From NCBI GenBank assembly GCA_001768235.1, contig MENK01000001.1:306057-370056 (forward strand): DNA of 64,000 nucleotides, written 5' to 3'. The DNA comes from Bacteroidetes bacterium GWB2_32_14. GTDB taxonomy: Bacteria; Bacteroidota; Bacteroidia; Bacteroidales; UBA12077. Under the pieces are notes generated by a model. It did no database searches. It was not told the origin of the DNA and saw nothing but the letters and a program-made list of their open reading frames with translations. Below, piece after piece: positions 1 through 64,000 of the stretch. Each line of letters starts with the position of its first letter. Within the stretch, counting starts at the first letter, position 1. The translations under genes were made by a program, and so were the position numbers.

Positions 1-1
1 A

Positions 2-2815
2 AAGTCAATTTATGAATTAAATAAAGATCTCTGTTCAAGCATTAATGATAATAGAATAGTTAATGTTAATGAGTTGGATAAGTACAAGTCAGGTACCTCG
101 AGAAAAAATGTTAAGGTAGGTCCTGATAACCTTGCATATATGATTTATACTTCAGGAACATCAGGACAGCCCAAAGGAGTTATGATTGAACATAAGAATT
201 TATTAAATTATGTATGGTGGGCAAAGGAAGTATATGTAAAGGGAGATCGGGTTAATTTTCCTTTATTTACATCCATAGCTTTTGATTTAACGGTTACATC
301 CATATTTACTCCTCTTATTACAGGGAATGCGCTGGTTATATACAACAATGATGATCAGAATTTATTAATAGAAGAAGTCTTAATGGATGATAAGGTGGGT
401 GTAATAAAACTCACCCCGTCTCATTTAAGGTTAATAAGAAATGATCATAAAATTAAAGCAGATGAGATTAAAAACCTTAAACGCTTCATTGTAGGAGGAG
501 AAGATTTGAGTTCTGAATTGGCCAGGGTAATTTACACAATGTTTAATAACAAAGTTGAAATTTACAATGAATATGGGCCAACTGAAACTACAGTAGGTTG
601 CATGATTTATAAATACGATAATCAAAAGAAGTATAATAAATCAGTGCCAATAGGTAAACCTGCATACAACTCAAAAATATTTTTGTTAGATCAATATTTC
701 AAACCGGTTTCTCAGGGGGTGATAGGTGAAATTTTTATTGGAGGCAGATGTGTAGGCCGGGGATATCATAATAAAGAAAGTTTAACAAAGGATAAATTTG
801 TTTTAATTCCAGAGATTTCTAATAGTAAGTTATACAAAACAGGTGATTTAGGAAGATTTGTTGAAGGGGATGATATTGAATTTTATGGCAGGTTAGACCA
901 TCAGGTTAAAATAAACGGGTACAGGATTGAGTTGAATGAGATTGAACTTTGTATACAGGAATTTAATGGGGTGAGGAATGCTGTAGTATTAAAATCAGAC
1001 ATGAATGAATCATCTGTATTATTTGCATATTATGTAGCTGATGAAAGAGTTGATGAAACTGCTCTGCGTGTATTTTTACGAAAGCATTTACCACACTACA
1101 TGGTTCCTGCTTTATTCTTTAAAATTGATAATATCCCGTTGACACCGAATGGTAAAGTTGATAAAGAAACATTAATGAAAATAGAAGTATCAACGAATAA
1201 AAATGAATTCAGATATGCCGAAAATGATATACAAGAGCTTCTGATAATTATATTTCAAGATGTTTTGGGTGTAACCAATATCGGGCTTGATGATAATTTT
1301 TTTGAACTGGGTGGAGACTCAATAAAAGCGGTTCAAATAACATCAAGGTTATACGACAAGGGTATTTCACTAAATGTAAAAGATATACTTACTCACCAAA
1401 CCATATCTCAAATAGCTGTTTATGCCAAAAAATATGATAAGGTTTACGAACAAGGAATTGTTTCTGGTGAAAAAGCTTTAACTCCAATAGAGAAATGGTT
1501 TTTTGATCAGAAATTTGAAAATCCAAATTATTACAATCAGTCGGTGCTTTTAGAGTTTAAGCAAAGGATTAATAAAGAAATTCTTGAACAGGTTTTTAAT
1601 AAACTCATTGAACATCATGATGGATTAAGATTAAATTATAATCCGGGAAAAAACTGTATGTTCTTTAATAATAGTTATTTAAAGGAGCAGTACAGTATAA
1701 AAGAATTTAAAATTAGTAATCAAAATGATTTGCAGACTATTGGAGGGGAATTAAAATCGTCGTTTGATATAACAAATACCTTATTAATAAAATTGGGAAT
1801 TATTAAAGAAGAAAATAAGAATGACCGATTGTTAATTACTGCACATCATCTGGTTATAGATGGTGTTTCGTGGAGAATAATATTAGAAGATTTGTACAAA
1901 TTATATATTGCAATAGAAAAGGGAAATGATTTTGATTTACCAAAGAAGACAGGAAATCTCTTAGATTGGCAAAATTCGCTGACAGATTATTCTAATTCTG
2001 ACGAACTTAGAAATCAAATTGATTATTGGAGAAATACTGGCGGGAAAGAATTTCTTTTAAGTAAAGAAACAAATTTCCGCGAAATGAAGATAAATAATTT
2101 TGAACGATTAACGTTCAGAATTGATAAAGCAGAAACAGAATATTTATTGGGAGAAGCAAACAAAACATATAATACTAACATTCAAATTTTGTTGCTTGCA
2201 GCATTGGCAAGAGCCGTTAAGGAGAATACAGGTATTGGTAAGTTATTGTTCGAACTGGAGAACCATGGTCGTAATATTGAAAACGTAGATGTTTCAAGAA
2301 CAACCGGTTGGTTTACAGCAATGTATCCGGTTTGTATTGAATTAACTAAAGATGATATTGGTAATATCATTAAAGAAGTAAAAGAAAACATGAAAAAAGT
2401 TCCTGTTAATGGCATTGGATATGGTATCTTAAAATATCTAGCCGGAACTTTTGACACATTAACAATGAAAAACTGCGAAATCAGGTTTAATTATTTAGGC
2501 CACTTTGGCAATGAGATATCAAATGATCTATTCTCTTATTCTGATGAGTATTCCGGGAAAGATATTTCTATTGAAAATCATTTTACAACCAAGATAGAAA
2601 TGAATAGCTTAATAGTAAATGGAGAGCTAAGTATTGAATTTAATTATTGCAATACTATATTTCAAAAGTCAGATATTGTTTTGTTACAGGAAGGATTTAT
2701 TAAACACATCAATAATATAATCTTGCATATTAAAAATAAAAACGATATATATTTTACTCCGTCTGATTTTGAATACACCCTTGATGAGCAGGATTTAAAT
2801 ATATTGTTTGAATAA
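2..2815 (+). CDS. NRPS, 5'-truncated by the window edge: A(partial)-T-E
   Basis: Frame 2 is open from nt 2. The tracked 'M' at 74 is an internal TTG codon, so the gene enters from upstream. A-domain motifs: YTSGTSGQPKG, NEYGPTE, YKTGD, GRLDHQVKINGYRIEL, PNGKVDK. PCP motif: FFELGGDSIKAV. E-domain motifs: TPIEKWFF, HHDGLR, HHLVIDGVSWRI, ELENHGR, TTGWFTAMYP, FNYLG, then TPSDF followed by the acidic tail DEQDLNILFE. Confidence 0.9.
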   Translation, partial: KSIYELNKDLCSSINDNRIVNVNELDKYKSGTSRKNVKVGPDNLAYMIYTSGTSGQPKGVMIEHKNLLNYVWWAKEVYVKGDRVNFPLFTSIAFDLTVTSIFTPLITGNALVIYNNDDQNLLIEEVLMDDKVGVIKLTPSHLRLIRNDHKIKADEIKNLKRFIVGGEDLSSELARVIYTMFNNKVEIYNEYGPTETTVGCMIYKYDNQKKYNKSVPIGKPAYNSKIFLLDQYFKPVSQGVIGEIFIGGRCVGRGYHNKESLTKDKFVLIPEISNSKLYKTGDLGRFVEGDDIEFYGRLDHQVKINGYRIELNEIELCIQEFNGVRNAVVLKSDMNESSVLFAYYVADERVDETALRVFLRKHLPHYMVPALFFKIDNIPLTPNGKVDKETLMKIEVSTNKNEFRYAENDIQELLIIIFQDVLGVTNIGLDDNFFELGGDSIKAVQITSRLYDKGISLNVKDILTHQTISQIAVYAKKYDKVYEQGIVSGEKALTPIEKWFFDQKFENPNYYNQSVLLEFKQRINKEILEQVFNKLIEHHDGLRLNYNPGKNCMFFNNSYLKEQYSIKEFKISNQNDLQTIGGELKSSFDITNTLLIKLGIIKEENKNDRLLITAHHLVIDGVSWRIILEDLYKLYIAIEKGNDFDLPKKTGNLLDWQNSLTDYSNSDELRNQIDYWRNTGGKEFLLSKETNFREMKINNFERLTFRIDKAETEYLLGEANKTYNTNIQILLLAALARAVKENTGIGKLLFELENHGRNIENVDVSRTTGWFTAMYPVCIELTKDDIGNIIKEVKENMKKVPVNGIGYGILKYLAGTFDTLTMKNCEIRFNYLGHFGNEISNDLFSYSDEYSGKDISIENHFTTKIEMNSLIVNGELSIEFNYCNTIFQKSDIVLLQEGFIKHINNIILHIKNKNDIYFTPSDFEYTLDEQDLNILFE

Positions 2816-2901
2816 TATTAGCCAATGCTGGTAAAATAATCAATGACTTGTTTTAAGAAAACTTCCTTATTATAGATTTTTACTACGCTGAAAAGAATTA
2901 T

Positions 2902-4701
2902 ATGACAGAGATTAACGGTAGAATGAATTTTTTAGGTGAAAAGTATTGCTGGAGCTTACTATCGGGTTTTAATATTACAGAGAAAGAACTTGATAGTTTA
3001 AAGAGATATTTACAAACAGTTTATGAAAATTCATTATATTATAATAATGTATTCTTTGATGAAAAAATACATTTGACAAAAACATATATACCAGTACAAT
3101 TAAAAAACCTTTCATTAAAAGATGATAATTATATATCAAGTAAAGACTTTATTGAACAAGTATTTAACAAAAAAACATTTGTATTTGGGAAAATGGGTTG
3201 TGGTAAGAGTACTCTGATGCATTATCTTATTTTATTAAAATTGGAAGAAATTAAACAGATACCAATATTCATAAAATTCAGATATAATGAAGAAATTAAT
3301 AGCATTAAAGAGTATCTGAAGTTTGTATTAGAAAATGATGGATTCTCTGATTTAGTTGAAATATTTACACAACTTTATACACAACAAAAGCTTTATTTTA
3401 TTTTTGATAGCATAGATACTTGTCACTCCGGGGTACTGACAAGCATTATTAATGAAATTAATACAATTCAATCTCCGTTCATTTTAACATCAACCTTAAA
3501 TAATACAGATCAAACATTTCAAAATCTAATATTAGATTTTGAAATGTTTGAAATACAAGATATTAAGATTGATGATGCAATTCAGTTAATAAAAAATTAC
3601 GATAAAGTATTTAATTCAAATTGCTTAGATTGGCTAAAAAATGTAATAAGAGATTATACCGAAATTGTAAGTCCGTTATTTAATAACCCTTTTATGGTAA
3701 GTTGTATTTATAGATTATCCATATTGGGCAATAAACTGAAAGATACTGAGCTTGATTTAATGAAGAATGATCCCCGGTTGCACCCTCTGCAAAATATGAA
3801 TATTAACCTTGGCAAATTAAGAAACAGGGTATTTCAGGTGCCAATAAAAATTCAGGATAATCATAAAATAATATCAAATTATAAAGATTTTGCGTTTACT
3901 AAAAAACTCATGAAATCGTCCGGCAGGGATTTAATAATCGAACCTTTTTCGGGAGGTTTGGGTGATCATTTGTTATATAGCCATCTTCCACGAATTGCAA
4001 AAGAATCGGGAAAATACGACAGGGTATTAATATCCCAGAATTCTCCTTGTAGAAGCGAAGAAGCAAAATATTTAATATGGGAATTAAACCCTTATGTTGA
4101 TGGATATTGTTTTGAAGAAAGTAACAGTTTTTATATAGAAGATATTGAAAATTCAAAACGAAATCCAATTAGCCAGGGTAAAAAAGCCGCTGTGATGTTT
4201 GAAGCTATTAATAATAGTGTAGAAGATTGTAATGTGCTTGATAACCTAATGTTAAAATTGGGTATTGACGATAATATAAGAAAACATGAGCCCGAAATTT
4301 ATTATAAGCCAAAACAGATTGAATTTTTGCAGGGGTGTAATGTTTATGATCCGTACTATGTTTCAAATCCCAGGATTGAATTACACAACCAATGGTTAGT
4401 TGAAGAATTCTTCAAGACAAATAGTATTAAACTGAATTATCAGATGAAATTTAATAATGATAATGGTTACAATTTCCAGAAAATAATGGTCAGAAATTTT
4501 TCGAATTATTTAACTACATTAAGTTTAAGAGATTTCTGTGATGTTTTATTTTCTGCATTACACTTATATTGTTTAACTACAGGCACTGCATCACTTTCAG
4601 CAGCATTGAATAAAAAGGCAATTGTTTTAATTGGAAAAGAAAAGCTAGTTTGGCATCATTCCACAATAAATCAATATGTTCATATAGTAGAACCGAAATA
4701 A
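2902..4701 (+). CDS. NACHT/STAND-like P-loop NTPase fused to a C-terminal GT9 (heptosyltransferase)-like domain
   Basis: ATG at 2902. Walker A GKMGCGKS (3187..3210), then IPIFIKFRY, Walker-B-like LYFIFDSID, then FILTST, in the order and spacing of NACHT NTPases. The C-terminal ~270 aa carries GGLGDHLL..LPRIAK..NPYVDG and TTGTASLSAALNKKAIVLIG, which resemble the two signature regions of GT9 glycosyltransferases. This resemblance is by eye only. Confidence 0.45.
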   Translation: MTEINGRMNFLGEKYCWSLLSGFNITEKELDSLKRYLQTVYENSLYYNNVFFDEKIHLTKTYIPVQLKNLSLKDDNYISSKDFIEQVFNKKTFVFGKMGCGKSTLMHYLILLKLEEIKQIPIFIKFRYNEEINSIKEYLKFVLENDGFSDLVEIFTQLYTQQKLYFIFDSIDTCHSGVLTSIINEINTIQSPFILTSTLNNTDQTFQNLILDFEMFEIQDIKIDDAIQLIKNYDKVFNSNCLDWLKNVIRDYTEIVSPLFNNPFMVSCIYRLSILGNKLKDTELDLMKNDPRLHPLQNMNINLGKLRNRVFQVPIKIQDNHKIISNYKDFAFTKKLMKSSGRDLIIEPFSGGLGDHLLYSHLPRIAKESGKYDRVLISQNSPCRSEEAKYLIWELNPYVDGYCFEESNSFYIEDIENSKRNPISQGKKAAVMFEAINNSVEDCNVLDNLMLKLGIDDNIRKHEPEIYYKPKQIEFLQGCNVYDPYYVSNPRIELHNQWLVEEFFKTNSIKLNYQMKFNNDNGYNFQKIMVRNFSNYLTTLSLRDFCDVLFSALHLYCLTTGTASLSAALNKKAIVLIGKEKLVWHHSTINQYVHIVEPK

Positions 4702-4799
4702 CGAGTTTTCTCATTTTTACAATAATCTTTCAACATATAAATAAAATATTATAATAATGGTGTTTTGTAACGAAAAAACTAATCCTAAAATTTAAACAT

Positions 4800-6146
4800 A
4801 TGAAAACAATTTATTTTTTAAATGTGTTGTTGTACTTTTTTATGAATCCGATTTTTGCAAATAATGATACAATGCTTATATGTGGTAAAGCGTATGATTC
4901 TGAAATGAAAGTAAATGTCTATTTTGATAATAAATCTTACAGTAGTGAAGTAGATAATCAGGAATTTAGTATGAAAGTTCCAACTAATAAGGGATATGGT
5001 TATATTAGATATAAAGAAACATATAAAGTTTATTTTTCAGGAAAATCTGGTTACAATTTTCAATTTAATGAAACAAACGGAAAGGAAGAGCTTGTAATTA
5101 AGAGTGAACAGGATGAAATTAATAAATACTTAATGGATAAAAATAAGCGATTAAAAGAAAATGAATTGGAAATAAGATATTTTAATTTGCCAATATATAA
5201 ATTAAATTATATTGAATTTACCCATTTTGTTGATTCTGTTTTTTCTTTCCAGAATTCAATCCTTACTAATGAAAAATTTCAAGATGATTATTTTAATTAT
5301 ATTGAAAACCTTGAGCTCGCAAGTATGAAAGCTAGCTTTATATTAAAATACCTTTTGATAAATGAGGTTAATAATTTACCTGATAACGAAGTTTTTAAAA
5401 AAATTACTTTAAATGATACTATTGGTTATTATGGATCCGATGAATATATACAATTTGTAAATCTTTATATTGATAAGGTATCACAAGATTCAATTAAAAA
5501 CAATGGTTTGTTGCTTAGCGATTATGTTTTTGTAAAGTATAAAATGATTAATCAATTAATTAGCGATAATACCATAAAATATGATATGCTTTCAGGGCTT
5601 TTAAAAAAAGCAATTTGTGATTTTGGAATTACAAAAGAGGTAACATTGATTTATAATGATTATTTAAATAATAGGGCTCCTGTTTATAAAAATGATGATA
5701 TTGAAAATTTATATATAAGAATGAACGCTCTTTCCAAAGGAGAAATGCCATCTTTGGTGGCTTATGATGTTGATACCAATGAAGTATTTCTTGAAAATCT
5801 GACAGGAGAAAATATTTTCTTATTAATTTATTCATTTCGTTGTAAGGAATGTTTAGATGAAATACAATTTATAAAAAAGAACGAGTCGTTATTTACAGAT
5901 AAAAATGTTACTTTAGTAACTATAGCTATAGATGGAACCTATGATGAATGGATATCTTTTTTGAAACGGGAAAATTTAGAAAAAGGAATACATTTACACG
6001 CATTTCAAAACAGAAGGGAGATTTTAGAAAAATTGTTAGTTATGAAGTTGCCCGTAGGTATAGTTATTGATTCTAATTTTAAAATAAAGCAGATACGTGT
6101 GCAAAAACTTACAGATATAAATTTAAATGAAATACTTACTTTTTAA
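4800..6146 (+). CDS. Secreted TlpA/AhpC-TSA-like thioredoxin-fold protein with a long N-terminal domain of unknown function
   Basis: Hydrophobic signal-like N-terminus MKTIYFLNVLLYFFMNPIFA. The C-terminal ~120 aa has CKEC (5841..5852), then VTLVTIAIDG and LPVGIVIDSNFKI, the usual TlpA/ResA layout. Confidence 0.6.
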   Translation: MKTIYFLNVLLYFFMNPIFANNDTMLICGKAYDSEMKVNVYFDNKSYSSEVDNQEFSMKVPTNKGYGYIRYKETYKVYFSGKSGYNFQFNETNGKEELVIKSEQDEINKYLMDKNKRLKENELEIRYFNLPIYKLNYIEFTHFVDSVFSFQNSILTNEKFQDDYFNYIENLELASMKASFILKYLLINEVNNLPDNEVFKKITLNDTIGYYGSDEYIQFVNLYIDKVSQDSIKNNGLLLSDYVFVKYKMINQLISDNTIKYDMLSGLLKKAICDFGITKEVTLIYNDYLNNRAPVYKNDDIENLYIRMNALSKGEMPSLVAYDVDTNEVFLENLTGENIFLLIYSFRCKECLDEIQFIKKNESLFTDKNVTLVTIAIDGTYDEWISFLKRENLEKGIHLHAFQNRREILEKLLVMKLPVGIVIDSNFKIKQIRVQKLTDINLNEILTF

Positions 6147-6158
6147 TTAATCATCCTG

Positions 6159-8552
6159 ATGAAACAAAATTATATTCCATTGTTTTTTAGAAAAATCTTT
6201 AAGAATAAAATTTCAAGCATAATAAATATACTGGGTATTTCATTGTGTGTTGTATCTGTTACATTAATATTAAATTATGTAGGTTACGAGTATAGTTATG
6301 ATTCATTTCATGAGAAAAGCGATCGGATTTATCGGATAAATCTTACTCAATATAAAAATGGAGAGCTTTTGCTTGAATCAGCAAGAACTGATAGAGACTT
6401 AGGAGAAGTTCTTACAGAAAGCTTTCCCGAAATATTGGGTTTTTCAAGATTGGTTAGAAATAGATATAACCTGATAACTATTGATAAAAACACGTTTGTT
6501 GATGATGCAATATTCTACGCAGATAGTTCCTTTTTTAATATTTTTGATTGTGATGTAATTTATGGTACAAAAAACAACCTCTTAAAAGCACCCAATGAGG
6601 CTGTTTTAAAGAAAAGTATAAGCGAAAAATATTTTGGGAATACTAATCCCGTTGGAAAAGAAATTAGAAATGGCATACAATCATATATCATTGTTGGTGT
6701 TATCGAAGATTTTCCTCCTAATTCCCATTTACAGTGTGATATTTTGCTTTCCTTTCATAATACATTGATGATTCCTCCATTAAGAATGCAATGGAATTTT
6801 TGTGATTATTATACCTATGTTTTATTGGACTCAAAAACATCCATCGAAAAAATAATTAACCAATCACCCGATGTTATTCAAATGTATAATGGAAATTTTC
6901 TGGCTCAGAATAATATAAAATCTGTTTATTCTTTTATTCCTATCGAAGATATTCATTTCTCTCAAATTGAAGACGAACTTGTTATAGGTAACAATATGAT
7001 GAATATTCGGATTTTAATAGCTATAGCAATATTTGTTATTATTATAACTGTAGTGAATTATAATAATTTATTTGTATCTGTATTTTTGTATAACTTAAAG
7101 ACCGTATCTCTTAAAAAAGTTTTTGGTATAAGTAGAATGCAATTGTTATCTGAAATGTTTATCGAATGTTTTTTTATGGTATTTATCGGTTTTATAATTG
7201 GGATGATTTCTTTTTATCTTATCTCGGATAAATTAAATAATTATTTGCTTAACATTAATTATACTATTGATATGCTTAATAGCTATGTATATTGGTGCGT
7301 TAGCATTTCAGGTATAGTATTATTGTCAATTTTATTGAGTATATATCCATTTTGGTTATCTAATAAAATAAGTCCTATTTCAATATTTAGAGGGAAGGTG
7401 CTAAAAAATTTAGGTATGAAGCAAATGGCGAAAGCATTTTTGACGATACAATTTTTAACTACATTTTTTTTCTTGGCTGGAACTTTTGTTGTTATTAAAC
7501 AGGTTAAATACTTTAAAAACTTTGATTCGGGACTAAAGTTAGATAACACAATCGTTGTAAAAATTCCTTCTAATTCCCAAATGTTATACGAAAAGATGAA
7601 AGTATTTAAATCAGAATTGGAAAAAGAATCCGCGATTGCTGATATTACTTTGGCCAGTGCTATCCCTGGCTCACAAATGGGGCATATTGATGTTTATAAA
7701 AAGAATGATTTTAAAAAAGAAAAAAAAACAGTAGGGTTAGTTTTTGTTGATGATAAATATTTTAACTACTATGATATAAAGTTATTAAAAGGGAATAACA
7801 ACGATTTCATTGAAAATGAATATGAGCAGAATATTATCGTGATGAATGAGAGTGCGTATAAACTCTTAAATTATTCTGATAATGAAATTATGCAAGATTC
7901 TAAGATAATTTGGGACGATCAGGAACTGAATGTTGTAGGAGTTGTTAAAGATTTTAAAATTACATCTTTAAAATATGGACAAGAACCCGTTATTTTTAAA
8001 TTGTCTAAAAAACATGGATTTGATTATTGTTCAATAAGATATTTCCCCAATAGATTCGATGAGACAATAAAAACAGTTAAAACTGATTTTGAAAATTATT
8101 TGCAACTCCCATTTGAATTTGTTCTGTTGAAAGATATGTTAAATAATCAATATGCGTCTGAAATTCGTTTTGGACGATTCTTTGGCTTATTTACGATTGT
8201 ACTGGTGGCATTATCATTAATTGGAATTTGGGTCCTGTCATACTTTAATCTGCTTAAAAAGCAAAAAGATATGGCTATTAGAAAAGTCTTGGGTGCAAGT
8301 CCGTTTGTCATTCTTAAAGCTACCTATAATGATTTGTTTATTACCATACTTATAGCTTTTATTTTAGCTACACCAATAAGCTATATAATCTTGAACAAAT
8401 GGATAGAAAATTTTTCATATAATATTACTATTGGAATTTGGTTTTTTATTATACCGTTAGGTATTATAGTAACCATTTCTTTTCTTATGATTATTTTTCA
8501 TGTAATAAAACTTATAAAAACTTCACCTGCCCATATACTTAGATATGAGTAA
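6159..8552 (+). CDS. FtsX/MacB-type ABC transporter permease (double FtsX domain, ~800 aa)
   Basis: The N-terminus FFRKIFKNKISSIINILGISLCV..SYDSFHEKSDRIYRI is typical of this family. Two multi-helix hydrophobic blocks (about aa 280-450 and 670-797) are separated by a soluble domain. No ATPase gene is adjacent. Confidence 0.85.
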   Translation: MKQNYIPLFFRKIFKNKISSIINILGISLCVVSVTLILNYVGYEYSYDSFHEKSDRIYRINLTQYKNGELLLESARTDRDLGEVLTESFPEILGFSRLVRNRYNLITIDKNTFVDDAIFYADSSFFNIFDCDVIYGTKNNLLKAPNEAVLKKSISEKYFGNTNPVGKEIRNGIQSYIIVGVIEDFPPNSHLQCDILLSFHNTLMIPPLRMQWNFCDYYTYVLLDSKTSIEKIINQSPDVIQMYNGNFLAQNNIKSVYSFIPIEDIHFSQIEDELVIGNNMMNIRILIAIAIFVIIITVVNYNNLFVSVFLYNLKTVSLKKVFGISRMQLLSEMFIECFFMVFIGFIIGMISFYLISDKLNNYLLNINYTIDMLNSYVYWCVSISGIVLLSILLSIYPFWLSNKISPISIFRGKVLKNLGMKQMAKAFLTIQFLTTFFFLAGTFVVIKQVKYFKNFDSGLKLDNTIVVKIPSNSQMLYEKMKVFKSELEKESAIADITLASAIPGSQMGHIDVYKKNDFKKEKKTVGLVFVDDKYFNYYDIKLLKGNNNDFIENEYEQNIIVMNESAYKLLNYSDNEIMQDSKIIWDDQELNVVGVVKDFKITSLKYGQEPVIFKLSKKHGFDYCSIRYFPNRFDETIKTVKTDFENYLQLPFEFVLLKDMLNNQYASEIRFGRFFGLFTIVLVALSLIGIWVLSYFNLLKKQKDMAIRKVLGASPFVILKATYNDLFITILIAFILATPISYIILNKWIENFSYNITIGIWFFIIPLGIIVTISFLMIIFHVIKLIKTSPAHILRYE

Positions 8553-8771
8553 GACTGTTAATTTAATCACTATAACGTTTTTTAATGAATTGTAGTGGTT
8601 ATTTGCTACTTAGCTCCTTAATTCTTTAATGATTTTTTCAGTATTTTTTTAATTAAATAGCAATTTCAAAAATATTAGATTAATAAAAACCATAATCCGG
8701 GTAGTTTAAAACGAATGATATTTTTATATCTCAATTTAGTATTGTTTACTTCAGTTTGCAAATAATTAATT

Positions 8772-8818
8772 GACAGGTTCTTAATATCTGGTTTAAAGAA
8801 ATAAAATCTAAACCTGTC
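8772..8818 (+). promoter_or_regulatory. Inverted repeat GACAGGTT-N31-AACCTGTC, 26 nt upstream of the 9.4-kb NRPS start codon
   Basis: Perfect 8-bp arms at 8772..8779 and 8811..8818, inside the 292-bp intergenic region 8553..8844. Could be an operator or a 5'-UTR hairpin. I could not place a promoter consensus confidently. Confidence 0.25.
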
Positions 8819-8844
8819 TGGAATAATTCAATTCGATCATATTT

Positions 8845-11800
8845 ATGAAAACAATAGATAAAAAGAATGTTAAGACCATTCTTCCCTTAACATATCTGCA
8901 AAATTCAATTTTTGTTAATTCTATTGGTAAAAAAAATAAAGGGCTTTATATCGAACAAACGAAGTTAAAGCTCTCCGGGGTGATTAATGAAGATATATTT
9001 AAAAATACCTGGCAAATCATATTTGATAAATATGATGCTCTCCGTACAATATTTCGTTGGGAAAAACTAAAAAATCCAATTCAGATAATCTTGAAAAAAT
9101 GTATTCCTGAAATTATTATTTTGGATTATTGTAACTATAGTGATATAAACGAGCAGATTGAAAAACTTAGAAAAAACATTTTAATTAATGGTCTGGATAT
9201 CGAAAGACAATCTCTTAAAATATATCTAATAAAGGAAAATAGTCACAGCTATACATTATTGGTTATAAATCATCATATATTAACAGATGGTTGGAGCCTT
9301 GGCATTATTCTGAATGAGTTTAACAACATATATGAATCACTAACAAATAACATCAGTTTTTCAATATCGCAAAGCAATGATTATTGTGAGCAAATAAAAA
9401 AAATAATTGACGTAAATAATTTAATTCATTCTGATTACTGGATTAATTATCTTTCTGAGATTTCGAATACCCGGGCAGGGAGTAAAACTCTACGGTCAAA
9501 TAATAAAGAAATAGTTTCTATTGATTTTGAAATAGACTCCAGGTTAGAAAAAGAGATTGAAGTTTATGTTAAAAAGCATAAGCTAACAAACCATACGCTA
9601 TTTTCTTCTGTGTGGGGAACACTTTTGCAAACAATCAATGATGTTGATGATGTTATATTCTATAATACAGTTTCAATTAGAGATCGATCAATTGGGAAAG
9701 CTGATAATTCAGTCGGGTTGTTTATAAACACTGTTCCACAAAGATTAAAATTTAAGAAAGATATAACATTTAATGATTTATTAAATTACGCTAAACATGA
9801 CCTCATTAACAGGAGTGATAAAACAAATGTTGATTTAGGAAAACTATTTGTAGATGCGAAAATTAATATTCCTCAGTTTGATATTAACTCGTTGTTTGTA
9901 TTTGAAAATTATCCAGTTGAAACCGTTTTAAAAAAATCACAAAAAGACAATATAAAAAGGAATGAATTTATTGCAGGAAATTCAATAAATGCATTATCAG
10001 ATAATCAAATAAAACCATATGGTATTCCTGGACTTGAAATTGTAGATTATCAGTATTATAGCCAACCGGATTACGATTTGACATTAATTATAACTGATTT
10101 TGATTTTTACAAGCATAAATTATTCTATGATAAAAAATTATTTGGTGAAGATGCAATAAATCAGATTGTTGAAAAATATCTTTATTTTCTTAAAGTAGCT
10201 ATTGAAAACCCGTATGACTGCATTTCAGAATATTTCGATATTAATATTCGTAATTTGATAAAGAAAGAAATTACGGGGCAAGATAAAATTCTTCTTGATA
10301 AAAAAACAAAATATACAGAAGACCATATTACAAACACGCTGGTAGAATTATGGTCTGAAATATTTGATATTGACATTGATAAAGTAAGTGATGAGATTAA
10401 TTATTTTGAATATTATAATTTTTCTTTGAAAACAGTTCACTTGGTAAATAGGATTAGACAACTATTAAATATTGATATCTCGATTACTGAAGTACTTGAA
10501 TGTACAACAATAAGTAAGCTTGCACCATTAATCAGGCAAAAAAGGGTAACAGAAAATAGGGCTTTGTTAACATTTTCAGAGAGAAAGGAGCATTATTGCC
10601 TTTCACAAGAACAACTGCGGTTATATTACATGCATATAGTGCACGAAAATTCGACACAATTTAATGCCCCAAAACTTTTTGCAATTAATAAAAAGCTTAG
10701 TACCGATGATATTCGATATTTAAATATTATTGTTAATAAAATTATACACAGGCACCAGGGCTTACGAACTATATTCAAAGAAATAAACGGTGAAGTGCGG
10801 CAAGTGGTACTACCAGCTTCGAGTTGCAGTACCGAGATAAATATTGAATATTTAGGTTATTTGACTAAACTCGATTTATATCATACAATATCTGAAGATA
10901 AATCTCTTAAAGGGAATGCTGATAAACTTAATTCACTATTTAACACTTATACCAAATCATTTGAATTATCAAAATTTCCATTATTCCGGATATGGATTTT
11001 ACAATTACATGATGAATCTAATTTCATTTTAATTGATATTCATCATATTATTTCAGATGGAGTATCAATGTATATTCTGATTGATGAAATAAAAAAAATA
11101 TTTAATTCATTAGTTATTAAGCCTGTAAATTATTATTATACAGACTATGCTGATTGGCAACGTTATAAGTTCTTGCCAAATCATGTATCAAATGAAATTA
11201 ATTATTGGAAGAATATGTTTGCCAAAATATATTCACCCCTTAATTTACCTTTTGATTTCGAAGTTAGTTCTTCAGAAATATTAAAAGGCAATAAGCTGTA
11301 TTGGTCCATTGAAAAGGAAAAATATAATAGATTGTTGAAAATATTAGAAAATAATCGATTAACCTTATATGCGTTTTTTCTATCAGCTTATTATTTGTTG
11401 TTTTTCAAATGGCTTCGAAGACAAGATATTGTAATTGGAATAGTAGCATCGAAACGTAATGATAAACAGCTCGAAAATTTAGTGGGATTATTGATAGATT
11501 CTTACCCAATTAGAATAGATTTAGGAGTTGGAGCAAATGTTTCTGATTTGATATCAATTGTTAAAGAAAGATTGTCTGAGATATATAGAAACAAGGGAAT
11601 CCCATATCACGAGATTCTTAAAATAGTTGCTGCCAATGATCATAAACTTAAAAATTCATTAATTAATGTTATGCTTAATATACATGACTATGTTGATAAT
11701 GAATTTTATGTGAATAATATAGAAATATCTGAAATTGATTTTTATCATGAGTTACCCAAAACAGATATCTCTGTGGATATTATGAAGTACAAGGAGACAT

Positions 11801-14800
11801 TAAAATATGGGATAGAGTATAATTGCCAATTATTTAAAGAAGAAACCATACTAAATCTGGGTAATGAGTTTGCAAATATTATTGATAGATTAATTAACAT
11901 TTTTGAGGCTGAAAAATACGATCTGGATTTAAGCTTTATATTCGATAAAGAATCACAACATATCCTTTCAAAAAATAAACCTTCTATCGAGTTTAATGAT
12001 ACTGACTTTCAATTTCTGGAAGAATTTGAAATGCATGTGAAACAAAACCCCGGGAAAGTAGCTTTAATCTTTGAAAATAAAACTGATAATTATAAAACAG
12101 AGAAATTTACATATCAACAAGTTGATGATTATAGTAACCGGATTGCTAATTATTTAATAGATAATGGTATTTCAAATAATATTATAATTGGTTTATTTAT
12201 AGAAAATGGAATCAATCGTATTATTTCAATTCTGGGAGTATTAAAATCAAAAGCAGCATTTCTTCCATTGGATATAAACATACCTAAAGAACGTGTAAAT
12301 TATATTTTAAAAGATAGCGGAATATCATACATTATTACAGATAAAGAACTCGGCGAAATAACAGGGAAGATAGAGTTGCTCGATTATATCAAACTCACTG
12401 AATACCCCGGAAATAGATCTTTGACATTACAACGCGATGCAAATGATTTAGCTTATATTATCTATACATCAGGATCTACAGGACAACCTAAGGGGGTGAT
12501 GGTAGAAAACAAAAATATGAATAACTATATTGAAGCATTTCTTGATGAATTTATGATTACTTCAGAAGATATTTTTTTACAACAAGCTAGTTATTCTTTT
12601 GATACTTATATTGAAGAAGTTTTTCCCATACTTTCCATTGGAGGAGAATTAGCGGTAATACCAGAAAACGATAAAAGAGATATTTCATATGTAGCATCAT
12701 TTATTCAACGGAATAAAATCACTATAGTCGATTGTAGTCCATTAATGTTAGGGCAATTAAATAATATACCTGACATTAATCTATTAAATACCGTACGAAT
12801 TTATATTAGTGGTGGGGATGTTTTAAAAAGTACTCAAATAAACCGCTTGTTTTATAAAGGGGAGGTTTATAATTCATACGGGCCAACAGAAACAACGGTG
12901 TGTGTTACATATTATAAATGCGAAACAATTGATATCGAAAATCAACCTATTGGTAAGTCTATTAAGAATTATTCCATTATTTTAAGCACAGCATCAAATT
13001 CTAATAATGTTTCTCGTATAGGCGAAATTATGGTTGTTGGTAATGGTGTAACACGAGGATACCTGAACAATCCGGAATTAACACATGAGAAATATATATC
13101 ACTGGACGAAATACAAAAAATCAGAAAGTATAAAACCGGTGATATTGGTAAACTTAGAGATGATGGAAATATTGAGTTTGTGGGACGAATTGATGAGCAG
13201 GTTAAAATAAGAGGTTACAGAGTTGATTTAATTGAAATTGAGCAAAAACTTAAATCATTCAACAAGATTAATGACGCAATAGTTACATACCACGAAGATC
13301 ATGACTCCAGGCGAATACTTAGTGCTTATATAGTGAAAAAGACGGGAGAAACAATTGTAGTTCCAGAAATTAGATCATTTTTACAAGAAAGCCTGGCCGA
13401 GTATATGGTGCCTCATTTATATTATGAAGTTGATGAAATTCCCTTTACCAGTGGTGATAAACCTGATCGGCAAACTGTAAAAAAACATGGACGGGCCATT
13501 ACAAATATTCTTGAATCTGATTTACATGAATTGTCAGCCACAGAAAAAACTCTTTTTGAAATATGGCAAACATTATTAAAACATGACAATTTTAACAATA
13601 GAAGCAACTTTTTTGAAATAGGAGGGGACTCAATTTTAATAACAAAAGCAATTACACGCATCAGGAATGAATTTTCTATTGAAATATCATATAAAGATTT
13701 TTATAAAAACCCAACCATCCAGGAAATTGCAGAAATAATAAATAATTCGGTAACTATAATTGATGAAAAGAAACTTGAAAAATCAGAATATCATGATGAG
13801 GCTCCATTATCATTTTCTCAGGAACGAATTTGGTTTTTACAACAACTTTACGAAAATAATAAATCATACAATGTAACCAGGGCACTTACTTTTAAGGGAG
13901 ACTTGAATATTTATATATTCCAAAAGGCAATTGAGCTAATAATTGAAAAGCATGAGATTTATAGAACTGTTTTTAGAAAAAACATCAACACAGCATATCA
14001 GAAGATACTACCTGTAGTAGATTGTAAAGTTAAAATGCTGTCAATTGATGAGATTGAAAATAAAAATGAAGGAATTAATTTAGAACAATGGATATTAAAA
14101 ACGGGAAGAGAGATTTTTGATATTGAAAATGGCCCTTTAATTCGATTTTATCTGGTACAAATAAAAAATAATGAATATTTTTTTCTTGTAGTCGAACATC
14201 ATTTAATACATGACGGATGGACACAAGGACTTTTGTTAGAAGAGTTTGTTGATATTTATAAAAAACTTCAAGATGATTCGTCATATCGCCCCGAAGCTTC
14301 TAAGCTTCAATATGCAGATTTTGCCATCTGGCAAAAACAGTATTTTTCACGAGAAGTACTGCAAAAGCAAATGGCATTCTGGAAAAAGAAATTCGATGTC
14401 GAAGTACCTGATCTTAAACTTCCATTCGATAATCAAAGCTCAAGTTTCTTTGATGGAAAAGGTGAATTGCTTGTTATTGAAGTACCGAATAATCTTGAAG
14501 AAAGACTAAAACAATTTGCTATATCAAATAATACAACCCTTTTTGTTGTGATGCTGGCAGCATTTAAGATCGAGTTGTATCGCTATTCACAAATAAGCCA
14601 AATATGTGTTGGTACAGGAGTAGCCAACCGTATTGACGAAAAACTGGAAAGTGTTTTGGGAATGGTGATTAATACAATTCCTATTTTAACACACATAAAG
14701 GATGGAAACATATTGGTAAAAGAGTTTATTGCTTTGGTGAAAGAATCTTATTTGGATTCATTCCAGTATGCAAATACTCCTTTTGAAAAAATTGTCGAAG

Positions 14801-17800
14801 CAGTTAAACCTGAACGAGATTTAAGAAAAATGCCACTTTTTCAGGTGTTGTTTAGTTTTATGGATACTCCTACTAAACGCTTTGAATTGCCGAATATTGA
14901 GATTACCATTGAGAATTCTCATAATCAAACTGCAAAATTTGATATTAATATTGTGATTGTGCCTACACACAGCGATAATAACAAGGTAAACGATTCAATG
15001 CTTATTGAATGGGAATATAATACAGACTTATTTGAGAAATCAACTATGCATGAAATGATGAATAATTATTTTCAACTATTAAATATAATGGTTGAATCAT
15101 CACAGTTGACTATCTCAGATTTACCAGTGCATAGCGAATCAGCCCTTAAAAGGTTACTTTATAATAAGAATGAAAAATTTGAGCCAACAGATAATGGAAT
15201 TATTAGTTTATTTTCAAATCAGGTAAAAAATAATAAATATAAAATAGCTTTAGTTTCTAATGATTTACAATTCTCTTACGAATATTTAGATACTATAACT
15301 AGCCAGTATGCCAAAAAATTAATAAAATTTGGAATACAAAAAGGTAGTATAGTAGCATATTTACTTGATAAAGATTCAGATTGGATTATATCAACTCTTG
15401 CTATTTTAAAAGCAGGTGCATTGTATTTACCAATTGAGAATTCTTTGAGTAAGAAGCAAATTCAATATATTTTACGTGATAGTGAAGCACAATTAGTTAT
15501 TACAAAAAAACAGTATTCTGACTTAATAGATAATTTTAAAAATATTTTATTTAATGATCTTTTAAATCAAGAAGTAGTAAGTAACTTCGATGTTGAATCA
15601 ATTGAAAGTCGTGATTTAGCTTATATCATGTACACTTCAGGAACCACGGGAAATCCTAAAGGAGTTATGGTTGAGCATGGTTCAATTGTTAGGTTAATTA
15701 ATAACCCCAATTATGTTAGTTTAGACAATTACACACGTTTGCTTCAGACAGGAGCTCAAGCTTTTGATGCATCTGTATTTGAAATATGGGGAACGTTACT
15801 TAACGGAGGCACATTGTTTTTAGTGAATAATAATGAGATACTGGATTCTGAATTATTAAAAAAATCAATTGAAACTTTCGATATAAATATCATGTGGTTA
15901 ACTGCCCCGTTGTTTCATCAACACTGTGATGTTAATATTAACTTGTTTAAACCATTAAAACAGTTATTGGTCGGGGGAGACGTTCTTCAAACAAATAAAG
16001 TAAATCTATTCCTTAATAAAAACCCTGATGTAAAATTAATAAACGGGTATGGCCCAACAGAAAATACTGTATTTACAACTTGTTATAAAATAAACGAAGA
16101 ATCAAAACATTCAGTATCAATCGGATATCCGATAAATTTTACGGGAGTGTATGTAGTTGATAAGAATTTACAATTACTCCCGAGAGGTGCCGAAGGAGAA
16201 TTGATAACAACTGGAGTTGGATTATCAAGAGGATACCTGAATAGACCGGAACTTACAAACGAAAAATTTGTAAAAATACCCTTCAGGAATCATGAACTTG
16301 CTTATAAAACAGGAGATATTGTTAGATGGAGATCAAATGATACTTTGGAATTTATTGGTAGAGAAGATAACCAGGTAAAGATTAGGGGGAATCGTGTTGA
16401 GATTGGAAGTATAGAAGCACATATAAATAATCATTGCAATGTGATTTCTGTTGTAGTTAATGTTGTTGAACAGAATGGAAACAAGGCGTTAGTAGCCTAT
16501 ATCTTGACCAACAAAAAGCTATTTCCCGAAAATATAAAAGATTATCTTCGGGAATATCTGCCAAAATATATGATCCCGGATTATATTATTTTCGTTAAGC
16601 ATATGCCTCTTAATAAAAATGGCAAAATAGATAAAGATATACTTTATAAGGAGTATCAATTGCCAAAATATGAACATATTGAGGCAGATGATTTAGATAT
16701 ACAAGAAAAAGAAATAGCTAGAATATGGAGTGAGATATTATCTGTTGATATAAATGCAATACATAAAAATTCAAACTTTTTCGATCTGGGAGGACATTCA
16801 CTAAATGCAGTAATTTTAATTTCAAAACTTAGAGATAGTTTCGAATTTGATTTAAGTGTTGTGGATATATTTAAGTATCCTGATTTACAAAACTTTTCTA
16901 ATTGTATTACAAAGAAAACATCAGTTTCCCGGGCAAGAAAATTAGAAAAAGCTGCTGAACAGGAATACTATGAGTTATCTTCACCTCAGAAGCGATTATA
17001 CTGGCTCTTGCAATTGTATAATGATTCTGTGGTTTATAATATAAGTAAGGTTGTTGAAATTCAGAATGTAGTTGATGTTGAGCACCTTAATCATGCTTTT
17101 TCCACGTTAATCATGCAGCATGAAAGTTTAAGAACATCTTTTCATCAAGTTAATGGAGATGTAAAACAAAAGATTCATACTGAATTTAACTTCGAAATAG
17201 TGATAAAAAATATCAATGAATCACAGGTTTATGAAGAGATAGATAAGTCAATTAAACCGTTCGATTTATCAATGCATCCCCTTATTAGAGTAAATTTGTT
17301 AAGGGTGAGTGAAGATAAAAATATCTTGGTAATTGACTTACCACATATCATTGCAGATGGGGTATCAATTAATAAACTGTTAGAACAATTCACGACAATA
17401 TATAAATACGGAGAAATAGTACCTGCTAAATATCAGTATAGAGACTATATTGTTTGGTACGAAAAGTGGAAAGCTTCAAATAATTATATTGAACATAAGG
17501 AATTTTGGAAAAACATCTTTTCCTCTCCTGTACTAAAGTTAAATCTTCCAACCGATTTTTTGACAAAGAATTTAAGTAATTGTAAAGGCAAGAATATCTA
17601 CTTTACAATTAATCAAGATACGATGTTACTTATACAAAATAAACTGTTAGCTGGCGACCAAACCATGTTTATGTTTCTTTTGTTTAATTTCTTTGTACTG
17701 ATAAGCAAATACAGTGAAAGCGATGATCTTACAATAGGCTGCCCGGTTTCAGGACGAACCAAACATGAGTTCTTCGATATTATGGGACTTTTTGCAAACA

Positions 17801-18294
17801 TGCTTCCAATACGGTTTCGATTAGATAATCATATTGAGTTCGAATTATTGTTTAAGAATTTTTCGCAAAGTGTGGTAAAATATTATAATTATCAAGATTA
17901 TCAGTTCGATGATATTGTTAATAATTATGGATTTAATACGGAGAAATCGAACAACCCTTTATTTGATATTGTATTTGCATACATCAATAATAAGGGACAG
18001 GAGAACCTGCTTAAACAGATGAATATGCACCCAATTAAATTTGAAAAAGGGACTACACCATATCATCTTCTTATGAATGTGTTTGAGTTCGATAATAAAA
18101 TAGAACTGGTTCTTGAGTATGCTACTGATTTGTTTATGGAAGATACTATAGAGGAGATGTACTCAAATTATTTATTTATTATTAATCAGGTTATTAAAAA
18201 CCCTCAAATTAAACTTAAAGACATACAGCTAAAGTTTATTGGACAACAGGCAAATACTGTATTAGATAACGATTCACAAGATTATCTTCTTTAA
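8845..18294 (+). CDS. NRPS, C-T*-C-A-T-C-A-T-C (3149 aa)
   Basis: C1 HHILTDGWS (9271..). T* YFEYYNFSLK (Ser codon 10423..10425). C2 HHIISDGVS (11041..). A1 YTSGSTGQPKG/SYGPTE/YKTGD/GRIDEQVKIRGYRV. T FFEIGGDSI (13609..). C3 HHLIHDGWT (14197..). A2 YTSGTTGNPKG/NGYGPTE/YKTGD/GREDNQVKIRGNRVE. T FFDLGGHSL (16779..). Terminal C4 PHIIADGVS (17341..17361). The N-terminus (ILPLTYLQNSIF..DKYDALRTIFRWEKLKNPIQII) resembles the GrsB-type C domain that accepts a D-configured donor. Confidence 0.95.
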   Translation: MKTIDKKNVKTILPLTYLQNSIFVNSIGKKNKGLYIEQTKLKLSGVINEDIFKNTWQIIFDKYDALRTIFRWEKLKNPIQIILKKCIPEIIILDYCNYSDINEQIEKLRKNILINGLDIERQSLKIYLIKENSHSYTLLVINHHILTDGWSLGIILNEFNNIYESLTNNISFSISQSNDYCEQIKKIIDVNNLIHSDYWINYLSEISNTRAGSKTLRSNNKEIVSIDFEIDSRLEKEIEVYVKKHKLTNHTLFSSVWGTLLQTINDVDDVIFYNTVSIRDRSIGKADNSVGLFINTVPQRLKFKKDITFNDLLNYAKHDLINRSDKTNVDLGKLFVDAKINIPQFDINSLFVFENYPVETVLKKSQKDNIKRNEFIAGNSINALSDNQIKPYGIPGLEIVDYQYYSQPDYDLTLIITDFDFYKHKLFYDKKLFGEDAINQIVEKYLYFLKVAIENPYDCISEYFDINIRNLIKKEITGQDKILLDKKTKYTEDHITNTLVELWSEIFDIDIDKVSDEINYFEYYNFSLKTVHLVNRIRQLLNIDISITEVLECTTISKLAPLIRQKRVTENRALLTFSERKEHYCLSQEQLRLYYMHIVHENSTQFNAPKLFAINKKLSTDDIRYLNIIVNKIIHRHQGLRTIFKEINGEVRQVVLPASSCSTEINIEYLGYLTKLDLYHTISEDKSLKGNADKLNSLFNTYTKSFELSKFPLFRIWILQLHDESNFILIDIHHIISDGVSMYILIDEIKKIFNSLVIKPVNYYYTDYADWQRYKFLPNHVSNEINYWKNMFAKIYSPLNLPFDFEVSSSEILKGNKLYWSIEKEKYNRLLKILENNRLTLYAFFLSAYYLLFFKWLRRQDIVIGIVASKRNDKQLENLVGLLIDSYPIRIDLGVGANVSDLISIVKERLSEIYRNKGIPYHEILKIVAANDHKLKNSLINVMLNIHDYVDNEFYVNNIEISEIDFYHELPKTDISVDIMKYKETLKYGIEYNCQLFKEETILNLGNEFANIIDRLINIFEAEKYDLDLSFIFDKESQHILSKNKPSIEFNDTDFQFLEEFEMHVKQNPGKVALIFENKTDNYKTEKFTYQQVDDYSNRIANYLIDNGISNNIIIGLFIENGINRIISILGVLKSKAAFLPLDINIPKERVNYILKDSGISYIITDKELGEITGKIELLDYIKLTEYPGNRSLTLQRDANDLAYIIYTSGSTGQPKGVMVENKNMNNYIEAFLDEFMITSEDIFLQQASYSFDTYIEEVFPILSIGGELAVIPENDKRDISYVASFIQRNKITIVDCSPLMLGQLNNIPDINLLNTVRIYISGGDVLKSTQINRLFYKGEVYNSYGPTETTVCVTYYKCETIDIENQPIGKSIKNYSIILSTASNSNNVSRIGEIMVVGNGVTRGYLNNPELTHEKYISLDEIQKIRKYKTGDIGKLRDDGNIEFVGRIDEQVKIRGYRVDLIEIEQKLKSFNKINDAIVTYHEDHDSRRILSAYIVKKTGETIVVPEIRSFLQESLAEYMVPHLYYEVDEIPFTSGDKPDRQTVKKHGRAITNILESDLHELSATEKTLFEIWQTLLKHDNFNNRSNFFEIGGDSILITKAITRIRNEFSIEISYKDFYKNPTIQEIAEIINNSVTIIDEKKLEKSEYHDEAPLSFSQERIWFLQQLYENNKSYNVTRALTFKGDLNIYIFQKAIELIIEKHEIYRTVFRKNINTAYQKILPVVDCKVKMLSIDEIENKNEGINLEQWILKTGREIFDIENGPLIRFYLVQIKNNEYFFLVVEHHLIHDGWTQGLLLEEFVDIYKKLQDDSSYRPEASKLQYADFAIWQKQYFSREVLQKQMAFWKKKFDVEVPDLKLPFDNQSSSFFDGKGELLVIEVPNNLEERLKQFAISNNTTLFVVMLAAFKIELYRYSQISQICVGTGVANRIDEKLESVLGMVINTIPILTHIKDGNILVKEFIALVKESYLDSFQYANTPFEKIVEAVKPERDLRKMPLFQVLFSFMDTPTKRFELPNIEITIENSHNQTAKFDINIVIVPTHSDNNKVNDSMLIEWEYNTDLFEKSTMHEMMNNYFQLLNIMVESSQLTISDLPVHSESALKRLLYNKNEKFEPTDNGIISLFSNQVKNNKYKIALVSNDLQFSYEYLDTITSQYAKKLIKFGIQKGSIVAYLLDKDSDWIISTLAILKAGALYLPIENSLSKKQIQYILRDSEAQLVITKKQYSDLIDNFKNILFNDLLNQEVVSNFDVESIESRDLAYIMYTSGTTGNPKGVMVEHGSIVRLINNPNYVSLDNYTRLLQTGAQAFDASVFEIWGTLLNGGTLFLVNNNEILDSELLKKSIETFDINIMWLTAPLFHQHCDVNINLFKPLKQLLVGGDVLQTNKVNLFLNKNPDVKLINGYGPTENTVFTTCYKINEESKHSVSIGYPINFTGVYVVDKNLQLLPRGAEGELITTGVGLSRGYLNRPELTNEKFVKIPFRNHELAYKTGDIVRWRSNDTLEFIGREDNQVKIRGNRVEIGSIEAHINNHCNVISVVVNVVEQNGNKALVAYILTNKKLFPENIKDYLREYLPKYMIPDYIIFVKHMPLNKNGKIDKDILYKEYQLPKYEHIEADDLDIQEKEIARIWSEILSVDINAIHKNSNFFDLGGHSLNAVILISKLRDSFEFDLSVVDIFKYPDLQNFSNCITKKTSVSRARKLEKAAEQEYYELSSPQKRLYWLLQLYNDSVVYNISKVVEIQNVVDVEHLNHAFSTLIMQHESLRTSFHQVNGDVKQKIHTEFNFEIVIKNINESQVYEEIDKSIKPFDLSMHPLIRVNLLRVSEDKNILVIDLPHIIADGVSINKLLEQFTTIYKYGEIVPAKYQYRDYIVWYEKWKASNNYIEHKEFWKNIFSSPVLKLNLPTDFLTKNLSNCKGKNIYFTINQDTMLLIQNKLLAGDQTMFMFLLFNFFVLISKYSESDDLTIGCPVSGRTKHEFFDIMGLFANMLPIRFRLDNHIEFELLFKNFSQSVVKYYNYQDYQFDDIVNNYGFNTEKSNNPLFDIVFAYINNKGQENLLKQMNMHPIKFEKGTTPYHLLMNVFEFDNKIELVLEYATDLFMEDTIEEMYSNYLFIINQVIKNPQIKLKDIQLKFIGQQANTVLDNDSQDYLL
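10315..10545 (+). other. Degenerate carrier (T*) domain between two C domains, with no cognate A domain
   Basis: TLVELWSEIFDIDIDKVSDEINYFEYYNFSLKTVHLVNRIRQLL has the T-domain helix pattern. However, the GG(D/H)S core reads YNFS: the Ser is kept, GG is lost, and Phe replaces the usual Asp/His. Confidence 0.5.
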
Positions 18295-18399
18295 ATCATC
18301 TTATCGATTTAAAAATCTCCGATATTAAATAGAGATTAATCGTGATTAGTCAAAAGAAAAAGGCATATTCCTATTAGTATATAAGTACACTTTTAAAAC

Positions 18400-20100
18400 A
18401 TGATGTATAAAAATAATGATTTTAAGGTAAATGGCGTGATTTATTTGGTTCAGTTACCATTCTGGACTCCCCTAATTCCGCCACAAGGTATTGCAAAGAT
18501 AAAATCATATCTTCAATCAAATGGTTACCGCGTAAAAACTTCAGATTTGAATGTTGATTATGAAGTGAAATCAACCTATGAATCACTTTTAAAAATAATA
18601 CGAGATATAGTTCCAAAAGAGAAGTGGGGAAATTTTTATGATAACATACATGAAATAATAAAATATTCTCTTTTGTTGGTGTTAAATGAGCCTGATTATG
18701 AAAAAGCACATCCGATTTTAAAAAAGATTTTTAACTATTATTATTTAGTAGAACTAACAAAAGAAGATTCAGCAAGGATTATAAGTCTTTTAACAGAATA
18801 TTTCACGTATCTTGAGAATTCAATTGTAAGCCAGATACTTAACGATGAAGAGATATCTGTATTGGGTTTATCATTACATAGTGGTAATTTGGGATCGGGG
18901 CTCTATGTTTTAAAACGAATTAAACAAGAAAAACCATATATCAAAACGGTAATTGGAGGGAGTATTTTTATGGGTGAATTAAGAAATAATACACCAGACT
19001 TTAATCGTTTTTATAATAAAGCTGATAAATTAATTGACTATTATATTATTGGTTCAGGGGAAAGCTCATTCTTACATTTACTTAAAAATAGGTTCTCTTC
19101 AACAGAACGTGTAATTATTTCGGATCCCGCAAAAGAAGCTGTATTAGGCTTTGGTATTAAACCAGATTTAGATGATTTTGATATCAAGAAATATCCATAC
19201 ATTGCCAGCTACGTGTCTCAAAGCTGTCCCAACAAATGTAGTTTTTGTAACGAACGTACTTTTATGGGAGAGTATATCGAACGAGACATTAATAGAGTGG
19301 TTGACGAGATAGAGCATAATTCAAAATTGTATCAAAAAAATATGATTTTTATGCTTGATGTATTGATGAATAATTATATCACCCAGTTTTCAAAAGGACT
19401 AATTCAAAGAGGCCTTAATATTTTCTTTGACGGGTATATTAGAGTATCTGATCAATTAAATAATTCAGATCAAACTCAATTATGGCGTGAAGCCGGATTT
19501 TATAGAGCAAGGCTTGGAATTGAAAGCGGATCACAAAAAATACTTGATTTAATAAATAAAAATATTACAGTTGAACAAATATATAATTCATTAAAAGGGT
19601 TGGCAGGAAAAGGGATAAAAACAACAACGTACTTGGTTATTGGGCATCCTGGTGAAACAGATAATGATTTTAAAGAAACTCTGGATTTGCTTACAAGATC
19701 TCAAGAATATATTTGGCAGGCTGAACCCCATTTATTCCGGTATTTTTATACAGGCCAAAGCGATTCGGAAACGTGGGCGAAGTCCAGAATTCCACTTTAT
19801 ACCGATGAAGAGCTTGATATTCTTTTTTTTCAAACTTACAATCTGGATTTATTACCAACTCGAACAACTAGCTTAGAAAGAATTTGGAGAATGATGGAAC
19901 ATATTGAAATGAAGGGAATTGTTAATCCTTTTTCTGTGTACGATAAATTTAAAGCCGACGAGAGATGGAGTGGTTTGCATGAAAATTCAGTGCCATCAGT
20001 TGTTGAAATGGACGAAATAAGCAAGGTTACATATGGTTCAAACAAAATGAAAGATACGGTATCTACAAGGCTGGAATTTGAAGATAATTTCTTATTTTAA
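18400..20100 (+). CDS. Cobalamin-binding-domain radical SAM enzyme (class B type), copy 1
   Basis: N-terminal B12-binding-domain pattern: LPFWTPLIPPQGIAKIKSYLQSNGYRVKTSDLN, VLGLSLHSG..IKTVIGGSIF, GSGESSFLHLL. Radical SAM CX3CX2C motif as CPNKCSFC (19225..19248). ARLGIESGS motif. Ends in ..EFEDNFLF. Confidence 0.85.
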   Translation: MMYKNNDFKVNGVIYLVQLPFWTPLIPPQGIAKIKSYLQSNGYRVKTSDLNVDYEVKSTYESLLKIIRDIVPKEKWGNFYDNIHEIIKYSLLLVLNEPDYEKAHPILKKIFNYYYLVELTKEDSARIISLLTEYFTYLENSIVSQILNDEEISVLGLSLHSGNLGSGLYVLKRIKQEKPYIKTVIGGSIFMGELRNNTPDFNRFYNKADKLIDYYIIGSGESSFLHLLKNRFSSTERVIISDPAKEAVLGFGIKPDLDDFDIKKYPYIASYVSQSCPNKCSFCNERTFMGEYIERDINRVVDEIEHNSKLYQKNMIFMLDVLMNNYITQFSKGLIQRGLNIFFDGYIRVSDQLNNSDQTQLWREAGFYRARLGIESGSQKILDLINKNITVEQIYNSLKGLAGKGIKTTTYLVIGHPGETDNDFKETLDLLTRSQEYIWQAEPHLFRYFYTGQSDSETWAKSRIPLYTDEELDILFFQTYNLDLLPTRTTSLERIWRMMEHIEMKGIVNPFSVYDKFKADERWSGLHENSVPSVVEMDEISKVTYGSNKMKDTVSTRLEFEDNFLF

Positions 20101-20111
20101 AGCATGAAACT

Positions 20112-21296
20112 ATGAATAAATTTAGTGTCCCCTCTGATTTTGATATAAGTACAATTGACTATTACAAGCAACTCAATAATGAATACGAAAATTCAAAAGT
20201 TGTTGAAACATATGGAAATGTTACCAAAGAAAATATAATTGAATCTGGAAGGCCCAAGAGTGTGTTGCCTGATGTAGATTTTAAACAATTAGAAAATTAT
20301 ATTTCTTACTCGCTAAAAAGTAAAATCAATTTTAATTATACATTAAATGCAACTACACTGAATAATAAAGAATTTATTGAAGATGAAGTTGAAAACATTA
20401 TTAGATTTCTTAAACGATTAAACGATGCAGGAGTAACATCATTAACAATTGCGATGCCCTCAATGATTGAATTAGTAAATAAATCGTTCAATTGCTTTAA
20501 GATAAAAGCGTCAACATTATGCCAGATTACAAGTGCAAATAAGGCCTTAATGTTTAAAAGGCTTGGGGTTGATCGTATAGTGGTTGATGAATCGATAAAT
20601 AGAAAATTTAATAAATTAAAAAATATTCGTGAACAATTTGGACCCGATGTTGAACTTATTGCAAATGTAATATGCCATCAGGATTGTATATATCGGATGT
20701 TTCATTATAACCAGATGTCATCAATTTCTTTATCCGAAGGAAATGAAATAAGTGAATCTTATTACCCTCACCGGTGTTTGTTGCAAAGATATAATAACGT
20801 TAGTAATTTAATGAAACTTTCCTGGATAAGACCAGAAGATTTGAAGTATTATAATAATATTGGAATTACTAACTTTAAACTACAAGGACGACAAGCAGTA
20901 AAAACCAAAGGCCATCTAAAAACAATTAAACATTATTTTAATCAGAAATATGATGGAGATTTAATGGATTTATTAAATATGTACGATCCATTAAATAGCT
21001 TTAGAATATTTATAAAAAATAGCGATTTGGATGGTTTTATTAAACCTTTTGTCAGAGATGAGTATGATTTCTGTGAAAATAACTGTGAAAAATGTGGCTA
21101 TTGTCAAAAATATGCCGAAAGGATAATTGATATGAGCCATGCTAATGATATAATCCAAAAGACAAAAGAGTTTTATAATAAATTTGATCCATATTCAGAT
21201 CAGGTACAAATAGTTGGAGAAAGAGTAGGTGGAAATTATATTGAAAGTGAGATTGATGATAGAATCAATACAGAGCTTAATGATTTTAACTTGTAA
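20112..21296 (+). CDS. Peptidase-U32-like (PrtC/UbiU/TrhP superfamily) protein with extra Cys clusters, copy 1
   Basis: The start is 11 nt after the rSAM stop. U32-like pattern: alternating TIM-barrel strands (TSLTIAMPSMIELV, FKIKASTLCQI, VDRIVVDESI, VELIANVICHQDC) and FKLQGR (compare the LKIEGR of U32 proteins). Cys motifs: CHQDC..HRC and CENNCEKCGYC (21072..21104). Ends in ..ELNDFNL. Family call is by eye only. Confidence 0.5.
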   Translation: MNKFSVPSDFDISTIDYYKQLNNEYENSKVVETYGNVTKENIIESGRPKSVLPDVDFKQLENYISYSLKSKINFNYTLNATTLNNKEFIEDEVENIIRFLKRLNDAGVTSLTIAMPSMIELVNKSFNCFKIKASTLCQITSANKALMFKRLGVDRIVVDESINRKFNKLKNIREQFGPDVELIANVICHQDCIYRMFHYNQMSSISLSEGNEISESYYPHRCLLQRYNNVSNLMKLSWIRPEDLKYYNNIGITNFKLQGRQAVKTKGHLKTIKHYFNQKYDGDLMDLLNMYDPLNSFRIFIKNSDLDGFIKPFVRDEYDFCENNCEKCGYCQKYAERIIDMSHANDIIQKTKEFYNKFDPYSDQVQIVGERVGGNYIESEIDDRINTELNDFNL

Positions 21297-21393
21297 TAAT
21301 GAATTTAATGTTATAAGTAACTTTGGGTTTTTTAATAACTTATAAATAAAATTTAGATTTAAAATAATCTTTTATATTTCAAAATATACATAT

Positions 21394-22195
21394 ATGCAAA
21401 AGGAAGGTGATTCTCTGACACTAGAAAAAAATGATTTTTTATTGAAAAAGTACTGGAGTAAAAAAATGGAAGGGGAGTATATAACCTCCATAGCACCTTC
21501 TGATTTCAAACAAGTTGATACTGATTATAAAGAGGGAATAAGAGAAATTTATTTCCCAAGTGAATTATCTGATCGGATTCTTCATATTGCAAATAATTCA
21601 GATACACGCTTGTATATAATATTACTTGCCGGTACAATGGGGTTTTATTCCAAATATACAGCAAGCAGCAATATATTGATAGGCTCTCCTATTTTTAACG
21701 AAAAAGAAAATAAGAATTTTATTAATGCATTGTTACTCTACAGATGTGAATTGAATACTAAATTATCATTTAAGAATATATTACCAGGAGTTAAAGATGA
21801 AATTTTTGAAACAGTTAAAAAGCAAAACTATCCAATTAAAAAGTTAGTAAGTAAATATGAAAATGAAAATTTTATCTCAACTAAAAAAATTGTTGATTCA
21901 ATTGTTTTGTTGGAGAACATTCATGAGTATAGTTTAATATCAGATTACAAACCTGGATTTGTTTTTTCATACAAACAAGTTGATGGCAAGCTAATTGGCA
22001 GGCTAACCTATGATTTGTCAAAATATGACCCTGAAATTATAAATGACATTATCGGGAATTTAATTTACTTCTTTAGTCAGCTTTATTTTAATACAGATAA
22101 GCCCTTAATAGATATTGATTGTATTAGGACGGAATCAAAAGAATTTCTTTTAAATAAATCTGAAGGAATATCAAGAAAACTTGAGAATACGAATA
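21394..22195 (+). other. N-terminal half condensation domain (C*): C-terminal lobe only, no catalytic His motif
   Basis: KKYWSKKMEGEY..APSDF (the YW..L..lP.D region that normally follows HHxxxDG), RLYIILLAGTMGFYSKYT, ILIGSPI, QNYPIKKLV, VLLENI, LTYDLSKYDPEII. The A domain begins immediately afterwards (WFEEIVNRFPNQIALIE). Confidence 0.6.
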
Positions 22196-25100
22196 TTATA
22201 TCGTGGTTTGAAGAAATAGTTAATAGATTTCCAAATCAAATAGCATTAATTGAAACTATTGAAAGTCAATACAAGCAAAAAGATGTTAATAATAACAACG
22301 AAATATTATCAAAGGTTAAAGAGCATTTCAGCCAGAAGAGAGAGAACATAAATGACTTAAATGTTGTAACATATGAAACTCTTAATAGAGAATCAAATAT
22401 TATTGCGCGATATTTAATAAAACAAGGTGTAATACAAAATCAAATTGTTGCCGTATTATGTGATTCAAATGCCCGATTGATTCCAATTATCTTGGGGATA
22501 TTGAAATCTCAATCTACATATTTGCCAATCGACTATAATCTCCCGGTTAATAGAATTAATCATATTATAAAAGATAGTTGTCCCCGGGTTATTGTTACAA
22601 CAAGTACTATATTTAATTCATTTAAAGGAAAATTATCTGAAAAAACTAAATATATATTATTAGATCAGGTTGATTTTGATGGAACCGATGAAAGTAATCC
22701 CGAATTAACAATTGAAGATAATTCTCCGGCTTATATAATTTATACATCAGGTTCTACAGGAGTTCCTAAAGGCACCATTGTTAATCATAAATCGCTTTGT
22801 AATTATATCGATTGGAGGATCAATTATTATGGTATTACCAGTTCTGATTTAACCTTGCAGTTACTTCAGCATTTTTTTGATGGTTATTATTCAAATTTGT
22901 TTCAAAGTATTTTGTCGGGAAGTACTTTATTGTTGGTAAATGGAGATAGGGTATTAGATTACGACTATATGAAACTATTATTTCAACAGTTTCAAATTAC
23001 AAACCTAAGTATAATACCAAGAATATTAGAAACAATAGTTGAACAGGTAAAATTTATACCTGAATCACTCAATCGTGTTATTGTAGCAGGTGAAACTGCA
23101 TCTGCTCGTTTAATTCAGATTTTAAAAGAATACAACCCTGATATCAGGATTTATAATGAATATGGGCCAACAGAAACCTGTATTGGGATTTTTAGTAAAA
23201 GAATTGATAATGAAGCGAATTTAAAAATTATAGGAAGTCCGATTCAAAATAATTCCGCCTTGGTTATTGATCCGGAATCTCTGGACTTAAAACCAGTTGG
23301 AATAGCCGGAGAGTTATGCATATCAGGATTTAATTTGGCGAGAGGTTATTTGAACAGAGTAGAATATACAGACCAAAAATTTGGTTATCGAGATCATAAG
23401 TTCTTTTATAAAACTGGCGACACGGTGAGATATTTGAGCAATGGAGATATGGAGTTTATAGGTAGAAGAGATGATCAGATGAAAATTCGCGGATTTCGTG
23501 TTGAGATTGGAGAGATTGAATCTTGTTTAAAGCGAATTGAAGAAATTGAAGATGGAATTATAATTCCTGTATCGAATAAAAATGACGATATAGTTTTATG
23601 CGCTTATTATAAAAGTAAGAAAGAAATAGATAAAGAACTCATAAAGGAAAGTCTTGAACAATACTTGCCCGGGTATATGATACCCAATCATTATGTTAGG
23701 CTTGAAGCATTTCCCGTACTCCCTAATGGGAAAATGGATAAAAACGCTCTTCCAAAGCCTGGCTTAGAATCAAAGCAAGAGAAACCTGCCAATAAATTGG
23801 AAATTGATCTTGCTCAAATATGGAGTAAGGTTTTAAAAACTGAAGTTGATAATATAAATATTGATTCAAACTTTTTTGAATTGGGAGGACATTCTTTAAA
23901 TGCAACACTCCTGATATCATCTATATACGATAAATTTGCTGTAAAAATTCCGATGAAGGATTTTTTCAGGAACCCAACTATTAATGGGTTAAAGAAATTT
24001 TTTGAAAATGAAGATGAAATATTGAAAGATATATCAAAACCAGAAAATAAAGAACAGAAAATGAGTCTATCTCCTGCTCAGCAAAGACTCTATATTATTA
24101 ATCAAACTAACCCGGGTTCAACAGTTTATAATATGCCAAGTATATTTCGGTTAGAAGGAGATGTTGATTTAAATAAGTTGCAACAGGTTATTAATAAGCT
24201 AGTTGAAAGACACCAGAGCCTAAGGACACGTTTTTATGTTGAAAACGACAAGATATTTCAAGAGATTTACACTGAATGTAAAGTATTTGTAGAGCATAAA
24301 GTTGTCGATTCTAATAATTTAGAGAATGAAATAGCAGGTTTTATAAAACCATTTAATTTAAACCAGGCTCCATTATTACGTGCCGCAATTTTTAAAGTGG
24401 TTAATGAATTTATATTGGTTATTGATATTCATCACATAATTGCGGATATTGTTTCAATATCGATTTTAATCAAAGAGTTTTTTGAATTATATAATGATAG
24501 AACTGTAGAGGCAATTAATTATGAATTTGTTGACTATATTCATTCAATTTCGGAAAAGGAACACTTAGCAAGAATTAGTGAGCAGGAAAAATTCTGGTTA
24601 GAACTTTATAAAGTATTACCAAACAAATTAACTCTGCCAATTGATTATTCCCGTCCTAAGAATATTGATTATGATGGTGATTTTATTACAATAAAACTCG
24701 ACGATTTTATTTCTAAAGAAATTAAAGAGTTTATTAAAAATAACGGGATAACCCCGTTTATATTTTTTATTAGCCTGTATTACATTTTTCTATATAAAAT
24801 TACCGGTTCAACGGATGTCGTGATCGGATTCCCAAGTATAAACAGGAAAAAAGTAGATTTTCGAAACATTGTAGGAAATTTTCTGAATACAATTCCAATT
24901 CGGTTTAATCATGATTTAAAGAAAACATTTAATGAAATAATACTAGAAATAAGAGATGTTATACTTGACTGTTTCGATAATCAAGATTACCAGTTAGAAA
25001 GTTTGATTAACAAATTAGATTTCAAAAAAGAAGAAGGAAGAGTTACATTAATTGATACGTTATTTAATTTTATACAGGAAAATGACCTAAAGCTTGAATC

Positions 25101-27240
25101 AGATAAATTGTGCTTACGCCCCTATACATTAGATAATAAAACAACAAAATTCGATTTGTCTTGTTATGCTGTAGAAATCAACAATTCATTCTTAATAAAA
25201 TTAAATTATAGGAAATCGTTATTTAAAAGATCTACCATACAACATATGCTCAATGGTTTTTATAATTTAATAACTCATGTAATTGAAAAACCAGATGAAA
25301 GCGTATATAAATATAAAATCTTTAATACTATTGGACCCGTCCAAAAAAATAGTATAAAGAATTTTACAGGTCAAAATTTGCAATTGAACGGAAGTGATGA
25401 TTATCTTTTAAATTCCATTGAAGAAAATATACTGAAATTATCAGAAAAGAAATCTTTTGTATTTGAGGGACAATCATACTCGTATAAACAATTTAATGAT
25501 TTGGTAAAGTCATATTCGTACAGATTAGCAGACGAGTACTCTAGAATTGAAAATGGACATATATTTATTTTAATGAATATGGGGCATGAACTGGTAGCAA
25601 TGATATATGCTTTATATAAAGTCAGAGTGCCTTTTAGTATAATTGATCCGTTATTCCCTCCCGAACGCATTGCAAAAATAATTGAAAAATCAGATAATTC
25701 AATACTGGTTAGCGACTTTGATTATTTGTCAGAATTAGAAAAACAATTAGCATCAGGCAATACGATACTAATTGATTACAATACAATTGAAAATAGTGAT
25801 ATTTATAATTCCCCAATTTTAAATAGAAGTTCCGATAATCTTGCTATTATCATTTATACATCAGGATCAACAGGAGAACCCAAAGGAGTATGTCACACGT
25901 ATAATAATATCAATTATTATTTGAAGCAATATTTAACAAATGTACCTTTCAAAAGTAGCGATAATTTAGCTTTACTTACTCATCCTGCTCATGCAGTTGG
26001 TTTAATAGATATTTTTGCTTCATTATCCACGGGGATGACACTTTCAATATATAATATTCGTGTTCCTGCAAATCTTTCAAGATTAGCATCATGGTTATTG
26101 CTCAATAAAATTACAATACTTCATACTGTTCCATCAGTATATCGAAGTATTATAACCCAGGTTGAAGCATACAATATAGTTCCCGAAATGATAAACATTG
26201 TAATATTGGGAGGAGAAGAAGTTAGCAGAACAGATTTTAAAAATTTTAAAAAACATTTTTCAAAAAACTCGTTATTTATTAATTTTTATGGTGCTTCGGA
26301 AGTATTGGCAATATCATTCTTAAAATTAGGGTATTCCGATGAGTGCTCAAAAGCAAGACTTTCTTCAGGAAAAGCAATAGAAGAAACAAACGTGAGAGTT
26401 ATAGATGAACACGGAAATGAACTCGAAGATTTTGCCGTGGGAGAAATTGTGATTTATAACAATTTTTTAACAACGGGTTATTATAAAAATCCCGAGTTAA
26501 CGCAAAAACATATTGTATTTAACAATCATGAGAAAATGCAAGCAGGATATAAAACAGGGGATATCGGACGAATTTTACCTGGAGGAGAATTTGAAATACT
26601 TGGAAGAATTAATGATTGGGCGAAAATTAGAGGATTTAGAATAGAATTTAAAGAAATTGAAGAACAAATGATGGAAATTGATGCTATATCAAAAGCAGCT
26701 GTTTTCACATTTTCTAAACAACCAGGTAACAATGAAAGCATAGGTGCTTTATATGAGGGTGATAAACAATTAAATTATCAAGAGATTAAATCAGCATTAA
26801 TTAAAAAATTACCATCCTATATGATTCCTCAGGCAATTTGTTGGGTTAGCGAGTTCCCATTAAACCATAATGGTAAATTTGATACAAAAGTTGCTCAAAC
26901 CATTATTAAGGCAAAAATACCCACCCAGGATATAGTCAAACCTACAAAGGAACAAGAAAAGAGAATCGCGGAATTGTGGAAACAAGTTCTTAAAATAGAT
27001 GTTGTCGGGATAACTGATACTTTTTTCGATTTGGGAGGAGATTCTATTAAATTAATAGAACTTAATATGCTTATTAATAGGGAATACGAGATAGATTTCC
27101 CTGTCGAAACAATTTTTGAATATCCAACCATTCAAAGTTATGCCGAGTTTTTAAACGACCAGCCTAAGGAAAAGAATAAACTTTCAAATAATACCGAGGC
27201 AAAAGGTAGGATTATGCGAATGCGAAAGAAAGATAATTAA
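21394..27240 (+). CDS. NRPS, C*-A-T-C-A-T (1948 aa); the second A domain is divergent
   Basis: C* has no HHxxxDG. A1 YTSGSTGVPKG/NEYGPTE/YKTGD/GRRDDQMKIRGFRVE. T FFELGGHSL. C HHIIADI (24430..24450). A2 YTSGSTGEPKG, with A4 reading PAHAVGLID (25984..26010), NFYGASE, YKTGD, GRINDWAKIRGFRIE, NHNGKFD. T FFDLGGDSI. The C-terminal tail is basic (RIMRMRKKDN). Confidence 0.95.
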   Translation: MQKEGDSLTLEKNDFLLKKYWSKKMEGEYITSIAPSDFKQVDTDYKEGIREIYFPSELSDRILHIANNSDTRLYIILLAGTMGFYSKYTASSNILIGSPIFNEKENKNFINALLLYRCELNTKLSFKNILPGVKDEIFETVKKQNYPIKKLVSKYENENFISTKKIVDSIVLLENIHEYSLISDYKPGFVFSYKQVDGKLIGRLTYDLSKYDPEIINDIIGNLIYFFSQLYFNTDKPLIDIDCIRTESKEFLLNKSEGISRKLENTNIISWFEEIVNRFPNQIALIETIESQYKQKDVNNNNEILSKVKEHFSQKRENINDLNVVTYETLNRESNIIARYLIKQGVIQNQIVAVLCDSNARLIPIILGILKSQSTYLPIDYNLPVNRINHIIKDSCPRVIVTTSTIFNSFKGKLSEKTKYILLDQVDFDGTDESNPELTIEDNSPAYIIYTSGSTGVPKGTIVNHKSLCNYIDWRINYYGITSSDLTLQLLQHFFDGYYSNLFQSILSGSTLLLVNGDRVLDYDYMKLLFQQFQITNLSIIPRILETIVEQVKFIPESLNRVIVAGETASARLIQILKEYNPDIRIYNEYGPTETCIGIFSKRIDNEANLKIIGSPIQNNSALVIDPESLDLKPVGIAGELCISGFNLARGYLNRVEYTDQKFGYRDHKFFYKTGDTVRYLSNGDMEFIGRRDDQMKIRGFRVEIGEIESCLKRIEEIEDGIIIPVSNKNDDIVLCAYYKSKKEIDKELIKESLEQYLPGYMIPNHYVRLEAFPVLPNGKMDKNALPKPGLESKQEKPANKLEIDLAQIWSKVLKTEVDNINIDSNFFELGGHSLNATLLISSIYDKFAVKIPMKDFFRNPTINGLKKFFENEDEILKDISKPENKEQKMSLSPAQQRLYIINQTNPGSTVYNMPSIFRLEGDVDLNKLQQVINKLVERHQSLRTRFYVENDKIFQEIYTECKVFVEHKVVDSNNLENEIAGFIKPFNLNQAPLLRAAIFKVVNEFILVIDIHHIIADIVSISILIKEFFELYNDRTVEAINYEFVDYIHSISEKEHLARISEQEKFWLELYKVLPNKLTLPIDYSRPKNIDYDGDFITIKLDDFISKEIKEFIKNNGITPFIFFISLYYIFLYKITGSTDVVIGFPSINRKKVDFRNIVGNFLNTIPIRFNHDLKKTFNEIILEIRDVILDCFDNQDYQLESLINKLDFKKEEGRVTLIDTLFNFIQENDLKLESDKLCLRPYTLDNKTTKFDLSCYAVEINNSFLIKLNYRKSLFKRSTIQHMLNGFYNLITHVIEKPDESVYKYKIFNTIGPVQKNSIKNFTGQNLQLNGSDDYLLNSIEENILKLSEKKSFVFEGQSYSYKQFNDLVKSYSYRLADEYSRIENGHIFILMNMGHELVAMIYALYKVRVPFSIIDPLFPPERIAKIIEKSDNSILVSDFDYLSELEKQLASGNTILIDYNTIENSDIYNSPILNRSSDNLAIIIYTSGSTGEPKGVCHTYNNINYYLKQYLTNVPFKSSDNLALLTHPAHAVGLIDIFASLSTGMTLSIYNIRVPANLSRLASWLLLNKITILHTVPSVYRSIITQVEAYNIVPEMINIVILGGEEVSRTDFKNFKKHFSKNSLFINFYGASEVLAISFLKLGYSDECSKARLSSGKAIEETNVRVIDEHGNELEDFAVGEIVIYNNFLTTGYYKNPELTQKHIVFNNHEKMQAGYKTGDIGRILPGGEFEILGRINDWAKIRGFRIEFKEIEEQMMEIDAISKAAVFTFSKQPGNNESIGALYEGDKQLNYQEIKSALIKKLPSYMIPQAICWVSEFPLNHNGKFDTKVAQTIIKAKIPTQDIVKPTKEQEKRIAELWKQVLKIDVVGITDTFFDLGGDSIKLIELNMLINREYEIDFPVETIFEYPTIQSYAEFLNDQPKEKNKLSNNTEAKGRIMRMRKKDN

Positions 27241-27321
27241 AGTTCTGCTTGTTTTTTTATTAAAAATCCCGATAAATTATTTAAAATATTTCGAATTAAA
27301 ATAACCAAATAAAATGTTGTC

Positions 27322-30300
27322 ATGAAGAGTGTTAATCCAAATAGTAAAACGGGACTTGAAATTGCTGTAATTGGTATGGCCGGCAGATTTGCATCTTTTT
27401 CAAATATCAATGAATTTTGGGACGGATTAATTCAAAATCAAGAAAGTATAAAGTTTTATTCAAAAGAAGAACTGCGGGAAGCAGGAGTAGAACCGGGACT
27501 ATTAGAGAATAAGAATTATATTAGAACTATTGGTTCTGTATTGGAAAGCAAAAAGAAATTTGATGCAGAATTCTTTGGATTTACAGATGATGAAGCTTTA
27601 AAACTATTACCCCAGGCCAGAATATTACTTGAGTTATCGTGGCAAGCATTAGAAGATGCAGGATGTAAAATTGAAAGGAATAATGAGTCAATAGGAATTT
27701 ACGCGGGAAGTTCTGCCAGTAATATTTGGGAAAACTATTTTGGCTTAAAAGCAAAAAATGCTTTCGAAAGATTTACTGATAGTCTTTATGTTAGTAAAGA
27801 TATGATATGTTCTAGAATATCTCATTCTTTAAATTTAACCGGCCCAAGTGTTTTCATTAATTCAATGTGCTCAACATCTTTAGTGGCAATTGATATGGCT
27901 TGTAAATCATTACTAAATGGACAATGTTCCATAGCACTGGCAGGAGGAATAGAATTAAATTATCTCGAGAAAGGTGGTTATGTATATCATGATGGAATGA
28001 TTACTTCATCTGATGGCCATTGCAAAGCATTTGATGACAAGGCTGATGGAACGATCAATGGTGAAGGAGGGGGAATTGTAGCATTAAAATGTTTAGATTC
28101 AGCAATTAAGGATGGAGATTATATATATGCTGTAATAAAAGGCGGAGCTGTTAATAACGACGGAAAGCAAAAAATAGGCTTCACTGCACCAAGTGTCAAA
28201 GGACAGGTTGATGTTATTCAAAAGGCATTATCATTTTCTGAAGTCAACCCGGAAGAGATTGATTATGTTGAATGTCACGGAACAGGGACTAAATTAGGAG
28301 ATCCCATTGAAATATCTGCTTTAACTAAAGCTTTTAGTACTACAAAAAAACAATATTGTGGCATAGGTTCTGTTAAAACAAATATTGGACATCTAAATTG
28401 TGCAGCCGGAATTGCCGGGTTTATTAAGACAGTAATGATTTTAAACAAAGGTATTATTCCGGCAACGTTGAATTATAATTCCGCAAATCCTAAAATTGAT
28501 TTTGAGAATTCTCCTTTTTATGTTGTAAATAAAAACACTGAACTGGATAAAACAAGAGTTAATAAGGCTTGTGTTAGCTCTTTTGGAATTAGTGGTACAA
28601 ATGCACATATTATTCTTGAAAAATTTATTGATACCAGAAAAACACGTACACTAGACAATAAGCACCATTTAATCCTTTTATCTGCAAAAACTGAGAATGC
28701 TCTTTCGGATGTAGTATTAAACCTAAAGAATTATTTAATAAAAAATTTATCAGTAAATTTAGGTAAAATGTCCTATACTTTGATCCAGGGGAAAGATTAT
28801 TTTAAATATCGGGCTGCATTTGTGGCTTCCAAACCTGAAGATCTCATAGATAGTATTAACAAATGGTTCGAAGATACAAATAGTAAATATCTTATTCCCG
28901 AAAATACAGGTAATTTACCTGTAATATTTATGTTCCCTGGGCAAGGAGCTCAATATAAATATATGGGAAAAGATCTTTATTATAATATTGAATATTTTAG
29001 AAATAATGTTGATGATTGCCTCGAGAGTTTAAAATTTATTGCAGGAAATGATTTTTATCAAATTGCAAAATATTATTTCTTAGAATCCCAACCTGAAGAT
29101 AAACTTAAATCCATTGATATTAATGATACGTTATTAGCACAAGTGCTTCTTTTTATTTTTGAATATTCACTGGCAAGGTATTTTATTTACATAGGAATTA
29201 ATCCATCAGCTCTGACTGGACATAGCCTGGGAGAAATTGTTGCTGCATCAATATCAAATGTATTGGAACTTAATGATGCTATTTGGTTGGTATATAAACG
29301 GGGGAATTATATGGCATCAATGGACAAAGGAGAGATGATTAGTATTCCATTGCCCGATCAACAGGTACAAAATATTATTTGGGAAGGTATAGAAATTGCA
29401 GCCGAAAATAGTTCTGAATTATGTACTGTATCAGGAAAATCGAATGAAATTGAAAAGTTGAGAAATGAATTGAAAAAGCAAAATATACCATTTGTTAATT
29501 TAAATACTTCGCATGCTTATCATTCATATATGATGGAACCAGCCATTCCCTTATTTGTTAATGAAATAAAAAATATTAAATTCAACAAACCTGTTTTGCC
29601 ATTTTTGTCGAACGTAAGTGGAGGATGGATATCAGATCATCAGGCAACCAATCCCGAATATTGGGGTAAACATATCAGAAGCAAGGTACATTTTAATAAA
29701 AGTCTTTCGTTACTTCTTGAAAACAACAACATATTTATAGAAGTTGGACCGGGTAAAACCTTGTCAACTTTTATAAAAAACCACAATATGTACAATAATA
29801 GCAATCATGTAGTTAGAACAATCCCCGGTTCAAAAGAAGGTTTAGATGCTTATTCCTTTGTATTGCAAGCTATTGGTTATTTGTGGTGTTGTCAAAAGGA
29901 AATTAACTGGTCAGAATTTTTTCTACATCAGGATAATGCAAAAATTCCATTACCTGTATATCCTTTTCAGGGAAAAGAATATTGGTTAAGTTTTAGTGAA
30001 TTAATAAGTGTATTTGATAAGGCAATACCACGAGATAATTTAAAAGATGAATTTTATTTATACAAGCCAGTATGGAAAAGAAATGACTTATCATACATTA
30101 TTAAAGAAAACAACAAGAAGTATAGCAAAATATTAATTATTTCTGATCAAAATATAGCCAAAGAATTTAAATCAAAATTTATAGAAAAAGGAATTGAAGT
30201 AACTATCGCGATTCCTGCTAATGAATTTCGGAATGATGGTGAAAATCAATATTATTTTAATTTATTAAAAGAAAATCATGCTGATGAATTATTTAAAGAT

Positions 30301-31842
30301 TTAGAAAAAACAGATCGGGTGCCTCATTCAATTTTATTTATAATGGAAAAAGAAAAAATTGAATGTAATGATAACCGCCTCTTTGATAAATATATGTCAG
30401 TTTTTAATAGAATAAAAAATATTATTATCGGATTGAGTACAAAAAGAAATCAATTGATTGATTTCTATATAATAACTGAATCAACATATAATGTTACAGG
30501 AACTGAAAAAATTGAATACCTTCAGTCGGCCTGCCGTGGTTTATGTAAAGCTTTAATATATGAATACCCTAATTTAAAGTTTAATATTATTGATATTGAT
30601 AGTTTTTATAATGAAAATAAACCAAATATAAATTTAGTAAGTACTATTTCAGATTCAATATTATACGATGAAATAGAATCTGTTACAGCATATAGGAATA
30701 ATTGCAATTGGTTTCTGGATTATGATAAAATTAATAGTAATGGCCAAAAAAATAATCCTGTAATTAAAGAACAGGGCACTTATATTATTATTGGAGGTTT
30801 GGGCAGAATAGGATATGAAATATCCACGTACCTGATACAAACATATAATGCAAATGTTAGTATAATTCAAAGAAATATTGGTAACGACAATATTAACAAC
30901 CCTGGCGTTGATTCTCGACGTGAAAAGTTGGAAAGCATTAGCCAAAATGTAAAATTTTATAGTATTGATATTACTAATAAGCGAGAATTAGAAGCAGGAA
31001 TATCTGATATATATAACAAGTATTCAAAAATTAACGGGGTATTTTTTGCCGCAGGTTATACTGAACTTGGATTAATAAAAGAATTAGACGAAGAGAAAAT
31101 AAAAGATATGTTTAATACTAAATTCCATGGTTTAAAAAATCTTTTAAGTTGCATAGAATCATTGGATTTAGATTTTTGTTCGGTTTTTTCATCCATTTCA
31201 TCCTATTTTGGTGGTTTTGGAATGTCTGCATATGCATCAATAAATTCAATTGTTGATACATACATTGAATATATTAATCAAAACTCTAAATATCCGCTTA
31301 TTAACATAAACTGGGATGCTTGGGAAGTAAACACCAGTTCTGCCCCCAAGAAATTAGAAAACAATATACCAAAAGGTATTAGCAGCAAACAAGCTTTAGA
31401 AGCATTAATGTTAATATTAGGGAAAAAACCTTGCAAACAAACTTTAGTCCTGAACAACTCTGTAGAGAGATTTAAGATGATTAATACTATTTCGAAAGAT
31501 GCTGATGTGGAACAATATGAAAATAACAGTCTGGATAATATTTATCTGGATGAAATTGATTTTACAGAAACGGAAAAACTTGTTGCAAAAATTTGGATTA
31601 AACTTTTAGGGAAAAACAAATTAAAACAGGAAAGTGATTTTTTTGAGTTGGGTGGAGATTCTTTAAAAGCGATGAAATTTCTAAATATTTTAACGCAACA
31701 GAAGGAAACTTCAATAACTTTATCTGAATTATTTGAACTTAGAACTTTATCAGAGATATCTAAATATATTGATAAATCAGGAGATTGTTGGAATGTTATT
31801 GATGATATTGTTGAACAAATAATTTCCGGAAATGAAAAATAA
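27322..31842 (+). CDS. Type I cis-AT PKS module, KS-AT-KR-ACP (1506 aa)
   Basis: KS: NSMCSTSLVA, ECHGTGTKLGDP, KTNIGHLNCAAG. AT: GHSLGE (Ser codon 29224..29226) and SHAYHS (29512..29523). KR: IIIGGLGRIGYE and SAYASINS, with the catalytic Tyr present. ACP: FFELGGDSLKAM. Confidence 0.95.
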   Translation: MKSVNPNSKTGLEIAVIGMAGRFASFSNINEFWDGLIQNQESIKFYSKEELREAGVEPGLLENKNYIRTIGSVLESKKKFDAEFFGFTDDEALKLLPQARILLELSWQALEDAGCKIERNNESIGIYAGSSASNIWENYFGLKAKNAFERFTDSLYVSKDMICSRISHSLNLTGPSVFINSMCSTSLVAIDMACKSLLNGQCSIALAGGIELNYLEKGGYVYHDGMITSSDGHCKAFDDKADGTINGEGGGIVALKCLDSAIKDGDYIYAVIKGGAVNNDGKQKIGFTAPSVKGQVDVIQKALSFSEVNPEEIDYVECHGTGTKLGDPIEISALTKAFSTTKKQYCGIGSVKTNIGHLNCAAGIAGFIKTVMILNKGIIPATLNYNSANPKIDFENSPFYVVNKNTELDKTRVNKACVSSFGISGTNAHIILEKFIDTRKTRTLDNKHHLILLSAKTENALSDVVLNLKNYLIKNLSVNLGKMSYTLIQGKDYFKYRAAFVASKPEDLIDSINKWFEDTNSKYLIPENTGNLPVIFMFPGQGAQYKYMGKDLYYNIEYFRNNVDDCLESLKFIAGNDFYQIAKYYFLESQPEDKLKSIDINDTLLAQVLLFIFEYSLARYFIYIGINPSALTGHSLGEIVAASISNVLELNDAIWLVYKRGNYMASMDKGEMISIPLPDQQVQNIIWEGIEIAAENSSELCTVSGKSNEIEKLRNELKKQNIPFVNLNTSHAYHSYMMEPAIPLFVNEIKNIKFNKPVLPFLSNVSGGWISDHQATNPEYWGKHIRSKVHFNKSLSLLLENNNIFIEVGPGKTLSTFIKNHNMYNNSNHVVRTIPGSKEGLDAYSFVLQAIGYLWCCQKEINWSEFFLHQDNAKIPLPVYPFQGKEYWLSFSELISVFDKAIPRDNLKDEFYLYKPVWKRNDLSYIIKENNKKYSKILIISDQNIAKEFKSKFIEKGIEVTIAIPANEFRNDGENQYYFNLLKENHADELFKDLEKTDRVPHSILFIMEKEKIECNDNRLFDKYMSVFNRIKNIIIGLSTKRNQLIDFYIITESTYNVTGTEKIEYLQSACRGLCKALIYEYPNLKFNIIDIDSFYNENKPNINLVSTISDSILYDEIESVTAYRNNCNWFLDYDKINSNGQKNNPVIKEQGTYIIIGGLGRIGYEISTYLIQTYNANVSIIQRNIGNDNINNPGVDSRREKLESISQNVKFYSIDITNKRELEAGISDIYNKYSKINGVFFAAGYTELGLIKELDEEKIKDMFNTKFHGLKNLLSCIESLDLDFCSVFSSISSYFGGFGMSAYASINSIVDTYIEYINQNSKYPLININWDAWEVNTSSAPKKLENNIPKGISSKQALEALMLILGKKPCKQTLVLNNSVERFKMINTISKDADVEQYENNSLDNIYLDEIDFTETEKLVAKIWIKLLGKNKLKQESDFFELGGDSLKAMKFLNILTQQKETSITLSELFELRTLSEISKYIDKSGDCWNVIDDIVEQIISGNEK

Positions 31843-32917
31843 TAGGATTGGAATTGGCATTATAGGATGTGGTTGGATAGCCGAAAAAGCTCACATATCA
31901 TCATTCTTAAAAATAGATGATGTTTATATCGCTGCTGTTTGTGATAATGATGTGCAAACAATTAATAAATTCAAGGAAAAATTTCAAGTAAAAAATTATT
32001 ATAATAACCCGGAACATCTTATAAATGATGATAATGTAAATGCAATTGTTATTTCAACACCTAACTCAACACATTATACATTATCGGAAAAGGCTTTGTT
32101 AGCAGGAAAGCATGTATTATGTGAAAAACCAATTGCTTTTTCTTCTGCTGAAGTTGATAATTTAATTAGAATATTAAAAAAAACAAACACCATTTTTCTG
32201 CCTGCATTTGTAAATCGATTCCGCAACGATGTTCAATGTGTAAAAGATATATTAGATAAAAATCTTATTGGCGAAATTATATCAATTAATGCTCAATGGA
32301 TTAGAAGAGCTGGTGTACCAAGACCGGGGAGCTGGTTTACACAGAAGGATAAAGCAGGCGGAGGTGTTTTAATGGACCTGGGGCCACATATCATTGACAT
32401 TATTTTAATGTACATTAAATTCGAAAAACTCAACAGTGCCCAATTATATTGTAAGTACGACTATGATAAATATCCCCAATTAAATGCAAATTGGTATAGC
32501 GACAATTCTCGTGATGTTATTTTTCCCGATGTTGAAAGCAGTGTTATTGCCGAACTTAATTTAAACAATGATTTGATTGCTAAAATTGAAGTTAGCTGGC
32601 TTTCTGATATTAAAAATGACATGACTTTTTTTATTATAAACGGGGAAAATGGATCAATTGAGATGAAAACACTTTTTGGGTTTAGCACAAATCGATTATG
32701 GAGTGTTGATGAAGTTTTGGTAAAAAATAGTACGGGCGAAATAATAAAAAAAGTAGAGTTTGATATTACCCGTAATGAATCTATACACGCATTTGAACGA
32801 ATGGCTCATTTTTTTATTTCGTCAATCAGGGGTAATAAAATATCAGCATTGAACTATATTGATGCATATAATACAACCCTTTTAATCGAAGAGTTATATA
32901 AACATCAAAAAAAATAA
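31832..32917 (+). CDS. Gfo/Idh/MocA-family NAD(P)-dependent oxidoreductase (RifL-like family)
   Basis: The start overlaps the PKS stop by 11 nt. Rossmann motif IGIIGCGWIAEKAH, plus the family-typical VISTPNSTH and EKP motif (LCEKPIA). Confidence 0.85.
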   Translation: MKNNRIGIGIIGCGWIAEKAHISSFLKIDDVYIAAVCDNDVQTINKFKEKFQVKNYYNNPEHLINDDNVNAIVISTPNSTHYTLSEKALLAGKHVLCEKPIAFSSAEVDNLIRILKKTNTIFLPAFVNRFRNDVQCVKDILDKNLIGEIISINAQWIRRAGVPRPGSWFTQKDKAGGGVLMDLGPHIIDIILMYIKFEKLNSAQLYCKYDYDKYPQLNANWYSDNSRDVIFPDVESSVIAELNLNNDLIAKIEVSWLSDIKNDMTFFIINGENGSIEMKTLFGFSTNRLWSVDEVLVKNSTGEIIKKVEFDITRNESIHAFERMAHFFISSIRGNKISALNYIDAYNTTLLIEELYKHQKK

Positions 32918-33002
32918 TATGTGTTTTCATGGTATTGTGAAAACCTAAAATTGTAAAGTATTATTTCAAATCATTTTATTGCACTCAACATCTCTATTCG
33001 TT

Positions 33003-33959
33003 ATGCAGAATTATTTAATAGGCATAGATATTGGCAGAACCAATATTAAAATAGGTGCACTCGATCATAAAAACAAAAGTGTATTTCCATTAAAGTCATA
33101 TAAATTTCAGACTATGGATTCAGCTTATGCTGAATTGTCAGTAAATGTGATACAAAGAATACGCCAGTACATGAATGAGCACAATATCAGCCATAGTCAA
33201 CTAGGTGGTATAGGGGTTTCCTTACCTGCTTTATTTAATCGGGAAAATGGTAAAATAGTGAGGTGGCCTAATAATAGATTATGGGATGGTCTTGAATTTA
33301 GAGACTTAGTAATAAATGAGTTTAATGTTCCTCTGGTAATGGAAGATGATGCTAATTGTGCAGCCTTGGGAGAATCTTTTAACGGAAATGCAAATGGGTT
33401 TAATCACTATGCCTATATTACAGTTAGCAGTGGAATTGGTTGTGGGATTGTTCTTAATGGAGAAATATATCATGGTGCATCAGGTTGGGCAGGGGAGTTG
33501 GGGCATACATTATTTTACGGGGAAAAGGTTAGTTGCAATTGTGGTAATAAAGGATGTATTCAAGCTCTCTCATCGGGAGTGGCTATTTTTAGTACGATAC
33601 GAAATAAGTTAAGTGAATATGAAAAGGCTAAATATAATGAGTTAGAAGAAATTATAAGAAAAAGTGATAATCGAAATGAAATAAACCTGGCATTAAACCA
33701 GGCAGCTTTATTTTTAAGCTATTCAATATTCAACTTATACATGATATTAGATTTACAATTAATAATAATTGGAGGAGGTGTTGTAAAAATTGGTTCATTA
33801 TTTACAAATCCTCTAACCGAAAATTTTGAAAAACTTCTTGAAAATGTTGGACGAACTTGCCAGGTTCTATTTACTGATCGGGAAACTGAAAATGGAATAT
33901 ATGGAGCACTGATGTTAATACAAAAAAAATTACATAACATAAAATCGTATCCCGGCTAA
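33003..33959 (+). CDS. ROK-family sugar kinase (RifN-like family)
   Basis: LIGIDIGRTNIKIGALD (ATP-binding DxGxT), MEDDANCAALGE, GAGELGH-like WAGELGH, and the zinc motif CNCGNKGCIQA. The track starts the ORF at a TTG (32979). I prefer the in-frame ATG at 33003. Confidence 0.85.
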   Translation: MQNYLIGIDIGRTNIKIGALDHKNKSVFPLKSYKFQTMDSAYAELSVNVIQRIRQYMNEHNISHSQLGGIGVSLPALFNRENGKIVRWPNNRLWDGLEFRDLVINEFNVPLVMEDDANCAALGESFNGNANGFNHYAYITVSSGIGCGIVLNGEIYHGASGWAGELGHTLFYGEKVSCNCGNKGCIQALSSGVAIFSTIRNKLSEYEKAKYNELEEIIRKSDNRNEINLALNQAALFLSYSIFNLYMILDLQLIIIGGGVVKIGSLFTNPLTENFEKLLENVGRTCQVLFTDRETENGIYGALMLIQKKLHNIKSYPG

Positions 33960-34086
33960 AATATGGGTTCCAAATTTATTTGTAGTTTAAAACAAGTGTT
34001 AAAATTTTGTTTGTCTTTGATTTTTAATCCTTTATAATACATGTAAATATAAATAATAGCAATAACCTGGTACAATAAATAAAATT

Positions 34087-34527
34087 ATGAAAACATCCAA
34101 AATAGCTATAATAAACGGGCCTAATATCAACATGCTGGGAATACGTGAGCCGGAACACTATGGTAATGTTCAATGGAAAACTATAGAACAAAATCTGACC
34201 GAAACGTTTGATACTGAACTTCTTTTTTATCAATCAAACCATATGGGCAATATTGTTGATTACATTCAGAGCCAGTATTTAAAAATAGATGGAATTATTA
34301 TTAACCCGGCTTCTTTTTCAACTATTGGATATCCTATATTAGATGCAATAAAAGCGATTAATGTTCCTTTTGTTGAAGTTCATATTTCAAATATCTTTTC
34401 AAGAGGAGGATGGCATTCAGAATCTGTTTTTTTACAGGATGCCGTTGGTGTGATTGTAGGATTTAAAAATAATGTTTACTCATTAGCAGTACAAGCAATA
34501 TTAAGTTATTTAAATATTAAAAAATAA
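34087..34527 (+). CDS. aroQ: Type II 3-dehydroquinate dehydratase (AroQ/RifJ-like)
   Basis: IAIINGPNINMLGIREPEHYG, QSNHMGNIVDYI, IIINPASFS and VEVHISNIFSRG are classic type II DHQase motifs. Size is 146 aa. Confidence 0.9.
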   Translation: MKTSKIAIINGPNINMLGIREPEHYGNVQWKTIEQNLTETFDTELLFYQSNHMGNIVDYIQSQYLKIDGIIINPASFSTIGYPILDAIKAINVPFVEVHISNIFSRGGWHSESVFLQDAVGVIVGFKNNVYSLAVQAILSYLNIKK

Positions 34528-34532
34528 ACAGT

Positions 34533-35753
34533 ATGAAAAACTCAAAAATTAATTTAGTTTTAGACGAAATGGATTCTTCCATTGAAATGCCAGTGTGGCC
34601 ACAATATGATCATAGAGAAAAAGAGCTTCTGCTTGATGTTCTCGAAAGTAGAAAATGGTGGCGAATGAATGGTAATAAGGTTGATACTTTTGAGAAAAAA
34701 TTTGCAGAATTTTGTAATGCAGAATATTGTATTGCTCTTACCAATGGAACACATGCGCTAGAGTTGTCTCTGGCAACACTTGGAATTGGTAAGGGTGATG
34801 AGGTTATTGTTCCTGCAATTACTTTCATTTCAACAGCAACAGCACCAATATATAATTGCGCAACACCTGTTCCTGTCGATTGTGATCCAAAAACCTTTTG
34901 CATAATTCCTGAAGCAATTGAGAAGGCAATTACTCCAAAAACAAAAGCTATTATCCCGGTACACATGGCCGGACAGCCTTGTGATATGGATCGGATTTGT
35001 GAAATTGCAAAAAAATATAATTTGAGAATTATTGAGGATGCTGCTCATGCGCATGGTGCAGAATGGAAGAATAAAAAAATTGGTACTTTTGGTGAATTTG
35101 CTATTTTTAGTTTTCAGAATGGCAAAATAATGACCTGTGGCGAAGGAGGTGCCATTTTAACAAATTCTAAAGAGCTTTATGATAAAGCGTTTTTAATACA
35201 TAGCGTTGGTCGTCCAAAATTTGACAAGGTTTATAAGCATCTTGAGTTAGGTTCGAATTACAGGATGAGTGAGTTTCCTGCTGCTATTTTGCTTGCTCAA
35301 CTCGAAAGACTGCCGGAACAAAATAAGTTGCGTGAAAAAAATGCCAAGATTCTGGATAATTTGCTTAAACCTGTTGAAGGAATTACTCCCCAAAGTACGG
35401 ATGAAAGAGTAACAATTAATACTCATTATATGTACATGTTTTATTATGACGAATTAATGTTTAATGGAATTACACGCGAAGAATTTGTACAATTACTAAA
35501 CGACAATGGCATTCCTTCATACATTTGTTTTCCTATCGTAAGTAATACCGATTTTTTCAAAGAAGGCAAGTTTAGATCATACTTATCAAAAATAGATATA
35601 ACGAATATACAAGCTCTTCCAAATGCAGAAAGAATGGCTAAAGAAGTTATATGGTTGCCTCATTATCTTCTTCTTGGAAATGAAGCATTTATTAAACATA
35701 TTGCAAGTGTAATCCTGAAAATAAAAGAAAAGGTTTTAGTTTCCATGTTGTAA
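34533..35753 (+). CDS. DegT/DnrJ/EryC1/StrS-family PLP-dependent enzyme (the family that includes AHBA synthase RifK)
   Basis: LTNGTHALELSL, DEVIVPAITFISTA, IIEDAAHAHGA, and FSFQNGKIMTCGEGGAI with the PLP-Lys context. Size is 406 aa. Confidence 0.9.
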   Translation: MKNSKINLVLDEMDSSIEMPVWPQYDHREKELLLDVLESRKWWRMNGNKVDTFEKKFAEFCNAEYCIALTNGTHALELSLATLGIGKGDEVIVPAITFISTATAPIYNCATPVPVDCDPKTFCIIPEAIEKAITPKTKAIIPVHMAGQPCDMDRICEIAKKYNLRIIEDAAHAHGAEWKNKKIGTFGEFAIFSFQNGKIMTCGEGGAILTNSKELYDKAFLIHSVGRPKFDKVYKHLELGSNYRMSEFPAAILLAQLERLPEQNKLREKNAKILDNLLKPVEGITPQSTDERVTINTHYMYMFYYDELMFNGITREEFVQLLNDNGIPSYICFPIVSNTDFFKEGKFRSYLSKIDITNIQALPNAERMAKEVIWLPHYLLLGNEAFIKHIASVILKIKEKVLVSML

Positions 35754-35769
35754 TTAAAAGCTCAAAATA

Positions 35770-35804
35770 AGATAAGGTGCTTTTTGTACTAAAACACCTT
35801 ATCT
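35770..35804 (+). terminator. Perfect 10-bp stem hairpin 17 nt after the aminotransferase stop
   Basis: AGATAAGGTG (35770..35779), 15-nt loop, CACCTTATCT (35795..35804). There is no downstream T-tract (AAATTAAAC follows), so it is terminator-like or a processing/stability element at best. Confidence 0.35.
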
Positions 35805-35926
35805 AAATTAAACATATATGTTTACATGAACTGTATTTACCATAATAATTAACCTGACTTTATTTCTGTTAAATTAAAAATGATGAAGAGTTCTATATTA
35901 GCTAGTTATTAATGTAAAAAAGCAAG

Positions 35927-36580
35927 ATGAAATTTTGTGTAGTTTTTGATTTTGATGGCGTTATTATACATTCAAGAGATGTACAGCAGATAGCATTTTA
36001 TGAAAGTTACAAAATGTTTAGAGGTGATGGAAATCCGCCGTTTGAAGAATTTCTAAGCCAAAGCGGCAACTCAATATCAGCAATTTTTAAAAAAATGAAC
36101 TTCCCTGTTGAAATGATTGATATATATAAAAAAATAAGTCAGGAGAATCTTCATCATATATTAATTACCCCGGGAATAGAAAAATTGTTGATCAAACTAA
36201 AAAAGAACGATATATATTGCGGATTGTGTACAGGTAAAGATAGGATTCGAACTATTGAAATATTAAACTATCTTAATCTGTATGATTATTTTGATAGTAT
36301 TGTTTGTTCCGATGATGTTGCTAATCCAAAACCAGAAGCTGAAAGTTTATTGAAATTATTGAATGAGCTTAATATCGATAATAGCAATGCTGTTATGGTA
36401 GGCGATGCTATGAATGATATTTTGTGTGCACATAATGCAAATGTAAAAAGTATTGCTGTTTCCTGGGGCGATTGTATAGACCATAATATTTTAAAGGTTA
36501 ACCCGCATTATCTTGTAAAAACCGTGGATGAATTGGAAAAATGTATTGAAAGTTTAGTATTCCTGAAAAATCCTTGCTAA
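35927..36580 (+). CDS. HAD-superfamily phosphatase (phosphoglycolate-phosphatase-like; RifM-like family)
   Basis: Motif I VFDFDGVII, motif II CTGK, motif III/IV KPEAE..VGDAMNDILCA. Confidence 0.8.
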   Translation: MKFCVVFDFDGVIIHSRDVQQIAFYESYKMFRGDGNPPFEEFLSQSGNSISAIFKKMNFPVEMIDIYKKISQENLHHILITPGIEKLLIKLKKNDIYCGLCTGKDRIRTIEILNYLNLYDYFDSIVCSDDVANPKPEAESLLKLLNELNIDNSNAVMVGDAMNDILCAHNANVKSIAVSWGDCIDHNILKVNPHYLVKTVDELEKCIESLVFLKNPC

Positions 36581-36584
36581 GTAA

Positions 36585-38051
36585 ATGTTACACATACTCA
36601 ATAAAATTGATAGTTTAACGCTAACTCAGAAAGAAAAACTCTTATCTGAACTAACTTGTAAAAAGATAAATTTCAAGGGCAAGATGATTCTTGAGTACCC
36701 GCTTTATTGCACAGAGAAAAAAGAGTATTACCCTGTTTCATCAGCTCAATTTCGTGTATTTATTGCAAATCAGGTATATACATTCAATTCGGCATTTAAT
36801 AATCAACTGGCTTTTGTTTTATCAGGAGAATTCGATATAGAGAAAATACGTGAGATATTTAATAAGTTAATAACCCGGCATGAAGTTTTAAGAACCTCTT
36901 TCTTCGAAATAAAGGGACAAATATATCAGAAAGTTCATGAACACGCAGAGGTAAACTTCCAGGTAATACAGGATAACAATAAACCTTTAGAGACAATAAT
37001 TAAGGAATTTGTTAAACCTTTCGATCTTGCATTAGCACCATTGTTTCGAATAGGCGTGTGTAATATTAAAAACGACGAGGTGTTTTTAATTCTTGATATT
37101 CACCATATTATTTCTGATGCTGAATCACTTATTTTATTTACAAATGAATTTATTGAATTATATAAGAGTTATGATCTCGGTAAACATTTATATCAATACC
37201 GTGATTATGCTCAATGGGAAAACGTGATAAAGAAAAAAGTTCTTTTCATATTGCAAAAAAAATTCTGGAATGAAATTTATACACCACTTATTGATGTTAA
37301 ACTCCCATTTTTAAATAAACCAGAGCAAAAGGATTATTCGGGGGATGTATTTGAATTTTCTATTGAATTGGAAGAAAAAATAGAAATTGAAAAAATGGTT
37401 AAGTCATTAGAGCTAACACTTTTTATGTTTTTATTAGGAGCATTTGCTTTAACAATTTCTAAACTAACATACAAAAATGATATTATAATCGGTAGCCCGG
37501 TTGCTGGCAGGAGAAAAAATGAGTTTGAAAAAATAATGGGAATATTTGTAAATATGCTATCCTTCCGGTTTAAAATAAATAATCAAAATACAATTCAAGA
37601 ATTTTATAACATTATTAAAAATGATATATTGAATTGTTTCGATAATCAGGAATATCCATACGATGAGTTAGTGAAAGATTTGAACTTGAAAAAAGCTCTG
37701 TTTGATATTGTTTTTGTATTTCAAAATGCAGGAGGAAAATTAAAAAACAAAAATGTTGAAATAAATGATGATTTAGCTATTTCTCCATTCAAATTTTTTA
37801 ATAAAACATCAAAATTTGCACTTTTGCTTGAAACCTGGGAAGAAGAAAAACGATTGGGATTAAGATTTGAATATTCTACTTATTTATTCGATAAAAGCGA
37901 AATACAAAAAATGTCTGAGAATTATAAACAGGTTATTCGTACAATTATTTCCAATAAATCAATTTTTTTGTCCGAAATAGAAACTTTTAAAAAGGCAAAT
38001 ACATTTGACAAATTAGCTAACCAATCAGAAATACAAGATTTTGATTTTTAA
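36585..38051 (+). CDS. Stand-alone NRPS condensation domain protein (488 aa)
   Basis: YYPVSSAQFRVF, HEVLRTSF, DIHHIISDAES (37101..37121, Gly replaced by Ala), YRDYAQW, IIGSPVAGRRKNEFEKIMGIFVNML, NQEYPYDELV, LFDIVFVFQN. No A or T domain. Ends in ..EIQDFDF. Confidence 0.9.
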   Translation: MLHILNKIDSLTLTQKEKLLSELTCKKINFKGKMILEYPLYCTEKKEYYPVSSAQFRVFIANQVYTFNSAFNNQLAFVLSGEFDIEKIREIFNKLITRHEVLRTSFFEIKGQIYQKVHEHAEVNFQVIQDNNKPLETIIKEFVKPFDLALAPLFRIGVCNIKNDEVFLILDIHHIISDAESLILFTNEFIELYKSYDLGKHLYQYRDYAQWENVIKKKVLFILQKKFWNEIYTPLIDVKLPFLNKPEQKDYSGDVFEFSIELEEKIEIEKMVKSLELTLFMFLLGAFALTISKLTYKNDIIIGSPVAGRRKNEFEKIMGIFVNMLSFRFKINNQNTIQEFYNIIKNDILNCFDNQEYPYDELVKDLNLKKALFDIVFVFQNAGGKLKNKNVEINDDLAISPFKFFNKTSKFALLLETWEEEKRLGLRFEYSTYLFDKSEIQKMSENYKQVIRTIISNKSIFLSEIETFKKANTFDKLANQSEIQDFDF

Positions 38052-38061
38052 TACTGAACAA

Positions 38062-39756
38062 ATGAAATCCAGCGAAATAAATAATATTCTTTTCATGTTA
38101 CCTCCATTTTGGGATCCGTTAATACCTCCGCAGGGGATAGCACACATTAAAAACTATTTAAAAAAATATAACTATAATGTTAAAACCTATGATTTTAATA
38201 TTTATAAGAATTTTAGAGATATTTATACCCGATACTTCAATACATTAAAAAAATATGTACCACTCGAAAAGAGAGGTAACTTTTTCAATATTGGTCACGA
38301 TGTTCTTCGAAATCATATGTTAATCAACTTTATAAACAATCAAGATGATGAATATTATATTTTTTTAAAAGATATTATTTACAAAACCTTTTATGTACAA
38401 CTCGGAATAGAAATATTAAAAGAAGTAGATGATATTATTAATTCCTTTTATTCGATTTTTGAAAAAGAATTGAATAAGATTTTCTATCAAAATAAATTTC
38501 AAATGGTTGGAGTATCAGTTATGAGAGATAACATCGCTCCATCTCTGTTTGCCTTGAGATATATTAAAAAAATTGATCCTGCGGTAATCACTGTAATGGG
38601 AGGAAGTATTTTTTCAGATCAATTATTAATAGGAACACCCAATTTAGATTATTTTTTAAAAAATACTCCCTATTTGGATAAGGTGTTTGTTGGTGAAGGT
38701 CAAATTTTATTGCATAAGTTTTTATCAGGAGAATTGGATAACGAAAAAAAACTATTTACTCTTGATGATATCAATAGAGAAGCATTAGCCTATTCTGATT
38801 TAAATTTCCCGGATATGGATGATTTTGATGTAAAGCATAATTACATGTATCTGGCAATGAATGCATCAAATAGTTGCCCTTATAAATGTAGCTTTTGTAA
38901 TGTAGCTAATTTTTTTGGTGATTATCGCGAAAAAGATCCTGGTATGGCTGCGGCTCAAATGATGTCTTTATATCAAATTTATGGAATACGTATTTTTTTT
39001 ATGAATGACTCTTTGCTTAATAATGTGGCTGATAACCTTTCGACTGAATTGCAAAAAAATAATACTCCTTTATATTGGGACGGATACATGCGTGTTGCAG
39101 ATAATGTTTGCGATCAGAGAAATACAATTCATTGGAGAAAAGGCGGTTTGTATAGAGCAAGACTGGGAGTAGAAAGTGGTTCCAATAGAGTTTTGAAATT
39201 GATGGGAAAAAAAATCTCTATTGAGCAAACCAAAGAATCTCTGAAAAGTTTGGCAAATGCTGGCATTAAAACTACAACTTATTGGGTTATTGGTCATCCT
39301 GGCGAAACTGAAGAAGATTTTCAGTTAACCCTGAAATTGCTTGAAGAAAGTAAAACCTATATTTACGAAGCAGAATGTAATCCATTTATTTTTAGTTATT
39401 CGGGACAATCAGATTCTGAAAATTGGCATAACGATCGCAAAATTTTATATACTCATGTTCCCCAGGAAAGAATTATTATTCAAGACTGGACCAATAATAC
39501 CTACCCTTTGCGTGAAGAAACTTATGAAAGAGTGAATAGGTTTGTTCAACGTTGCAATGACCTGGAAATTCCAAACCCATATTCTTATTTCGATATTTAT
39601 AATGCAGATAACCGGTGGAAACTTCTACATCGTAATTCAGTCCCGTCTTTAGTTGATATTTATGATGGAAACATTGACCTCTTGGAATCCAGAAAAGTTG
39701 AAATTATTAATAAAATTTCTAAAATAAATATTGAAACAAACGATTTTGATTTTTAA
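38062..39756 (+). CDS. Cobalamin-binding-domain radical SAM enzyme, copy 2 (paralog of 18400..20100)
   Basis: LPPFWDPLIPPQGIAHIKNYLKKYNYNVKTYDFN, VGVSVMRDN..VITVMGGSIF, CPYKCSFC (38875..38898), ARLGVESGS. It aligns with copy 1 along its whole length. The tracked TTG at 38041 overlaps the upstream stop, so I prefer the in-frame ATG at 38062. Ends in ..ETNDFDF. Confidence 0.85.
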   Translation: MKSSEINNILFMLPPFWDPLIPPQGIAHIKNYLKKYNYNVKTYDFNIYKNFRDIYTRYFNTLKKYVPLEKRGNFFNIGHDVLRNHMLINFINNQDDEYYIFLKDIIYKTFYVQLGIEILKEVDDIINSFYSIFEKELNKIFYQNKFQMVGVSVMRDNIAPSLFALRYIKKIDPAVITVMGGSIFSDQLLIGTPNLDYFLKNTPYLDKVFVGEGQILLHKFLSGELDNEKKLFTLDDINREALAYSDLNFPDMDDFDVKHNYMYLAMNASNSCPYKCSFCNVANFFGDYREKDPGMAAAQMMSLYQIYGIRIFFMNDSLLNNVADNLSTELQKNNTPLYWDGYMRVADNVCDQRNTIHWRKGGLYRARLGVESGSNRVLKLMGKKISIEQTKESLKSLANAGIKTTTYWVIGHPGETEEDFQLTLKLLEESKTYIYEAECNPFIFSYSGQSDSENWHNDRKILYTHVPQERIIIQDWTNNTYPLREETYERVNRFVQRCNDLEIPNPYSYFDIYNADNRWKLLHRNSVPSLVDIYDGNIDLLESRKVEIINKISKINIETNDFDF

Positions 39757-39791
39757 ACTACTGCTATAAACAAGTTGTGGGCTGATTGCCC

Positions 39792-39896
39792 ATGAAACCA
39801 GAAGAACCCATTGTACATGATTTCTTGATATTTATTAACTTTAAACTTTATAACGGGGAGAAAACCCTGCTGTTTCATACTGCGAAACCGTTATAA
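39792..39896 (+). CDS. Candidate 34-aa small ORF in the 313-bp gap (very uncertain)
   Basis: My own translation: MKPEEPIVHDFLIFINFKLYNGEKTLLFHTAKPL. It is the only intergenic sORF longer than 20 aa that I found. FINFKLYNGE resembles NINIQLYNGD of the docking domain at 62316. Its stop codon lies inside the right arm of the hairpin at 39849..39895. It may be a chance ORF in AT-rich DNA or a gene remnant. Confidence 0.15.
   Translation: MKPEEPIVHDFLIFINFKLYNGEKTLLFHTAKPL
39849..39895 (+). terminator. Structured element: 8-bp outer stem enclosing short inner hairpins, followed by a T-rich tract
   Basis: TATAACGG (39849..39856) pairs with CCGTTATA (39888..39895). Inside are GGG-AGAAAA-CCC and GTTTC-ATACTGC-GAAAC. 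The downstream sequence is ATTTTATTAATATTTTTT. A weaker hairpin, TGGGC-TGATT-GCCCA, lies at 39778..39792. Confidence 0.3.
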
Positions 39897-40069
39897 TTTT
39901 ATTAATATTTTTTGAGTAGTTAATAATGATTACTCGATTCAAAACCCGACTTTCAGTTTTTTTAATCAAAAGTAATTTTAATTAAAGTAATCTTTCAACC
40001 AGTATGGAGTCTTACATTATTTTGGCAAACATCAATTTGAACAATCGTTAACAATTAATTTTTTGCGTT

Positions 40070-41239
40070 ATGATAAAATACTATAGTATTCCGGCAGATT
40101 TTTCCAAAAATACAATTGATAGCTTAGCATTATTGAATTCTAAATATTCTACATCCCAGGTTATTGAAACATACGGAAACATTACAGTTGACAATATATT
40201 TGGATCGGGCAGATCGTGTTGTCAATTGCCAGGTTTAGATATTGATTCTTTAAAAAAATATGTAGAATATTCAAGAAACAAAGGAATAGAGTTTAATTAC
40301 ACGTTTAATGCTTCATTCGTTCAAAATCAGGAGTTTACTAAAAAAGGAGTATATAAAATAAAAGAATTCATTTATAAAATACACAAAACAGGAATAAAAT
40401 CATTAACTATAGCTTTACCTCAGCTTATCGAACTTGTTAACTCAATGCAATTGGGATTTAAAATTAAAGCTTCAGCTATTTCAAGCATCGATAATGTTAA
40501 CAAAGCACTTGCATATAAATGGCTTAATGTAGATAAAATTGTAATTTGTGAGTTAATAAACAGGGATTTTCATGAATTAAGAAATATTCGTGAAGCCTTT
40601 GGTGAAAAGGTTGAGCTTATAGTTAATACACCATGTTATAAAGATTGTTCATATAGAATGCCTCATTATAATCAAATATCATGCGATTCTGTTAATGTCA
40701 CGAATGATGTGAGTTTTACTTATTTTGAACATAAGTGCATGATACGCCGATATAGTGATATTGCTAATTGGATGAAAATTAACTTTATACGCCCCGAAGA
40801 TATTAAACTTTATGAGAAAATAGGAATACAACATTTTAAACTTCAGGGCAGACAAGCAATTCTTAAAGATGGAGATATTGTAAGAACTGTTGAAGCATAT
40901 TTTCAAGAAAATTTTGATGGCAATCTCATTGATTTGATAAATCTTTTTTCAAAGTTAAATCCATTCCATGTAAATATCGATAATAAAAAATTGGAGGGTT
41001 TTATTGAACCATTTTTTAAAAATCAATCCTTTTGTAAACATAATTGCAATAAATGCAATTATTGCCGAAATTTTATATTAAAAAACCTTGATGTTGAAAG
41101 TATTCAAACTGTATGCGATATGGCACAACAGTATTATCAAAATGTTAAAACTTATGCAGATTTTATTTCAGAAGTTAATGTTTCCGATGCTCAAAGAATT
41201 TCTGTTAATAATATCGATGCTGAAGATTTTAAGTTCTAA
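40070..41239 (+). CDS. Peptidase-U32-like protein with extra Cys clusters, copy 2 (paralog of 20112..21296)
   Basis: It aligns with copy 1 throughout: IPADFSKNTID..VIETYGNIT, KSLTIALPQLIELV, FKIKASAISSI, VELIVNTPCYKDC..HKC, FKLQGRQA, CKHNCNKCNYC (41033..41065). Ends in ..AEDFKF. Confidence 0.5.
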   Translation: MIKYYSIPADFSKNTIDSLALLNSKYSTSQVIETYGNITVDNIFGSGRSCCQLPGLDIDSLKKYVEYSRNKGIEFNYTFNASFVQNQEFTKKGVYKIKEFIYKIHKTGIKSLTIALPQLIELVNSMQLGFKIKASAISSIDNVNKALAYKWLNVDKIVICELINRDFHELRNIREAFGEKVELIVNTPCYKDCSYRMPHYNQISCDSVNVTNDVSFTYFEHKCMIRRYSDIANWMKINFIRPEDIKLYEKIGIQHFKLQGRQAILKDGDIVRTVEAYFQENFDGNLIDLINLFSKLNPFHVNIDNKKLEGFIEPFFKNQSFCKHNCNKCNYCRNFILKNLDVESIQTVCDMAQQYYQNVKTYADFISEVNVSDAQRISVNNIDAEDFKF

Positions 41240-41251
41240 TTTATAAAAGGT

Positions 41252-43393
41252 ATGTCCACCAATTTTAAATCAAACAATCAGTATAAAATAAAATGGAATG
41301 CAAGCGCCATTTTTTATGAACTTGTTGCCGACAATAATAATGAATTGCTCTTTCCAATAATCAACAGGTTGCATTTTCAGTTAAACAAATACCTTTTTTA
41401 CTACGAAAACAGTTTTTTGGATGCATTTGAGATTCAGTCGAACGAATGGCCAAATTATATAGGACTACAAGCAATTAGAAAAAATAAAGTTATAGTTAAT
41501 AGGGATTTATTTAGCTTATTGTTGCTTTTTAATGGTCAGAATAGTATTGAAACAATTTATAAAAACTTTTCGAAAAAGATAATTGAAATAATGATTATTG
41601 ACCAGGGTGAATGTAAAAAATACAAAACAACTACAAATTCCTTTTCGGGTTTTTTGCGAATTATTAAATTACTTTACAAAAACGATATTTTAAAATTAAA
41701 ATCATTAATTATAAATTCTGAGAATAGTTCAAAAGAATTAATCCAAAATTACTTCAATATTGATGAAATACTTGCAAGAAAAGAGACGCAGGCAATTGTT
41801 AAGGAGCGTATCTGCAAAGTGCCTTGTGATAATACAAATAAAGTATTACTCCTGGGCGATACTAAAGGTTCTGCAACTATAGGATTACTATATCTGGCAA
41901 GTTACATAAAGCAAAATGGTATAAATGTGAGTTGCCGGTTAAATAACTTTTCGTCGAAAGAAACATTAGAACAGGATATTAAAAATAGTATTAATAAGTT
42001 GAACCCAACTATTGTAGGGATCAGTTTAAAGTGGTTTTTACATATAGCCAGAGTGTTAGAAATAGCAAAATATATTAAAGATATTGATAAAAATATAAAA
42101 GTAGTATTAGGAGGAAATACAGCAAGTTATTATTGGAATGAAATTATTCAAAATGAAAATATAGATTATATCATATTGGGTGATGGAGAAGAACCTTTAT
42201 TAAAGTTATGTAAAAATGATACAGAAATTCCAAATTTAGTATCTAAACAGAATAATGCGGTTTTAAACACCCAAATATCATATAGACAAGGTAAAAACAA
42301 TAATAACCATATATTTCTTTCAGATCTCAATGATATTTTTATTTCACGAAAAGACCCCTACTTATCAGATTATTTATACGTAAATACTGGTAAAGGATGT
42401 GATTGGAATTGCTTTTATTGTGCAGGTTGCAGGGAAACACAGATCGTAATATTTAATAGAAGCAATGCTTTTGTCAGAGATATAAATACAATTCGAAATG
42501 ATATTCAAATATTCAAGAAAATAAATAGTACACTGATGTTCGATTTTGATATTCCCACTCAAGATGATGTGGAATTTTATAAGAATATTTGGAAGGGAAT
42601 AGATTTGTCAAGGTATTTTTGTATTTTTTTCTTTTGGGCAGTTCCATCAGATGAACTTGTTGATTTAATTCATCAGACTTTTTTCTACAGCTATCTATAT
42701 ATAGATTTACCGAGTTTTGACCAAGAGAAAAGAATGAGACTTGAAAAAGAAGGATTGACTAAAAATCAACCAACGAATGAAGAAATTATCCATTTTTGTG
42801 ATAAGTGCGAAGAATTAGAGAACATTTCTTTTGGAATTTGTACCATTTGGGGAACCCCGTATTTTTCTATTAAAGAAGCTTCTTCTTCAGAAGAAATAGT
42901 TTCAAACCTGTATAAGAATTACAATTCTTTCATAGGAGTGGAATGTATGAAATTACATGCTCAACCTGGTGCACCTATATTGCGACAGCTTGATAGGTTT
43001 GAAATGTATTCTGATGCAGATAACTATCAGCAATTTTACAATTTTAGTGTGCTAAATCATAAATTAGATAAAGAACAAAAGGATATTTACCCGTATATAA
43101 ATTTTAAAGACTCATTATTACAAAAACAGGTAAATTATTCATTACAAGATATTTCAAATAAAATTCTAAAGTCAATCGAAAATAAAAAATATCTCGATGT
43201 AATAATTGAATCCAATAAGGAAGAAATAGAAAAACTCTACAATAAGGGTATCATTAAAGGAAAAGCTGATAATATTTCTGCAGACAGTTTCAATTCTGTA
43301 GAAGATATAAAGCAAAATAATATGCTGCATGGTTTTGAAAATGACTTGTTTTTTAAATATATCATACAGAAACTTAACGGGCAAATACTCTAA
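41252..43393 (+). CDS. Cobalamin-binding-domain radical SAM enzyme with ~190-aa N-terminal extension (PqqD/RRE-like)
   Basis: B12-domain pattern: KVLLLGDTKGSATIGLLYLASYIKQNGINV, IVGISLKW, KVVLGGNTASYY, GDGEEPLLKL. Radical SAM motif CDWNCFYC (42398..42421). The N-terminal VNRDLFSLLLLFNGQNSIETIYKNFSKK..FLRIIKLLYKNDILKL resembles PqqD-family peptide-binding domains. No DFxF-type tail (ends ..LNGQIL). Confidence 0.8.
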   Translation: MSTNFKSNNQYKIKWNASAIFYELVADNNNELLFPIINRLHFQLNKYLFYYENSFLDAFEIQSNEWPNYIGLQAIRKNKVIVNRDLFSLLLLFNGQNSIETIYKNFSKKIIEIMIIDQGECKKYKTTTNSFSGFLRIIKLLYKNDILKLKSLIINSENSSKELIQNYFNIDEILARKETQAIVKERICKVPCDNTNKVLLLGDTKGSATIGLLYLASYIKQNGINVSCRLNNFSSKETLEQDIKNSINKLNPTIVGISLKWFLHIARVLEIAKYIKDIDKNIKVVLGGNTASYYWNEIIQNENIDYIILGDGEEPLLKLCKNDTEIPNLVSKQNNAVLNTQISYRQGKNNNNHIFLSDLNDIFISRKDPYLSDYLYVNTGKGCDWNCFYCAGCRETQIVIFNRSNAFVRDINTIRNDIQIFKKINSTLMFDFDIPTQDDVEFYKNIWKGIDLSRYFCIFFFWAVPSDELVDLIHQTFFYSYLYIDLPSFDQEKRMRLEKEGLTKNQPTNEEIIHFCDKCEELENISFGICTIWGTPYFSIKEASSSEEIVSNLYKNYNSFIGVECMKLHAQPGAPILRQLDRFEMYSDADNYQQFYNFSVLNHKLDKEQKDIYPYINFKDSLLQKQVNYSLQDISNKILKSIENKKYLDVIIESNKEEIEKLYNKGIIKGKADNISADSFNSVEDIKQNNMLHGFENDLFFKYIIQKLNGQIL

Positions 43394-43513
43394 TAACCTT
43401 AAATAAAGCAAATAATAAAAGTAACAGATTCTATTTATAACCAATCCGTAATGGATTTAGAATGTCAAAATCAATATAAAATTTAATTTAAAAGAGTTTA
43501 AAAATTAGATAAA

Positions 43514-44280
43514 ATGGACTATAATAATGAACAGGATTATTGGCTGGAAAAATTATCAGATACTACTGAAAGATGCAGTTTTCCTTACAATTATCTAACA
43601 AGTAATATTAAAAAAGAACTTTTGTCATTTAACATTGATTTGCCTGCAGATGTTACAAACAAGTTATTGCAAATAAGTGGCGATTCTGATTTTCGATTAT
43701 TTATACTTTTAAAAGCAGGATTATTTTTACTTCTTAACAAATACACGGGGAAGAAAAATATTATTATTGGCAGTCCTATAATGAAGCAGGAAACCGATAC
43801 AAATTTTATTAACACATATTTACCTGTAAAACTATATTTAGATGAAAACCATAGTTTTATAGAGTATTTAAATAATGTAAAAAACGAACTTATTCTTGCT
43901 ATTGATAATCAGAATTTTCCAATAGACACTATTCCCGAGTATCTCGGATTATCTAATCAAATAAAAAACCAAACATTTTTTGATATCGCTGTTTTACTGG
44001 AAGAACTTCAAGATAAAAAATATATAGAACACTTAAAGCTAGACATGATTTTCCGTTTCTCGAAAAAGAATGAAGGAATAAATTTAACTGTTGACTATAA
44101 TGGGAATTTATATAAAAAACAAACAATAGAAAGAATTATATCACATTTATCAATATTACTGGGTAATGCACTTGAAAACAAGAATAGTTTGATTGGTGCA
44201 ATTGAGTGGTATAAACCAGAAGAAAAAGAAAAGGTACTTTATCATTTTAATCAAACCGATAAGAATTATAACCTTGATAA
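43514..44280 (+). other. N-terminal half condensation domain (C*)
   Basis: EQDYWLEKLSD..FPYNY, RLFILLKAGLFLLLNKYTG, IIIGSPIMKQETDTNFIN, QNFPIDTI, FFDIAVLLEE, LTVDYNGNLYKKQTIERI. There is no HHxxxDG before the A domain starts (VLDIFKQACNINPDQ). Confidence 0.6.
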
Positions 44281-47200
44281 TACTGTTCTTGATATTTTTA
44301 AACAAGCATGTAATATCAATCCAGATCAGATTATTGTAAGTTGCGATGATAAATCATTGTCGTACAGGATGTTGGATTTTATGTCCGATCAATTTGCAGG
44401 ATATCTTCAATCAAAAGGTGTGATAAAAGGCGATTTGGTAATTATCAAAGAAAAACCATCTATTGACTTTATAGTTAAGTTGTTGGGAATAGTGAAGTCT
44501 GGAGGAGTTTATATCCCGGTTGATACACAAGCTCCAAATGAACGATTAAAATCGATTATAATAGACTGTAGGGCCAGGTATTTTGTTACTGATGAAAGTA
44601 ATTCTGAAATTTCAGAATTACTTGAAGAGAACGATGTTAATATTATTAATTGCATTGGATCTATGTTGGAATTTGAGTTTAAGCCTGTTTCAATTACCTC
44701 CGAAGATATCATTTACATAATATACACATCAGGATCGACAGGTAAACCAAAGGGTGTAAAAATTTCTCATCGCGGAATATCGAATATGTGTTTTTCTTAT
44801 GTCGATATATTTAAAACCAACTTTAAATCTACAGCCTCCGTTGTTTCTAATCCTGCATTTGATGCAATGGCATTTGAACTTTGGCCCAATTTAACAAACG
44901 GAGTAAAAACATGTGTTGCTCCAGAGAATATAATTCATGATATTAAAATATTGGTTAATTGGATCAATACGAAGAACATTACAACTCTTTACCTTCCAAC
45001 TTCAGTTGCCGAAATTATAATGAATTACAAAACCACAATGCCATCCGTTCAAACTTTGGCAACTGCAGGCGATGTATTAAAGGAATATCCCGGTAACAAT
45101 ATTAATTATGAAGTTTATAACCTATATGGTCCTACCGAAGACTCGGTGTGGACAACCATTTATAAAGTACCTAAAGACAATATTGAAAATCAGTTTCCAT
45201 TAATTGGGAAACCCTTGTTTAATAAAAAAATTTTTATTGTAAATAACGATTGTCAATTATTACCCTGCGGAATACCTGGCGAAATGTGGATTGGCGGGGC
45301 TGGTATAGCTAAAGGATATGTTGGAAATAATAATGAAGAGAAATTTATTGAAACCCCATTTAGTTCAACCGGAATTGTTTATAAAACAGGAGATTTAGCA
45401 TGTTGGCATGATGATGGAAATATTGAGTTTATTGGGCGCAAAGATAATCAAACAAAAATTAGAGGTTTCAGAATAGAACTTGATGAAATTCGTGTATGGC
45501 TTTTAAAATACCCAGAGATAAATGAAGCAGTTGTAATTATTAAAGAAGTGGGGCATGAAAAATATTTGTGTTCCTATTATACATCATTAAAAAATATAGA
45601 TTTAGATGAACTTAAAACACATTTAAAGAAGTATTTGCCCTATTATATGATTCCTAATTACTTTATTAAAGTAGATAAGTTTAATCTTAATAGAAGTGGA
45701 AAAATAGATAAAAATGTATTACCAGCACCTTCAAACATATTAATTGATATTGTAAAACCCCAAAATGATAATGAACAAAAGCTATTTGACATTTGGGCCG
45801 AACTTTTGGGAACTAATGATTTTGGAATTGATCATAATTTCTTCGAGATTGGTGGACACAGTCTGAGGGCAATAAATTTAATTTCTCTTATAGAAGACAA
45901 ATTTATGGTCAAATTTCAGTTTAGAAAAATATTTGAATTTCCAACAATTCGAGAACAAGCTAAGTTTATTGAAACCATAGATACAGAAAAACAACATGAA
46001 ATACTACCTGTTGAAAAAAAACAATTCTACCCGGTTTCTTCTTCACAAAACAGATTGTTCTTGCTTCATCAAATGGAGCCAACAGCAGTAGCATATAATG
46101 TCTTAAATTATATTGAATTGACAGACAAGGTTGATGTTAATGTTTTAAAGAATGTATTTAATATAATTGTTGATCGCCATGAAGCATTTCGAACAAGTTT
46201 TTCGATAATTGACGGACTCCTTTATCAACGAATTCAGGATAACGTAAATTTTGAAATTGAAAAATACCTGGTGAAGAATGGACACGAAAATGAAATGACA
46301 AAGAAATTTACCAGGCCATTTGATTTAGAGAAAGCTCCTTTATTTCGAATAGGTTATTTTGAAACTGAAAAAAATCATCAATTTCTGTTAATTGATATGC
46401 ATCATATTATATGCGATGCAGTTACTCAGAAAAATATTGAGGTTGAGATAAAAGAAATTATTCAGGAAAAAACTTTAAAACCACTACGCATTCAATATAA
46501 AGATTATTCATTATGGCAAAATAGCGAGGGCTACCAGAAGAAAGTAGAAAAACAAAAATTATTTTGGAAAAATAACTTTAAGGGTGAATTACCCAAAGTA
46601 AACCTTCCTATAGATTTTCCACGCCCCAAATTTAATAGTTTCGATGGTGCAGTTGTTTCTTTTACACTTTCTCATGAAGAAACTCAAATAATCAGGTCTT
46701 TGACTGAAAAGTATAAATCTACTATGTTCATGACAATTTTGGGTGTATATAATATATTTTTGTCAAAACTTTCAGGAGATAATCAAATAATTGTGGGTAC
46801 TCCAATAGCCGGGAGAAACCATAAGGATTTAGGCAATATTAGCGGGATGTTTATCAATACGCTTGCTATTAAATCAGATATTTATTTAGATACAAAAATC
46901 GGAGAGTTCTTTTTAGCAACAAAAGAAAACGTAATCAATGTATTTGAGAATCAGGAGTATCAATTTGACGATTTGGTTGGAGAGTTATCATTATCTCGAG
47001 ATACAAGCCGAAATCCAGTTTTTGATGTTATGTTTAATATGCTTAATCATTTAGATTATAAAGATGATGAGCCGGATTTTGAAACTGAACAATCTTTAAA
47101 TCACGATCAAAGGCCATCGAAATTTGATTTAAATCTTACAGCTATCGATTATGGAAATACAGTTTATTTCAATTTTGTTTATGCTACTTTATTATTCAAA

Positions 47201-50200
47201 CCAGAATCGATCGATCGATTTATCATATTTTTTAAACAAATCATCAATCAGTTAAATGGAAGTGATGATAAAAAAATATCCGATATTGATATTGTTGTTG
47301 AATCTGAAAAGAGAAAAATTCTTGACGAATTTAATAATACAAAATCTGATTATCCAAATTTAACAATTCCTCAGTTATTTTATGAGCAGGTAAAGATTTC
47401 TAAAAACAAAATAGCTGTAGTCGATTCAGACAATAGTATTACATTCAGTGAATTAGACAAAAAATCGAACCAAATTGCCAATATGTTACATCACCTTGGT
47501 GTGAATAAAGGCGATATTATTGCTATTATGCTCCCTGCATCAGTTGATTTAACGATATATATTTGGGGTATTATTAAATCTGGGGGAGTATTCCTGCCTA
47601 TTGATATTGATACACCCGTTAATCGGCTAGATTATATTTTATCTGATTCGAACGCGAAATTTTTAGTCTCCGACTATCAATATACATCCAATCTAACGGG
47701 TACAAACATCATAAATGTAAATGATTCAAATTATAACGAATATGAGTCTTCTGATATTTACCCGAATATTACAAACAGCGACATTTTATATGTTATCTAT
47801 ACATCAGGAACTACAGGGCAGCCTAAAGGAATTAAAATAACACACAAAAATTTAAGTAACTATTATCATTGGGTATCCCAAAAAACAGAAGTATCAAATA
47901 ACGATCATATATTAATTAATAATGTATTCTCTTTTGATTTGGTTTATACCCAATTCTTTAGTGCATTATTAGGTGGTGCTAAATTGTTTTTAATCAATAA
48001 AAATGAGTACTTATCTGGAGATTATTTTACGAGATATACCGAAAAACAACTTATAACATGTCTAAAAATGACACCATCCTTGTTTTCGGCTATTATTCAT
48101 TCAAAGGAATTCAACAATAAAACATTCTATAGTGTCCGGTCTGTCATTTTGGGCGGCGAGGCTCTCAAGATTGAAGATGTTAAATATGTTTATAACATGT
48201 ATCCAGACATTCAATTCATAGATGAATACGGACCAACAGAAACAACAATAGGGTCTGTCGCTAAAATCATTGATTTTAATGATTACCAACATATTAAAAC
48301 AAGTACCATTATTGGAAAACCAATTTTTAATACCCAGGTTTATGTATTAAATGTTAATGGTATTAAACTTCAGCCTTTTGGAATTCCAGGGGAATTATGT
48401 ATTGGTGGGGAAGGTGTTTCAAAAGGATACATTAATAATCAAGAATTAACAAAATCAAAATTTATTGACAATCCATTTATTCTAGGTGAAACTATTTATC
48501 GAACGGGTGATTTAGTTCGTTACCTTCCTAATGGTAATTTAGAATATATTGGAAGAATTGATAATCAGGTGAAAATTAGAGGGTATAGGATTGAATTACA
48601 TGAAGTTGAAAAAGTAATACTATCGCATGAACATATAAAAGATTGTATAGTTTCTGTATTCAATGCCAATCAAAATAACGACAATATACTCTGTGCATAT
48701 ATCGTATATAAAAATCGGGGTACAAGATTAACTGATAATGAAATAAAAGAATATCTTTCTTTGTACCTTCCCAATTACATGGTTCCGGTATTATTTATAG
48801 AAATTGATAAAAAACCACTTACTTTAAATGGGAAGGTAGATAAAAATGCTTTACCCATTCCGGATATAAATACGGAAATGGATTTTGTGGCTCCAATTAA
48901 TCAAATTGAAAAGAAACTGGCAGAAATATGGGCAGATGTGCTGGCAATATCAAAAAACCAGATAGGTTGCAAACAAGACTTTTTCAGACTTGGAGGTCAG
49001 TCGTTCAAAGCATCACAATTAACATATACAATCTCAAAAGTATTTAATGTAAAATTTAATTTAAGAGATATTTTCTTTCATCCAACGATAGAAGCGCAGG
49101 CTAAATTAATTAGTGAAGCAGCACCTATTCTTTCTTTAAATATTATTGCTCCTGCTAAAATAAAAGAATTTTACGATTTAGCTCCTGCGCAAAACCGTAT
49201 GTTTTTTCTTCAACAAATTAACCCGAAAAGTACAGTGTATAATTTGCAGTACACTATAAAACTTGATGAAAAATTTGCAATACATTCAATTGAAGAAGTA
49301 TTCAAACAGCTGGTCAGCAGGCACGAAAGTTTACGAACTAGTTTTCAATTAATCAATGGAGTTCCCAAACAAATTATACATAATTCTGTTGATTTTAATA
49401 TCGAAAGTATTGATTTAAGGAATAATGCAGGTTATCCTGTAATGAAACCTTTTGATCTGTCAAAAACCCCTTTATTTAGATTATATTATATAACAGATTT
49501 ATCTGGAGAATTAAACTTGTTAGTTGATTCTCATCATATTATTAGTGATGAAGTATCTCAGAAGATACTATTTGAAGAATTTCATGAAATTATTGCAAAT
49601 AAGGTTTTGAATCCTGTTACAATTCAATACAAAGATTATTCTGAATGGTTAAAACAGCCTGATCAGGAAATAATTGTAAGAGAGCAAGAAAAATATTGGT
49701 TAGGTAAGCTTTCTGGTGATTTACCCAGGTTAAATCTACCTACAGATTATTCTCGTCCCGAGATTCAAAATTTTGAAGGGGCCAGTACAAATTTCTTACT
49801 TAATAATAACGAACTGAGTATTATTAATCAGTTATCGAAATCATTAGGATTAACACCCTATATGTCATTGCTGGGGATATACTCCATTTTACTCTCGAAA
49901 CTTAGTGGTAGTGAAGATATGATTATTGGAACTCCTTTCGCCAATAGAAATGATTTACATTTACAAAAAATAGTTGGATTACTTCTAAATACTATTGTAT
50001 TAAGAATTCAACCTTCAGGTGATAAAATTCTATTAGATTATTTCTCCGAAATAAAGAAAAACGTGATAGAAGATTTGGAGAACCAGGGATATCCTTTTAG
50101 TGATTTGGTAAATAAATTATCTTTTCAAAGAGATGCATCAAGAAACCCTATTTTTGATGTTATGTTTAATTATGTCGATAATTCAGATGTTGTTATAAAT

Positions 50201-53200
50201 AATGAAAACTCACAAAATATCAAATACAATGATATCAGATCATTAGAAAATACAAATTTAGTATCATTAATAGATATGAATGAGTCGGAATTCATTCATG
50301 TTTCCGGTGTAGCAAAAATTGACATTTCGTTAACAGCTATTGAATTTAATAATTCTTTAATGTGCAGTATTGAATATTGTACTAAGTTATTTAAGAAAGA
50401 AACAATTAATCGGTTTATAAAATATTTCAGGAGGGTAATAAATCAGATTGGCGAAAATCCAAGCCGTAAAATTAATTCTATTGAATTAATTGATCCTGCT
50501 GAAAAAACCAAGTTGCTTTCAATTTTTAATGACACAAACGAGGCATATTCGAAAAACAAGCGTATTATTGATATATTTGAAGAACAAGTTAAAAAAACTC
50601 CTGACAAAGTAGCATTAATATCTTCCAATAACTTTTTGACTTATAAGCAGGTTAACTCCTTTTCAAATCAAATAGCCAGAAAAATACAGGAACGAGGAAT
50701 CAAACATGAAAATATTGTAGGGGTATATCTTGATAGATCTGTGGAAATGATAATTTCAATATTGGGAATATTAAAATCCGGAGCAGGGTATCTTCCAATC
50801 TCAACATCGGACCCAATTGAACGGGTAAACTATTATATTGGAGATAGTAAGATAGATGTGCTAATTACAGACAGAGAAAACGAAATTCAGGAAATAAAAG
50901 CGTCTGTATTGTTAATTAATGATAAGAGTATAAGAGAATATGATGATTCAAATGTTGAAAATAACAGCAATTCAAACAGCTTAGCTTATGTAATTTATAC
51001 ATCTGGATCAACCGGAAACCCAAAAGGAGTAGTTATCGAAAATCATTCAGTAATAAATAGAATTGAATGGATGAAAAGGACTCTTGATTTTACAGCGAAA
51101 GATATCTTTTTGCAAAAAACAACTTTCACATTTGACGTATCAGTTTGGGAAATTTTCGGATGGTTTTTTGCCGGAGCCAGTTTACATGTTATACAACCCA
51201 ATCATGAAAAAGACCCTAAGGCATTAATTTTATACATTGAAAAAAATAAAATTACAATTATTCATTTTGTTCCATCTATGCTGGAAGCATTTATTACTTA
51301 TCTGGAAAGTTTAAATAATTTTAATACGAATTCATTAAAATGCATCTGTACAAGTGGAGAAGAATTAAAACCCGATCAGGTAAGCAGGTTAGGCAAAATA
51401 TTAAGTGATAGCAATAAAATCAAATTGATTAATTTGTACGGACCTACTGAAGCAACGGTTGATGTAACTTATTTTCAATGTCAGTTTAACGAGTTTTATC
51501 ATAATGTCCCGATTGGTAAACCTATTTCAAATACACAAATTTATATACTTGATTATTCGAGACAACAATTGCAACCAATAGGTGTCGCAGGTGAATTATG
51601 TATAGGCGGAGTAAATTTAGCGCGTGGATACATTGGGAAAACTCAATTAACAAAAGAGAAATTTATTGACAACCCATTTTTCCCAAGTGAAAAAATCTAT
51701 TGCACCGGAGATATTGCCCGATGGTTACCAGATGGAAATATCGAATTCTTAGGAAGAATAGATAACCAGGTAAAAATAAGGGGATTTAGAATTGAGTTAA
51801 GTGAAATTGAGAATTGTCTTTTACAGCATGAAGCAATTAAAGAATGTGTAGTAGTAGCAAGAGAAAAACAAAATGAAAAATATTTATGTGCTTATGTAAG
51901 AATTGCAGGCAACAAGTTAGAGATTGATTTTAAAAGTTTACTTACTGACAAGTTGCCAGCCTATATGATTCCTTCTCATTTTATGGTTTTAGATAATTTT
52001 CCATTAACCAGTTCAGGAAAAATTGACCGCAAAGCTTTACCTGAACCAGAAATTGAATTTACACGAGATTATGTAGCCCCTGAGAATGAAATTGATGTTA
52101 AATTAGCTAATATTTGGGCTGATATATTAGGCCTTAGACAATCGGAAATAAGTACAAATGCGAACTTTTTTGAATTGGGCGGACATTCTTTAAAAGCAAT
52201 AGAACTTTCATCGAAAATAAGAAAACAATTTAAGATTGAAATTGAAATTGCAACAATATTAAAAAAACCTATTCTTACCCAATTATCCAGGGAAATTCAA
52301 AATATGGAAAATAATCGGCTTGTATCTATCCGCCCAATTGAAAAGAAAGAATACTATCCATTATCTTCGGCCCAGCATAGAATGTATTTAATGCATTGCA
52401 TAAAACCTGAATCAGTAATCTATAATATTTCACAAACCTACTTGATTGAAGGAGAAGTGAATATTAATGTGATGAATGCAGCATTAGATAAAATCATTCA
52501 AAAACATGAATGCCTTCGTATATCGTTTAATATTATCAATGACATACCGGTTCAAAGAATCAATTATAAATTAATAAAAAAAGTTCAGTACATTGAGTAC
52601 TTTGAAAATGATATAAATGATTTTATACAAGGGCTTATAAAGCCCTTCGATTTTAAAGAACCTTCATTATTCAGAATATATCTTATTAAGAGAGACTTAA
52701 ATAAATACATTGTATTCTTTGATATTCATCATATAATTGCAGATGGAATTTCTTTAAAAAAGCTAAGTGAAGAATTTTTGAAATTAATTGCAGGACAAGA
52801 AATTACTAAATCATATGTACAATATAAAGATTTTGTGTTTTGGCAAAAAGCACAAAGAGAAACTGACAGGTATCAGAAACAAAAACAATATTGGAATGGT
52901 TTGCTTCAAAATAAACCAATAAAACTCAATTTGCCGTATGATCTTCAAAAAGTAGCAAGCCCACAAAATTTATCAGCGATAAATACATTTGAATGTAATG
53001 TTGAATTGTCTGACAAAATCAAAGAAACGATAAAACGATTGAATATTACTCCATATCAATTTTTTCTGTCTGTATTTAATATTTTATTGTCGAATATTTG
53101 TGATCAAGAAGAAGTATTGGTTGGAACGGCAATGGCCGGACGAAATCACTCTGACTTAGATGAGGTTATTGGAATGTTTGTGAATATGTTGTTAGTTGTA

Positions 53201-53698
53201 AATTCGGTTTCACAAAATCGTCATGTTGACGAATTTATTTTAGAAGTAAAAGAGAATCTTATTGATGCTATTGAAAATCAGGATTATCAATATGAAGATT
53301 TAGTAAATGATCTTTCAATAACAGAAGAAAGAGGAGTACATTCATTATTTAATGTTTCTTATGCATATAATAGTTTCGAAAGCCAGTATTTTAATAACGG
53401 GGATTTAAAAATCAGTAAATATGATTTCATAAATCTTACAAGTGATTCAAAATATGAATTAAGTTTATATGGAACACGAATTCACGAGAAATATGTATTT
53501 CAAATTCATTATCGTATTGATTTATTCAATGAAAACACTATTCGTTTTTTAAGTGAATATTTTAAAGATATCTTATTACACATCACTGAAAATAGTAGTA
53601 TGCGAGTAGGAGATATTCCATGTTTATTAAACAAAATTAATAAGAGCTCTGATACAAATATTGAGCCGGGTGACAGTTTCAATTTTTCTTCAAACTAA
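43514..53698 (+). CDS. NRPS, C*-A-T-C-A-T-C-A-T-C (3394 aa)
   Basis: A1 YTSGSTGKPKG/NLYGPTE/YKTGD. T FFEIGGHSL. C HHIICDA (46400..46420). A2 YTSGTTGQPKG/DEYGPTE/YRTGD. T FFRLGGQSF. C HHIISDE (49532..49552). A3 YTSGSTGNPKG/NLYGPTE/YCTGD. T FFELGGHSL. Terminal C HHIIADG (52727..52747). Ends in ..GDSFNFSSN. Confidence 0.95.
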   Translation: MDYNNEQDYWLEKLSDTTERCSFPYNYLTSNIKKELLSFNIDLPADVTNKLLQISGDSDFRLFILLKAGLFLLLNKYTGKKNIIIGSPIMKQETDTNFINTYLPVKLYLDENHSFIEYLNNVKNELILAIDNQNFPIDTIPEYLGLSNQIKNQTFFDIAVLLEELQDKKYIEHLKLDMIFRFSKKNEGINLTVDYNGNLYKKQTIERIISHLSILLGNALENKNSLIGAIEWYKPEEKEKVLYHFNQTDKNYNLDNTVLDIFKQACNINPDQIIVSCDDKSLSYRMLDFMSDQFAGYLQSKGVIKGDLVIIKEKPSIDFIVKLLGIVKSGGVYIPVDTQAPNERLKSIIIDCRARYFVTDESNSEISELLEENDVNIINCIGSMLEFEFKPVSITSEDIIYIIYTSGSTGKPKGVKISHRGISNMCFSYVDIFKTNFKSTASVVSNPAFDAMAFELWPNLTNGVKTCVAPENIIHDIKILVNWINTKNITTLYLPTSVAEIIMNYKTTMPSVQTLATAGDVLKEYPGNNINYEVYNLYGPTEDSVWTTIYKVPKDNIENQFPLIGKPLFNKKIFIVNNDCQLLPCGIPGEMWIGGAGIAKGYVGNNNEEKFIETPFSSTGIVYKTGDLACWHDDGNIEFIGRKDNQTKIRGFRIELDEIRVWLLKYPEINEAVVIIKEVGHEKYLCSYYTSLKNIDLDELKTHLKKYLPYYMIPNYFIKVDKFNLNRSGKIDKNVLPAPSNILIDIVKPQNDNEQKLFDIWAELLGTNDFGIDHNFFEIGGHSLRAINLISLIEDKFMVKFQFRKIFEFPTIREQAKFIETIDTEKQHEILPVEKKQFYPVSSSQNRLFLLHQMEPTAVAYNVLNYIELTDKVDVNVLKNVFNIIVDRHEAFRTSFSIIDGLLYQRIQDNVNFEIEKYLVKNGHENEMTKKFTRPFDLEKAPLFRIGYFETEKNHQFLLIDMHHIICDAVTQKNIEVEIKEIIQEKTLKPLRIQYKDYSLWQNSEGYQKKVEKQKLFWKNNFKGELPKVNLPIDFPRPKFNSFDGAVVSFTLSHEETQIIRSLTEKYKSTMFMTILGVYNIFLSKLSGDNQIIVGTPIAGRNHKDLGNISGMFINTLAIKSDIYLDTKIGEFFLATKENVINVFENQEYQFDDLVGELSLSRDTSRNPVFDVMFNMLNHLDYKDDEPDFETEQSLNHDQRPSKFDLNLTAIDYGNTVYFNFVYATLLFKPESIDRFIIFFKQIINQLNGSDDKKISDIDIVVESEKRKILDEFNNTKSDYPNLTIPQLFYEQVKISKNKIAVVDSDNSITFSELDKKSNQIANMLHHLGVNKGDIIAIMLPASVDLTIYIWGIIKSGGVFLPIDIDTPVNRLDYILSDSNAKFLVSDYQYTSNLTGTNIINVNDSNYNEYESSDIYPNITNSDILYVIYTSGTTGQPKGIKITHKNLSNYYHWVSQKTEVSNNDHILINNVFSFDLVYTQFFSALLGGAKLFLINKNEYLSGDYFTRYTEKQLITCLKMTPSLFSAIIHSKEFNNKTFYSVRSVILGGEALKIEDVKYVYNMYPDIQFIDEYGPTETTIGSVAKIIDFNDYQHIKTSTIIGKPIFNTQVYVLNVNGIKLQPFGIPGELCIGGEGVSKGYINNQELTKSKFIDNPFILGETIYRTGDLVRYLPNGNLEYIGRIDNQVKIRGYRIELHEVEKVILSHEHIKDCIVSVFNANQNNDNILCAYIVYKNRGTRLTDNEIKEYLSLYLPNYMVPVLFIEIDKKPLTLNGKVDKNALPIPDINTEMDFVAPINQIEKKLAEIWADVLAISKNQIGCKQDFFRLGGQSFKASQLTYTISKVFNVKFNLRDIFFHPTIEAQAKLISEAAPILSLNIIAPAKIKEFYDLAPAQNRMFFLQQINPKSTVYNLQYTIKLDEKFAIHSIEEVFKQLVSRHESLRTSFQLINGVPKQIIHNSVDFNIESIDLRNNAGYPVMKPFDLSKTPLFRLYYITDLSGELNLLVDSHHIISDEVSQKILFEEFHEIIANKVLNPVTIQYKDYSEWLKQPDQEIIVREQEKYWLGKLSGDLPRLNLPTDYSRPEIQNFEGASTNFLLNNNELSIINQLSKSLGLTPYMSLLGIYSILLSKLSGSEDMIIGTPFANRNDLHLQKIVGLLLNTIVLRIQPSGDKILLDYFSEIKKNVIEDLENQGYPFSDLVNKLSFQRDASRNPIFDVMFNYVDNSDVVINNENSQNIKYNDIRSLENTNLVSLIDMNESEFIHVSGVAKIDISLTAIEFNNSLMCSIEYCTKLFKKETINRFIKYFRRVINQIGENPSRKINSIELIDPAEKTKLLSIFNDTNEAYSKNKRIIDIFEEQVKKTPDKVALISSNNFLTYKQVNSFSNQIARKIQERGIKHENIVGVYLDRSVEMIISILGILKSGAGYLPISTSDPIERVNYYIGDSKIDVLITDRENEIQEIKASVLLINDKSIREYDDSNVENNSNSNSLAYVIYTSGSTGNPKGVVIENHSVINRIEWMKRTLDFTAKDIFLQKTTFTFDVSVWEIFGWFFAGASLHVIQPNHEKDPKALILYIEKNKITIIHFVPSMLEAFITYLESLNNFNTNSLKCICTSGEELKPDQVSRLGKILSDSNKIKLINLYGPTEATVDVTYFQCQFNEFYHNVPIGKPISNTQIYILDYSRQQLQPIGVAGELCIGGVNLARGYIGKTQLTKEKFIDNPFFPSEKIYCTGDIARWLPDGNIEFLGRIDNQVKIRGFRIELSEIENCLLQHEAIKECVVVAREKQNEKYLCAYVRIAGNKLEIDFKSLLTDKLPAYMIPSHFMVLDNFPLTSSGKIDRKALPEPEIEFTRDYVAPENEIDVKLANIWADILGLRQSEISTNANFFELGGHSLKAIELSSKIRKQFKIEIEIATILKKPILTQLSREIQNMENNRLVSIRPIEKKEYYPLSSAQHRMYLMHCIKPESVIYNISQTYLIEGEVNINVMNAALDKIIQKHECLRISFNIINDIPVQRINYKLIKKVQYIEYFENDINDFIQGLIKPFDFKEPSLFRIYLIKRDLNKYIVFFDIHHIIADGISLKKLSEEFLKLIAGQEITKSYVQYKDFVFWQKAQRETDRYQKQKQYWNGLLQNKPIKLNLPYDLQKVASPQNLSAINTFECNVELSDKIKETIKRLNITPYQFFLSVFNILLSNICDQEEVLVGTAMAGRNHSDLDEVIGMFVNMLLVVNSVSQNRHVDEFILEVKENLIDAIENQDYQYEDLVNDLSITEERGVHSLFNVSYAYNSFESQYFNNGDLKISKYDFINLTSDSKYELSLYGTRIHEKYVFQIHYRIDLFNENTIRFLSEYFKDILLHITENSSMRVGDIPCLLNKINKSSDTNIEPGDSFNFSSN

Positions 53699-53845
53699 AA
53701 AAGTACATCAAAGAAACCATAAGTGTTCTTGTCCTTGTTTATGCGAACAGTTCTAAATAAGAAAAAACAGGTGGTAGTGGTGCCGGGCTTATAAATTTAT
53801 TCGTGTAAGTCAATTTAAACCCTAAAAACAATAAAATTGGAAATT

Positions 53846-54645
53846 ATGAATAATCTCGAATTGAATATTATATCTGCACAACGAAAAAAAGAAAAGGATT
53901 TCTGGACAGGGAAATTATCAGGTAATTGGACTAAAACTATATTTCCTTATGATTATCAAAAAGAACCAGAGCTTAAAAAAATGGATGAAATAAATGAGCA
54001 AATACAAGGAGAGCTTTTTGAACAAATAAATAAACTCAGTAATAATTCGGAATTAAATATATACGTAATATTTTTTGCTGCACTGGCTATTATCTTAAAA
54101 AAATATACTCAAAACAACGAAATAATTATTGGAAGCCCGGTTTTAAAAAACGAATTAGAAACGAATACGATTAATAAAAATATTGTAGTTCGAAGTGTAA
54201 TCGAAGATCAGCATTCATTTCAGGATATTTTAATCCAACAAAGAAAAGAAATTGAAGATATATTCATGCATCAGAATTATCCCTTTGAAAAACTTGTTGA
54301 GATTTATAATCAAAATAATCAGGGTATAGGGAAATTTCCTTTATTTGACATCGCTTTAGTATTAGAAAATATCCACGATGTTAACTATTTACCAATGCAG
54401 GATATAAATATAATTTTTGAACTATGTAAATCAAAAAAAAATATTCAGTTTAAAATTAGATACAATGCAGAAGTGTATGAAAAAGAAACTATAGAACGGT
54501 TAAAAAATAACTACACGCATTGTTTGTCCGAACTAATTGAACATAAAACAAAACCTGTCTCAAAAATTGATATCGTATGTGATTCGGAGAAGGAAAAAAT
54601 TCTTAAATATTTTAATCGAACAGATGTTGATTATTCAACAAAACA
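53846..54645 (+). other. N-terminal half condensation domain (C*)
   Basis: KEKDFWTGKLSG..FPYDY, NIYVIFFAALAIILKKYTQ, IIIGSPVLKNELETNTIN, QNYPFEKLVE, PLFDIALVLEN, FKIRYNAEVYEKETIERL. No HHxxxDG. Confidence 0.6.
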
Positions 54646-56479
54646 AAATGTTGTTCAATTATTTAAAGAGCAGTTATTAAAAACTCCATACAATACAGCC
54701 CTTGTTTTTGAAGGTCAGAAAATTTCTTACATCGAATTGGACAAAAAATCAGATTCTTTAGCGAATAAGCTTTTAAATAGAGGTTTTTATAAAAAAAATA
54801 TAGGTTTATATTTTGATATTTCGGCAGAGACAATTATAGCAATGTGGGCGGTAATTAAAGCAGGTGCCGTTTTTATTCCAATAGACTATTACCAACCCAA
54901 AGAACGGATTCAGAAAATTATTGAAGATAGTAATCTTACTCTTATTATTTCCAATTCGGAATTAATACATACTATACAATTTAATGGTGAAGTTATTAAT
55001 ATCCAGGGGGAAGATGATTTTAATAACCAAAAAGACTTTACAGCTAACCTGAGCTATGACAATTTATATGTAATTTATACATCAGGAAGTACAGGTAAAC
55101 CCAAAGGTGTAAGTATTACACATGCAAATGCTATTAATTATGTAAGTTGGATTTCTGAAAAAATTGCTTTAAAACCAGAAGATAAAACAATCCTTACAAC
55201 TTCCTTTGCTTTCGATGCAAGTTATACTCAAATTTTTGGTTCCCTTTTAACTGGTGGCGAATTACATCTTGTACGTCGCGAAACATACCTTTCCTCTCAA
55301 AAATTGCTGGACTATCTTGATAGCAACCAAATTACAATATTACACCTTACACCCACGTTTTTTAACACTATTCTTGTATCATTAGCTTTTGATATTTCTA
55401 AGTTGATAAATATCAGGTTGTTAATTCTTGGCGGTGAAGCAATAAAAGTTGACGATATTGAAAAAATATTTAAAATGAAACCTGAAATTCAGGTAATGAA
55501 TCATTATGGCCCAACAGAAACTACAATAGCGTCAGTAGCGCAGCTAATAAAATTTGACGAATTCAAATTGTTTAAGGAAAGGCCAACTATTGGGTTTCCA
55601 ATATCAAATACAAAAATCTATATCTTCAACAATAATAATTTATTATCGCCCATAGGAATTCCTGGAGAAATCTGTATCAGCGGAAAGGGTGTTGGAAATG
55701 GATATATTTTCAACGAGCAATTAACGTGTGAGAAATTTGTTGAAGATCCATTTTGTACCGGAAATAAAATGTATAAATCCGGAGATATTGGCAGATGGAC
55801 AAATGATGGAAAAATTGAATACCTGGGTAGGATTGATGATCAAATTAAATTACATGGAAATAGAATAGAATTGGGTGAAATAGAAGAAAGTTTAAGAAAA
55901 TTTGAAAATATCACTGATGCAGTAGTTGTAAAAACAAAAGATAAAAATAAAAAGGAAATATTATGTGCTTTTTATATATCCAATACAACCATTCTTTTTC
56001 AGGATATTAGAGATTACCTGGTAAATCAATTACCTGGTTACATGATTCCTGCTATTTTTGAGAAACTGGATTCATTCCCAATGACCACAAATGGAAAAGT
56101 TGATAAGAAAAAGTTACAATTCTTGAACATAAAACACCATAATCAAAAAGAGTTTATTGCCCCATCAAGTTTAATAGAAAAAGAAGTTCTTGAACTTTGG
56201 AAAGAAACACTTGGAATAGAAAATATTGGAATAAACGAAAGCTTTTTTGAACTTGGCGGAACCTCTTTTCAAATTATAGAATTATCGGAAAAAATAAAAA
56301 GAAAATTTAATAAAGAAATCTCTGTAATTCAAATATTTGAAAATTACACTATTGGACGGATGGCCAAAGTTATTAATGAAAATATAACTAATATTATACC
56401 TGAAGAGCAATTGGAATATGATACAGACAAAAGTATTTTAAATAGACAAAAATTACTTAAACTAAGAACAGAAGAATAG
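53846..56479 (+). CDS. NRPS, C*-A-T (single module)
   Basis: A: YTSGSTGKPKG/NHYGPTE/YKSGD/GRIDDQIKLHGNRIE. T: FFELGGTSF. The track starts at TTG 53837. I prefer the in-frame ATG at 53846. Confidence 0.9.
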   Translation: MNNLELNIISAQRKKEKDFWTGKLSGNWTKTIFPYDYQKEPELKKMDEINEQIQGELFEQINKLSNNSELNIYVIFFAALAIILKKYTQNNEIIIGSPVLKNELETNTINKNIVVRSVIEDQHSFQDILIQQRKEIEDIFMHQNYPFEKLVEIYNQNNQGIGKFPLFDIALVLENIHDVNYLPMQDINIIFELCKSKKNIQFKIRYNAEVYEKETIERLKNNYTHCLSELIEHKTKPVSKIDIVCDSEKEKILKYFNRTDVDYSTKQNVVQLFKEQLLKTPYNTALVFEGQKISYIELDKKSDSLANKLLNRGFYKKNIGLYFDISAETIIAMWAVIKAGAVFIPIDYYQPKERIQKIIEDSNLTLIISNSELIHTIQFNGEVINIQGEDDFNNQKDFTANLSYDNLYVIYTSGSTGKPKGVSITHANAINYVSWISEKIALKPEDKTILTTSFAFDASYTQIFGSLLTGGELHLVRRETYLSSQKLLDYLDSNQITILHLTPTFFNTILVSLAFDISKLINIRLLILGGEAIKVDDIEKIFKMKPEIQVMNHYGPTETTIASVAQLIKFDEFKLFKERPTIGFPISNTKIYIFNNNNLLSPIGIPGEICISGKGVGNGYIFNEQLTCEKFVEDPFCTGNKMYKSGDIGRWTNDGKIEYLGRIDDQIKLHGNRIELGEIEESLRKFENITDAVVVKTKDKNKKEILCAFYISNTTILFQDIRDYLVNQLPGYMIPAIFEKLDSFPMTTNGKVDKKKLQFLNIKHHNQKEFIAPSSLIEKEVLELWKETLGIENIGINESFFELGGTSFQIIELSEKIKRKFNKEISVIQIFENYTIGRMAKVINENITNIIPEEQLEYDTDKSILNRQKLLKLRTEE

Positions 56480-56493
56480 TATAAATAATAAAT

Positions 56494-59400
56494 ATGAAAA
56501 ACATTAAACTTACAGGTTTAGAAGTAGCAGTAATTGGTATATCGTGCCGCTTTCCCGGGGCAAATAATTTGCAGGAGTATTGGAATAACTTAAAAAATGG
56601 AGTAGAATCAATTACATTTTTTACCGACGAAGAACTAAGAAAAAGTGGTATTGATGAAAAATTAATACAAGACCCCGATTATATCAGGGCTGCAGGGGTT
56701 TTAGAAGATAATACTTGTTTTGATTCATCATTTTTTAACTATACCCCTAATGAAGCAGAAGTGATGGATCCACAAATACGAATTTTTCATGAATGCGCAT
56801 GGAATGCTCTTGAAGATGCTGGTTATAACCCAGAGAAGTACACTGGCAGAATAGGATTATATGGTGGTGCTTCGCCTCAGTTTAAATGGGAAGTATTTTC
56901 TGAGTTATCAGGAAAAAATAAAGAAGTTGGTCAATTATATGCAAAATATCTTACTAATAAAGATTTTCTTTTTGGATTAATTTCATATAAACTCAATTTA
57001 AAGGGGCCATCATTTGCTTTTTATACTGCTTGTTCAACTTCATTAGTGGCCGTTCATCTTGCCTGCCAATCTCTAATAAATGGGGAATGTGAGATGGCAT
57101 TAGCTGGTGGAGTAACAAGTAGCAATTTTGCAAATGAGGGATACGAATATATGGAGGGAATGCATAATTCTGCAGATGGCCATTGTCGTACTTTTGATGC
57201 CGGCGCTACAGGTATGTTAGCAAGTGATGGAGCCGGAATTGTTGTGTTAAAAAGATTGGAACAAGCGATCGACGATAAAGATCATATTTATGCTATAGTG
57301 AAAGGGTCGGCCATAAATAATGATGGAAATGATAAGATTGGATTTGCTGCACCAAGTATAGCAGGGCAGTCAAAAGTTATTAAAGATGCCATAAAAATGG
57401 CGAATATTAAACCGAATGAAATTACATATGTTGAAGCTCATGGTACGGCAACAAAACTTGGTGATCCAATTGAAATAAATGCCTTAAAAAAGGCATTTAA
57501 CACCCAACAACAACAATTCTGCAGGGTTGGTTCTGTTAAAACAAATATTGGACATTGTGATAGTGCTGCAGGAATAGCCGGTTTTATTAAAGTAGTACTT
57601 TCTTTAAAAAACAAGCTTATTCCGCCGAACCTTCATTTTAAGGTTCCTAATCCTGAAATTGATTTTGAAAACAGTCCATTCATTGTTAATGATAAACTTT
57701 ATGAATGGAAAACAAATGAAGAGAAGGAGCGAATTGCCGGGGTAAGTGCTTTTGGAATTGGAGGAACGAATGCACACGCTATATTGTCGGAATTTATTGT
57801 CGATTATAAAACTTCATTGCCCAATATTCATTCACAATTAATTTGCATTTCAGCTAAAACACCGGAAGCTCTGGTTCGAATGTCAAATAACTTATCTAAG
57901 TATCTATTTGATAATCCCGATATTGACCTTGAACGGATAGCATATACTTTAAATATAGGCAGAAAGGAATTTGAATATAGAAAGATAATGGTTGCTGATA
58001 ATACAAGCCATTTAACAGAGATATTGAAAAACCAGCCTTTACAACCAGCCGATATTTCGTTTATACATCCCAATATAGTTAGAACCAATATTTTTGTATT
58101 TAGTGGTCAGGGATCTCAATATATTAATATTGCTAAAGAAATTTATAAAACACAACCTATTTTTAAAAACTCTGTTGATAATTGTTGTGCAATTATTAAT
58201 AAACTTTTAAATATTGAATTTCAGTCGATTTTGTTCCCCGGGGAAGATACAGAAGAAGCAAGAGAATTATTAAACAATATCCATTATTCGGGTCCTGCCA
58301 AATTCATTATAGAATATTCTGTAGCCCAACAATTAATGTTTTTAGGAATCCAGCCAAGCGGAATGATTGGGCATAGTTTTGGAGAATATGCAGTGGCATG
58401 CTTGGCGGGAGTCTTTTCTTTAGAAGACGCCCTTACTTTGATTGTGAAGCGAGCGATTGTAATGGAAAAATCCCCTGTAGGCAAAATGATGAGTGTACCT
58501 CTTTCTCCTGAAGAAATAAAACCCTATTTAAATGATAAATTATCACTGGCAGCTGTAAATACCCCAGATCTTTGTATTGTTTCCGGAGCAGTAAAGGAAA
58601 TGCTTGAGTTTGAACAAAAAATACAAAATAATGGAATTGAAGGTTTATGGATCAATTATCCTAGAGCAAGTCATTCAAATTTGATGTTAGAAGTATCTAA
58701 CGAGTTTAAACAGGAAGTTATGAAAATAACACTTAGTTATCCTGTATTGCCTTATATTTCCGGACTTACGGGTACATGGATAACTAATGAACAGGCAATT
58801 GATCCTCAATATTGGGCAGACCATCTTGTAAAGTCAATTCTCTTTTCTCAAGGTATTCAAGAACTAATGAAGCTTGAACACCCTGTTTTTATTCAGGTTG
58901 GAGGAGATAAAGGATTACCCTTAATTATTCAACAACATGCTAAAAAGGAAAAGGAAATAACTGCCCAAAGTATGTTGCGACACAAAAACGATTATCTGAC
59001 TGATTATAATTTTTTCTTATCTCAACTGGGAGAACTGTGGAAAAACGGGGTATTTATTGATTGGGGAAAATTCTATTTAAATCAATCAATACATCGGGTA
59101 AATCTTCCCGGATACTCTTTTGAAAAAAATTTATTTTCTTCTTGTCTGGATATTGAAAGGATTGATATTTTTCCACAATCTACAAATCAACCAGATAGCT
59201 CCAAATGGTTTTACATCCCTTCATGGAAAAAAACACTTTCTTGTCAAAATGAAAGATACCAAAAGCCTAAAACATGGCTTGTTTTTATTGATGATTATGA
59301 TTTTGGAAATATACTCACCGAAAAACTAAGGAAAGATTCAAATATTGTTATTACAGTAAAAAAAGCAAGTTCTTTCAGAATAATCAATGATAAAGAGTAT

Positions 59401-62046
59401 GAAATAAATATTAATAATACAAATGATTATGAATTATTAATTACTCATGTTATTAAAACACATGTAATACAGGAAATAATTTATTTATATACACTTCAGG
59501 AAACCAATCAAGAAGAACTTTCATTAAAGAACTTGGAACAGAGACTTTCTATAAGTTATTTTGCACTATTAAAAATTGTACAATCAATTGGAAATATTTC
59601 AATAGACAATCAGATAAATATATCAATTATTACAGGTAACTCGCAGGAAATCATTGGGAATGATTTATTTTTTCCTGAAATAGCAACTGTTCAGGGGCCT
59701 GCAAAAACCATACCTATTGAATATAATAATATTAGCTGTAGGACAATTGATGTCGATCTCAGAAATGACAAAGCACAGTTAGCCGAAGATTTAAATATTG
59801 AATTAAAAACAATTATAAAAGATAAAGTTATTGGATACAGGAATGGGCAACGATGGATTCAATGTTTTGAGAATGTTGAAATTAAAGAAGACAATTCGAT
59901 TGATTTCTCGACAATAAAACCTAATGGAGTATATTTAATTACGGGAGGTTTAGGCGGTATTGGTTTTGTTTTATCTGAATATCTTTTAAAAGAATACAAT
60001 GTAAATTTAATACTTACAGGGAGAACCGCATTGCCTGAACGAAGTTCAAACGGAACATATAATAAGTCAGCTATTTCAGATAAAAAAGTCTTAAATCGGC
60101 TAAAACGTTTGGAAGAACTTGAAAAATATGGGAAAACGATACAATATTATAACTTAGATGTATCAGAAATTGATGAAATGGAGCAAATGGTTGTTTCTAT
60201 CCATAATATCCATGAGCGAATCGATGGATTATTCCACTTAGCAGGAGAACCTGATGGTAAAATTATCCAGATGAGATCAAAAAAAGATGATGATAAAGTA
60301 TTTAAATCAAAGATTAAAGGAACACTGGCCCTGGAAAGTTTAATTAATCAATTCGATATTGATTTTATAATTTATAGTTCATCCCGAAATGCAATTATTC
60401 CCGCCATAGCTCATGTTGGACATACTTCTGCAAATGCATTTTTAGATACATATGCACATTATCAAAATGAATTCTCTAAAAAGAAAATAAGAACTTCTAT
60501 TAATTTTAATAGTTGGAGTGAGATTGGCCAGGCAAAGGAATCAATCCAAAAGTTGTCAAATAATCAATCTGACAATATTTACAGGCAAGAACTATTTCAT
60601 CCGCTTTTTAAAAATAAAATTAAGTATGATAATTTAAGTATTTATGTATCACACTTTTCAAAAAAATCATGGTTTTTAAATGAACACAGAATTGACGATC
60701 AGTTAGTTCTGCCAGGAACAGCATATTTGGAATTAGCGAGAATGGCTTGCGAACATGAGTACATGGCCCAATCAATAACTCTCTCTGACATTTGTTTTTT
60801 ACAGCCTCTTATATGCGGTGATTCGGAAATTAAAGAAATAAGAGTTATCATTAAGAAACTCGAACAGGATAGTGAATTTGTAATTATTAGTGATAATAAA
60901 TCGGGATTATGGACAGAACATTGCATCGGCAAACTGGCAATTCACGAAGAATTACTTTCCCCAAAAATAAATATTGAAGAAATTCAAATAAACCCAAAAA
61001 CTAAATTAACACAAAAAGAAAATACCCGGCACATAGAAAGCAATTCAGGTATTAAGCAATTTGGAGAAAGATGGCAATGCATTACGAATGAAGAAGAATA
61101 TGATAATAAAGTCATAAAATTTCTTGAGTTGCCATTAAAGTTTATTGATGATTTCAAGGAGTTTAAGTTACATCCATCTTTGTTGGATTGTGCCTTAGGA
61201 ACCTCAGTTGAGTCTGGATTTTATTTACCTTTCATGTATCGAAATATTAGAATTTATAATTCTTTACAACAAAGTATTATTAGCATTATTTCAAATATTA
61301 AATTAAACGAAGGCAATAAAAAATCAATTACATGCGATATTCGTATTTGCGATAAAAGGGGTAATGTTTTAATAGAAATTGATGAGTATACAAGGGTAAG
61401 TATTTCTATGCCTAAAGATATCAAACAAATTACACATCCAACAACTCTAAATCAAAAGAAAAACTCATTAATAGTTGAAGAAATGATTGAGCATGATGAA
61501 TCATTTCTCAAAACAGTAGGTAGAGATAATTTTAATAAAGAATCATTAACTAATAGTGAAGGAATAGGGATATTTAGAAAAATATTAAAACTTAATAAAC
61601 GGCCACATCAGCTAATTATATCAAAAAGTGATTTCAGAAAAATTTTAGAAATAGATAATATTAAGAAAGATAAAGCCTTTGATATACAAAAACCATTATC
61701 GGTATCGAATAATAAAATCAAAAAGCAAAGACCCCTATTATCAAATGAATATATTGAACCCAATACTAAAATTGAGAAAGAAATTATTGAAATTATTCAA
61801 GAATACATGGGTTACGACAAGATAGGAATAAATGATAGCTTTTTTGAACTTGGTGGTGATTCATTAAAAGCTGTGTTTGTGATTAATGCCATTCATAAAA
61901 TATATAAAATTAAAATTCCTATAACCGAATTTTTTAAAGAACCAACTGTTTATAGCCTGGCTTTGAGAGTAGAAATGCTTATAAATCATAATGATATATT
62001 TGAATTGAATACTCAGGCTCAGACTCAAGAAGAAATTATAATATAA
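56494..62046 (+). CDS. Type I cis-AT PKS module with the atypical order KS-AT-KR-DH-ACP (1850 aa)
   Basis: KS: TACSTSLVA (Cys codon 57031..57033), EAHGTATKLGDP, KTNIGHCDSAAG. AT: GHSFGE (Ser codon 58375..58377) and RASHS (58663..58674). KR: ITGGLGGIG (59944..59964), with GHTSANAFLD where YAAAN is expected (60421..60435). DH: HRIDDQLVLPG (His codon 60685..60687) and HPSLLDCAL (61171..). ACP: FFELGGDSLKAV (Ser codon 61861..61863). Confidence 0.95.
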   Translation: MKNIKLTGLEVAVIGISCRFPGANNLQEYWNNLKNGVESITFFTDEELRKSGIDEKLIQDPDYIRAAGVLEDNTCFDSSFFNYTPNEAEVMDPQIRIFHECAWNALEDAGYNPEKYTGRIGLYGGASPQFKWEVFSELSGKNKEVGQLYAKYLTNKDFLFGLISYKLNLKGPSFAFYTACSTSLVAVHLACQSLINGECEMALAGGVTSSNFANEGYEYMEGMHNSADGHCRTFDAGATGMLASDGAGIVVLKRLEQAIDDKDHIYAIVKGSAINNDGNDKIGFAAPSIAGQSKVIKDAIKMANIKPNEITYVEAHGTATKLGDPIEINALKKAFNTQQQQFCRVGSVKTNIGHCDSAAGIAGFIKVVLSLKNKLIPPNLHFKVPNPEIDFENSPFIVNDKLYEWKTNEEKERIAGVSAFGIGGTNAHAILSEFIVDYKTSLPNIHSQLICISAKTPEALVRMSNNLSKYLFDNPDIDLERIAYTLNIGRKEFEYRKIMVADNTSHLTEILKNQPLQPADISFIHPNIVRTNIFVFSGQGSQYINIAKEIYKTQPIFKNSVDNCCAIINKLLNIEFQSILFPGEDTEEARELLNNIHYSGPAKFIIEYSVAQQLMFLGIQPSGMIGHSFGEYAVACLAGVFSLEDALTLIVKRAIVMEKSPVGKMMSVPLSPEEIKPYLNDKLSLAAVNTPDLCIVSGAVKEMLEFEQKIQNNGIEGLWINYPRASHSNLMLEVSNEFKQEVMKITLSYPVLPYISGLTGTWITNEQAIDPQYWADHLVKSILFSQGIQELMKLEHPVFIQVGGDKGLPLIIQQHAKKEKEITAQSMLRHKNDYLTDYNFFLSQLGELWKNGVFIDWGKFYLNQSIHRVNLPGYSFEKNLFSSCLDIERIDIFPQSTNQPDSSKWFYIPSWKKTLSCQNERYQKPKTWLVFIDDYDFGNILTEKLRKDSNIVITVKKASSFRIINDKEYEININNTNDYELLITHVIKTHVIQEIIYLYTLQETNQEELSLKNLEQRLSISYFALLKIVQSIGNISIDNQINISIITGNSQEIIGNDLFFPEIATVQGPAKTIPIEYNNISCRTIDVDLRNDKAQLAEDLNIELKTIIKDKVIGYRNGQRWIQCFENVEIKEDNSIDFSTIKPNGVYLITGGLGGIGFVLSEYLLKEYNVNLILTGRTALPERSSNGTYNKSAISDKKVLNRLKRLEELEKYGKTIQYYNLDVSEIDEMEQMVVSIHNIHERIDGLFHLAGEPDGKIIQMRSKKDDDKVFKSKIKGTLALESLINQFDIDFIIYSSSRNAIIPAIAHVGHTSANAFLDTYAHYQNEFSKKKIRTSINFNSWSEIGQAKESIQKLSNNQSDNIYRQELFHPLFKNKIKYDNLSIYVSHFSKKSWFLNEHRIDDQLVLPGTAYLELARMACEHEYMAQSITLSDICFLQPLICGDSEIKEIRVIIKKLEQDSEFVIISDNKSGLWTEHCIGKLAIHEELLSPKINIEEIQINPKTKLTQKENTRHIESNSGIKQFGERWQCITNEEEYDNKVIKFLELPLKFIDDFKEFKLHPSLLDCALGTSVESGFYLPFMYRNIRIYNSLQQSIISIISNIKLNEGNKKSITCDIRICDKRGNVLIEIDEYTRVSISMPKDIKQITHPTTLNQKKNSLIVEEMIEHDESFLKTVGRDNFNKESLTNSEGIGIFRKILKLNKRPHQLIISKSDFRKILEIDNIKKDKAFDIQKPLSVSNNKIKKQRPLLSNEYIEPNTKIEKEIIEIIQEYMGYDKIGINDSFFELGGDSLKAVFVINAIHKIYKIKIPITEFFKEPTVYSLALRVEMLINHNDIFELNTQAQTQEEIII

Positions 62047-62315
62047 TGCCTGCTTTAGATTTATTAAATGGGACCCTTCTAAATTTTATATTCTTTTGGG
62101 CTTTGATTTATCCTTGTTTTAACCTGGAAGTATAATAGTCAAATTTATTTTAGAGTAATAACTAAAGATCGCTTTGTTTATAACTTACTAATTTAAGGTA
62201 CCCCGAGAACTGATAATTTCTTTACGAAAAAATCTATAAACCAAAGTAAGATTAAGCAGTTTAGAAAAAACATATTCAAATATTTTCTTCATTTGAATGA
62301 ATTTAACCAAATTAC

Positions 62316-62477
62316 ATGAGTATATACCAACTATTACTTGAACTAAAAAAACAGAATATAAATATTCAACTTTATAATGGAGATTTAAAACTACAAGCTC
62401 CAAAAGGTGTTTTGTCTCCCAACCTTGTAAATGAGATTAAGAAGAATAAGCAAGAGATAATTACATTTTTATCTGAG
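62316..62477 (+). other. TubC-type N-terminal (beta-hairpin) docking domain
   Basis: MSIYQLLLELKKQNINIQLYNGDLKLQAPKGVLSPNLVNEIKKNKQEIITFLSE follows the TubC_N pattern: L..L...gv.L...g..L..qAP.G.L.p.L...i...K.Eii.fL. Confidence 0.7.
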
Positions 62478-64000
62478 TCCCTAATAGAGGATACACGAGG
62501 TGAAATAGCTATTGTAGAAAAGAAAGAATATTACGAAATGTCTTCGGCTCAGCATAGATTGTACTTTCTGCATCAGTTGAATCCAATTTCTTTATCATAT
62601 AATGTTCCGGAATTTGTTAGGTTAGAAGGGAAATTAGATAAAGAAAGACTTGAAGATTCATTTAAAGGACTTATTCAATTACAAGAAAGCTTGAGAACAT
62701 CTTTTATTTTAGTCAATAATACGCCAAAGCAGAAAATATCAGATAAAGTTGATTTTAAATTGGAGTATTATAAGGAAAATGAAAATGCAGACTCTTTTGT
62801 AAAAGAATTTGTTCGTCCTTTTAATTTAGGCCATGCACCATTGTTTAGGGCCGGATTAATAGAAATAACTCCGGAAGATCATATTTTAATGGTTGATATT
62901 CATCATATAGTTTCTGATGGTAGTTCAAATGGTATAATGATTAAGAATTTCATGTCTCTTTATAATAGAAACATATTACCAATTCAAAAAATCCAATACA
63001 AGGATTATGCAGAGTGGCAAAAGAGCAATCATCAACGAAAAGCAATAGAAAAGCAAAAACAATGGTGGGTCAATAAATTTAATGGCGATTTGCCTGATTT
63101 AGATTTACCCTTAGATGGAATAAGACATAAGGATAAAGTAACACAAGGAGATACTGTTTTATTAACTTTAGATTCTCAAATACTAAATCAATTGGATGAA
63201 TTAGGAAAGAAGAATGGAGCTTCCCTATTCATGGTTCTTCTGTCAGTGTTCAATATTTTATTATTAAAACTAAGTAATCAGGAAGATATTATTATTGGAA
63301 CACCTTCAATGGGGCGAAATCATAGCTCATTAGAGGGTATTATTGGTATGTTTGTAAATACATTAACATTACGAAATTTTCCCAAAAAAAACATTACCTA
63401 TCTTGAGTTTCTTAATGATTTAAAAGTACGTGTGTTAGATGTATTCGACAACCAGAATTTTCAGTTTGAAGAATTAATAGAAGAACTTAAACTATCGAGA
63501 AATACAAACCGAAATCCTTTATTTGATGTAATGTTTGTTTTCCAGAATATGGACAAAGCAGAATTGAATATTCCCGGGCTTAAACTTTATCCGTATAATA
63601 ATGATACAAATACATCGAGATTTGAACTCACATTAACTGCAGTAAAAACGGGAGAAAAAATCAATTTAGCATTTTCTTACTATGCAAACTTGTTTAAAAA
63701 ACAAACCATTGAGAGCTTTGCAAGCTATTTTGAAAAAATAATATATAGTATTAGTTCAAATCCCAATCAAAAACTTCATCAGGTTGATATCTTATCTTTT
63801 GATGAGAAAAAACAAATTCTTCAGGAATTCAATCAAAATTTTAAGCAAGAAGAACCGGCAACTATTACTGATGTTTTTAATAAAATGGTTATAATGCATA
63901 AAGATAGAATTGCATTAGATTTTGGTGATTCATGTATTAGTTATCAATACCTTGATACAATTACAAGCAAGTTAGCACAACTCCTTTGCGAACAAGGTGT
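62316..64000 (+). CDS. NRPS, 3'-truncated by the window edge: docking domain-C-A(partial)
   Basis: This ORF is not in the supplied track because it has no stop in the window. An in-frame TAA at 62304..62306 is followed by the first ATG at 62316. C domain: YYEMSSAQHRLYFL, QESLRTSF, DIHHIVSDGSS (62901..62921), IIGTPSMGRNHSSLEGIIGMFVNTL, RNPLFDVMFVFQN. The A domain then starts (ITDVFNKMVIMHKDRIALDFGDSCISYQYLD). Confidence 0.9.
   Translation, partial: MSIYQLLLELKKQNINIQLYNGDLKLQAPKGVLSPNLVNEIKKNKQEIITFLSESLIEDTRGEIAIVEKKEYYEMSSAQHRLYFLHQLNPISLSYNVPEFVRLEGKLDKERLEDSFKGLIQLQESLRTSFILVNNTPKQKISDKVDFKLEYYKENENADSFVKEFVRPFNLGHAPLFRAGLIEITPEDHILMVDIHHIVSDGSSNGIMIKNFMSLYNRNILPIQKIQYKDYAEWQKSNHQRKAIEKQKQWWVNKFNGDLPDLDLPLDGIRHKDKVTQGDTVLLTLDSQILNQLDELGKKNGASLFMVLLSVFNILLLKLSNQEDIIIGTPSMGRNHSSLEGIIGMFVNTLTLRNFPKKNITYLEFLNDLKVRVLDVFDNQNFQFEELIEELKLSRNTNRNPLFDVMFVFQNMDKAELNIPGLKLYPYNNDTNTSRFELTLTAVKTGEKINLAFSYYANLFKKQTIESFASYFEKIIYSISSNPNQKLHQVDILSFDEKKQILQEFNQNFKQEEPATITDVFNKMVIMHKDRIALDFGDSCISYQYLDTITSKLAQLLCEQG

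What the first reader, a model, noticed from the sequence alone, without database searches (positions are those of the whole stretch)
18271..53695. Seven proteins from four unrelated families end in the same acidic-aromatic tail (D/N-F/Y-x-F/L-COOH)
The C-termini, read directly, are: NRPS 8845 ..DSQDYLL; rSAM-1 ..EFEDNFLF; U32-like-1 ..ELNDFNL; stand-alone C ..EIQDFDF; rSAM-2 ..ETNDFDF; U32-like-2 ..AEDFKF; NRPS 43514 ..GDSFNFSSN. The stand-alone C and rSAM-2 even share the final nucleotides gattttgatttttaa. The tail-bearing set is exactly the three proteins that end in a C domain and must act in trans on the next protein, plus four of the five free tailoring enzymes. Carrier-terminated synthases end differently (RMRKKDN, ISGNEK, LRTEE, EEIII). 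Every tail-bearing gene lies upstream of a protein that starts C*-A-T (21394, 43514, 53846). My hypothesis is that the tail is a short linear docking motif. It would recruit both the trans C domain and the rSAM/U32 tailoring enzymes to the first module of the downstream NRPS, with the C* half-domain (or the RRE-like domain at 41252) as receptor. Caveat: F, N, D and L are favoured by AT-rich codon usage, so part of the resemblance may be compositional.
Basis: partly seen in the sequence, partly recalled or inferred. Interest (0 to 1): 0.8.

Follow-up and report, generated by a model that had tools for sequence, protein, structure and literature searches.

The report
Shared docking tail in peptide synthetases
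Several unrelated enzymes in this antibiotic-type gene cluster end in the same short acidic "…D-F-D-F" tail, which is conserved across bacterial phyla, appears only where the next assembly-line protein starts with a truncated condensation half-domain, and so most likely acts as an undescribed docking tag.

Summary
Six of 21 window proteins end exactly in [DN][FY]x[FL]; 0.05 are expected. A seventh carries the motif three residues from its end. The families number three, not four: condensation (C) domain, B12-radical SAM (rSAM) and U32-like Fe-S protein.

The tail is conserved in homologs from many phyla: 92/120 U32, 106/120 rSAM, and 11-12 of 13 unrelated mega-synthetases that end in a C domain. 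Unrelated ORFs show it in 6/477 cases and carrier-terminated synthases in 0/26. All three families share one consensus, Φ-[DE]-Φ/G-[DE]-F-[DNE]-[FLI]-COOH, placed after a variable linker.

The tail tracks one feature: a downstream protein that starts with C* (only the C-terminal lobe of a C domain) followed by A-T (locus-level Fisher p = 9e-13). Loci found through C* alone carry tails on the upstream C-terminated subunits with no U32 or rSAM nearby. Tail subtype co-varies with C* subtype.

Best reading: a short linear docking motif for split "C‖C*-A-T" modules, also used by trans-acting tailoring enzymes. The receptor is inferred to be C*, not shown: an AF2 fusion model folded C* but did not dock the tail. 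The proposed RRE-like receptor is not supported. I found no description of this in the literature searched.

The parts
18271..18291 (+). Tail DSQDYLL at the C-terminus of NRPS o8845 (8845-18294; C-T-C-A-T-C-A-T-C, ends in a C domain)
20077..20097 (+). Tail FEDNFLF of rSAM-1 (18400-20100; B12-binding radical SAM protein, CxxxCxxC at residue 276)
   Evidence: 106/120 homologs carry the tail.
21273..21293 (+). Tail ELNDFNL of U32-like-1 (20112-21296; PF01136, conserved Cys cluster)
   Evidence: 92/120 homologs carry the tail.
21394..22179 (+). C* half-domain (C-lobe only) at the N-terminus of o21394 (C*-A-T-C-A-T). Inferred receptor for the three tails upstream.
38028..38048 (+). Tail EIQDFDF of the stand-alone C domain protein (36585-38051)
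39733..39753 (+). Tail ETNDFDF of rSAM-2 (38041-39756; the true start may be the ATG at 38062)
41216..41236 (+). Tail DAEDFKF of U32-like-2 (40070-41239)
41252..43393 (+). rSAM-3 (713 aa, B12-rSAM, no tail). Its N-terminal domain (residues ~17-155, nt ~41300-41716) is homologous to the insert between C* and the rSAM core in fused C*-X-rSAM-A-T proteins elsewhere. It probably docks by that domain instead of a tail.
43514..44254 (+). C* half-domain at the N-terminus of o43514 (C*-A-T-C-A-T-C-A-T-C). Inferred receptor for the tails of the stand-alone C, rSAM-2 and U32-2.
   Evidence: AF2 model with pLDDT 85-95 in the core and Foldseek matches to C domains at TM 0.70-0.75.
53669..53695 (+). Degenerate tail GDSFNFSSN at the C-terminus of o43514 (ends in a C domain)
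53846..54616 (+). C* half-domain at the N-terminus of o53837 (C*-A-T; likely ATG start at 53846)

Best explanation
The tail is a short linear docking motif. Its consensus is Φ-[D/E]-[Φ or G/polar]-[D/E]-F-[D/N/E]-[F/L/I], with 0-3 further residues before the C-terminus. Hydrophobic and acidic residues alternate, so it probably forms an amphipathic β-strand.

Proposed mechanism. In these assembly lines some modules are split inside the module. The catalytic C domain sits at the end of the upstream protein, or is free-standing. The downstream protein starts with a C-lobe-only pseudo-domain (C*) fused to A-T. The tail tethers the trans C domain to that C*-A-T unit. The same tail has been acquired independently by U32-like Fe-S proteins (candidate O2-independent, prephenate-dependent hydroxylases) and by B12-radical SAM enzymes (candidate C-methyltransferases). 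Condensation and tailoring catalysts can then take turns on the aminoacyl thioester held by that module's carrier domain.

Shown here:
- conservation of the tail in three unrelated families;
- its restriction to C*-containing contexts;
- its presence at C‖C*-A-T junctions that lack tailoring enzymes;
- co-variation of tail and C* subtypes;
- natural fusions of the rSAM into C*-A-T modules.

Inferred:
- that C* itself is the receptor, rather than A, T or the C*-A interface;
- the β-strand binding mode;
- the chemistry of the U32 and rSAM enzymes;
- time-sharing of one docking site.

The confidence of 0.7 is for 'a functional docking or recruitment motif addressed to the C*-A-T module'. For 'C* itself is the receptor' I would give about 0.5.
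For: Window: tails verified; 6/21 proteins versus 0.05 expected. Architecture gives three junctions of the form [..C | (rSAM, U32) | C*-A-T].

U32 homologs: 92/120 carry the tail, after a variable 20-45 aa linker. rSAM homologs: 106/120, consensus Q-[ED]-[ED]-G-D-F-x-F-COOH. Background: 6/477 unrelated ORFs of at least 200 aa. Carrier-terminated synthases: 0/26. All three families give the same position-specific consensus.

Co-occurrence with an N-terminal C* in 79 loci:
- U32: 35/45 with C* versus 2/46 without (p = 8e-14)
- rSAM: 16/26 versus 1/22 (p = 4e-5)
- locus level: 33/6/3/37 (p = 9e-13); three of the six 'exceptions' carry the motif followed by a longer extension.

C*-centred sampling, independent of U32: L087-L092 have KS-T-C(..DEDFGDI) followed by C*-A-A-T-C-A-T-C(..EIHFNF). 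L098-L100 (Paenibacillus, Marinicrinis) have C*-A-T-C(..LDIDFDL), followed in L098 and L099 by C*-A-A-T; in L100 no C* was detected on the downstream A-A-T protein. No U32 or rSAM lies within 10 kb in any of them.

Of 13 complete mega-NRPS ending in C from a 1.8-billion-protein library, 11-12 end in an F-x-F tail, and two of them also start with C*.

Tail subtype (residue -2 hydrophobic versus polar/Gly) co-varies with C* subtype (odds ratio 7.2, p = 1e-4). Locus L010 holds both matched pairs.

Rosetta-stone fusions exist: C*-rSAM-A-T and C*-A(rSAM)-A-T. Internal cis C→A linkers rarely carry the motif (4/64 versus at least 25/58 terminal). No other protein family is enriched in tail-bearing loci. 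C* is always at the extreme N-terminus and folds as a C-lobe. C-like pseudo-domains that recruit trans enzymes have precedent: the X-domain/OxyB complex 4tx3 is among the structural matches.
Against: - No physical evidence of binding exists.
- The AF2 single-chain fusion of C*(o43514) with the U32-2 linker and tail gave a confident C* but a tail with pLDDT below 50, so no docking. The alignment had only 19 rows and tails were not paired with cognate C*, so this is weak negative evidence.
- Co-occurrence and co-variation statistics are not corrected for phylogeny. Tail-less U32 and rSAM proteins may simply belong to other clades and pathways.
- Exceptions: L030, L058 and L060 have C*-A-T but tail-less U32. 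Some C-terminated proteins in C* loci lack the tail (e.g. ..KNKLK in L002, L006 and L007).
- The motif tolerates 1-10 extra residues, so a free carboxylate is not required.
- The C-protein tails sit at the same distance from the C domain as the [DE]-Y-P of cis C-A linkers. The binding site could therefore lie on the A domain.
Confidence: 0.7

Rival explanations
1. The tail is a docking motif, but its receptor is not C*. It binds the A domain, the C*-A interface or the carrier domain of the downstream module. On C-terminated subunits it would be a remnant or mimic of the cis C-A linker segment (..N-x-T-x-x-[DE]-[YF]-P..) that normally packs on the A domain.
For: In a MAFFT alignment the terminal tails lie about 21 residues after the last C-domain helix. 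This is the position of the [DE]-Y-P element of internal C-A linkers. Cis linkers in the loci read D/E-Y-P/S at that position. AF2 did not dock the tail on isolated C*.
Against: C*-A-T proteins keep their own complete cis linker (FN.T..DY..), which should occupy that site. The shared consensus Φ-D-Φ-D-F-D-Φ differs from the linker consensus and is rare in cis linkers (4/64). The presence of C*, not merely of A-T, discriminates tail-bearing from tail-less contexts. Tail subtype co-varies with a C* sequence subtype.
Confidence: 0.2
2. The resemblance is a compositional or chance effect of AT-rich codon usage, plus inheritance within paralog pairs.
For: F, N, D and L are common in this 29% GC window. 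rSAM-1/2 and U32-1/2 are paralogs, so seven tails represent only three independent families.
Against: The expected count from composition is 0.05 against 6 observed. The tail is conserved at about 50% and 40% overall identity in homologs from many phyla, while the preceding linker is not conserved. Background is 6/477 and carrier-terminated proteins are 0/26.
Confidence: 0.01
3. The tail is a sorting, assembly or turnover tag unrelated to the NRPS module. Examples would be a cargo-loading peptide for a compartment, a tag recognised by a protease or chaperone, or a peptide that makes the tailoring enzymes bind each other.
For: Shared terminal peptides on unrelated enzymes of one pathway are typical of encapsulation or targeting peptides (general knowledge). 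The receptor has not been demonstrated.
Against: No shell, encapsulin or other protein family is enriched in tail-bearing loci apart from NRPS parts. Tails occur on C-terminated subunits where no U32 or rSAM is present, so those enzymes are not the receptor. The strict link to a downstream C*-A-T and the subtype co-variation are not expected for a generic tag.
Confidence: 0.05
4. The receptor is the N-terminal 'RRE-like' domain of rSAM-3 (41252), by analogy with RiPP leader recognition. The tail resembles the F-N/D-L-D box of class I lanthipeptide leaders.
For: Motif resemblance to FNLD/FDLD leader boxes (from memory, not tested). rSAM-3 alone lacks a tail and has an extra ~200 aa N-terminal region.
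Against: There is no PqqD/RRE or other Pfam match even at E = 10 and no similarity to C*. Among the 79 U32-centred loci (L001-L079) plus the window, homologs of this domain occur in only four loci (L043, L031, L008, L041), three of them fused inside C*-X-rSAM-A-T proteins. Tails occur in more than 36 loci.
Confidence: 0.02

Closest known systems
SLiM-β-hairpin docking (βHD) pairs of NRPS and PKS-NRPS (rhabdopeptide Kj12, tubulysin, epothilone, enacyloxin; review PMC9113145)
   Same: A disordered C-terminal motif of fewer than 15 residues on one subunit recruits a folded N-terminal element of the next. One motif type can serve several partners, including tailoring enzymes. The likely binding mode, β-strand addition with acidic and hydrophobic faces, is shared.
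   Different: Known SLiMs follow carrier proteins (also oxidases and Cy domains) and bind a dedicated ~60-70 aa αββαα βHD domain. Here the motif never follows a carrier (0/26) and sits on C domains, U32-like proteins and rSAM proteins. The partner has no room for a βHD, because C* begins within 26 residues of the N-terminus. The junction lies inside a module (C‖A), not between modules (T‖C).
X-domain of glycopeptide NRPS (recruits Oxy P450s; PDB 4tx3/4tx2) and the 'interface' domain that partners stand-alone β-hydroxylases in siderophore NRPS (Reitz et al. 2019, from memory)
   Same: A catalytically dead member of the C-domain superfamily, embedded in the synthetase, serves as a landing platform for trans-acting tailoring enzymes that modify carrier-bound substrates.
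   Different: X and I domains are full two-lobed C-like domains, and recognition is domain-domain with no shared terminal peptide on the clients. C* is a single lobe at the protein N-terminus. The clients, and the trans C domain, share a linear tail.
N-terminal truncated C ('ADA') domain of Lys2-type α-aminoadipate reductases, and split modules such as polymyxin PmxA/PmxB
   Same: C* aligns to positions 2-222 of the Lys2 model TIGR03443. A C-lobe remnant preceding an A domain is a known architecture thought to support the A domain (from memory). [quoted passage not shown]
   Different: No docking role and no cognate C-terminal tail has been described for these, in the literature I could search.
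COM (helix-hand) and PAX docking domains of NRPS (PMC9113145)
   Same: They mediate ordered assembly of NRPS subunits.
   Different: They are helical, act at E/T‖C junctions, and are not shared with tailoring enzymes. They have no sequence or positional similarity to the tail.
Generic C-terminal tail hubs: Hsp70/Hsp90 EEVD-TPR, SSB C-terminal DDDIPF tip, class II PDZ ligands (Φ-x-Φ-COOH), lanthipeptide FNLD box-RRE (all from general knowledge)
   Same: An acidic stretch ends in aromatic or hydrophobic residues, and unrelated proteins converge on one receptor through a shared terminal peptide.
   Different: Analogy only. No homologous receptor fold (TPR, PDZ, OB, RRE) was detected in the cluster.

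Membership tests
SLiM-βHD docking pair | Short disordered C-terminal motif on the upstream partner | tested here: met
   A conserved 7-residue tail follows a non-conserved 20-45 aa linker. The AF2 model shows the linker and tail with pLDDT below 50.
SLiM-βHD docking pair | The motif is appended to a carrier protein (PCP/ACP) domain | tested here: not met
   0/26 carrier-terminated proteins carry it. It follows C, U32-like and rSAM domains.
SLiM-βHD docking pair | N-terminal αββαα β-hairpin docking domain (~60-70 aa) on the downstream partner | tested here: not met
   C* starts 2-26 residues from the N-terminus in nearly all of the 40-odd proteins scored; the few later starts are truncated alignments. 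The model is C-lobe from residue 2. The top structural matches are all C-domain superfamily proteins.
C-domain superfamily pseudo-domain acting as recruitment platform (X-domain or interface-domain type) | C-superfamily fold lacking the catalytic HHxxxDG | tested here: met
   Pfam Condensation positions 188-456 only. Foldseek TM 0.70-0.75 to C domains and 0.70-0.71 to the X-domain. The N-lobe, which carries HHxxxDG, is absent.
C-domain superfamily pseudo-domain acting as recruitment platform (X-domain or interface-domain type) | Complete two-lobed C-like domain | tested here: not met
   C* is about 245 aa and consists of the C-lobe only. It has two deletions relative to regular C-lobes: 6 aa before the C5-like motif and 10-12 aa about 75 residues further on, which I take to be the latch region.
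C-domain superfamily pseudo-domain acting as recruitment platform (X-domain or interface-domain type) | Physical binding of the trans tailoring enzyme | not testable with these tools
   Only co-occurrence, fusions and co-variation are available. The AF2 fusion was inconclusive.
U32 family Fe-S proteins (prephenate-dependent hydroxylase candidates: UbiU/V, RlhA, TrhP) | PF01136 match above the gathering score, and a conserved Cys cluster | tested here: met
   Scores are 42.6 and 26.6 bits against a cut-off of 22.4. Invariant residues are C188, C192, C222, C321, C325, C328 and C331. There is a weak TrhP match.
U32 family Fe-S proteins (prephenate-dependent hydroxylase candidates: UbiU/V, RlhA, TrhP) | O2-independent hydroxylase activity | not testable with these tools
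   The function of the family is itself still inferred in vivo (PMC10990095).
Class B (cobalamin-binding) radical SAM enzymes | CxxxCxxC radical SAM core plus an N-terminal B12-binding domain | tested here: met
   PF04055 scores 73.9 and 62.9 bits. CxxxCxxC is at residues 276, 279 and 383. PF02310 is above its cut-off for rSAM-3 (58.7) and below it for rSAM-1 and rSAM-2 (26-28 against 32.1). The best NCBIfam similarities are PhpK-type and RiPP C-methyltransferases, all below their cut-offs.
RiPP recognition element (RRE/PqqD-like) as receptor | Detectable PqqD/RRE domain in the cluster | tested here: not met
   No such Pfam hit was found in any window protein at default thresholds, nor in the N-terminal regions of the three rSAM proteins at E up to 10.

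The most novel reading that the evidence does not exclude
A general, previously unrecognised NRPS docking code. A C-terminal amphipathic tail (Φ-D-Φ-D-F-D-Φ-COOH) is recognised by an N-terminal C-lobe pseudo-domain (C*) at intramodule C‖A split sites, in many phyla. At least two co-varying specificity classes exist. The code has been convergently adopted by anaerobic tailoring enzymes (U32-type O2-independent hydroxylase candidates and B12-radical SAM enzymes), so that several catalysts time-share one carrier-bound aminoacyl thioester.
Probability: 0.5. Interest if true: 0.85.

Novelty: new variant of a known kind. Interest (0 to 1): 0.78.

Why it matters
Subunit docking decides the order of NRPS assembly lines and is the main handle for re-engineering them. 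Only a few docking classes are known (COM, PAX, SLiM-βHD, adaptor domains), and all act at carrier‖C junctions.

A seven-residue portable tail that addresses both a trans C domain and tailoring enzymes to a defined acceptor module would be a new and very compact engineering part. It would explain how intramodule-split synthetases assemble. Polymyxin PmxA/PmxB is split in the same way, but its termini were not examined here.

It would also give a sequence rule for predicting which module a free-standing rSAM or U32 enzyme modifies in uncharacterised clusters from anaerobes. Finally, it links the largely uncharacterised U32 family to natural-product tailoring, which makes O2-independent hydroxylation on carrier-bound amino acids directly testable.

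Tried and rejected
- AF2 of a single-sequence fusion of C*(o53837) with the U32-1 tail gave pLDDT 38 and was useless.
Only a 19-row alignment of window chimeras plus four database proteins (A5) could be run. C* folded and the tail did not dock.
- A profile search with the C* alignment A2 returned only 4 short proteins and was uninformative.
- The search for related loci with o53837 returned two generic NRPS loci. With A2 it failed for lack of a conserved stretch. A type-I C* alignment (A6) worked.
- The library search with the stand-alone C was swamped by mega-NRPS. Only the 14 hits whose best C domain is C-terminal were used.
- The search for another co-occurring receptor family found only antisense ORF artefacts inside NRPS genes.
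- The RRE hypothesis for rSAM-3 was rejected.
- The composition explanation was rejected.
- Nine literature searches (U32 with rSAM and NRPS, SLiM docking, interface domain, truncated C, B12-rSAM with carrier protein, C-terminal tail with trans-acting, polymyxin synthetase) found no description of this tail.


Full report
**1. What is in the window**

The 64 kb window has 29% GC and all genes are on the + strand. It is one hybrid NRPS/PKS cluster. Domain mapping used Pfam and phmmer with window domains as queries. The order is:

- ORF 74-2815: ..A-T-C.
- A NACHT-like ATPase, a thioredoxin-like protein and a MacB/FtsX permease.
- o8845: C-T-C-A-T-C-A-T-C.
- rSAM-1 (B12-binding radical SAM) and U32-like-1.
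- o21394: C*-A-T-C-A-T.
- A PKS (KS-AT-KR-ACP).
- Five genes resembling aminoshikimate/kanosamine enzymes.
- A stand-alone C domain, rSAM-2, U32-like-2 and rSAM-3.
- o43514: C*-A-T-C-A-T-C-A-T-C.
- o53837: C*-A-T.
- A second PKS, then the start of another NRPS.

C* matches only Pfam Condensation positions 188-456, the C-terminal lobe. It starts at the YWxxKL element that opens that lobe. There are therefore three junctions of the type [protein ending in a full C domain] – (free rSAM and U32) – [protein starting C*-A-T].

**2.

- Six of 21 complete ORFs end exactly in [DN][FY]x[FL]. That pattern occurs at 0.25% of positions in the window proteome, equal to the composition expectation. The expected number of exact termini is 0.05.
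- The seventh tail (GDSFNFSSN) is degenerate.

Three corrections apply:

- C-terminal C domains and the stand-alone C belong to one family, and the rSAM and U32 pairs are paralogs. There are three independent families, not four.
- The ORF at 74-2815 also ends in a C domain and lacks the tail (..DLNILFE). Its downstream partner, o8845, does not start with C*.
- rSAM-3 lacks the tail.

**3. It is a conserved family feature, not composition**

- U32: the 120 best database homologs of U32-like-1 are mostly about 45-55% identical to it. They come from Marinifilaceae, Aminicenantes, Acidobacteriota, Caulobacteraceae, Clostridia and Paenibacillus. They almost all end in acidic-F-[DEN]-[FLI], with 0-2 extra residues. 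With one general regular expression, 92/120 match. In the alignment the folded part, which includes an invariant Cys cluster, stops near residue 360. A non-conserved linker of variable length follows, then the tail.
- rSAM: of 120 homologs of rSAM-1, 106 carry it, with consensus Q-[ED]-[ED]-G-D-F-x-F-COOH.
- C domain: a library-wide search with the stand-alone C gave 14 mega-synthetases whose best C domain is C-terminal. One is truncated. Of the other 13, 11-12 end in ..IAFNF..WDFRF..TNFEF..TAFQF..AQFDF..GDYDFG..HEFEFE..DDFSF..GDFEF..TAFSF or ..DDDFEFDDIF. Two of them also begin with C*.
- Background: 6/477 unrelated ORFs of at least 200 aa from the fetched loci match. Carrier-terminated synthases match 0/26.

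Aligned on the invariant Phe, the three families give the same profile: Φ(-4) [DE](-3) [IVAG](-2) [DE](-1) F(0) [DNE](+1) [FLI](+2). The alternation of hydrophobic and acidic residues is what an amphipathic β-strand would show. This last point is inference.

**4. What the tail goes with**

I fetched 79 genomic loci around U32 homologs and mapped ORFs and domains.

- The tail recurs on U32, rSAM, stand-alone C, NRPS and KS-T-C proteins ending in C. It even occurs on a free-standing C* (L010, ..DDDFEF).
- The discriminating feature is a protein that starts with C*:
  - U32: 35/45 tails in loci with C* versus 2/46 without (p = 8e-14).
  - rSAM: 16/26 versus 1/22 (p = 4e-5).
  - At locus level the table is 33/6/3/37 (p = 9e-13). 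Three of the six 'C* but no tail' loci have the motif followed by a longer extension.
- C* is always the first domain, beginning 2-26 residues from the N-terminus in nearly all cases; the few later starts are truncated alignments.
- No other protein family is enriched in tail-bearing loci. The apparent hits are antisense ORFs inside NRPS genes.
- All these loci were chosen through U32, so I re-sampled through C* itself.
  - L087-L092 show KS-T-C(..DEDFGDI) directly followed by C*-A-A-T-C-A-T-C(..EIHFNF).
  - L098-L100 (Paenibacillus oenotherae, P. plantiphilus, Marinicrinis) show C*-A-T-C(..LDIDFDL or ..IDFDF). In L098 and L099 the next protein is C*-A-A-T. In L100 no C* was detected on the downstream A-A-T protein.
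  - There is no U32 or rSAM within 10 kb in any of them.
  - The core pair is therefore 'tail on the C-terminated subunit + C*-A-T'. U32 and rSAM are clients that use the same tail, and they cannot be the receptor.
- Internal cis C→A linkers rarely contain the motif (4/64, against at least 25/58 at termini).

**5. Specificity and fusions**

- Tails fall into two classes at position -2: hydrophobic (..IDIDFDL) or Gly/polar (..ETGDFDF; the window tails ..NDFDF and ..QDFDF).
- C* falls into two sequence types, with or without an F[IV]NT element. The two classifications are associated (odds ratio 7.2, p = 1e-4). The association holds within U32 and within rSAM separately.
- Tails of different families in one locus resemble each other more than they resemble tails of their own family elsewhere. 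In L010 an rSAM next to a type II C* ends ..DNEEFDF, while an rSAM next to a type I C* ends ..LYVSFNL.
- The typing is crude and not phylogenetically corrected. Still, this pattern is what a shared co-evolving receptor predicts.
- Natural fusions place the rSAM inside the module: C*-X-rSAM-A-T in L008, L041 and L031, and C*-A(rSAM)A-T in L025 and L070. This ties the rSAM to that module's carrier.
- The tail-less rSAM-3 of the window carries the X domain at its N-terminus (residues 17-155). It probably associates through that domain instead.
- The X domain has no Pfam match, including RRE/PqqD, and no similarity to C*. Among the 79 U32-centred loci plus the window it occurs in only four loci and the window, so it is not the general receptor.

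**6. The C* domain**

- A 19-row alignment of window-derived chimeras plus four database proteins gave an AF2 model with pTM 0.77 and pLDDT 85-95 in the core.
- Foldseek places the model on the C-lobe of C domains (TycC 2jgp, Txo1, LgrA; TM 0.70-0.75). It also matches the glycopeptide X-domain, including the X-domain/OxyB complex 4tx3.
- C* is about 20 residues shorter than regular C-lobes. It lacks 6 residues before the C5-like motif and 10-12 residues about 75 residues further on, which I take to be the latch region.
- It aligns to the N-terminus of the Lys2 α-aminoadipate reductase model TIGR03443. It therefore belongs with the known N-terminal truncated-C ('ADA'-like) domains that precede A domains (family knowledge, from memory).
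- In the fusion model the linker and tail stayed below pLDDT 50, so AF2 did not dock the tail on C*. The alignment was shallow and unpaired and the tool returns no coordinates, so this is a weak negative. It leaves the receptor unproven.

**7. Mechanism proposed**

Shown here:

- a conserved linear tail in three unrelated families;
- its restriction to partners of C*-A-T modules;
- co-variation of tail and C* subtypes;
- natural fusions of the rSAM into the module.

Inferred:

- The tail tethers the trans C domain to the C*-A-T unit.
- C* both supports the A domain and offers the docking surface, perhaps by β-strand addition near the region I take to be the shortened latch.
- U32-like enzymes and B12-rSAM enzymes use the same address to reach the aminoacyl-S-carrier before condensation. 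The U32 family is linked to prephenate-dependent, O2-independent hydroxylation (PMC10990095). The rSAMs most resemble P- and C-methyltransferases.
- Splitting the C domain off the module and giving all clients one tail would let them exchange on one carrier.

The main rival places the site on the A domain or the C*-A interface. The C-protein tails lie at the position of the [DE]-Y-P element of cis C-A linkers. However, C*-A-T keeps its own complete linker.

**8. Comparison with what is known**

- The docking review (PMC9113145) and the tomaymycin adaptor study (PMC11186497) list COM, PAX, SLiM-βHD and a PCP-like adaptor. All act at carrier‖C junctions.
- The present tail resembles SLiM-βHD in logic. 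It fails two defining features of that class: it never follows a carrier, and the partner has no βHD.
- It resembles X-domain and interface-domain recruitment in using a dead C-like domain. The differences are that C* is a single lobe and the clients share a linear tail.
- Intramodule splits are known functionally. [quoted passage not shown]
- Nine literature searches found no description of the tail or of a U32/rSAM/C* association. Subscription literature was not searchable, so prior description cannot be excluded.

**9. Verdict**

The docking-motif interpretation is well supported by comparative genomics. The receptor identity (C*) is probable but unproven. The RRE alternative is rejected. 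I rate this a new variant of a known kind (linear-motif docking in megasynthases), with high interest for NRPS enzymology and engineering.

Noticed in passing
window 31832-36580: Five consecutive genes encode a GFO/IDH/MocA oxidoreductase, a ROK kinase, a type II dehydroquinase, a DegT/DnrJ aminotransferase and a HAD phosphatase. From memory, the set resembles the RifL/N/J/K/M-type kanosamine/aminoshikimate (AHBA-like) genes. It may supply an amino-aromatic starter, or it may relate to the shikimate/prephenate demand of U32 enzymes.
   Followed up: no
window 41252-41866 (rSAM-3 N-terminus); L008 ~12040-12470, L041, L031: The N-terminal ~140 aa of the tail-less rSAM-3 is a conserved domain with no Pfam match. 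In other organisms it lies fused between C* and the rSAM core of C*-X-rSAM-A-T proteins. It may be an alternative docking device.
   Followed up: partly
window 74-2815 and 8845-10300: The ORF at 74-2815 ends in a C domain but lacks the tail (..DLNILFE; an internal SDFEY lies 13 residues upstream). The next synthetase, o8845, starts with an unusual C-T (no A domain) rather than C*-A-T.
   Followed up: partly
window 2902-8552: A NACHT/STAND-like P-loop ATPase (weak, below the Pfam cut-off), a thioredoxin-like protein and a MacB/FtsX-type permease are inserted between NRPS genes. They may serve regulation, resistance or export.
   Followed up: no
window C* domains (21394-22179, 43514-44254, 53846-54616): C* has two deletions relative to the regular C-lobes of the same window. 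One is ~6 aa just before the C5-like F[IV]NT motif. The other is ~10-12 aa about 75 residues further on, which I take to be the latch region.
   Followed up: partly
L010 12500-13282: A free-standing 260-aa C* protein carries its own tail (..DTEDDDFEF). It sits between a tailed rSAM and another tailed rSAM plus a C*-A-T-C protein. This suggests adaptor or daisy-chain use of C* and tail.
   Followed up: no
L098-L100 (Paenibacillus oenotherae, P. plantiphilus, Marinicrinis sediminis): Tail and C* junctions also occur in genera that are not strict anaerobes (from general knowledge) and with no U32 or rSAM nearby. The docking pair is therefore broader than the anaerobe-specific tailoring set.
   Followed up: partly
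window 39757-40069: A 313-nt gap between rSAM-2 and U32-like-2 is unusually long for this tightly packed operon. Only ORFs of 36-42 aa are present.
   Followed up: no
L001 and L043 (Marinifilaceae MAG JBGRQA010000018.1): This is the closest relative of the cluster (U32-1 70% and rSAM-1 64% identity), so the window probably derives from a related Bacteroidales organism. Its orthologous tails are conserved (..SMDFRL..NNFLF..DEFNF..DDFDF..DDFDF..ADFDF) while the linkers diverge.
   Followed up: partly

What the first reader, a model, noticed from the sequence alone, without database searches (positions are those of the whole stretch)
18400..21296. B12-type radical SAM plus U32-peptidase-like pair embedded between NRPS genes (cassette copy 1 of 2)
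A class-B-type rSAM (CPNKCSFC) is followed 11 nt later by a protein with U32-family hallmarks (TIM-barrel strand pattern, FKLQGR). The same pair recurs at 38062..41239, with clear full-length paralogy for both members, so the two proteins probably work together. U32-family members UbiU/UbiV, TrhP and RlhA are known as O2-independent, prephenate-dependent hydroxylases acting on sp2 carbons. B12-rSAMs typically methylate or rearrange unactivated carbons; CysS, for example, acts on an aminobenzoate-derived unit. In 64 kb I recognise no P450, flavin monooxygenase or Fe/2OG enzyme. The cluster may therefore rely on an entirely anaerobic tailoring chemistry. I do not know of a described NRPS/PKS tailoring system built on this pair, and I cannot search to confirm that.
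Basis: partly seen in the sequence, partly recalled or inferred. Interest (0 to 1): 0.8.

Follow-up and report, generated by a model that had tools for sequence, protein, structure and literature searches.

The report
Iron-sulfur tailoring enzymes docked on NRPS
Two copies of a radical-SAM enzyme plus a divergent U32-type iron-sulfur protein sit inside a peptide-antibiotic assembly line of an uncultured groundwater bacterium. The U32-type protein belongs to an apparently undescribed family found in such gene clusters of many anaerobes, and it probably adds oxygen to an aromatic amino acid without using O2.

Summary
Gene 18400-20100 is a radical SAM enzyme (CxxxCxxC, class-B-like N-terminus) and 20112-21296 is a U32-like protein. 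The pair recurs at 38041-39756 / 40070-41239 with full-length paralogy (36% and 44% identity, E about 1e-119).

- **The U32-like protein is NRPS-associated.** It belongs to a distinct family: 644 cluster representatives at E<=1e-30. In 58 of 68 genomic loci it sits inside NRPS clusters, mostly of anaerobes.
- **It tracks one kind of module.** It lies almost always directly upstream of a module whose adenylation-domain code is a conserved Tyr-like DG[SAT]S[VI]AE, or else His/Phe/Tyr-like.
- **A shared docking tail.** The U32 proteins, the rSAMs and the upstream NRPS subunits share a C-terminal [DE]-F-x-[FL] tail. Every run of tail-bearing proteins ends at a module that starts with a truncated condensation domain (C').
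- **The pair is not obligate.** Each enzyme family occurs in NRPS clusters without the other.
- **The U32 Cys motif is non-canonical.** One family member is fused to chorismate-utilising and chorismate-mutase-type domains.

Best reading: independently recruited O2-free tailoring enzymes. The U32 is probably a hydroxylase of a carrier-bound aromatic residue and the rSAM probably a methylase. I found no published description. Chemistry is inferred, not shown.

The parts
16948..18294 (+). Terminal condensation (C) domain of the upstream NRPS subunit (aa 2702-3138 of ORF 8845-18294). The protein ends in the tail ...DSQDYLL.
   Evidence: Domain map; tail.
18400..20100 (+). rSAM1, a class-B-like (B12-type) radical SAM enzyme of 566 aa. 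It has the CxxxCxxC motif at C276/C280/C283 and the C-terminal tail ...EDNFLF.
20112..21296 (+). U32_1, a divergent U32-like TIM-barrel protein of 394 aa. Invariant residues are C188-x3-C192, H198, C222 and C321-x3-C325-x2-C328-x2-C331. The C-terminal tail is ...LNDFNL.
21412..22146 (+). C', the C-terminal lobe only of a condensation domain (aa 7-251 of NRPS 21394-27240). It has no HHxxxDG motif. Proposed docking platform for the tails.
   Evidence: (Condensation profile positions 195-456 only).
22192..24012 (+). Adenylation and carrier domains of the module served by cassette 1. The A-domain code is DGSSIAEIG (Tyr-like class).
36585..38051 (+). Free-standing condensation domain of 488 aa (HHIISDA motif) with the tail ...IQDFDF.
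38041..39756 (+). rSAM2, the paralogue of rSAM1 (36% identity). The tail is ...TNDFDF. The start is either TTG 38041 or ATG 38062.
40070..41239 (+). U32_2, the paralogue of U32_1 (44% identity). The tail is ...AEDFKF.
41252..43393 (+). rSAM3, a different B12-binding rSAM of 713 aa (TIGR04190-like) with no tail. In relatives the same domain is built into the NRPS module between C' and A.
43514..45979 (+). C' (aa 1-239), A (code DAFYAALVW) and T domains of the first module of NRPS 43514-53698. This module is served by cassette 2.

Best explanation
The window carries a hybrid NRPS/PKS cluster from an uncultured groundwater bacterium, probably Bacteroidota. Two acceptor modules are each served in trans by stand-alone iron-sulfur enzymes.

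**What is shown**
- Each served module begins with a catalytically dead half condensation domain (C').
- The proteins encoded directly upstream all end in the same short acidic-aromatic tail [DE]-[FY]-x-[FL]. These proteins are the preceding NRPS subunit or a free C domain, a class-B radical SAM enzyme, and a U32-like protein.

**What is inferred**
- The tail docks these proteins on C', so that they can act on the aminoacyl group held on that module's carrier domain before the upstream C domain condenses it.
- The substrate is an aromatic, Tyr-like amino acid. This follows from the conserved A-domain code and its His/Phe/Tyr alternatives.
- The U32-like protein carries one or two Fe-S clusters on 7 invariant Cys. 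By analogy with UbiU/UbiV, it oxidises the aromatic side chain without O2. The most likely reaction is hydroxylation of the ring (phenol to catechol) or of the benzylic carbon, with a prephenate-type oxygen donor.
- The rSAM1/2 enzyme is an independent, cobalamin-dependent radical enzyme, most likely a C-methyltransferase acting on the same tethered residue.

The rSAM and the U32 protein are therefore co-recruited neighbours, not an obligate two-component enzyme.
For: **Family and context**
- The U32_1 homologues are about 50% identical across Bacillota, Aminicenantes, Acidobacteria, Bacteroidales, KSB1 and Paenibacillus.
- 58 of 68 loci with a close homologue are NRPS clusters.

**Substrate link**
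- The first A domain downstream of U32 has the code DG[SAT]S[VI]AE in 27 of 40 loci, against 16 of 119 other A domains (Fisher p = 2e-10).
- Most of the remainder read DSELTAEVC, DAWTIAAVC, DASTIAAVC or DAF[YF]xAL[VI]W.
- The order of taxa in a neighbour-joining tree of the U32 proteins follows these codes.

**Docking**
- The tail is present on 88 of 273 NRPS, U32 or rSAM proteins, against 2 of 346 other proteins (p = 8e-33).
- Runs of tail-bearing proteins end at a C'-first NRPS in 40 direct cases and at a full C domain once.
- C' matches only Condensation profile positions ~190-456 and lacks HHxxxDG.

**U32 nature**
- Pfam score above the cut-off, best fold match 5d88, and a [FV]K[LI][QE]GR motif that resembles one in UbiU.
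- 7 Cys plus H198 are invariant in all subgroups.

**Link to prephenate chemistry**
- Family member P0245 is a natural fusion of a chorismate-binding domain, a CM_2 (chorismate-mutase fold) domain and a U32-like domain. It is 31% identical to U32_1 (E 3e-48) and is preceded by a glutamine amidotransferase gene.
- DAHP synthase genes occur in 7 related loci.

**Other points**
- Sugar-biosynthesis genes and glycosyltransferases that would need a hydroxyl acceptor are common neighbours.
- For the rSAM: the best NCBIfam models are B12 methylases such as PhpK and rSAM_ocin_1, and BchE. Among the best PDB relatives by sequence are TokK and OxsB.
- No O2-dependent oxygenase was found in the window.
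Against: - No chemistry was tested.
- The canonical U32 four-Cys motif is not present. Only the N-terminal third of the Pfam profile aligns. TrhP scores 16 bits against a cut-off of 534. Profile comparisons with UbiU and UbiV are not significant. The analogy to the known hydroxylases is therefore remote.
- The code-to-substrate assignments (Tyr, His, Phe) and the GrsA ruler come from my memory and could not be checked in the literature library.
- The exact substrate of DGSSIAEIG and DAFYAALVW is unknown.
- No chorismate mutase gene lies in the window or in the 80 loci.
- The fusion protein is a single case on a 6.5 kb contig, and its CM_2 domain could be an isochorismate-pyruvate-lyase or aminodeoxychorismate-mutase type.
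- Binding of the tail to C' rests on gene order only.
- Some family members (Victivallales, Pontiella, solitary Bacillota copies) are not in NRPS clusters.
Confidence: 0.5

Rival explanations
1. The U32-like protein and the rSAMs do not hydroxylate or methylate. They form oxidative cross-links (aryl-aryl, aryl-ether or C-C) or desaturate the aromatic residue. This would be an anaerobic counterpart of the P450 Oxy enzymes that the C-like X domain recruits to glycopeptide assembly lines.
For: - Trans enzymes are recruited next to a C-like, non-catalytic domain at modules for aromatic residues.
- Several different class-B rSAM families converge on the same module, and one is even built into it.
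- From my own knowledge rather than a tool result: class-B and other rSAMs are known to make aromatic cross-links in peptide biosynthesis.
Against: - Many loci have only one aromatic-type module next to the U32 protein.
- The known chemistry linked to U32 proteins is hydroxylation only.
- The fusion to chorismate and CM_2 domains fits a cosubstrate role better.
Confidence: 0.15
2. The U32-like protein is an auxiliary Fe-S redox partner or scaffold for the neighbouring radical SAM enzymes. It would deliver electrons or assemble the complex and have no substrate chemistry of its own. On this reading the rSAM-U32 pair is a true two-component enzyme.
For: - Seven invariant Cys include a ferredoxin-like CX3CX2CX2C block.
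- 34 of 58 NRPS-linked U32 loci hold at least one class-B rSAM.
- Victivallales loci outside NRPS clusters also place an rSAM directly upstream of the U32 gene.
Against: - 24 of 58 NRPS-linked loci have no detectable class-B rSAM within 10 kb.
- The rSAM1/2 family occurs in 10 NRPS loci without a U32 gene.
- The accompanying rSAMs belong to several unrelated subfamilies.
- The U32 tree follows the A-domain code, as expected for a substrate-recognising enzyme.
Confidence: 0.12
3. The U32-like protein is what its family name says: a peptidase. It would trim a pro-form of the product, edit mis-primed carriers or protect the producer.
For: - The Pfam family is named Peptidase_U32, and sources annotate homologues as 'collagenase-like PrtC family protease'.
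- From my own knowledge: prodrug-activating peptidases are common in NRPS clusters.
Against: - The protein carries a docking tail shared with rSAMs and C domains, and it sits at one specific module rather than at the cluster edge with the transporters.
- The invariant Cys/His set is typical of metal clusters.
- Recent reviews describe the characterised U32 members as Fe-S oxidases.
Confidence: 0.05

Closest known systems
UbiU/UbiV, TrhP and RlhA (U32 'oxidases': O2-independent, prephenate-dependent hydroxylation of ubiquinone precursors and of U34/C2501 in RNA)
   Same: - Same Pfam family and TIM-barrel fold.
- A [FV]K[LI][QE]GR motif resembling that of UbiU.
- Conserved Cys consistent with Fe-S binding.
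- The inferred substrates are electron-rich aromatic rings. The first UbiU/V-dependent hydroxylation acts on octaprenylphenol.
- Tandem paralogue pairs in 11 loci recall the UbiU-UbiV heterodimer.
- One family member is fused to chorismate-utilising and CM_2 domains.
   Different: - The Cys pattern is C-x3-C...C plus a C-terminal CX3CX2CX2C block, instead of CX6CX15CX3/4C.
- Only the first third of the Pfam profile aligns.
- Similarity to UbiU, UbiV and TrhP is not significant.
- The family profile reaches only 2389 representatives among 1.84 billion, which suggests it does not reach mainstream U32 proteins.
- The context is NRPS rather than quinone or RNA metabolism.
- It carries a C-terminal docking tail.
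Trans-acting hydroxylases of carrier-bound aromatic amino acids (NovH/NovI, NikP1/NikQ, CmlP/CmlA), and recruitment of P450 Oxy enzymes by the C-like X domain of glycopeptide NRPSs (named from my own knowledge)
   Same: - A stand-alone oxidative enzyme is encoded next to an A-T unit for Tyr-, His- or Phe-type residues.
- A non-catalytic condensation-like domain lies at the point of recruitment.
   Different: - The enzymes here are Fe-S and radical SAM proteins, not haem, di-iron or Fe/2OG proteins, so they need no O2.
- Recruitment appears to use a short C-terminal peptide shared by several enzyme classes and by the upstream NRPS subunit. This has not been shown physically.
Cobalamin-dependent radical SAM methylases of peptide pathways (PoyB/PoyC-type rSAM_ocin_1, PhpK, TokK, CysS, TsrM)
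   Same: - An N-terminal B12-type domain plus a CxxxCxxC core.
- These families give the best model and structure matches.
- CysS and TsrM act on aromatic building blocks of peptide natural products.
   Different: - All model scores are far below the family cut-offs, for example PhpK 90-100 bits against 600.
- The Pfam B12-binding score is below its cut-off.
- rSAM1/2 form their own NRPS-embedded family with a docking tail.
- Their reaction is unknown, and BchE-like oxidative chemistry is not excluded.

Membership tests
Radical SAM superfamily (rSAM1, rSAM2) | CxxxCxxC cluster motif and a Radical_SAM core above the Pfam cut-off | tested here: met
   C276/C280/C283 are invariant in the family alignment. 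PF04055 scores 73.9 and 62.9 bits against a cut-off of 29.5.
Class B (cobalamin-dependent) radical SAM enzymes | N-terminal cobalamin-binding domain | tested here: inconclusive
   PF02310 E-values are 8e-6 and 3e-6, but the scores (26.1 and 27.6 bits) are below the cut-off of 32.1. The best NCBIfam hits are all B12-type rSAM families, none near its cut-off. PDB relatives by sequence include TokK and OxsB. Cobalamin binding itself cannot be tested here.
Peptidase U32 family (PF01136) fold | Pfam score above the gathering cut-off and a U32 TIM-barrel fold | tested here: met
   Scores are 42.6 and 26.6 bits against a cut-off of 22.4, but only profile positions 2-87 and 3-114 of 233 are matched. 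The Foldseek best hit is 5d88, the U32 peptidase Mk0906 (E 4e-9, TM 0.70 on the target).
U32 oxidases (UbiU/UbiV, TrhP, RlhA) | Conserved four-cysteine motif CX6CX15CX3/4C that binds a [4Fe-4S] cluster | tested here: not met
   The motif is as described in PMC6747719. This family instead has invariant C188-x3-C192, C222 and C321-x3-C325-x2-C328-x2-C331.
U32 oxidases (UbiU/UbiV, TrhP, RlhA) | Significant sequence similarity to a characterised member | tested here: not met
   The NCBIfam TrhP model scores 16.1 bits against a cut-off of 534. hhalign against UbiU and UbiV gives probability below 1%. hmmsearch of the family profile against UbiU and UbiV is not significant.
U32 oxidases (UbiU/UbiV, TrhP, RlhA) | Prephenate-dependent, O2-independent hydroxylation | not testable with these tools
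   The evidence is only indirect: the fusion P0245 (chorismate-binding + CM_2 + U32-like) and DAHP synthase genes in 7 loci.
Trans-acting NRPS tailoring enzymes that work on carrier-bound amino acids | Conserved genetic association with one specific A-T module | tested here: met
   27 of 40 downstream A domains share the code DG[SAT]S[VI]AE, against 16 of 119 elsewhere (p = 2e-10). The U32 tree follows the code.
Trans-acting NRPS tailoring enzymes that work on carrier-bound amino acids | Physical recruitment to the assembly line and action on the thioester-bound substrate | not testable with these tools
   Inferred only, from the shared tail and from the C'-first gene that follows each run of tail-bearing proteins.

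The most novel reading that the evidence does not exclude
Anaerobic bacteria from many phyla use a common plug-in system. A short [DE]-F-x-[FL] C-terminal peptide docks stand-alone O2-independent Fe-S enzymes onto a truncated condensation domain at the start of an NRPS module. These enzymes are a new U32-type oxidase family and several cobalamin radical SAM families. The U32 member performs prephenate-dependent hydroxylation of a carrier-bound tyrosine-like residue. It would be the first U32 oxidase acting in natural-product biosynthesis, and the anaerobic equivalent of P450 or non-haem-iron hydroxylases of NRPS lines.
Probability: 0.3. Interest if true: 0.85.

Novelty: new variant of a known kind. 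Interest (0 to 1): 0.72.

Why it matters
How strict anaerobes install hydroxyl groups and other oxidative decorations on nonribosomal peptides is largely unknown. Essentially all characterised NRPS hydroxylases need O2.

The U32 family is suspected to be a general class of O2-independent hydroxylases, but only ubiquinone and RNA substrates are known, and no in vitro assay exists. An NRPS-docked U32 enzyme would offer three things:
- a soluble, defined substrate (an aminoacyl carrier protein);
- a simple mass read-out for testing the prephenate mechanism;
- a genome-mining handle (U32-like gene, tail, C'-first module) for several dozen unexplored clusters in gut, sediment and groundwater anaerobes.

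The docking tail and the C' platform, and the radical SAM domain built into NRPS modules in relatives, could also be useful parts for engineering assembly lines.

Tried and rejected
1. **Genome scan with rSAM1 alone**.
2. **Genome scan with the rSAM alignment**. The patterns were too generic. Reciprocal co-occurrence therefore rests on those 10 loci.
3. **Direct comparison with E. coli UbiU and UbiV** by hhalign and hmmsearch. Not significant. My hand alignment of C188, C192 and C222 with UbiU C169, C176 and C232 is only a suggestion.
4. **U32_1 and U32_2 as a UbiU/UbiV-like hetero-pair.** Rejected. Tandem copies in other loci form two subtypes, but both window copies are closer to subtype 2.
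5. **A small gene in the 314-nt gap between rSAM2 and U32_2.** No convincing ORF.
6. **Chorismate mutase or chorismate-binding genes in the window and the 80 loci.** None found; only DAHP synthase, in 7 loci.
7. **Literature check of the A-domain codes.** No hits, so the substrate names stay memory-based.
8. **Searches for a published U32-NRPS link**. Nothing relevant. One search was badly designed and uninformative.
9. **Model coordinates.** They are not available to scripts, so I could not test whether the seven Cys form one or two clusters.
10. **Structure prediction of a C'-tail complex.** Not possible, because chimeric inputs are not accepted.
Full report
**1. What is in the sequence**

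The window has 29.5% G+C, and all large ORFs are on the + strand. It is identical to a contig of a groundwater metagenome-assembled genome, GCA_001768285.1. Its closest relative in the genome collection is a Marinifilaceae MAG.

The finding's two genes are real. rSAM1 (18400-20100, 566 aa) scores 73.9 bits on Pfam Radical_SAM and has the CxxxCxxC motif. Its B12-binding match is below the Pfam cut-off (26.1 against 32.1 bits). U32_1 (20112-21296, 394 aa) starts 11 nt later. It scores 42.6 bits on Peptidase_U32 (cut-off 22.4), but only over the first third of the profile.

The second cassette is rSAM2 (38041-39756) and U32_2 (40070-41239). Paralogy is clear and full-length: 36% and 44% identity, E about 1e-119. 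A third, unrelated B12-type rSAM (rSAM3, 41252-43393, TIGR04190-like) follows U32_2.

An AlphaFold model of U32_1 (pLDDT 86.6) has the only solved U32 structure, 5d88, as its best PDB match. No O2-dependent oxygenase domain was found in the window.

**2. Architecture of the assembly line**

I mapped domains with the window's own domains as seeds. The order is:
- NRPS1: C-T-C-A-T-C-A-T-C
- rSAM1, then U32_1
- NRPS2: C'-A-T-C-A-T
- a PKS
- four genes that look like sugar or aminosugar metabolism (GFO/IDH/MocA, ROK, DegT, HAD)
- a free C domain, rSAM2, U32_2 and rSAM3
- NRPS4: C'-A-T-C-A-T-C-A-T-C
- NRPS5: C'-A-T
- a second PKS

C' is only the C-terminal lobe of a condensation domain. It matches Pfam profile positions ~190-456 and has no HHxxxDG motif.

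Every protein encoded just before a C'-first subunit ends in the same tail, apart from rSAM3 (which has none) and NRPS4 (a near-match):
- NRPS1: ...QDYLL
- rSAM1: ...DNFLF
- U32_1: ...NDFNL
- free C domain: ...QDFDF
- rSAM2: ...NDFDF
- U32_2: ...EDFKF
- NRPS4: a near-match...DSFNFSSN

**3. The U32-like family elsewhere**

A protein search gave 419 homologues, typically about 50% identical, from many mostly anaerobic lineages. A profile search of 1.84 billion cluster representatives gave 644 at E<=1e-30 and only 2389 at E<=1e-3. This suggests a distinct family whose profile does not reach mainstream U32 proteins.

I fetched 80 genomic loci and labelled their genes with the window's proteins. 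Of the 68 loci with a close homologue (at least 300 bits):
- 58 are NRPS clusters;
- 34 of those 58 also hold at least one class-B-like rSAM;
- 7 hold the rSAM1/2 type;
- 11 hold the rSAM3 type;
- 11 have two tandem U32-like genes.

The accompanying rSAMs belong to several different subfamilies: true PhpK family, BchE-like and TIGR04190-like. In relatives the rSAM3-type domain is part of the NRPS polypeptide, inserted between C' and A.

In the other direction, ten further NRPS loci carry the rSAM1/2 family, with the same tail, but no U32 gene within 10 kb. They include SAR324, Aminicenantes, Omnitrophota and Chitinophaga. The two enzyme families are therefore separable. The adjacency seen in the window is conserved only in a subset: L001, L043, L011, L040 and L058.

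**4. Two regularities that point to mechanism**

*The docking tail.* The tail [DEN][FWY]x[FLIM] occurs on 88 of 273 NRPS, U32 or rSAM proteins in these loci and on 2 of 346 other proteins (p = 8e-33). Runs of tail-bearing proteins lead to a gene that starts with C' in 40 direct cases and with a full C domain once.

*The A-domain code.* The first A domain after the U32 gene has the specificity code DG[SAT]S[VI]AE in 27 of 40 loci, against 16 of 119 other A domains (p = 2e-10). Most of the remaining loci read DSELTAEVC, DAWTIAAVC, DASTIAAVC or DAF[YF]xAL[VI]W.

From memory, DGTITAEVAK is a Tyr code, and the others are His, Phe and Tyr codes. I could not verify this in the library. The order of taxa in a neighbour-joining tree of the U32 proteins follows these codes, as expected if the enzyme recognises what that module loads. 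The window's modules read DGSSIAEIG (after cassette 1) and DAFYAALVW (after cassette 2).

**5. Relation to known U32 enzymes**

The characterised U32 'oxidases' are linked to O2-independent hydroxylation of ubiquinone precursors and RNA bases. They carry a CX6CX15CX3/4C motif that binds a [4Fe-4S] cluster. [quoted passage not shown]

The family here keeps the fold and a [FV]K[LI][QE]GR motif resembling the one in UbiU. Its invariant residues are different: C188-x3-C192, H198, C222 and a C-terminal CX3CX2CX2C block. Direct comparisons with UbiU, UbiV and TrhP are not significant. I therefore do not file it as a member of the characterised oxidase groups.

One natural fusion supports a related chemistry. 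P0245 (924 aa) joins a chorismate-binding domain, a chorismate-mutase-fold (CM_2) domain and a U32-like domain of this family (31% identity to U32_1, E 3e-48). It is preceded by a glutamine amidotransferase gene.

Other context points the same way, weakly:
- DAHP synthase genes lie in 7 related loci.
- Glycosyltransferase and sugar genes are frequent neighbours.

**6. Conclusion and limits**

The most economical reading is this. The rSAMs and the U32-like protein are stand-alone, O2-independent tailoring enzymes. A shared C-terminal peptide recruits them to a C'-A-T module that loads an aromatic, Tyr-like amino acid. The U32-like protein most likely hydroxylates that residue, on the ring or at the benzylic carbon. 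The rSAM1/2 enzyme most likely methylates it.

*Shown:*
- gene content and paralogy;
- family distribution and NRPS association;
- the link between the tail and C';
- the link between the U32 gene and the A-domain code;
- separability of the two enzyme families.

*Inferred:*
- physical docking;
- the identity of the substrate;
- every chemical step.

I found no paper describing U32 proteins in NRPS or PKS pathways, and the two U32 papers read describe only ubiquinone and RNA substrates. The library is incomplete, so prior description cannot be excluded.

Noticed in passing
window 41252-43393; L005:11227-15200; L040:11188-15792: rSAM3 is a 713-aa B12-binding rSAM (TIGR04190-like) with an unassigned 200-aa N-terminus. 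It stands alone in the window. In at least 10 related loci the same domain is part of the NRPS polypeptide, and in the two fusions scanned with Pfam it lies between C' and A (C'-rSAM-A-T). I do not know of a described radical SAM domain built into an NRPS module.
   Followed up: partly
C-termini of window ORFs ending at 18294, 20100, 21296, 38051, 39756 and 41239; N-termini at 21394, 43514 and 53837: NRPS subunits, a free C domain, rSAMs and U32 proteins share a C-terminal tail [DE]-[FY]-x-[FL]. It is always encoded upstream of an NRPS that starts with a half condensation domain (C'). The rule holds across about 60 loci from several phyla (p = 8e-33). It looks like a general docking code.
   Followed up: partly
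P0245 / L168:3179-5953: This 924-aa protein fuses a PabB/TrpE-like chorismate-binding domain, a CM_2 domain and a U32-like domain, and is preceded by a glutamine amidotransferase gene. It may make (amino)prephenate for the U32 domain, or salicylate- or PAPA-type chemistry. The contig is only 6.5 kb.
   Followed up: partly
L015, L021, L022, L027, L029, L031, L034, L042, L045, L054 (about 7.5-11.2 kb in each): Tandem pairs of U32-like genes fall into two subtypes (43% identity between subtypes, 53-57% within). This recalls the UbiU-UbiV heterodimer. A free C domain often lies directly upstream. Both window copies are closer to subtype 2.
   Followed up: partly
window 2902-8552: Three genes sit between two NRPS genes: a NACHT/AAA-type ATPase (599 aa), a protein with a C-terminal thioredoxin/AhpC-like domain (448 aa) and a MacB/FtsX-type permease (797 aa). 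They may serve export or self-protection. An FtsX homologue also lies next to the cluster in L032 and L058.
   Followed up: no
window 31832-36580: Genes for a GFO/IDH/MocA oxidoreductase, a ROK kinase, a DegT-type aminotransferase and a HAD phosphatase lie directly upstream of cassette 2. They are syntenic in the Marinifilaceae MAG (L043). No glycosyltransferase is seen in the window. Related loci often carry sugar genes and glycosyltransferases next to the U32 gene.
   Followed up: partly
window 25414-26889 (second A domain of NRPS 21394-27240): The A-domain code is AVIHIGFAI, which lacks the Asp235 that binds the alpha-amino group. The same code (AVIHVGFAI) occurs in the Marinifilaceae relative. 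This suggests a non-amino-acid substrate just before the PKS module.
   Followed up: no
L014, L016, L080 (Victivallales); L037, L050 (Pontiella): These close U32-like homologues lie outside NRPS clusters and have no docking tail. In the Victivallales loci a B12-type rSAM of 516-536 aa lies directly upstream. The function is probably different.
   Followed up: no
L020, L035, L047, L057, L060, L063, L078: A DAHP synthase gene lies inside the U32-containing clusters. In the L057 type it is accompanied by a carbamoyltransferase, a phenol-type O-methyltransferase and a MatE exporter. This fits a shikimate-derived, hydroxylated aromatic unit.
   Followed up: partly

What the first reader, a model, noticed from the sequence alone, without database searches (positions are those of the whole stretch)
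21394..54645. Three NRPSs begin with a supernumerary half condensation domain (C*) that lacks the catalytic lobe
At 21394..22195, 43514..44280 and 53846..54645 the A domain is preceded by ~260 aa. This segment corresponds to the C-terminal lobe of a C domain, from the YW..L..lP.D region onward. It has no HHxxxDG lobe. The usual IGxPxAGR..G.F.NT motif is altered to IIGSP(I/V)..N(F/T)IN in all three, so they form their own subtype. In each case a complete C domain is supplied by a separate upstream protein: the terminal C of 8845, the stand-alone C at 36585, and the terminal C of 43514. C* is therefore not half of a split domain but an extra, presumably non-catalytic, platform on the acceptor module. 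It is a candidate docking surface for the trans C domains and the tailed tailoring enzymes.
Basis: partly seen in the sequence, partly recalled or inferred. Interest (0 to 1): 0.7.

Follow-up and report, generated by a model that had tools for sequence, protein, structure and literature searches.

The report
Half condensation domains heading NRPS subunits
Three peptide-synthetase proteins in this gene cluster start with a catalytically dead half of a condensation domain. It belongs to a widespread class found only where the working condensation domain sits on the preceding protein, and it probably props up the adjacent adenylation domain and may act as a landing pad for partner enzymes that share a short C-terminal tail.

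Summary
Pfam places Condensation-HMM positions 188/190/195-456 at the N-termini of the ORFs at 21394, 43514 and 53837. There is no N-lobe and no HHxxxDG. The upstream C domains (end of 8845, stand-alone 36585, end of 43514) are full length. C* also has shortened versions of the two elements that normally reach the N-lobe, the floor loop and the latch.

It belongs to a monophyletic, strictly N-terminal class: 151 of 151 domains are the first in their protein. The class occurs in Acidobacteriota/Aminicenantes, Clostridia, Paenibacillus, Desulfobacterota, Omnitrophota and many Nostoc. In 72 of 78 loci a protein ending in a full C domain is encoded just upstream, often with B12-radical-SAM genes in between.

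An AlphaFold2 C*-A model superposes as one body on solved C-A didomains, so C* keeps the canonical C-lobe/A platform.

The kind is known: the ACVS C* domain and the Lys2 ADA domain are isolated C-lobes needed for adenylation. The context is new: elongation modules served by a C domain in trans.

Upstream partners (the trans C domain, B12-rSAM, U32-like and MiaB-like enzymes) share a C-terminal acidic-aromatic tail such as ...DFGF or ...DFDF. This supports a docking role but does not prove it.

Verdict: a new variant of a known kind.

The parts
21394..22188 (+). C* (isolated C-terminal lobe of a condensation domain), aa 1-265 of the 1948-aa NRPS o21394 (C*-A-T-C-A-T)
   Evidence: Pfam PF00668 HMM 195-456 at aa 18-253. 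C* class by external HMMs, 187.8 vs 76.8 bits. Carries the LLENIH signature.
22189..24015 (+). A-T of the module headed by C* in o21394 (the acceptor module for the terminal C domain of o8845)
   Evidence: AMP-binding and PP-binding hits. phmmer envelopes: A 312-795, T 798-874.
43514..44278 (+). C*, aa 1-255 of the 3394-aa NRPS o43514 (C*-A-T-C-A-T-C-A-T-C)
   Evidence: Pfam HMM 190-455 at aa 2-241. External HMMs 256.4 vs 123.6 bits.
44279..45979 (+). A-T of the module headed by C* in o43514 (the acceptor module for the stand-alone C domain o36585)
   Evidence: phmmer envelopes: A 255-742, T 749-822.
53837..54640 (+). C*, aa 1-268 of the 880-aa NRPS o53837 (C*-A-T). The start may instead be ATG 53846.
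   Evidence: Pfam HMM 188-456 at aa 13-256. AF2 model has a C-lobe fold. The C*-A model superposes on C-A didomains.
54641..56479 (+). A-T of o53837
   Evidence: Pfam AMP-binding 276-623, AMP-binding_C, PP-binding 783-845.
16903..18294 (+). Full-length terminal C domain of o8845 plus a ~20-aa tail ending ...DNDSQDYLL. Presumed trans C domain for the o21394 C*-A-T module.
   Evidence: Pfam HMM 2-446. PHIIADG motif. Tail.
18400..20100 (+). B12-binding radical SAM enzyme (566 aa) with C-terminal tail ...EFEDNFLF
   Evidence: Pfam Radical_SAM and B12-binding. Sub-threshold NCBIfam hits to B12-rSAM methyltransferase families. Tail.
20112..21296 (+). Peptidase_U32-like protein (394 aa) with C-terminal tail ...TELNDFNL
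   Evidence: Pfam PF01136, partial hit. Tail.
36585..38051 (+). Stand-alone full-length C domain (488 aa) with tail ...SEIQDFDF. Presumed trans C domain for the o43514 C*-A-T module.
   Evidence: Pfam HMM 2-450. HHIISDA motif. Tail.
38041..39756 (+). B12-binding radical SAM enzyme (571 aa) with tail ...IETNDFDF
40070..41239 (+). Peptidase_U32-like protein (389 aa) with tail ...IDAEDFKF
41252..43393 (+). Second B12/radical-SAM protein of this set (713 aa). It has no terminal tail, only an internal ENDLFF 18 aa from the end.
   Evidence: Pfam B12-binding. NCBIfam TIGR04190, sub-threshold. C-terminus.
52229..53698 (+). Full-length terminal C domain of o43514 with tail ...EPGDSFNFSSN. Presumed trans C domain for the o53837 C*-A-T module.
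   Evidence: Pfam HMM 2-447. HHIIADG motif. Tail.

Best explanation
Each ~260-aa N-terminal segment is a folded, non-catalytic, isolated C-terminal lobe of a condensation domain (C*). It heads an elongation module (C*-A-T) whose working C domain has been moved to the C-terminus of the preceding polypeptide, or to a stand-alone protein. I call this a C|A split. C* keeps the canonical C-lobe/A-core platform that elongation-type A domains depend on, as shown experimentally for the ACVS C* domain and the Lys2 ADA domain. With the N-lobe gone, C* has shortened the floor loop and the latch and exposes the face that normally packs against the N-lobe. Most likely (inferred, not shown) C*, or the C*-A platform, is also the receptor for a short acidic-aromatic C-terminal tail ([DE]..[DENQ][FYW]x[FL]-COOH). 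This tail is carried by the trans C domain and, where present, by trans tailoring enzymes (B12-radical SAM, U32-like, MiaB-like). Tethering would bring each of them in turn to the aminoacyl-S-T of that module, so the residue can be modified on-line before the trans C domain condenses it. Shown: domain identity, the truncations, class membership, the strictly N-terminal position, the upstream full C domain, tail co-occurrence, and the predicted C*-A geometry. Inferred: support of A-domain activity, tail binding, and the order of events.
For: Identity. Pfam envelopes cover HMM positions 188-456 only. The PDB profile search aligns C* to TycC6 residues 263-520 and to other C-lobes. The AF2 model of C* matches NRPS C domains.

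Loss of the crossover elements. Deletions lie at catalytic His +139..144 and +213..234. The floor loop and bridge/latch of fuscachelin C3 lie at His +146..161 and +226..247 (PMC8097023). Both elements run from the C-lobe to the N-lobe (PMC11546977).

Class. 99/99 and 52/52 C*-class domains are the first domain of their protein, and none follows an N-lobe. The margin over the C-lobe HMM is at least 64 bits. In an NJ tree all 101 C* fall in one split with no canonical lobe. The window members are assigned by external HMMs.

Context. 72/78 C* ORFs have an ORF ending in a full C domain within 5 kb upstream: 30 adjacent, 42 separated by ~2 kb of inserted genes.

Platform. The AF2 model of C*-A core (pLDDT 82.6, pTM 0.82) superposes as one body on Txo1, LgrA, SrfA-C and EntF C-A didomains (TMq 0.82-0.86, rmsd 3.4-3.6 A over ~680 columns). 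A-only structures give TMq ~0.55.

Precedent. ACVS C* and Lys2 ADA are isolated C-lobes, and deleting them abolishes adenylation or incorporation (PMC7884236). The best NCBIfam hit of C* is the N-terminus of the Lys2 model.

Tails. In the window, 7 of the 8 proteins in the three partner sets end in the tail, against 0 of the 12 other ORFs. In the survey the strict tail occurs in 44/81 C-ending ORFs followed by C*, 2/34 C-ending ORFs not followed by C* (p=6e-7), 0/74 T-ending ORFs (p=2e-16), and 23/30 rSAMs upstream of C*. Tails within one set resemble each other more than shuffled pairs do (69 vs 57.4 identical positions, p~3.5e-4).

The rSAM acts on this module. In other genomes the A domain of the C*-A-T module is itself interrupted by a Radical_SAM+B12 insert (15/75 modules have a long A domain).
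Against: Three of the ten C|A junctions without C* still carry FGF/FEF tails (L001, L021, L025). The receptor could therefore be the A domain or the C-A linker rather than C*. 43/75 C* modules have no rSAM gene or insert. The Nostoc cupin-8 and aminotransferase neighbours show no clear tail. rSAM 41252 lacks a terminal tail. Mutual information between tail and C* columns was dominated by phylogeny. The tail statistics are not corrected for relatedness of loci. The loci were found with a C*-specific peptide pattern, and the survey HMMs were home-made. The AF2 geometry may reflect training on C-A structures and the canonical C-lobe-A rows in the alignment.
Confidence: 0.55

Rival explanations
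1. C* is only a structural helper of the A domain, retained because elongation-type A domains need the C-lobe. The shared tails dock somewhere else (A core, C-A linker, T domain, or each other) or serve another purpose.
For: The ACVS C* and Lys2 ADA precedent concerns adenylation only. The model shows the canonical C-lobe/A packing. Three tail-bearing C|A junctions have no C*. Most C* modules have no tailoring enzyme nearby.
Against: Tails are far more frequent before C* ORFs than elsewhere. C* is strictly N-terminal and always follows a C-ending protein. C*-specific conserved residues (N147, L175, E177, I179, H180, F196 in o53837 numbering) sit next to the trimmed latch, on the face left bare by loss of the N-lobe. 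Conservation at 175-180 is partly circular, because the loci were found with that motif.
Confidence: 0.3
2. The C*-A-T proteins are initiation modules of separate assembly lines, as in ACVS or ThdA. The upstream terminal C domains would then be chain-releasing or otherwise unrelated domains.
For: All previously described C*/ADA domains sit in initiation modules or stand-alone reductases. 6/78 C* ORFs have no C-ending ORF upstream.
Against: 72/78 have a co-oriented C-ending ORF directly upstream. In the window the chain of NRPS and PKS genes has no release domain at these points, and o53837 (C*-A-T) is followed by a PKS starting with KS. The matched tails argue for partnership.
Confidence: 0.06
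3. C* is an evolutionary leftover of a gene split or tailoring-gene insertion and has no function of its own.
For: Gene insertions of about 2 kb sit exactly at this junction in 42 loci.
Against: The class is conserved from a fixed start (aromatic-Trp pair at aa ~23) across at least seven phyla, at ~30% identity and with its own invariant residues. The models are confident.
Confidence: 0.05
4. C* is the C-terminal half of a naturally split C domain and pairs with an N-lobe supplied in trans.
For: The truncation point lies at the lobe boundary that is used for engineered XUC splits (own knowledge).
Against: No N-lobe-only ORF or protein end was found in the window or in 78 loci. Every upstream C domain has both lobes. 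The floor loop and latch, which hold the N-lobe, are trimmed in C*.
Confidence: 0.02

Closest known systems
C* domain of ACV synthetase module 1 and ADA (adenylation-activating) domain of Lys2-type alpha-aminoadipate reductases (Iacovelli 2021, PMC7884236; Kalb 2015 as cited there)
   Same: About 230-300 aa at the N-terminus, directly before an A domain. Superposes on the C-lobe only. No N-lobe and no HHxxxDG. Non-catalytic for condensation. The best NCBIfam hit of the window's C* is the N-terminus of the Lys2 model.
   Different: Those domains head initiation modules or stand-alone reductases that activate alpha-aminoadipate, with no upstream C domain. Here C* heads elongation modules with three different A-domain codes, is preceded by a full trans C domain, retains motifs C5-C7 in altered form, and is coupled to partner tails. 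Need for adenylation was not tested here.
Truncated 'C*' domains noted in fungal NRPSs (FmqC, per PMC10212144) and the bacterial loading module of ThdA (PMC7253712)
   Same: N-terminal truncated C domain before the first A domain, presumed inactive. It has been suggested to influence the A domain.
   Different: Those are loading modules, were annotated in passing, are not defined as a class, and have no trans C domain or tail partners.
X domain of glycopeptide NRPSs and the interface (I) domain of beta-hydroxy-Asp siderophore NRPSs (X domain structures 4TX2/4TX3; I domain cited in antiSMASH 8; details from my own knowledge, since the Reitz 2019 paper is not held)
   Same: Catalytically dead members of the C-domain superfamily, proposed or shown to recruit trans-acting tailoring enzymes to carrier-bound substrates.
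   Different: As I recall, those are full two-lobe C-like domains placed inside the assembly line. C* is a single lobe and strictly N-terminal. Its constant partner is a working C domain, and tailoring enzymes are optional.
NRPS docking systems: COM domains, beta-hairpin docking domains with short C-terminal peptides, and the PCP-like adaptor of TomB (PMC11546977, PMC11186497; beta-hairpin type from own knowledge)
   Same: An N-terminal element on the downstream protein is paired with a short C-terminal element on the upstream protein. Tails within one partner set are alike, which suggests a specificity code.
   Different: Known systems join T (or E) to C. This one joins C to A. The candidate receptor is a 260-aa half C domain, and the same tail is also found on non-NRPS tailoring enzymes. 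Binding is unproven.
Engineered XUC / type S splits inside C domains (own knowledge)
   Same: The unit C-lobe-A-T begins at the same lobe boundary.
   Different: In XUC units the upstream partner ends in an N-lobe only, and the two lobes re-form one C domain. Here the upstream partner has a complete C domain.
DscE, the B12-radical SAM C-methyltransferase of the discodermin NRPS pathway (PMC12858407)
   Same: A B12-rSAM enzyme encoded in an NRPS cluster and modifying non-ribosomal residues.
   Different: DscE was shown to act on the released peptide. Here gene position, tails and A-domain-embedded rSAM inserts point to action on the carrier-bound residue. This is untested.

Membership tests
Catalytic NRPS condensation domain (PF00668, full length) | N-terminal lobe with motifs C1-C3, including the catalytic HHxxxDG | tested here: not met
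   Pfam envelopes start at HMM positions 188-195. There is no HH...D in the segments. There is no room upstream.
Catalytic NRPS condensation domain (PF00668, full length) | C-terminal lobe (motifs C5-C7 region) with the CAT-like fold | tested here: met
   HMM 188-456 matched above the gathering score (56-111 bits vs 30.6). PDB profile hits to C-lobes. Foldseek hits to C domains.
Catalytic NRPS condensation domain (PF00668, full length) | Floor loop and latch crossing over to the N-lobe | tested here: not met
   Both regions are shortened (deletions at His +139..144 and +213..234), compared with the positions published for fuscachelin C3.
Isolated C-lobe domains (ACVS C* / Lys2 ADA) | About 200-300 aa directly N-terminal to an A domain, at the protein N-terminus | tested here: met
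   The same holds for 151/151 class members.
Isolated C-lobe domains (ACVS C* / Lys2 ADA) | Corresponds to the C-lobe only and lacks the active-site motif | tested here: met
Isolated C-lobe domains (ACVS C* / Lys2 ADA) | Required for adenylation by the adjacent A domain | not testable with these tools
   Only indirect support: the AF2 C*-A model keeps the canonical C-lobe/A-core packing.
Isolated C-lobe domains (ACVS C* / Lys2 ADA) | Sequence relationship to the ADA/ACVS C* domains themselves | tested here: inconclusive
   The best NCBIfam hit is TIGR03443 (Lys2), profile positions 2-222, E 2e-16. It is far below that model's whole-protein cut-off and only slightly better than the generic NRPS models. 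No joint phylogeny was made.
Isolated C-lobe domains (ACVS C* / Lys2 ADA) | Initiation-module or stand-alone context (no upstream C domain) | tested here: not met
   A full C domain is encoded upstream in the window and in 72/78 loci.
Naturally split C domain (N-lobe | C-lobe) | The upstream partner ends in, or is, an N-lobe without a C-lobe | tested here: not met
   All upstream C domains carry both lobes. None of the 99 C* is preceded by an N-lobe.
Recruiting C-like domains (X domain, interface domain) | Complete two-lobe C-like fold with a degenerate active site, embedded in the module | tested here: not met
   C* is a single lobe at the N-terminus. The definition of these families is from my own knowledge.
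Recruiting C-like domains (X domain, interface domain) | Binds a trans tailoring enzyme | not testable with these tools
   Only gene adjacency, shared tails and A-domain-embedded rSAM inserts.
NRPS docking-domain pairs | Cognate N-terminal and C-terminal elements that co-occur at subunit junctions | tested here: met
   Tail vs C* association: 44/81 against 2/34 and 0/74. In the window, 7 of 8 set members against 0 of 12 others.
NRPS docking-domain pairs | Physical binding between the two elements, with partner specificity | tested here: inconclusive
   Tails within a set are more alike than chance, but this is not corrected for phylogeny. The MI analysis was confounded. There are three tail-bearing junctions without C*.

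The most novel reading that the evidence does not exclude
C* is the receptor of a new type of NRPS docking system. A single N-terminal half condensation domain would act as a hub that reads a portable C-terminal address tag (acidic stretch + [FYW]x[FL]). The tag is shared by the trans-acting C domain and by unrelated anaerobic tailoring enzymes (B12-radical SAM, MiaB-like rSAM, U32-like). These would then take turns on the aminoacyl-S-T before condensation. Small differences between tails would sort partners among the many C* modules of one genome.
Probability: 0.4. Interest if true: 0.8.

Novelty: new variant of a known kind. Interest (0 to 1): 0.62.

Why it matters
Isolated C-lobes (ACVS C*, Lys2 ADA) are known only as oddities of initiation modules. 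This analysis shows a large, conserved class that marks a specific natural way of cutting an NRPS module between C and A. The class spans at least seven bacterial phyla, with up to a dozen or more copies in single Aminicenantes genomes.

If C* stabilises the A domain and also receives the partner tails, three things follow. First, it offers a natural, portable split point and tag for NRPS engineering, comparable to XUC and type S designs. Second, it explains how oxygen-independent tailoring enzymes are brought to carrier-bound amino acids in anaerobes. Third, it gives genome miners a simple rule: a C-ending protein with a DFGF-like tail, optional tail-bearing enzymes, then C*-A-T. That rule orders subunits and assigns tailoring enzymes to modules.

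Tried and rejected
1. Split-domain reading. I looked for N-lobe-only proteins or protein ends with a home-made N-lobe HMM in the window and in 78 loci. None was found.

2. Direct test of tail binding. It was not counted.

3. Contact inference. Mutual information between tail positions and C* columns over 105 pairs gave high z-scores spread across the whole domain. These were driven by clade differences (Nostoc against the rest). I judged the result uninformative.

4. Family size. The search of 1.84 billion representatives with the C* profile returned 20,383 proteins at E<=1e-30, but the ranking is dominated by giant multi-C-domain NRPSs, so no count of C* can be read from it. I used it only to show that 52/52 C*-class domains among the best 150 are N-terminal.

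5. Mutual exclusivity of stand-alone and A-embedded rSAM. Not found: 6 modules have both (Fisher p=0.53).

6. Same substrate for the three C*-A modules. Rejected: the hand-extracted specificity residues differ.

7. Literature. Ten full-text searches found no description of a C|C*-A junction or of the tail. The Reitz 2019 interface-domain paper is not held. Absence from this library is not proof of novelty.

8. COM-domain paper on bacillomycin. It turned out not to concern C|A junctions.


Full report
**Setting.** The window is a low-GC (about 29%) hybrid NRPS/PKS gene cluster with all genes on the + strand. An identical region is present in NCBI assembly GCA_001768285.1 and in groundwater metagenome assemblies.

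Domain content from Pfam and phmmer:
- o74: ...A-T-C, cut by the window edge.
- o8845: C-T-C-A-T-C-A-T-C.
- 18400: B12-radical SAM.
- 20112: Peptidase_U32-like.
- o21394: C*-A-T-C-A-T.
- o27322: PKS.
- 31832-36580: four sugar-type genes.
- o36585: stand-alone C domain.
- 38041: B12-rSAM.
- 40070: U32-like.
- 41252: second B12-rSAM.
- o43514: C*-A-T-C-A-T-C-A-T-C.
- o53837: C*-A-T.
- o56494: PKS.
- From about 62.3 kb: an NRPS that starts with a normal full C domain.

**1.
- Scanned alone, the first 300 residues of o21394, o43514 and o53837 match PF00668 only over HMM positions 195-456, 190-455 and 188-456 of 456 (E 3e-15, 7e-24, 6e-32). AMP-binding follows immediately.
- In a MAFFT alignment with the ten full or near-full C domains of the window, the three segments begin just after the C4 motif, at the conserved (Y/F)W..(L/M) helix. 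They have no counterpart of C1-C3 or HHxxxDG.
- The intergenic gaps upstream are 98, 120 and 139 bp, so no N-lobe is hidden there.
It is a 6-8-residue deletion that removes the 'GR......G' stretch.
- The three upstream C domains are complete (HMM 2-446, 2-450, 2-447) and retain the catalytic histidine.

**2. What the segment is.**
- A profile of C* sequences aligns to the C-lobes of solved C domains, for example TycC6 2JGP residues 263-520. It shows the same two gaps.
- Measured from the catalytic His of the window's full C domains, the gaps fall at +139..144 and +213..234. In fuscachelin C3 the floor loop is A2843-L2858 and the bridge/latch is R2923-T2944, with H2697 as the catalytic residue. 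That is +146..161 and +226..247 (PMC8097023).
- Both elements are the crossovers from the C-lobe to the N-lobe (PMC11546977; PMC11186497). So C* lacks the N-lobe and has also shed the parts whose only role is to hold it. This mapping rests on offsets, not on a structural superposition.
- AlphaFold2 models support this. C* alone gives pLDDT 73.6 and pTM 0.71, and its best PDB matches are NRPS C domains. C* plus the A core (aa 1-690 of o53837) gives pLDDT 82.6 and pTM 0.82.
- The didomain model superposes as a single body on solved C-A didomains: Txo1 6OZV/6P4U (TMq 0.84-0.85, rmsd 3.6 A over about 685 columns), LgrA 6MFY (0.85, 3.4 A), SrfA-C (0.82) and EntF (0.85). A-domain-only structures reach TMq of about 0.55.
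- C* is therefore predicted to sit on the A core where a canonical C-lobe sits. Caveat: the alignment was shallow and included canonical C-lobe-A rows, and AlphaFold was trained on such structures.

**3. It is a class, not three accidents.**
- A database search with the three-sequence profile returned about 25 proteins. All start with Met, carry the aromatic-Trp pair (YW) at residue ~23 and 'LLENIH' at ~177, and have no HH...D. They score far above the first full-length C domain in the list (235-142 bits against 100 or fewer).
- A scan of one genome per GTDB species with the pattern [DE]x[AV][VL]LLENIH found 107 relatives. Of these, 78 loci were fetched. They come from Aminicenantes and other Acidobacteriota, Deferrimicrobium and Desulfarculus, Clostridia and Halanaerobiales MAGs, Omnitrophota, Actinomycetota and Pseudomonadota MAGs, Paenibacillus profundus and P. 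lutrae, and many Nostoc, Calothrix and Brasilonema.
- I parsed all loci with HMMs built from the window's own domains. 99 of 99 C*-class domains are the first domain of their ORF, none follows an N-lobe, and each beats the canonical C-lobe model by at least 64 bits.
- Among the 150 best proteins of a 1.84-billion-representative search, 52 of 52 C*-class domains are again N-terminal.
- In a neighbour-joining tree of 233 lobes, all 101 C* fall on one side of a split that contains no canonical lobe.
- HMMs trained only on non-window sequences place the three window segments in the class.
- Residues conserved in C* but rare in canonical lobes include N147 (HQDYP becomes NQNYP), L175, E177, I179, H180 and F196 in o53837 numbering. 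Conservation at 175-180 is inflated by the way the loci were found.

**4. Constant context.**
- 72 of 78 C* ORFs with enough upstream sequence have, within 5 kb on the same strand, an ORF that ends in a full C domain or is a stand-alone C domain. In 30 cases it is directly adjacent. In 42 it is separated by a median of about 2 kb of inserted genes.
- The inserted genes are mostly B12-radical SAM, sometimes with a U32-like gene (L011, L037) or a MiaB-like rSAM (L018). In Nostoc they are a cupin-8/JmjC protein and a class III aminotransferase.
- Of 75 complete first modules, 23 have such an rSAM/U32 gene upstream, 15 have an interrupted or over-long A domain, 6 have both and 43 have neither.
- The one insert I checked (L013) is a Radical_SAM plus B12-binding domain inside the A domain. 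This fusion shows that the rSAM chemistry belongs to this very module.
- The constant partner of C* is thus the trans C domain. The tailoring enzymes are frequent but optional.

**5. The tails.**
- Window C-termini: o8845 ...DNDSQDYLL, rSAM 18400 ...EFEDNFLF, U32 20112 ...TELNDFNL, C 36585 ...SEIQDFDF, rSAM 38041 ...IETNDFDF, U32 40070 ...IDAEDFKF, o43514 ...EPGDSFNFSSN.
- That is 7 of the 8 proteins encoded between (and including) a terminal C domain and the next C*. None of the 12 other ORFs has it. By my hypergeometric count the chance of this is about 1e-4.
- The same holds across phyla...EEGDFGF...DFSF...DFDF...EFNF and ...TFRF on C-ending NRPSs, stand-alone C domains, rSAMs and U32-like proteins upstream of C*.
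- Counting unique ORFs, a strict tail ([DEQNGST][FWY]x[FLW] at the C-terminus) is present in:
  - 44/81 C-ending ORFs followed by C*;
  - 2/34 C-ending ORFs not followed by C* (p=6e-7);
  - 0/74 T-ending ORFs (p=2e-16);
  - 23/30 rSAMs upstream of C*.
- Most of the remaining C-ending ORFs followed by C* are the Nostoc type, with the motif a few residues in from the end (...SFDWELAATF).
- Tails belonging to one C* resemble each other more than shuffled pairs do (69 against 57.4 identical positions in 26 pairs, p about 3.5e-4). In the window, DFDF, DFDF and DFKF go with o43514, while DYLL, NFLF and DFNL go with o21394.
- These statistics treat related loci as independent, so they overstate significance.

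**6. Limits of the docking reading.**
- Ten C|A junctions in the loci have no C*. Three of them (L001, L021, L025) still carry ...KFGF...DFEF or ...QFGF tails, and the next ORF begins with only the normal C-A linker. The receptor may therefore lie in the A domain or linker.
- The Nostoc cupin and aminotransferase show no clear tail, and rSAM 41252 has none at its end.
- A covariation analysis was confounded by phylogeny.

**7. Comparison with what is known.**
- The kind of domain is known and even carries the same name. [quoted passage not shown] Deleting it abolishes incorporation of aminoadipate. They equate it with the ADA domain of Lys2-type reductases, which is required for adenylation (PMC7884236). 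Consistently, the best NCBIfam hit of the window's C* is the N-terminal 220 positions of the Lys2 model.
- Truncated C* domains have also been noted in a fungal NRPS and in the ThdA loading module.
- What I did not find described, within the limits of this library, is threefold:
  - C* on elongation modules that are served by a complete C domain in trans;
  - the size and strict rules of this class;
  - the shared tails.
- The X and interface domains are functional analogues (recruiting C-like domains), but as I recall they are two-lobed and internal.
- Known docking pairs join T or E to C, not C to A.
- DscE shows that B12-rSAM enzymes do modify non-ribosomal peptides, although there on the free peptide.

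**8. Mechanism proposed.**
- Shown: an isolated, trimmed C-lobe fused to A; a canonical predicted C-lobe/A packing; a full C domain and tail-bearing enzymes encoded just upstream.
- Inferred: when a module is cut between C and A, the A domain keeps a private copy of the C-lobe as its platform. The displaced C domain is tethered back by a 15-25-residue acidic linker ending in an aromatic tail. Tailoring enzymes that must act on the aminoacyl-S-T before condensation use the same tail.
- Cutting C away from A-T may open the time window that slow radical chemistry needs.
- I put about 0.95 on the identity and class, about 0.6 on the ADA-like platform role, and about 0.4-0.45 on C* itself being the tail receptor.

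**Verdict.** This is a new variant of a known kind. It would be of real interest to NRPS enzymologists and engineers, mainly because of the conserved C|C*-A junction rule and the shared tails.

Noticed in passing
window 18268-18291, 20074-20097, 21270-21293, 38025-38048, 39730-39753, 41213-41236, 53663-53695; also L008-L058: Seven proteins encoded upstream of the three C* ORFs end in a shared acidic-aromatic tail (DYLL, NFLF, DFNL, DFDF, DFDF, DFKF, SFNFSSN). The same tail (typically ...EEGDFGF) ends C-terminal-C NRPSs, stand-alone C domains, rSAMs and U32-like proteins upstream of C* in other phyla.
   Followed up: yes
L013:11168-12880 (also L012, L025, L029, L033, L034, L040, L042, L043, L050, L052, L054): A domains of C*-A-T modules are interrupted after about 120 aa by a ~560-aa insert. 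In L013 the insert is a Radical_SAM domain followed by a B12-binding domain, the reverse order of the stand-alone enzymes. I am not aware of an rSAM embedded in an adenylation domain having been described.
   Followed up: partly
window 18400-21296 and 38041-41239: Twice, a B12-radical SAM gene is paired with a Peptidase_U32-like gene (partial Pfam match only, no NCBIfam hit). From my own knowledge, U32-family proteins include O2-independent hydroxylases (UbiU/V, RlhA, TrhP). The pair may therefore be an anaerobic methylation/hydroxylation couple acting on carrier-bound residues.
   Followed up: partly
L018:5404-6726: A 441-aa UPF0004 + Radical_SAM (MiaB/RimO-like) protein with a ...DEGDFGF tail sits between a C-ending NRPS and a C*-A ORF. 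The tail is thus also found on a methylthiotransferase-type rSAM. A 421-aa tail-bearing ORF in L033 (6795-8057) has no Pfam hit.
   Followed up: partly
window 31832-36580: GFO/IDH/MocA oxidoreductase, ROK kinase, DegT-type aminotransferase and HAD phosphatase lie in a row just before the stand-alone C domain. From memory, the set resembles kanosamine (NtdABC plus glucokinase) biosynthesis and may supply an amino sugar to the assembly line. A GFO/IDH/MocA gene is also present in the related locus L003.
   Followed up: no
window 8845-10550: o8845 begins with a C domain that matches only Pfam HMM positions 2-370 of 456. It lacks the last ~85 positions, the opposite truncation to C*. It is followed by a T domain with no A domain between them (C-T-C-A-T...).
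   Followed up: no
L001:8710-9666 and 9663-10916: In one MAG the C* is a separate 318-aa protein that ends just inside the A-domain N-terminus. It is followed by a DUF3326 gene and then an NRPS whose N-terminal A domain appears truncated at its start. The preceding NRPS ends ...ISQITFRF.
   Followed up: partly
L071:6358-9951 and about 20 other cyanobacterial loci: In Nostoc and relatives the genes between the stand-alone C domain and C*-A-T are a cupin-8/JmjC protein and a class III aminotransferase instead of rSAMs. The stand-alone C domain carries the aromatic motif a few residues from its end (...SFDWELAATF). Cupin-8 proteins were predicted to be amino-acid hydroxylases in the laxaphycin cluster (PMC7524897).
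   Followed up: partly
L001, L021, L025 (junctions at L001:5160, L021:17383, L025:6466): Three C|A junctions have FGF/FEF tails on the C-ending protein but no C* on the next ORF, which starts with the ordinary C-A linker. This is the main observation that does not fit C* as the sole tail receptor.
   Followed up: partly
window 21330-21393, 43450-43513, 53780-53845: No Shine-Dalgarno-like sequence precedes the three C* ORFs. The upstream regions are AT-rich.
   Followed up: no
window 41252-43393: The third B12/rSAM protein (713 aa; best NCBIfam match TIGR04190, sub-threshold) differs from the other two. It has a ~200-aa N-terminal extension and no terminal tail, only ENDLFF 18 residues from its end.
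   Followed up: no
window 2902-8552: A NACHT-like NTPase, a thioredoxin-like protein with an N-terminal hydrophobic segment, and a MacB/FtsX-type permease separate the NRPS at the left edge (o74) from o8845.
   Followed up: no
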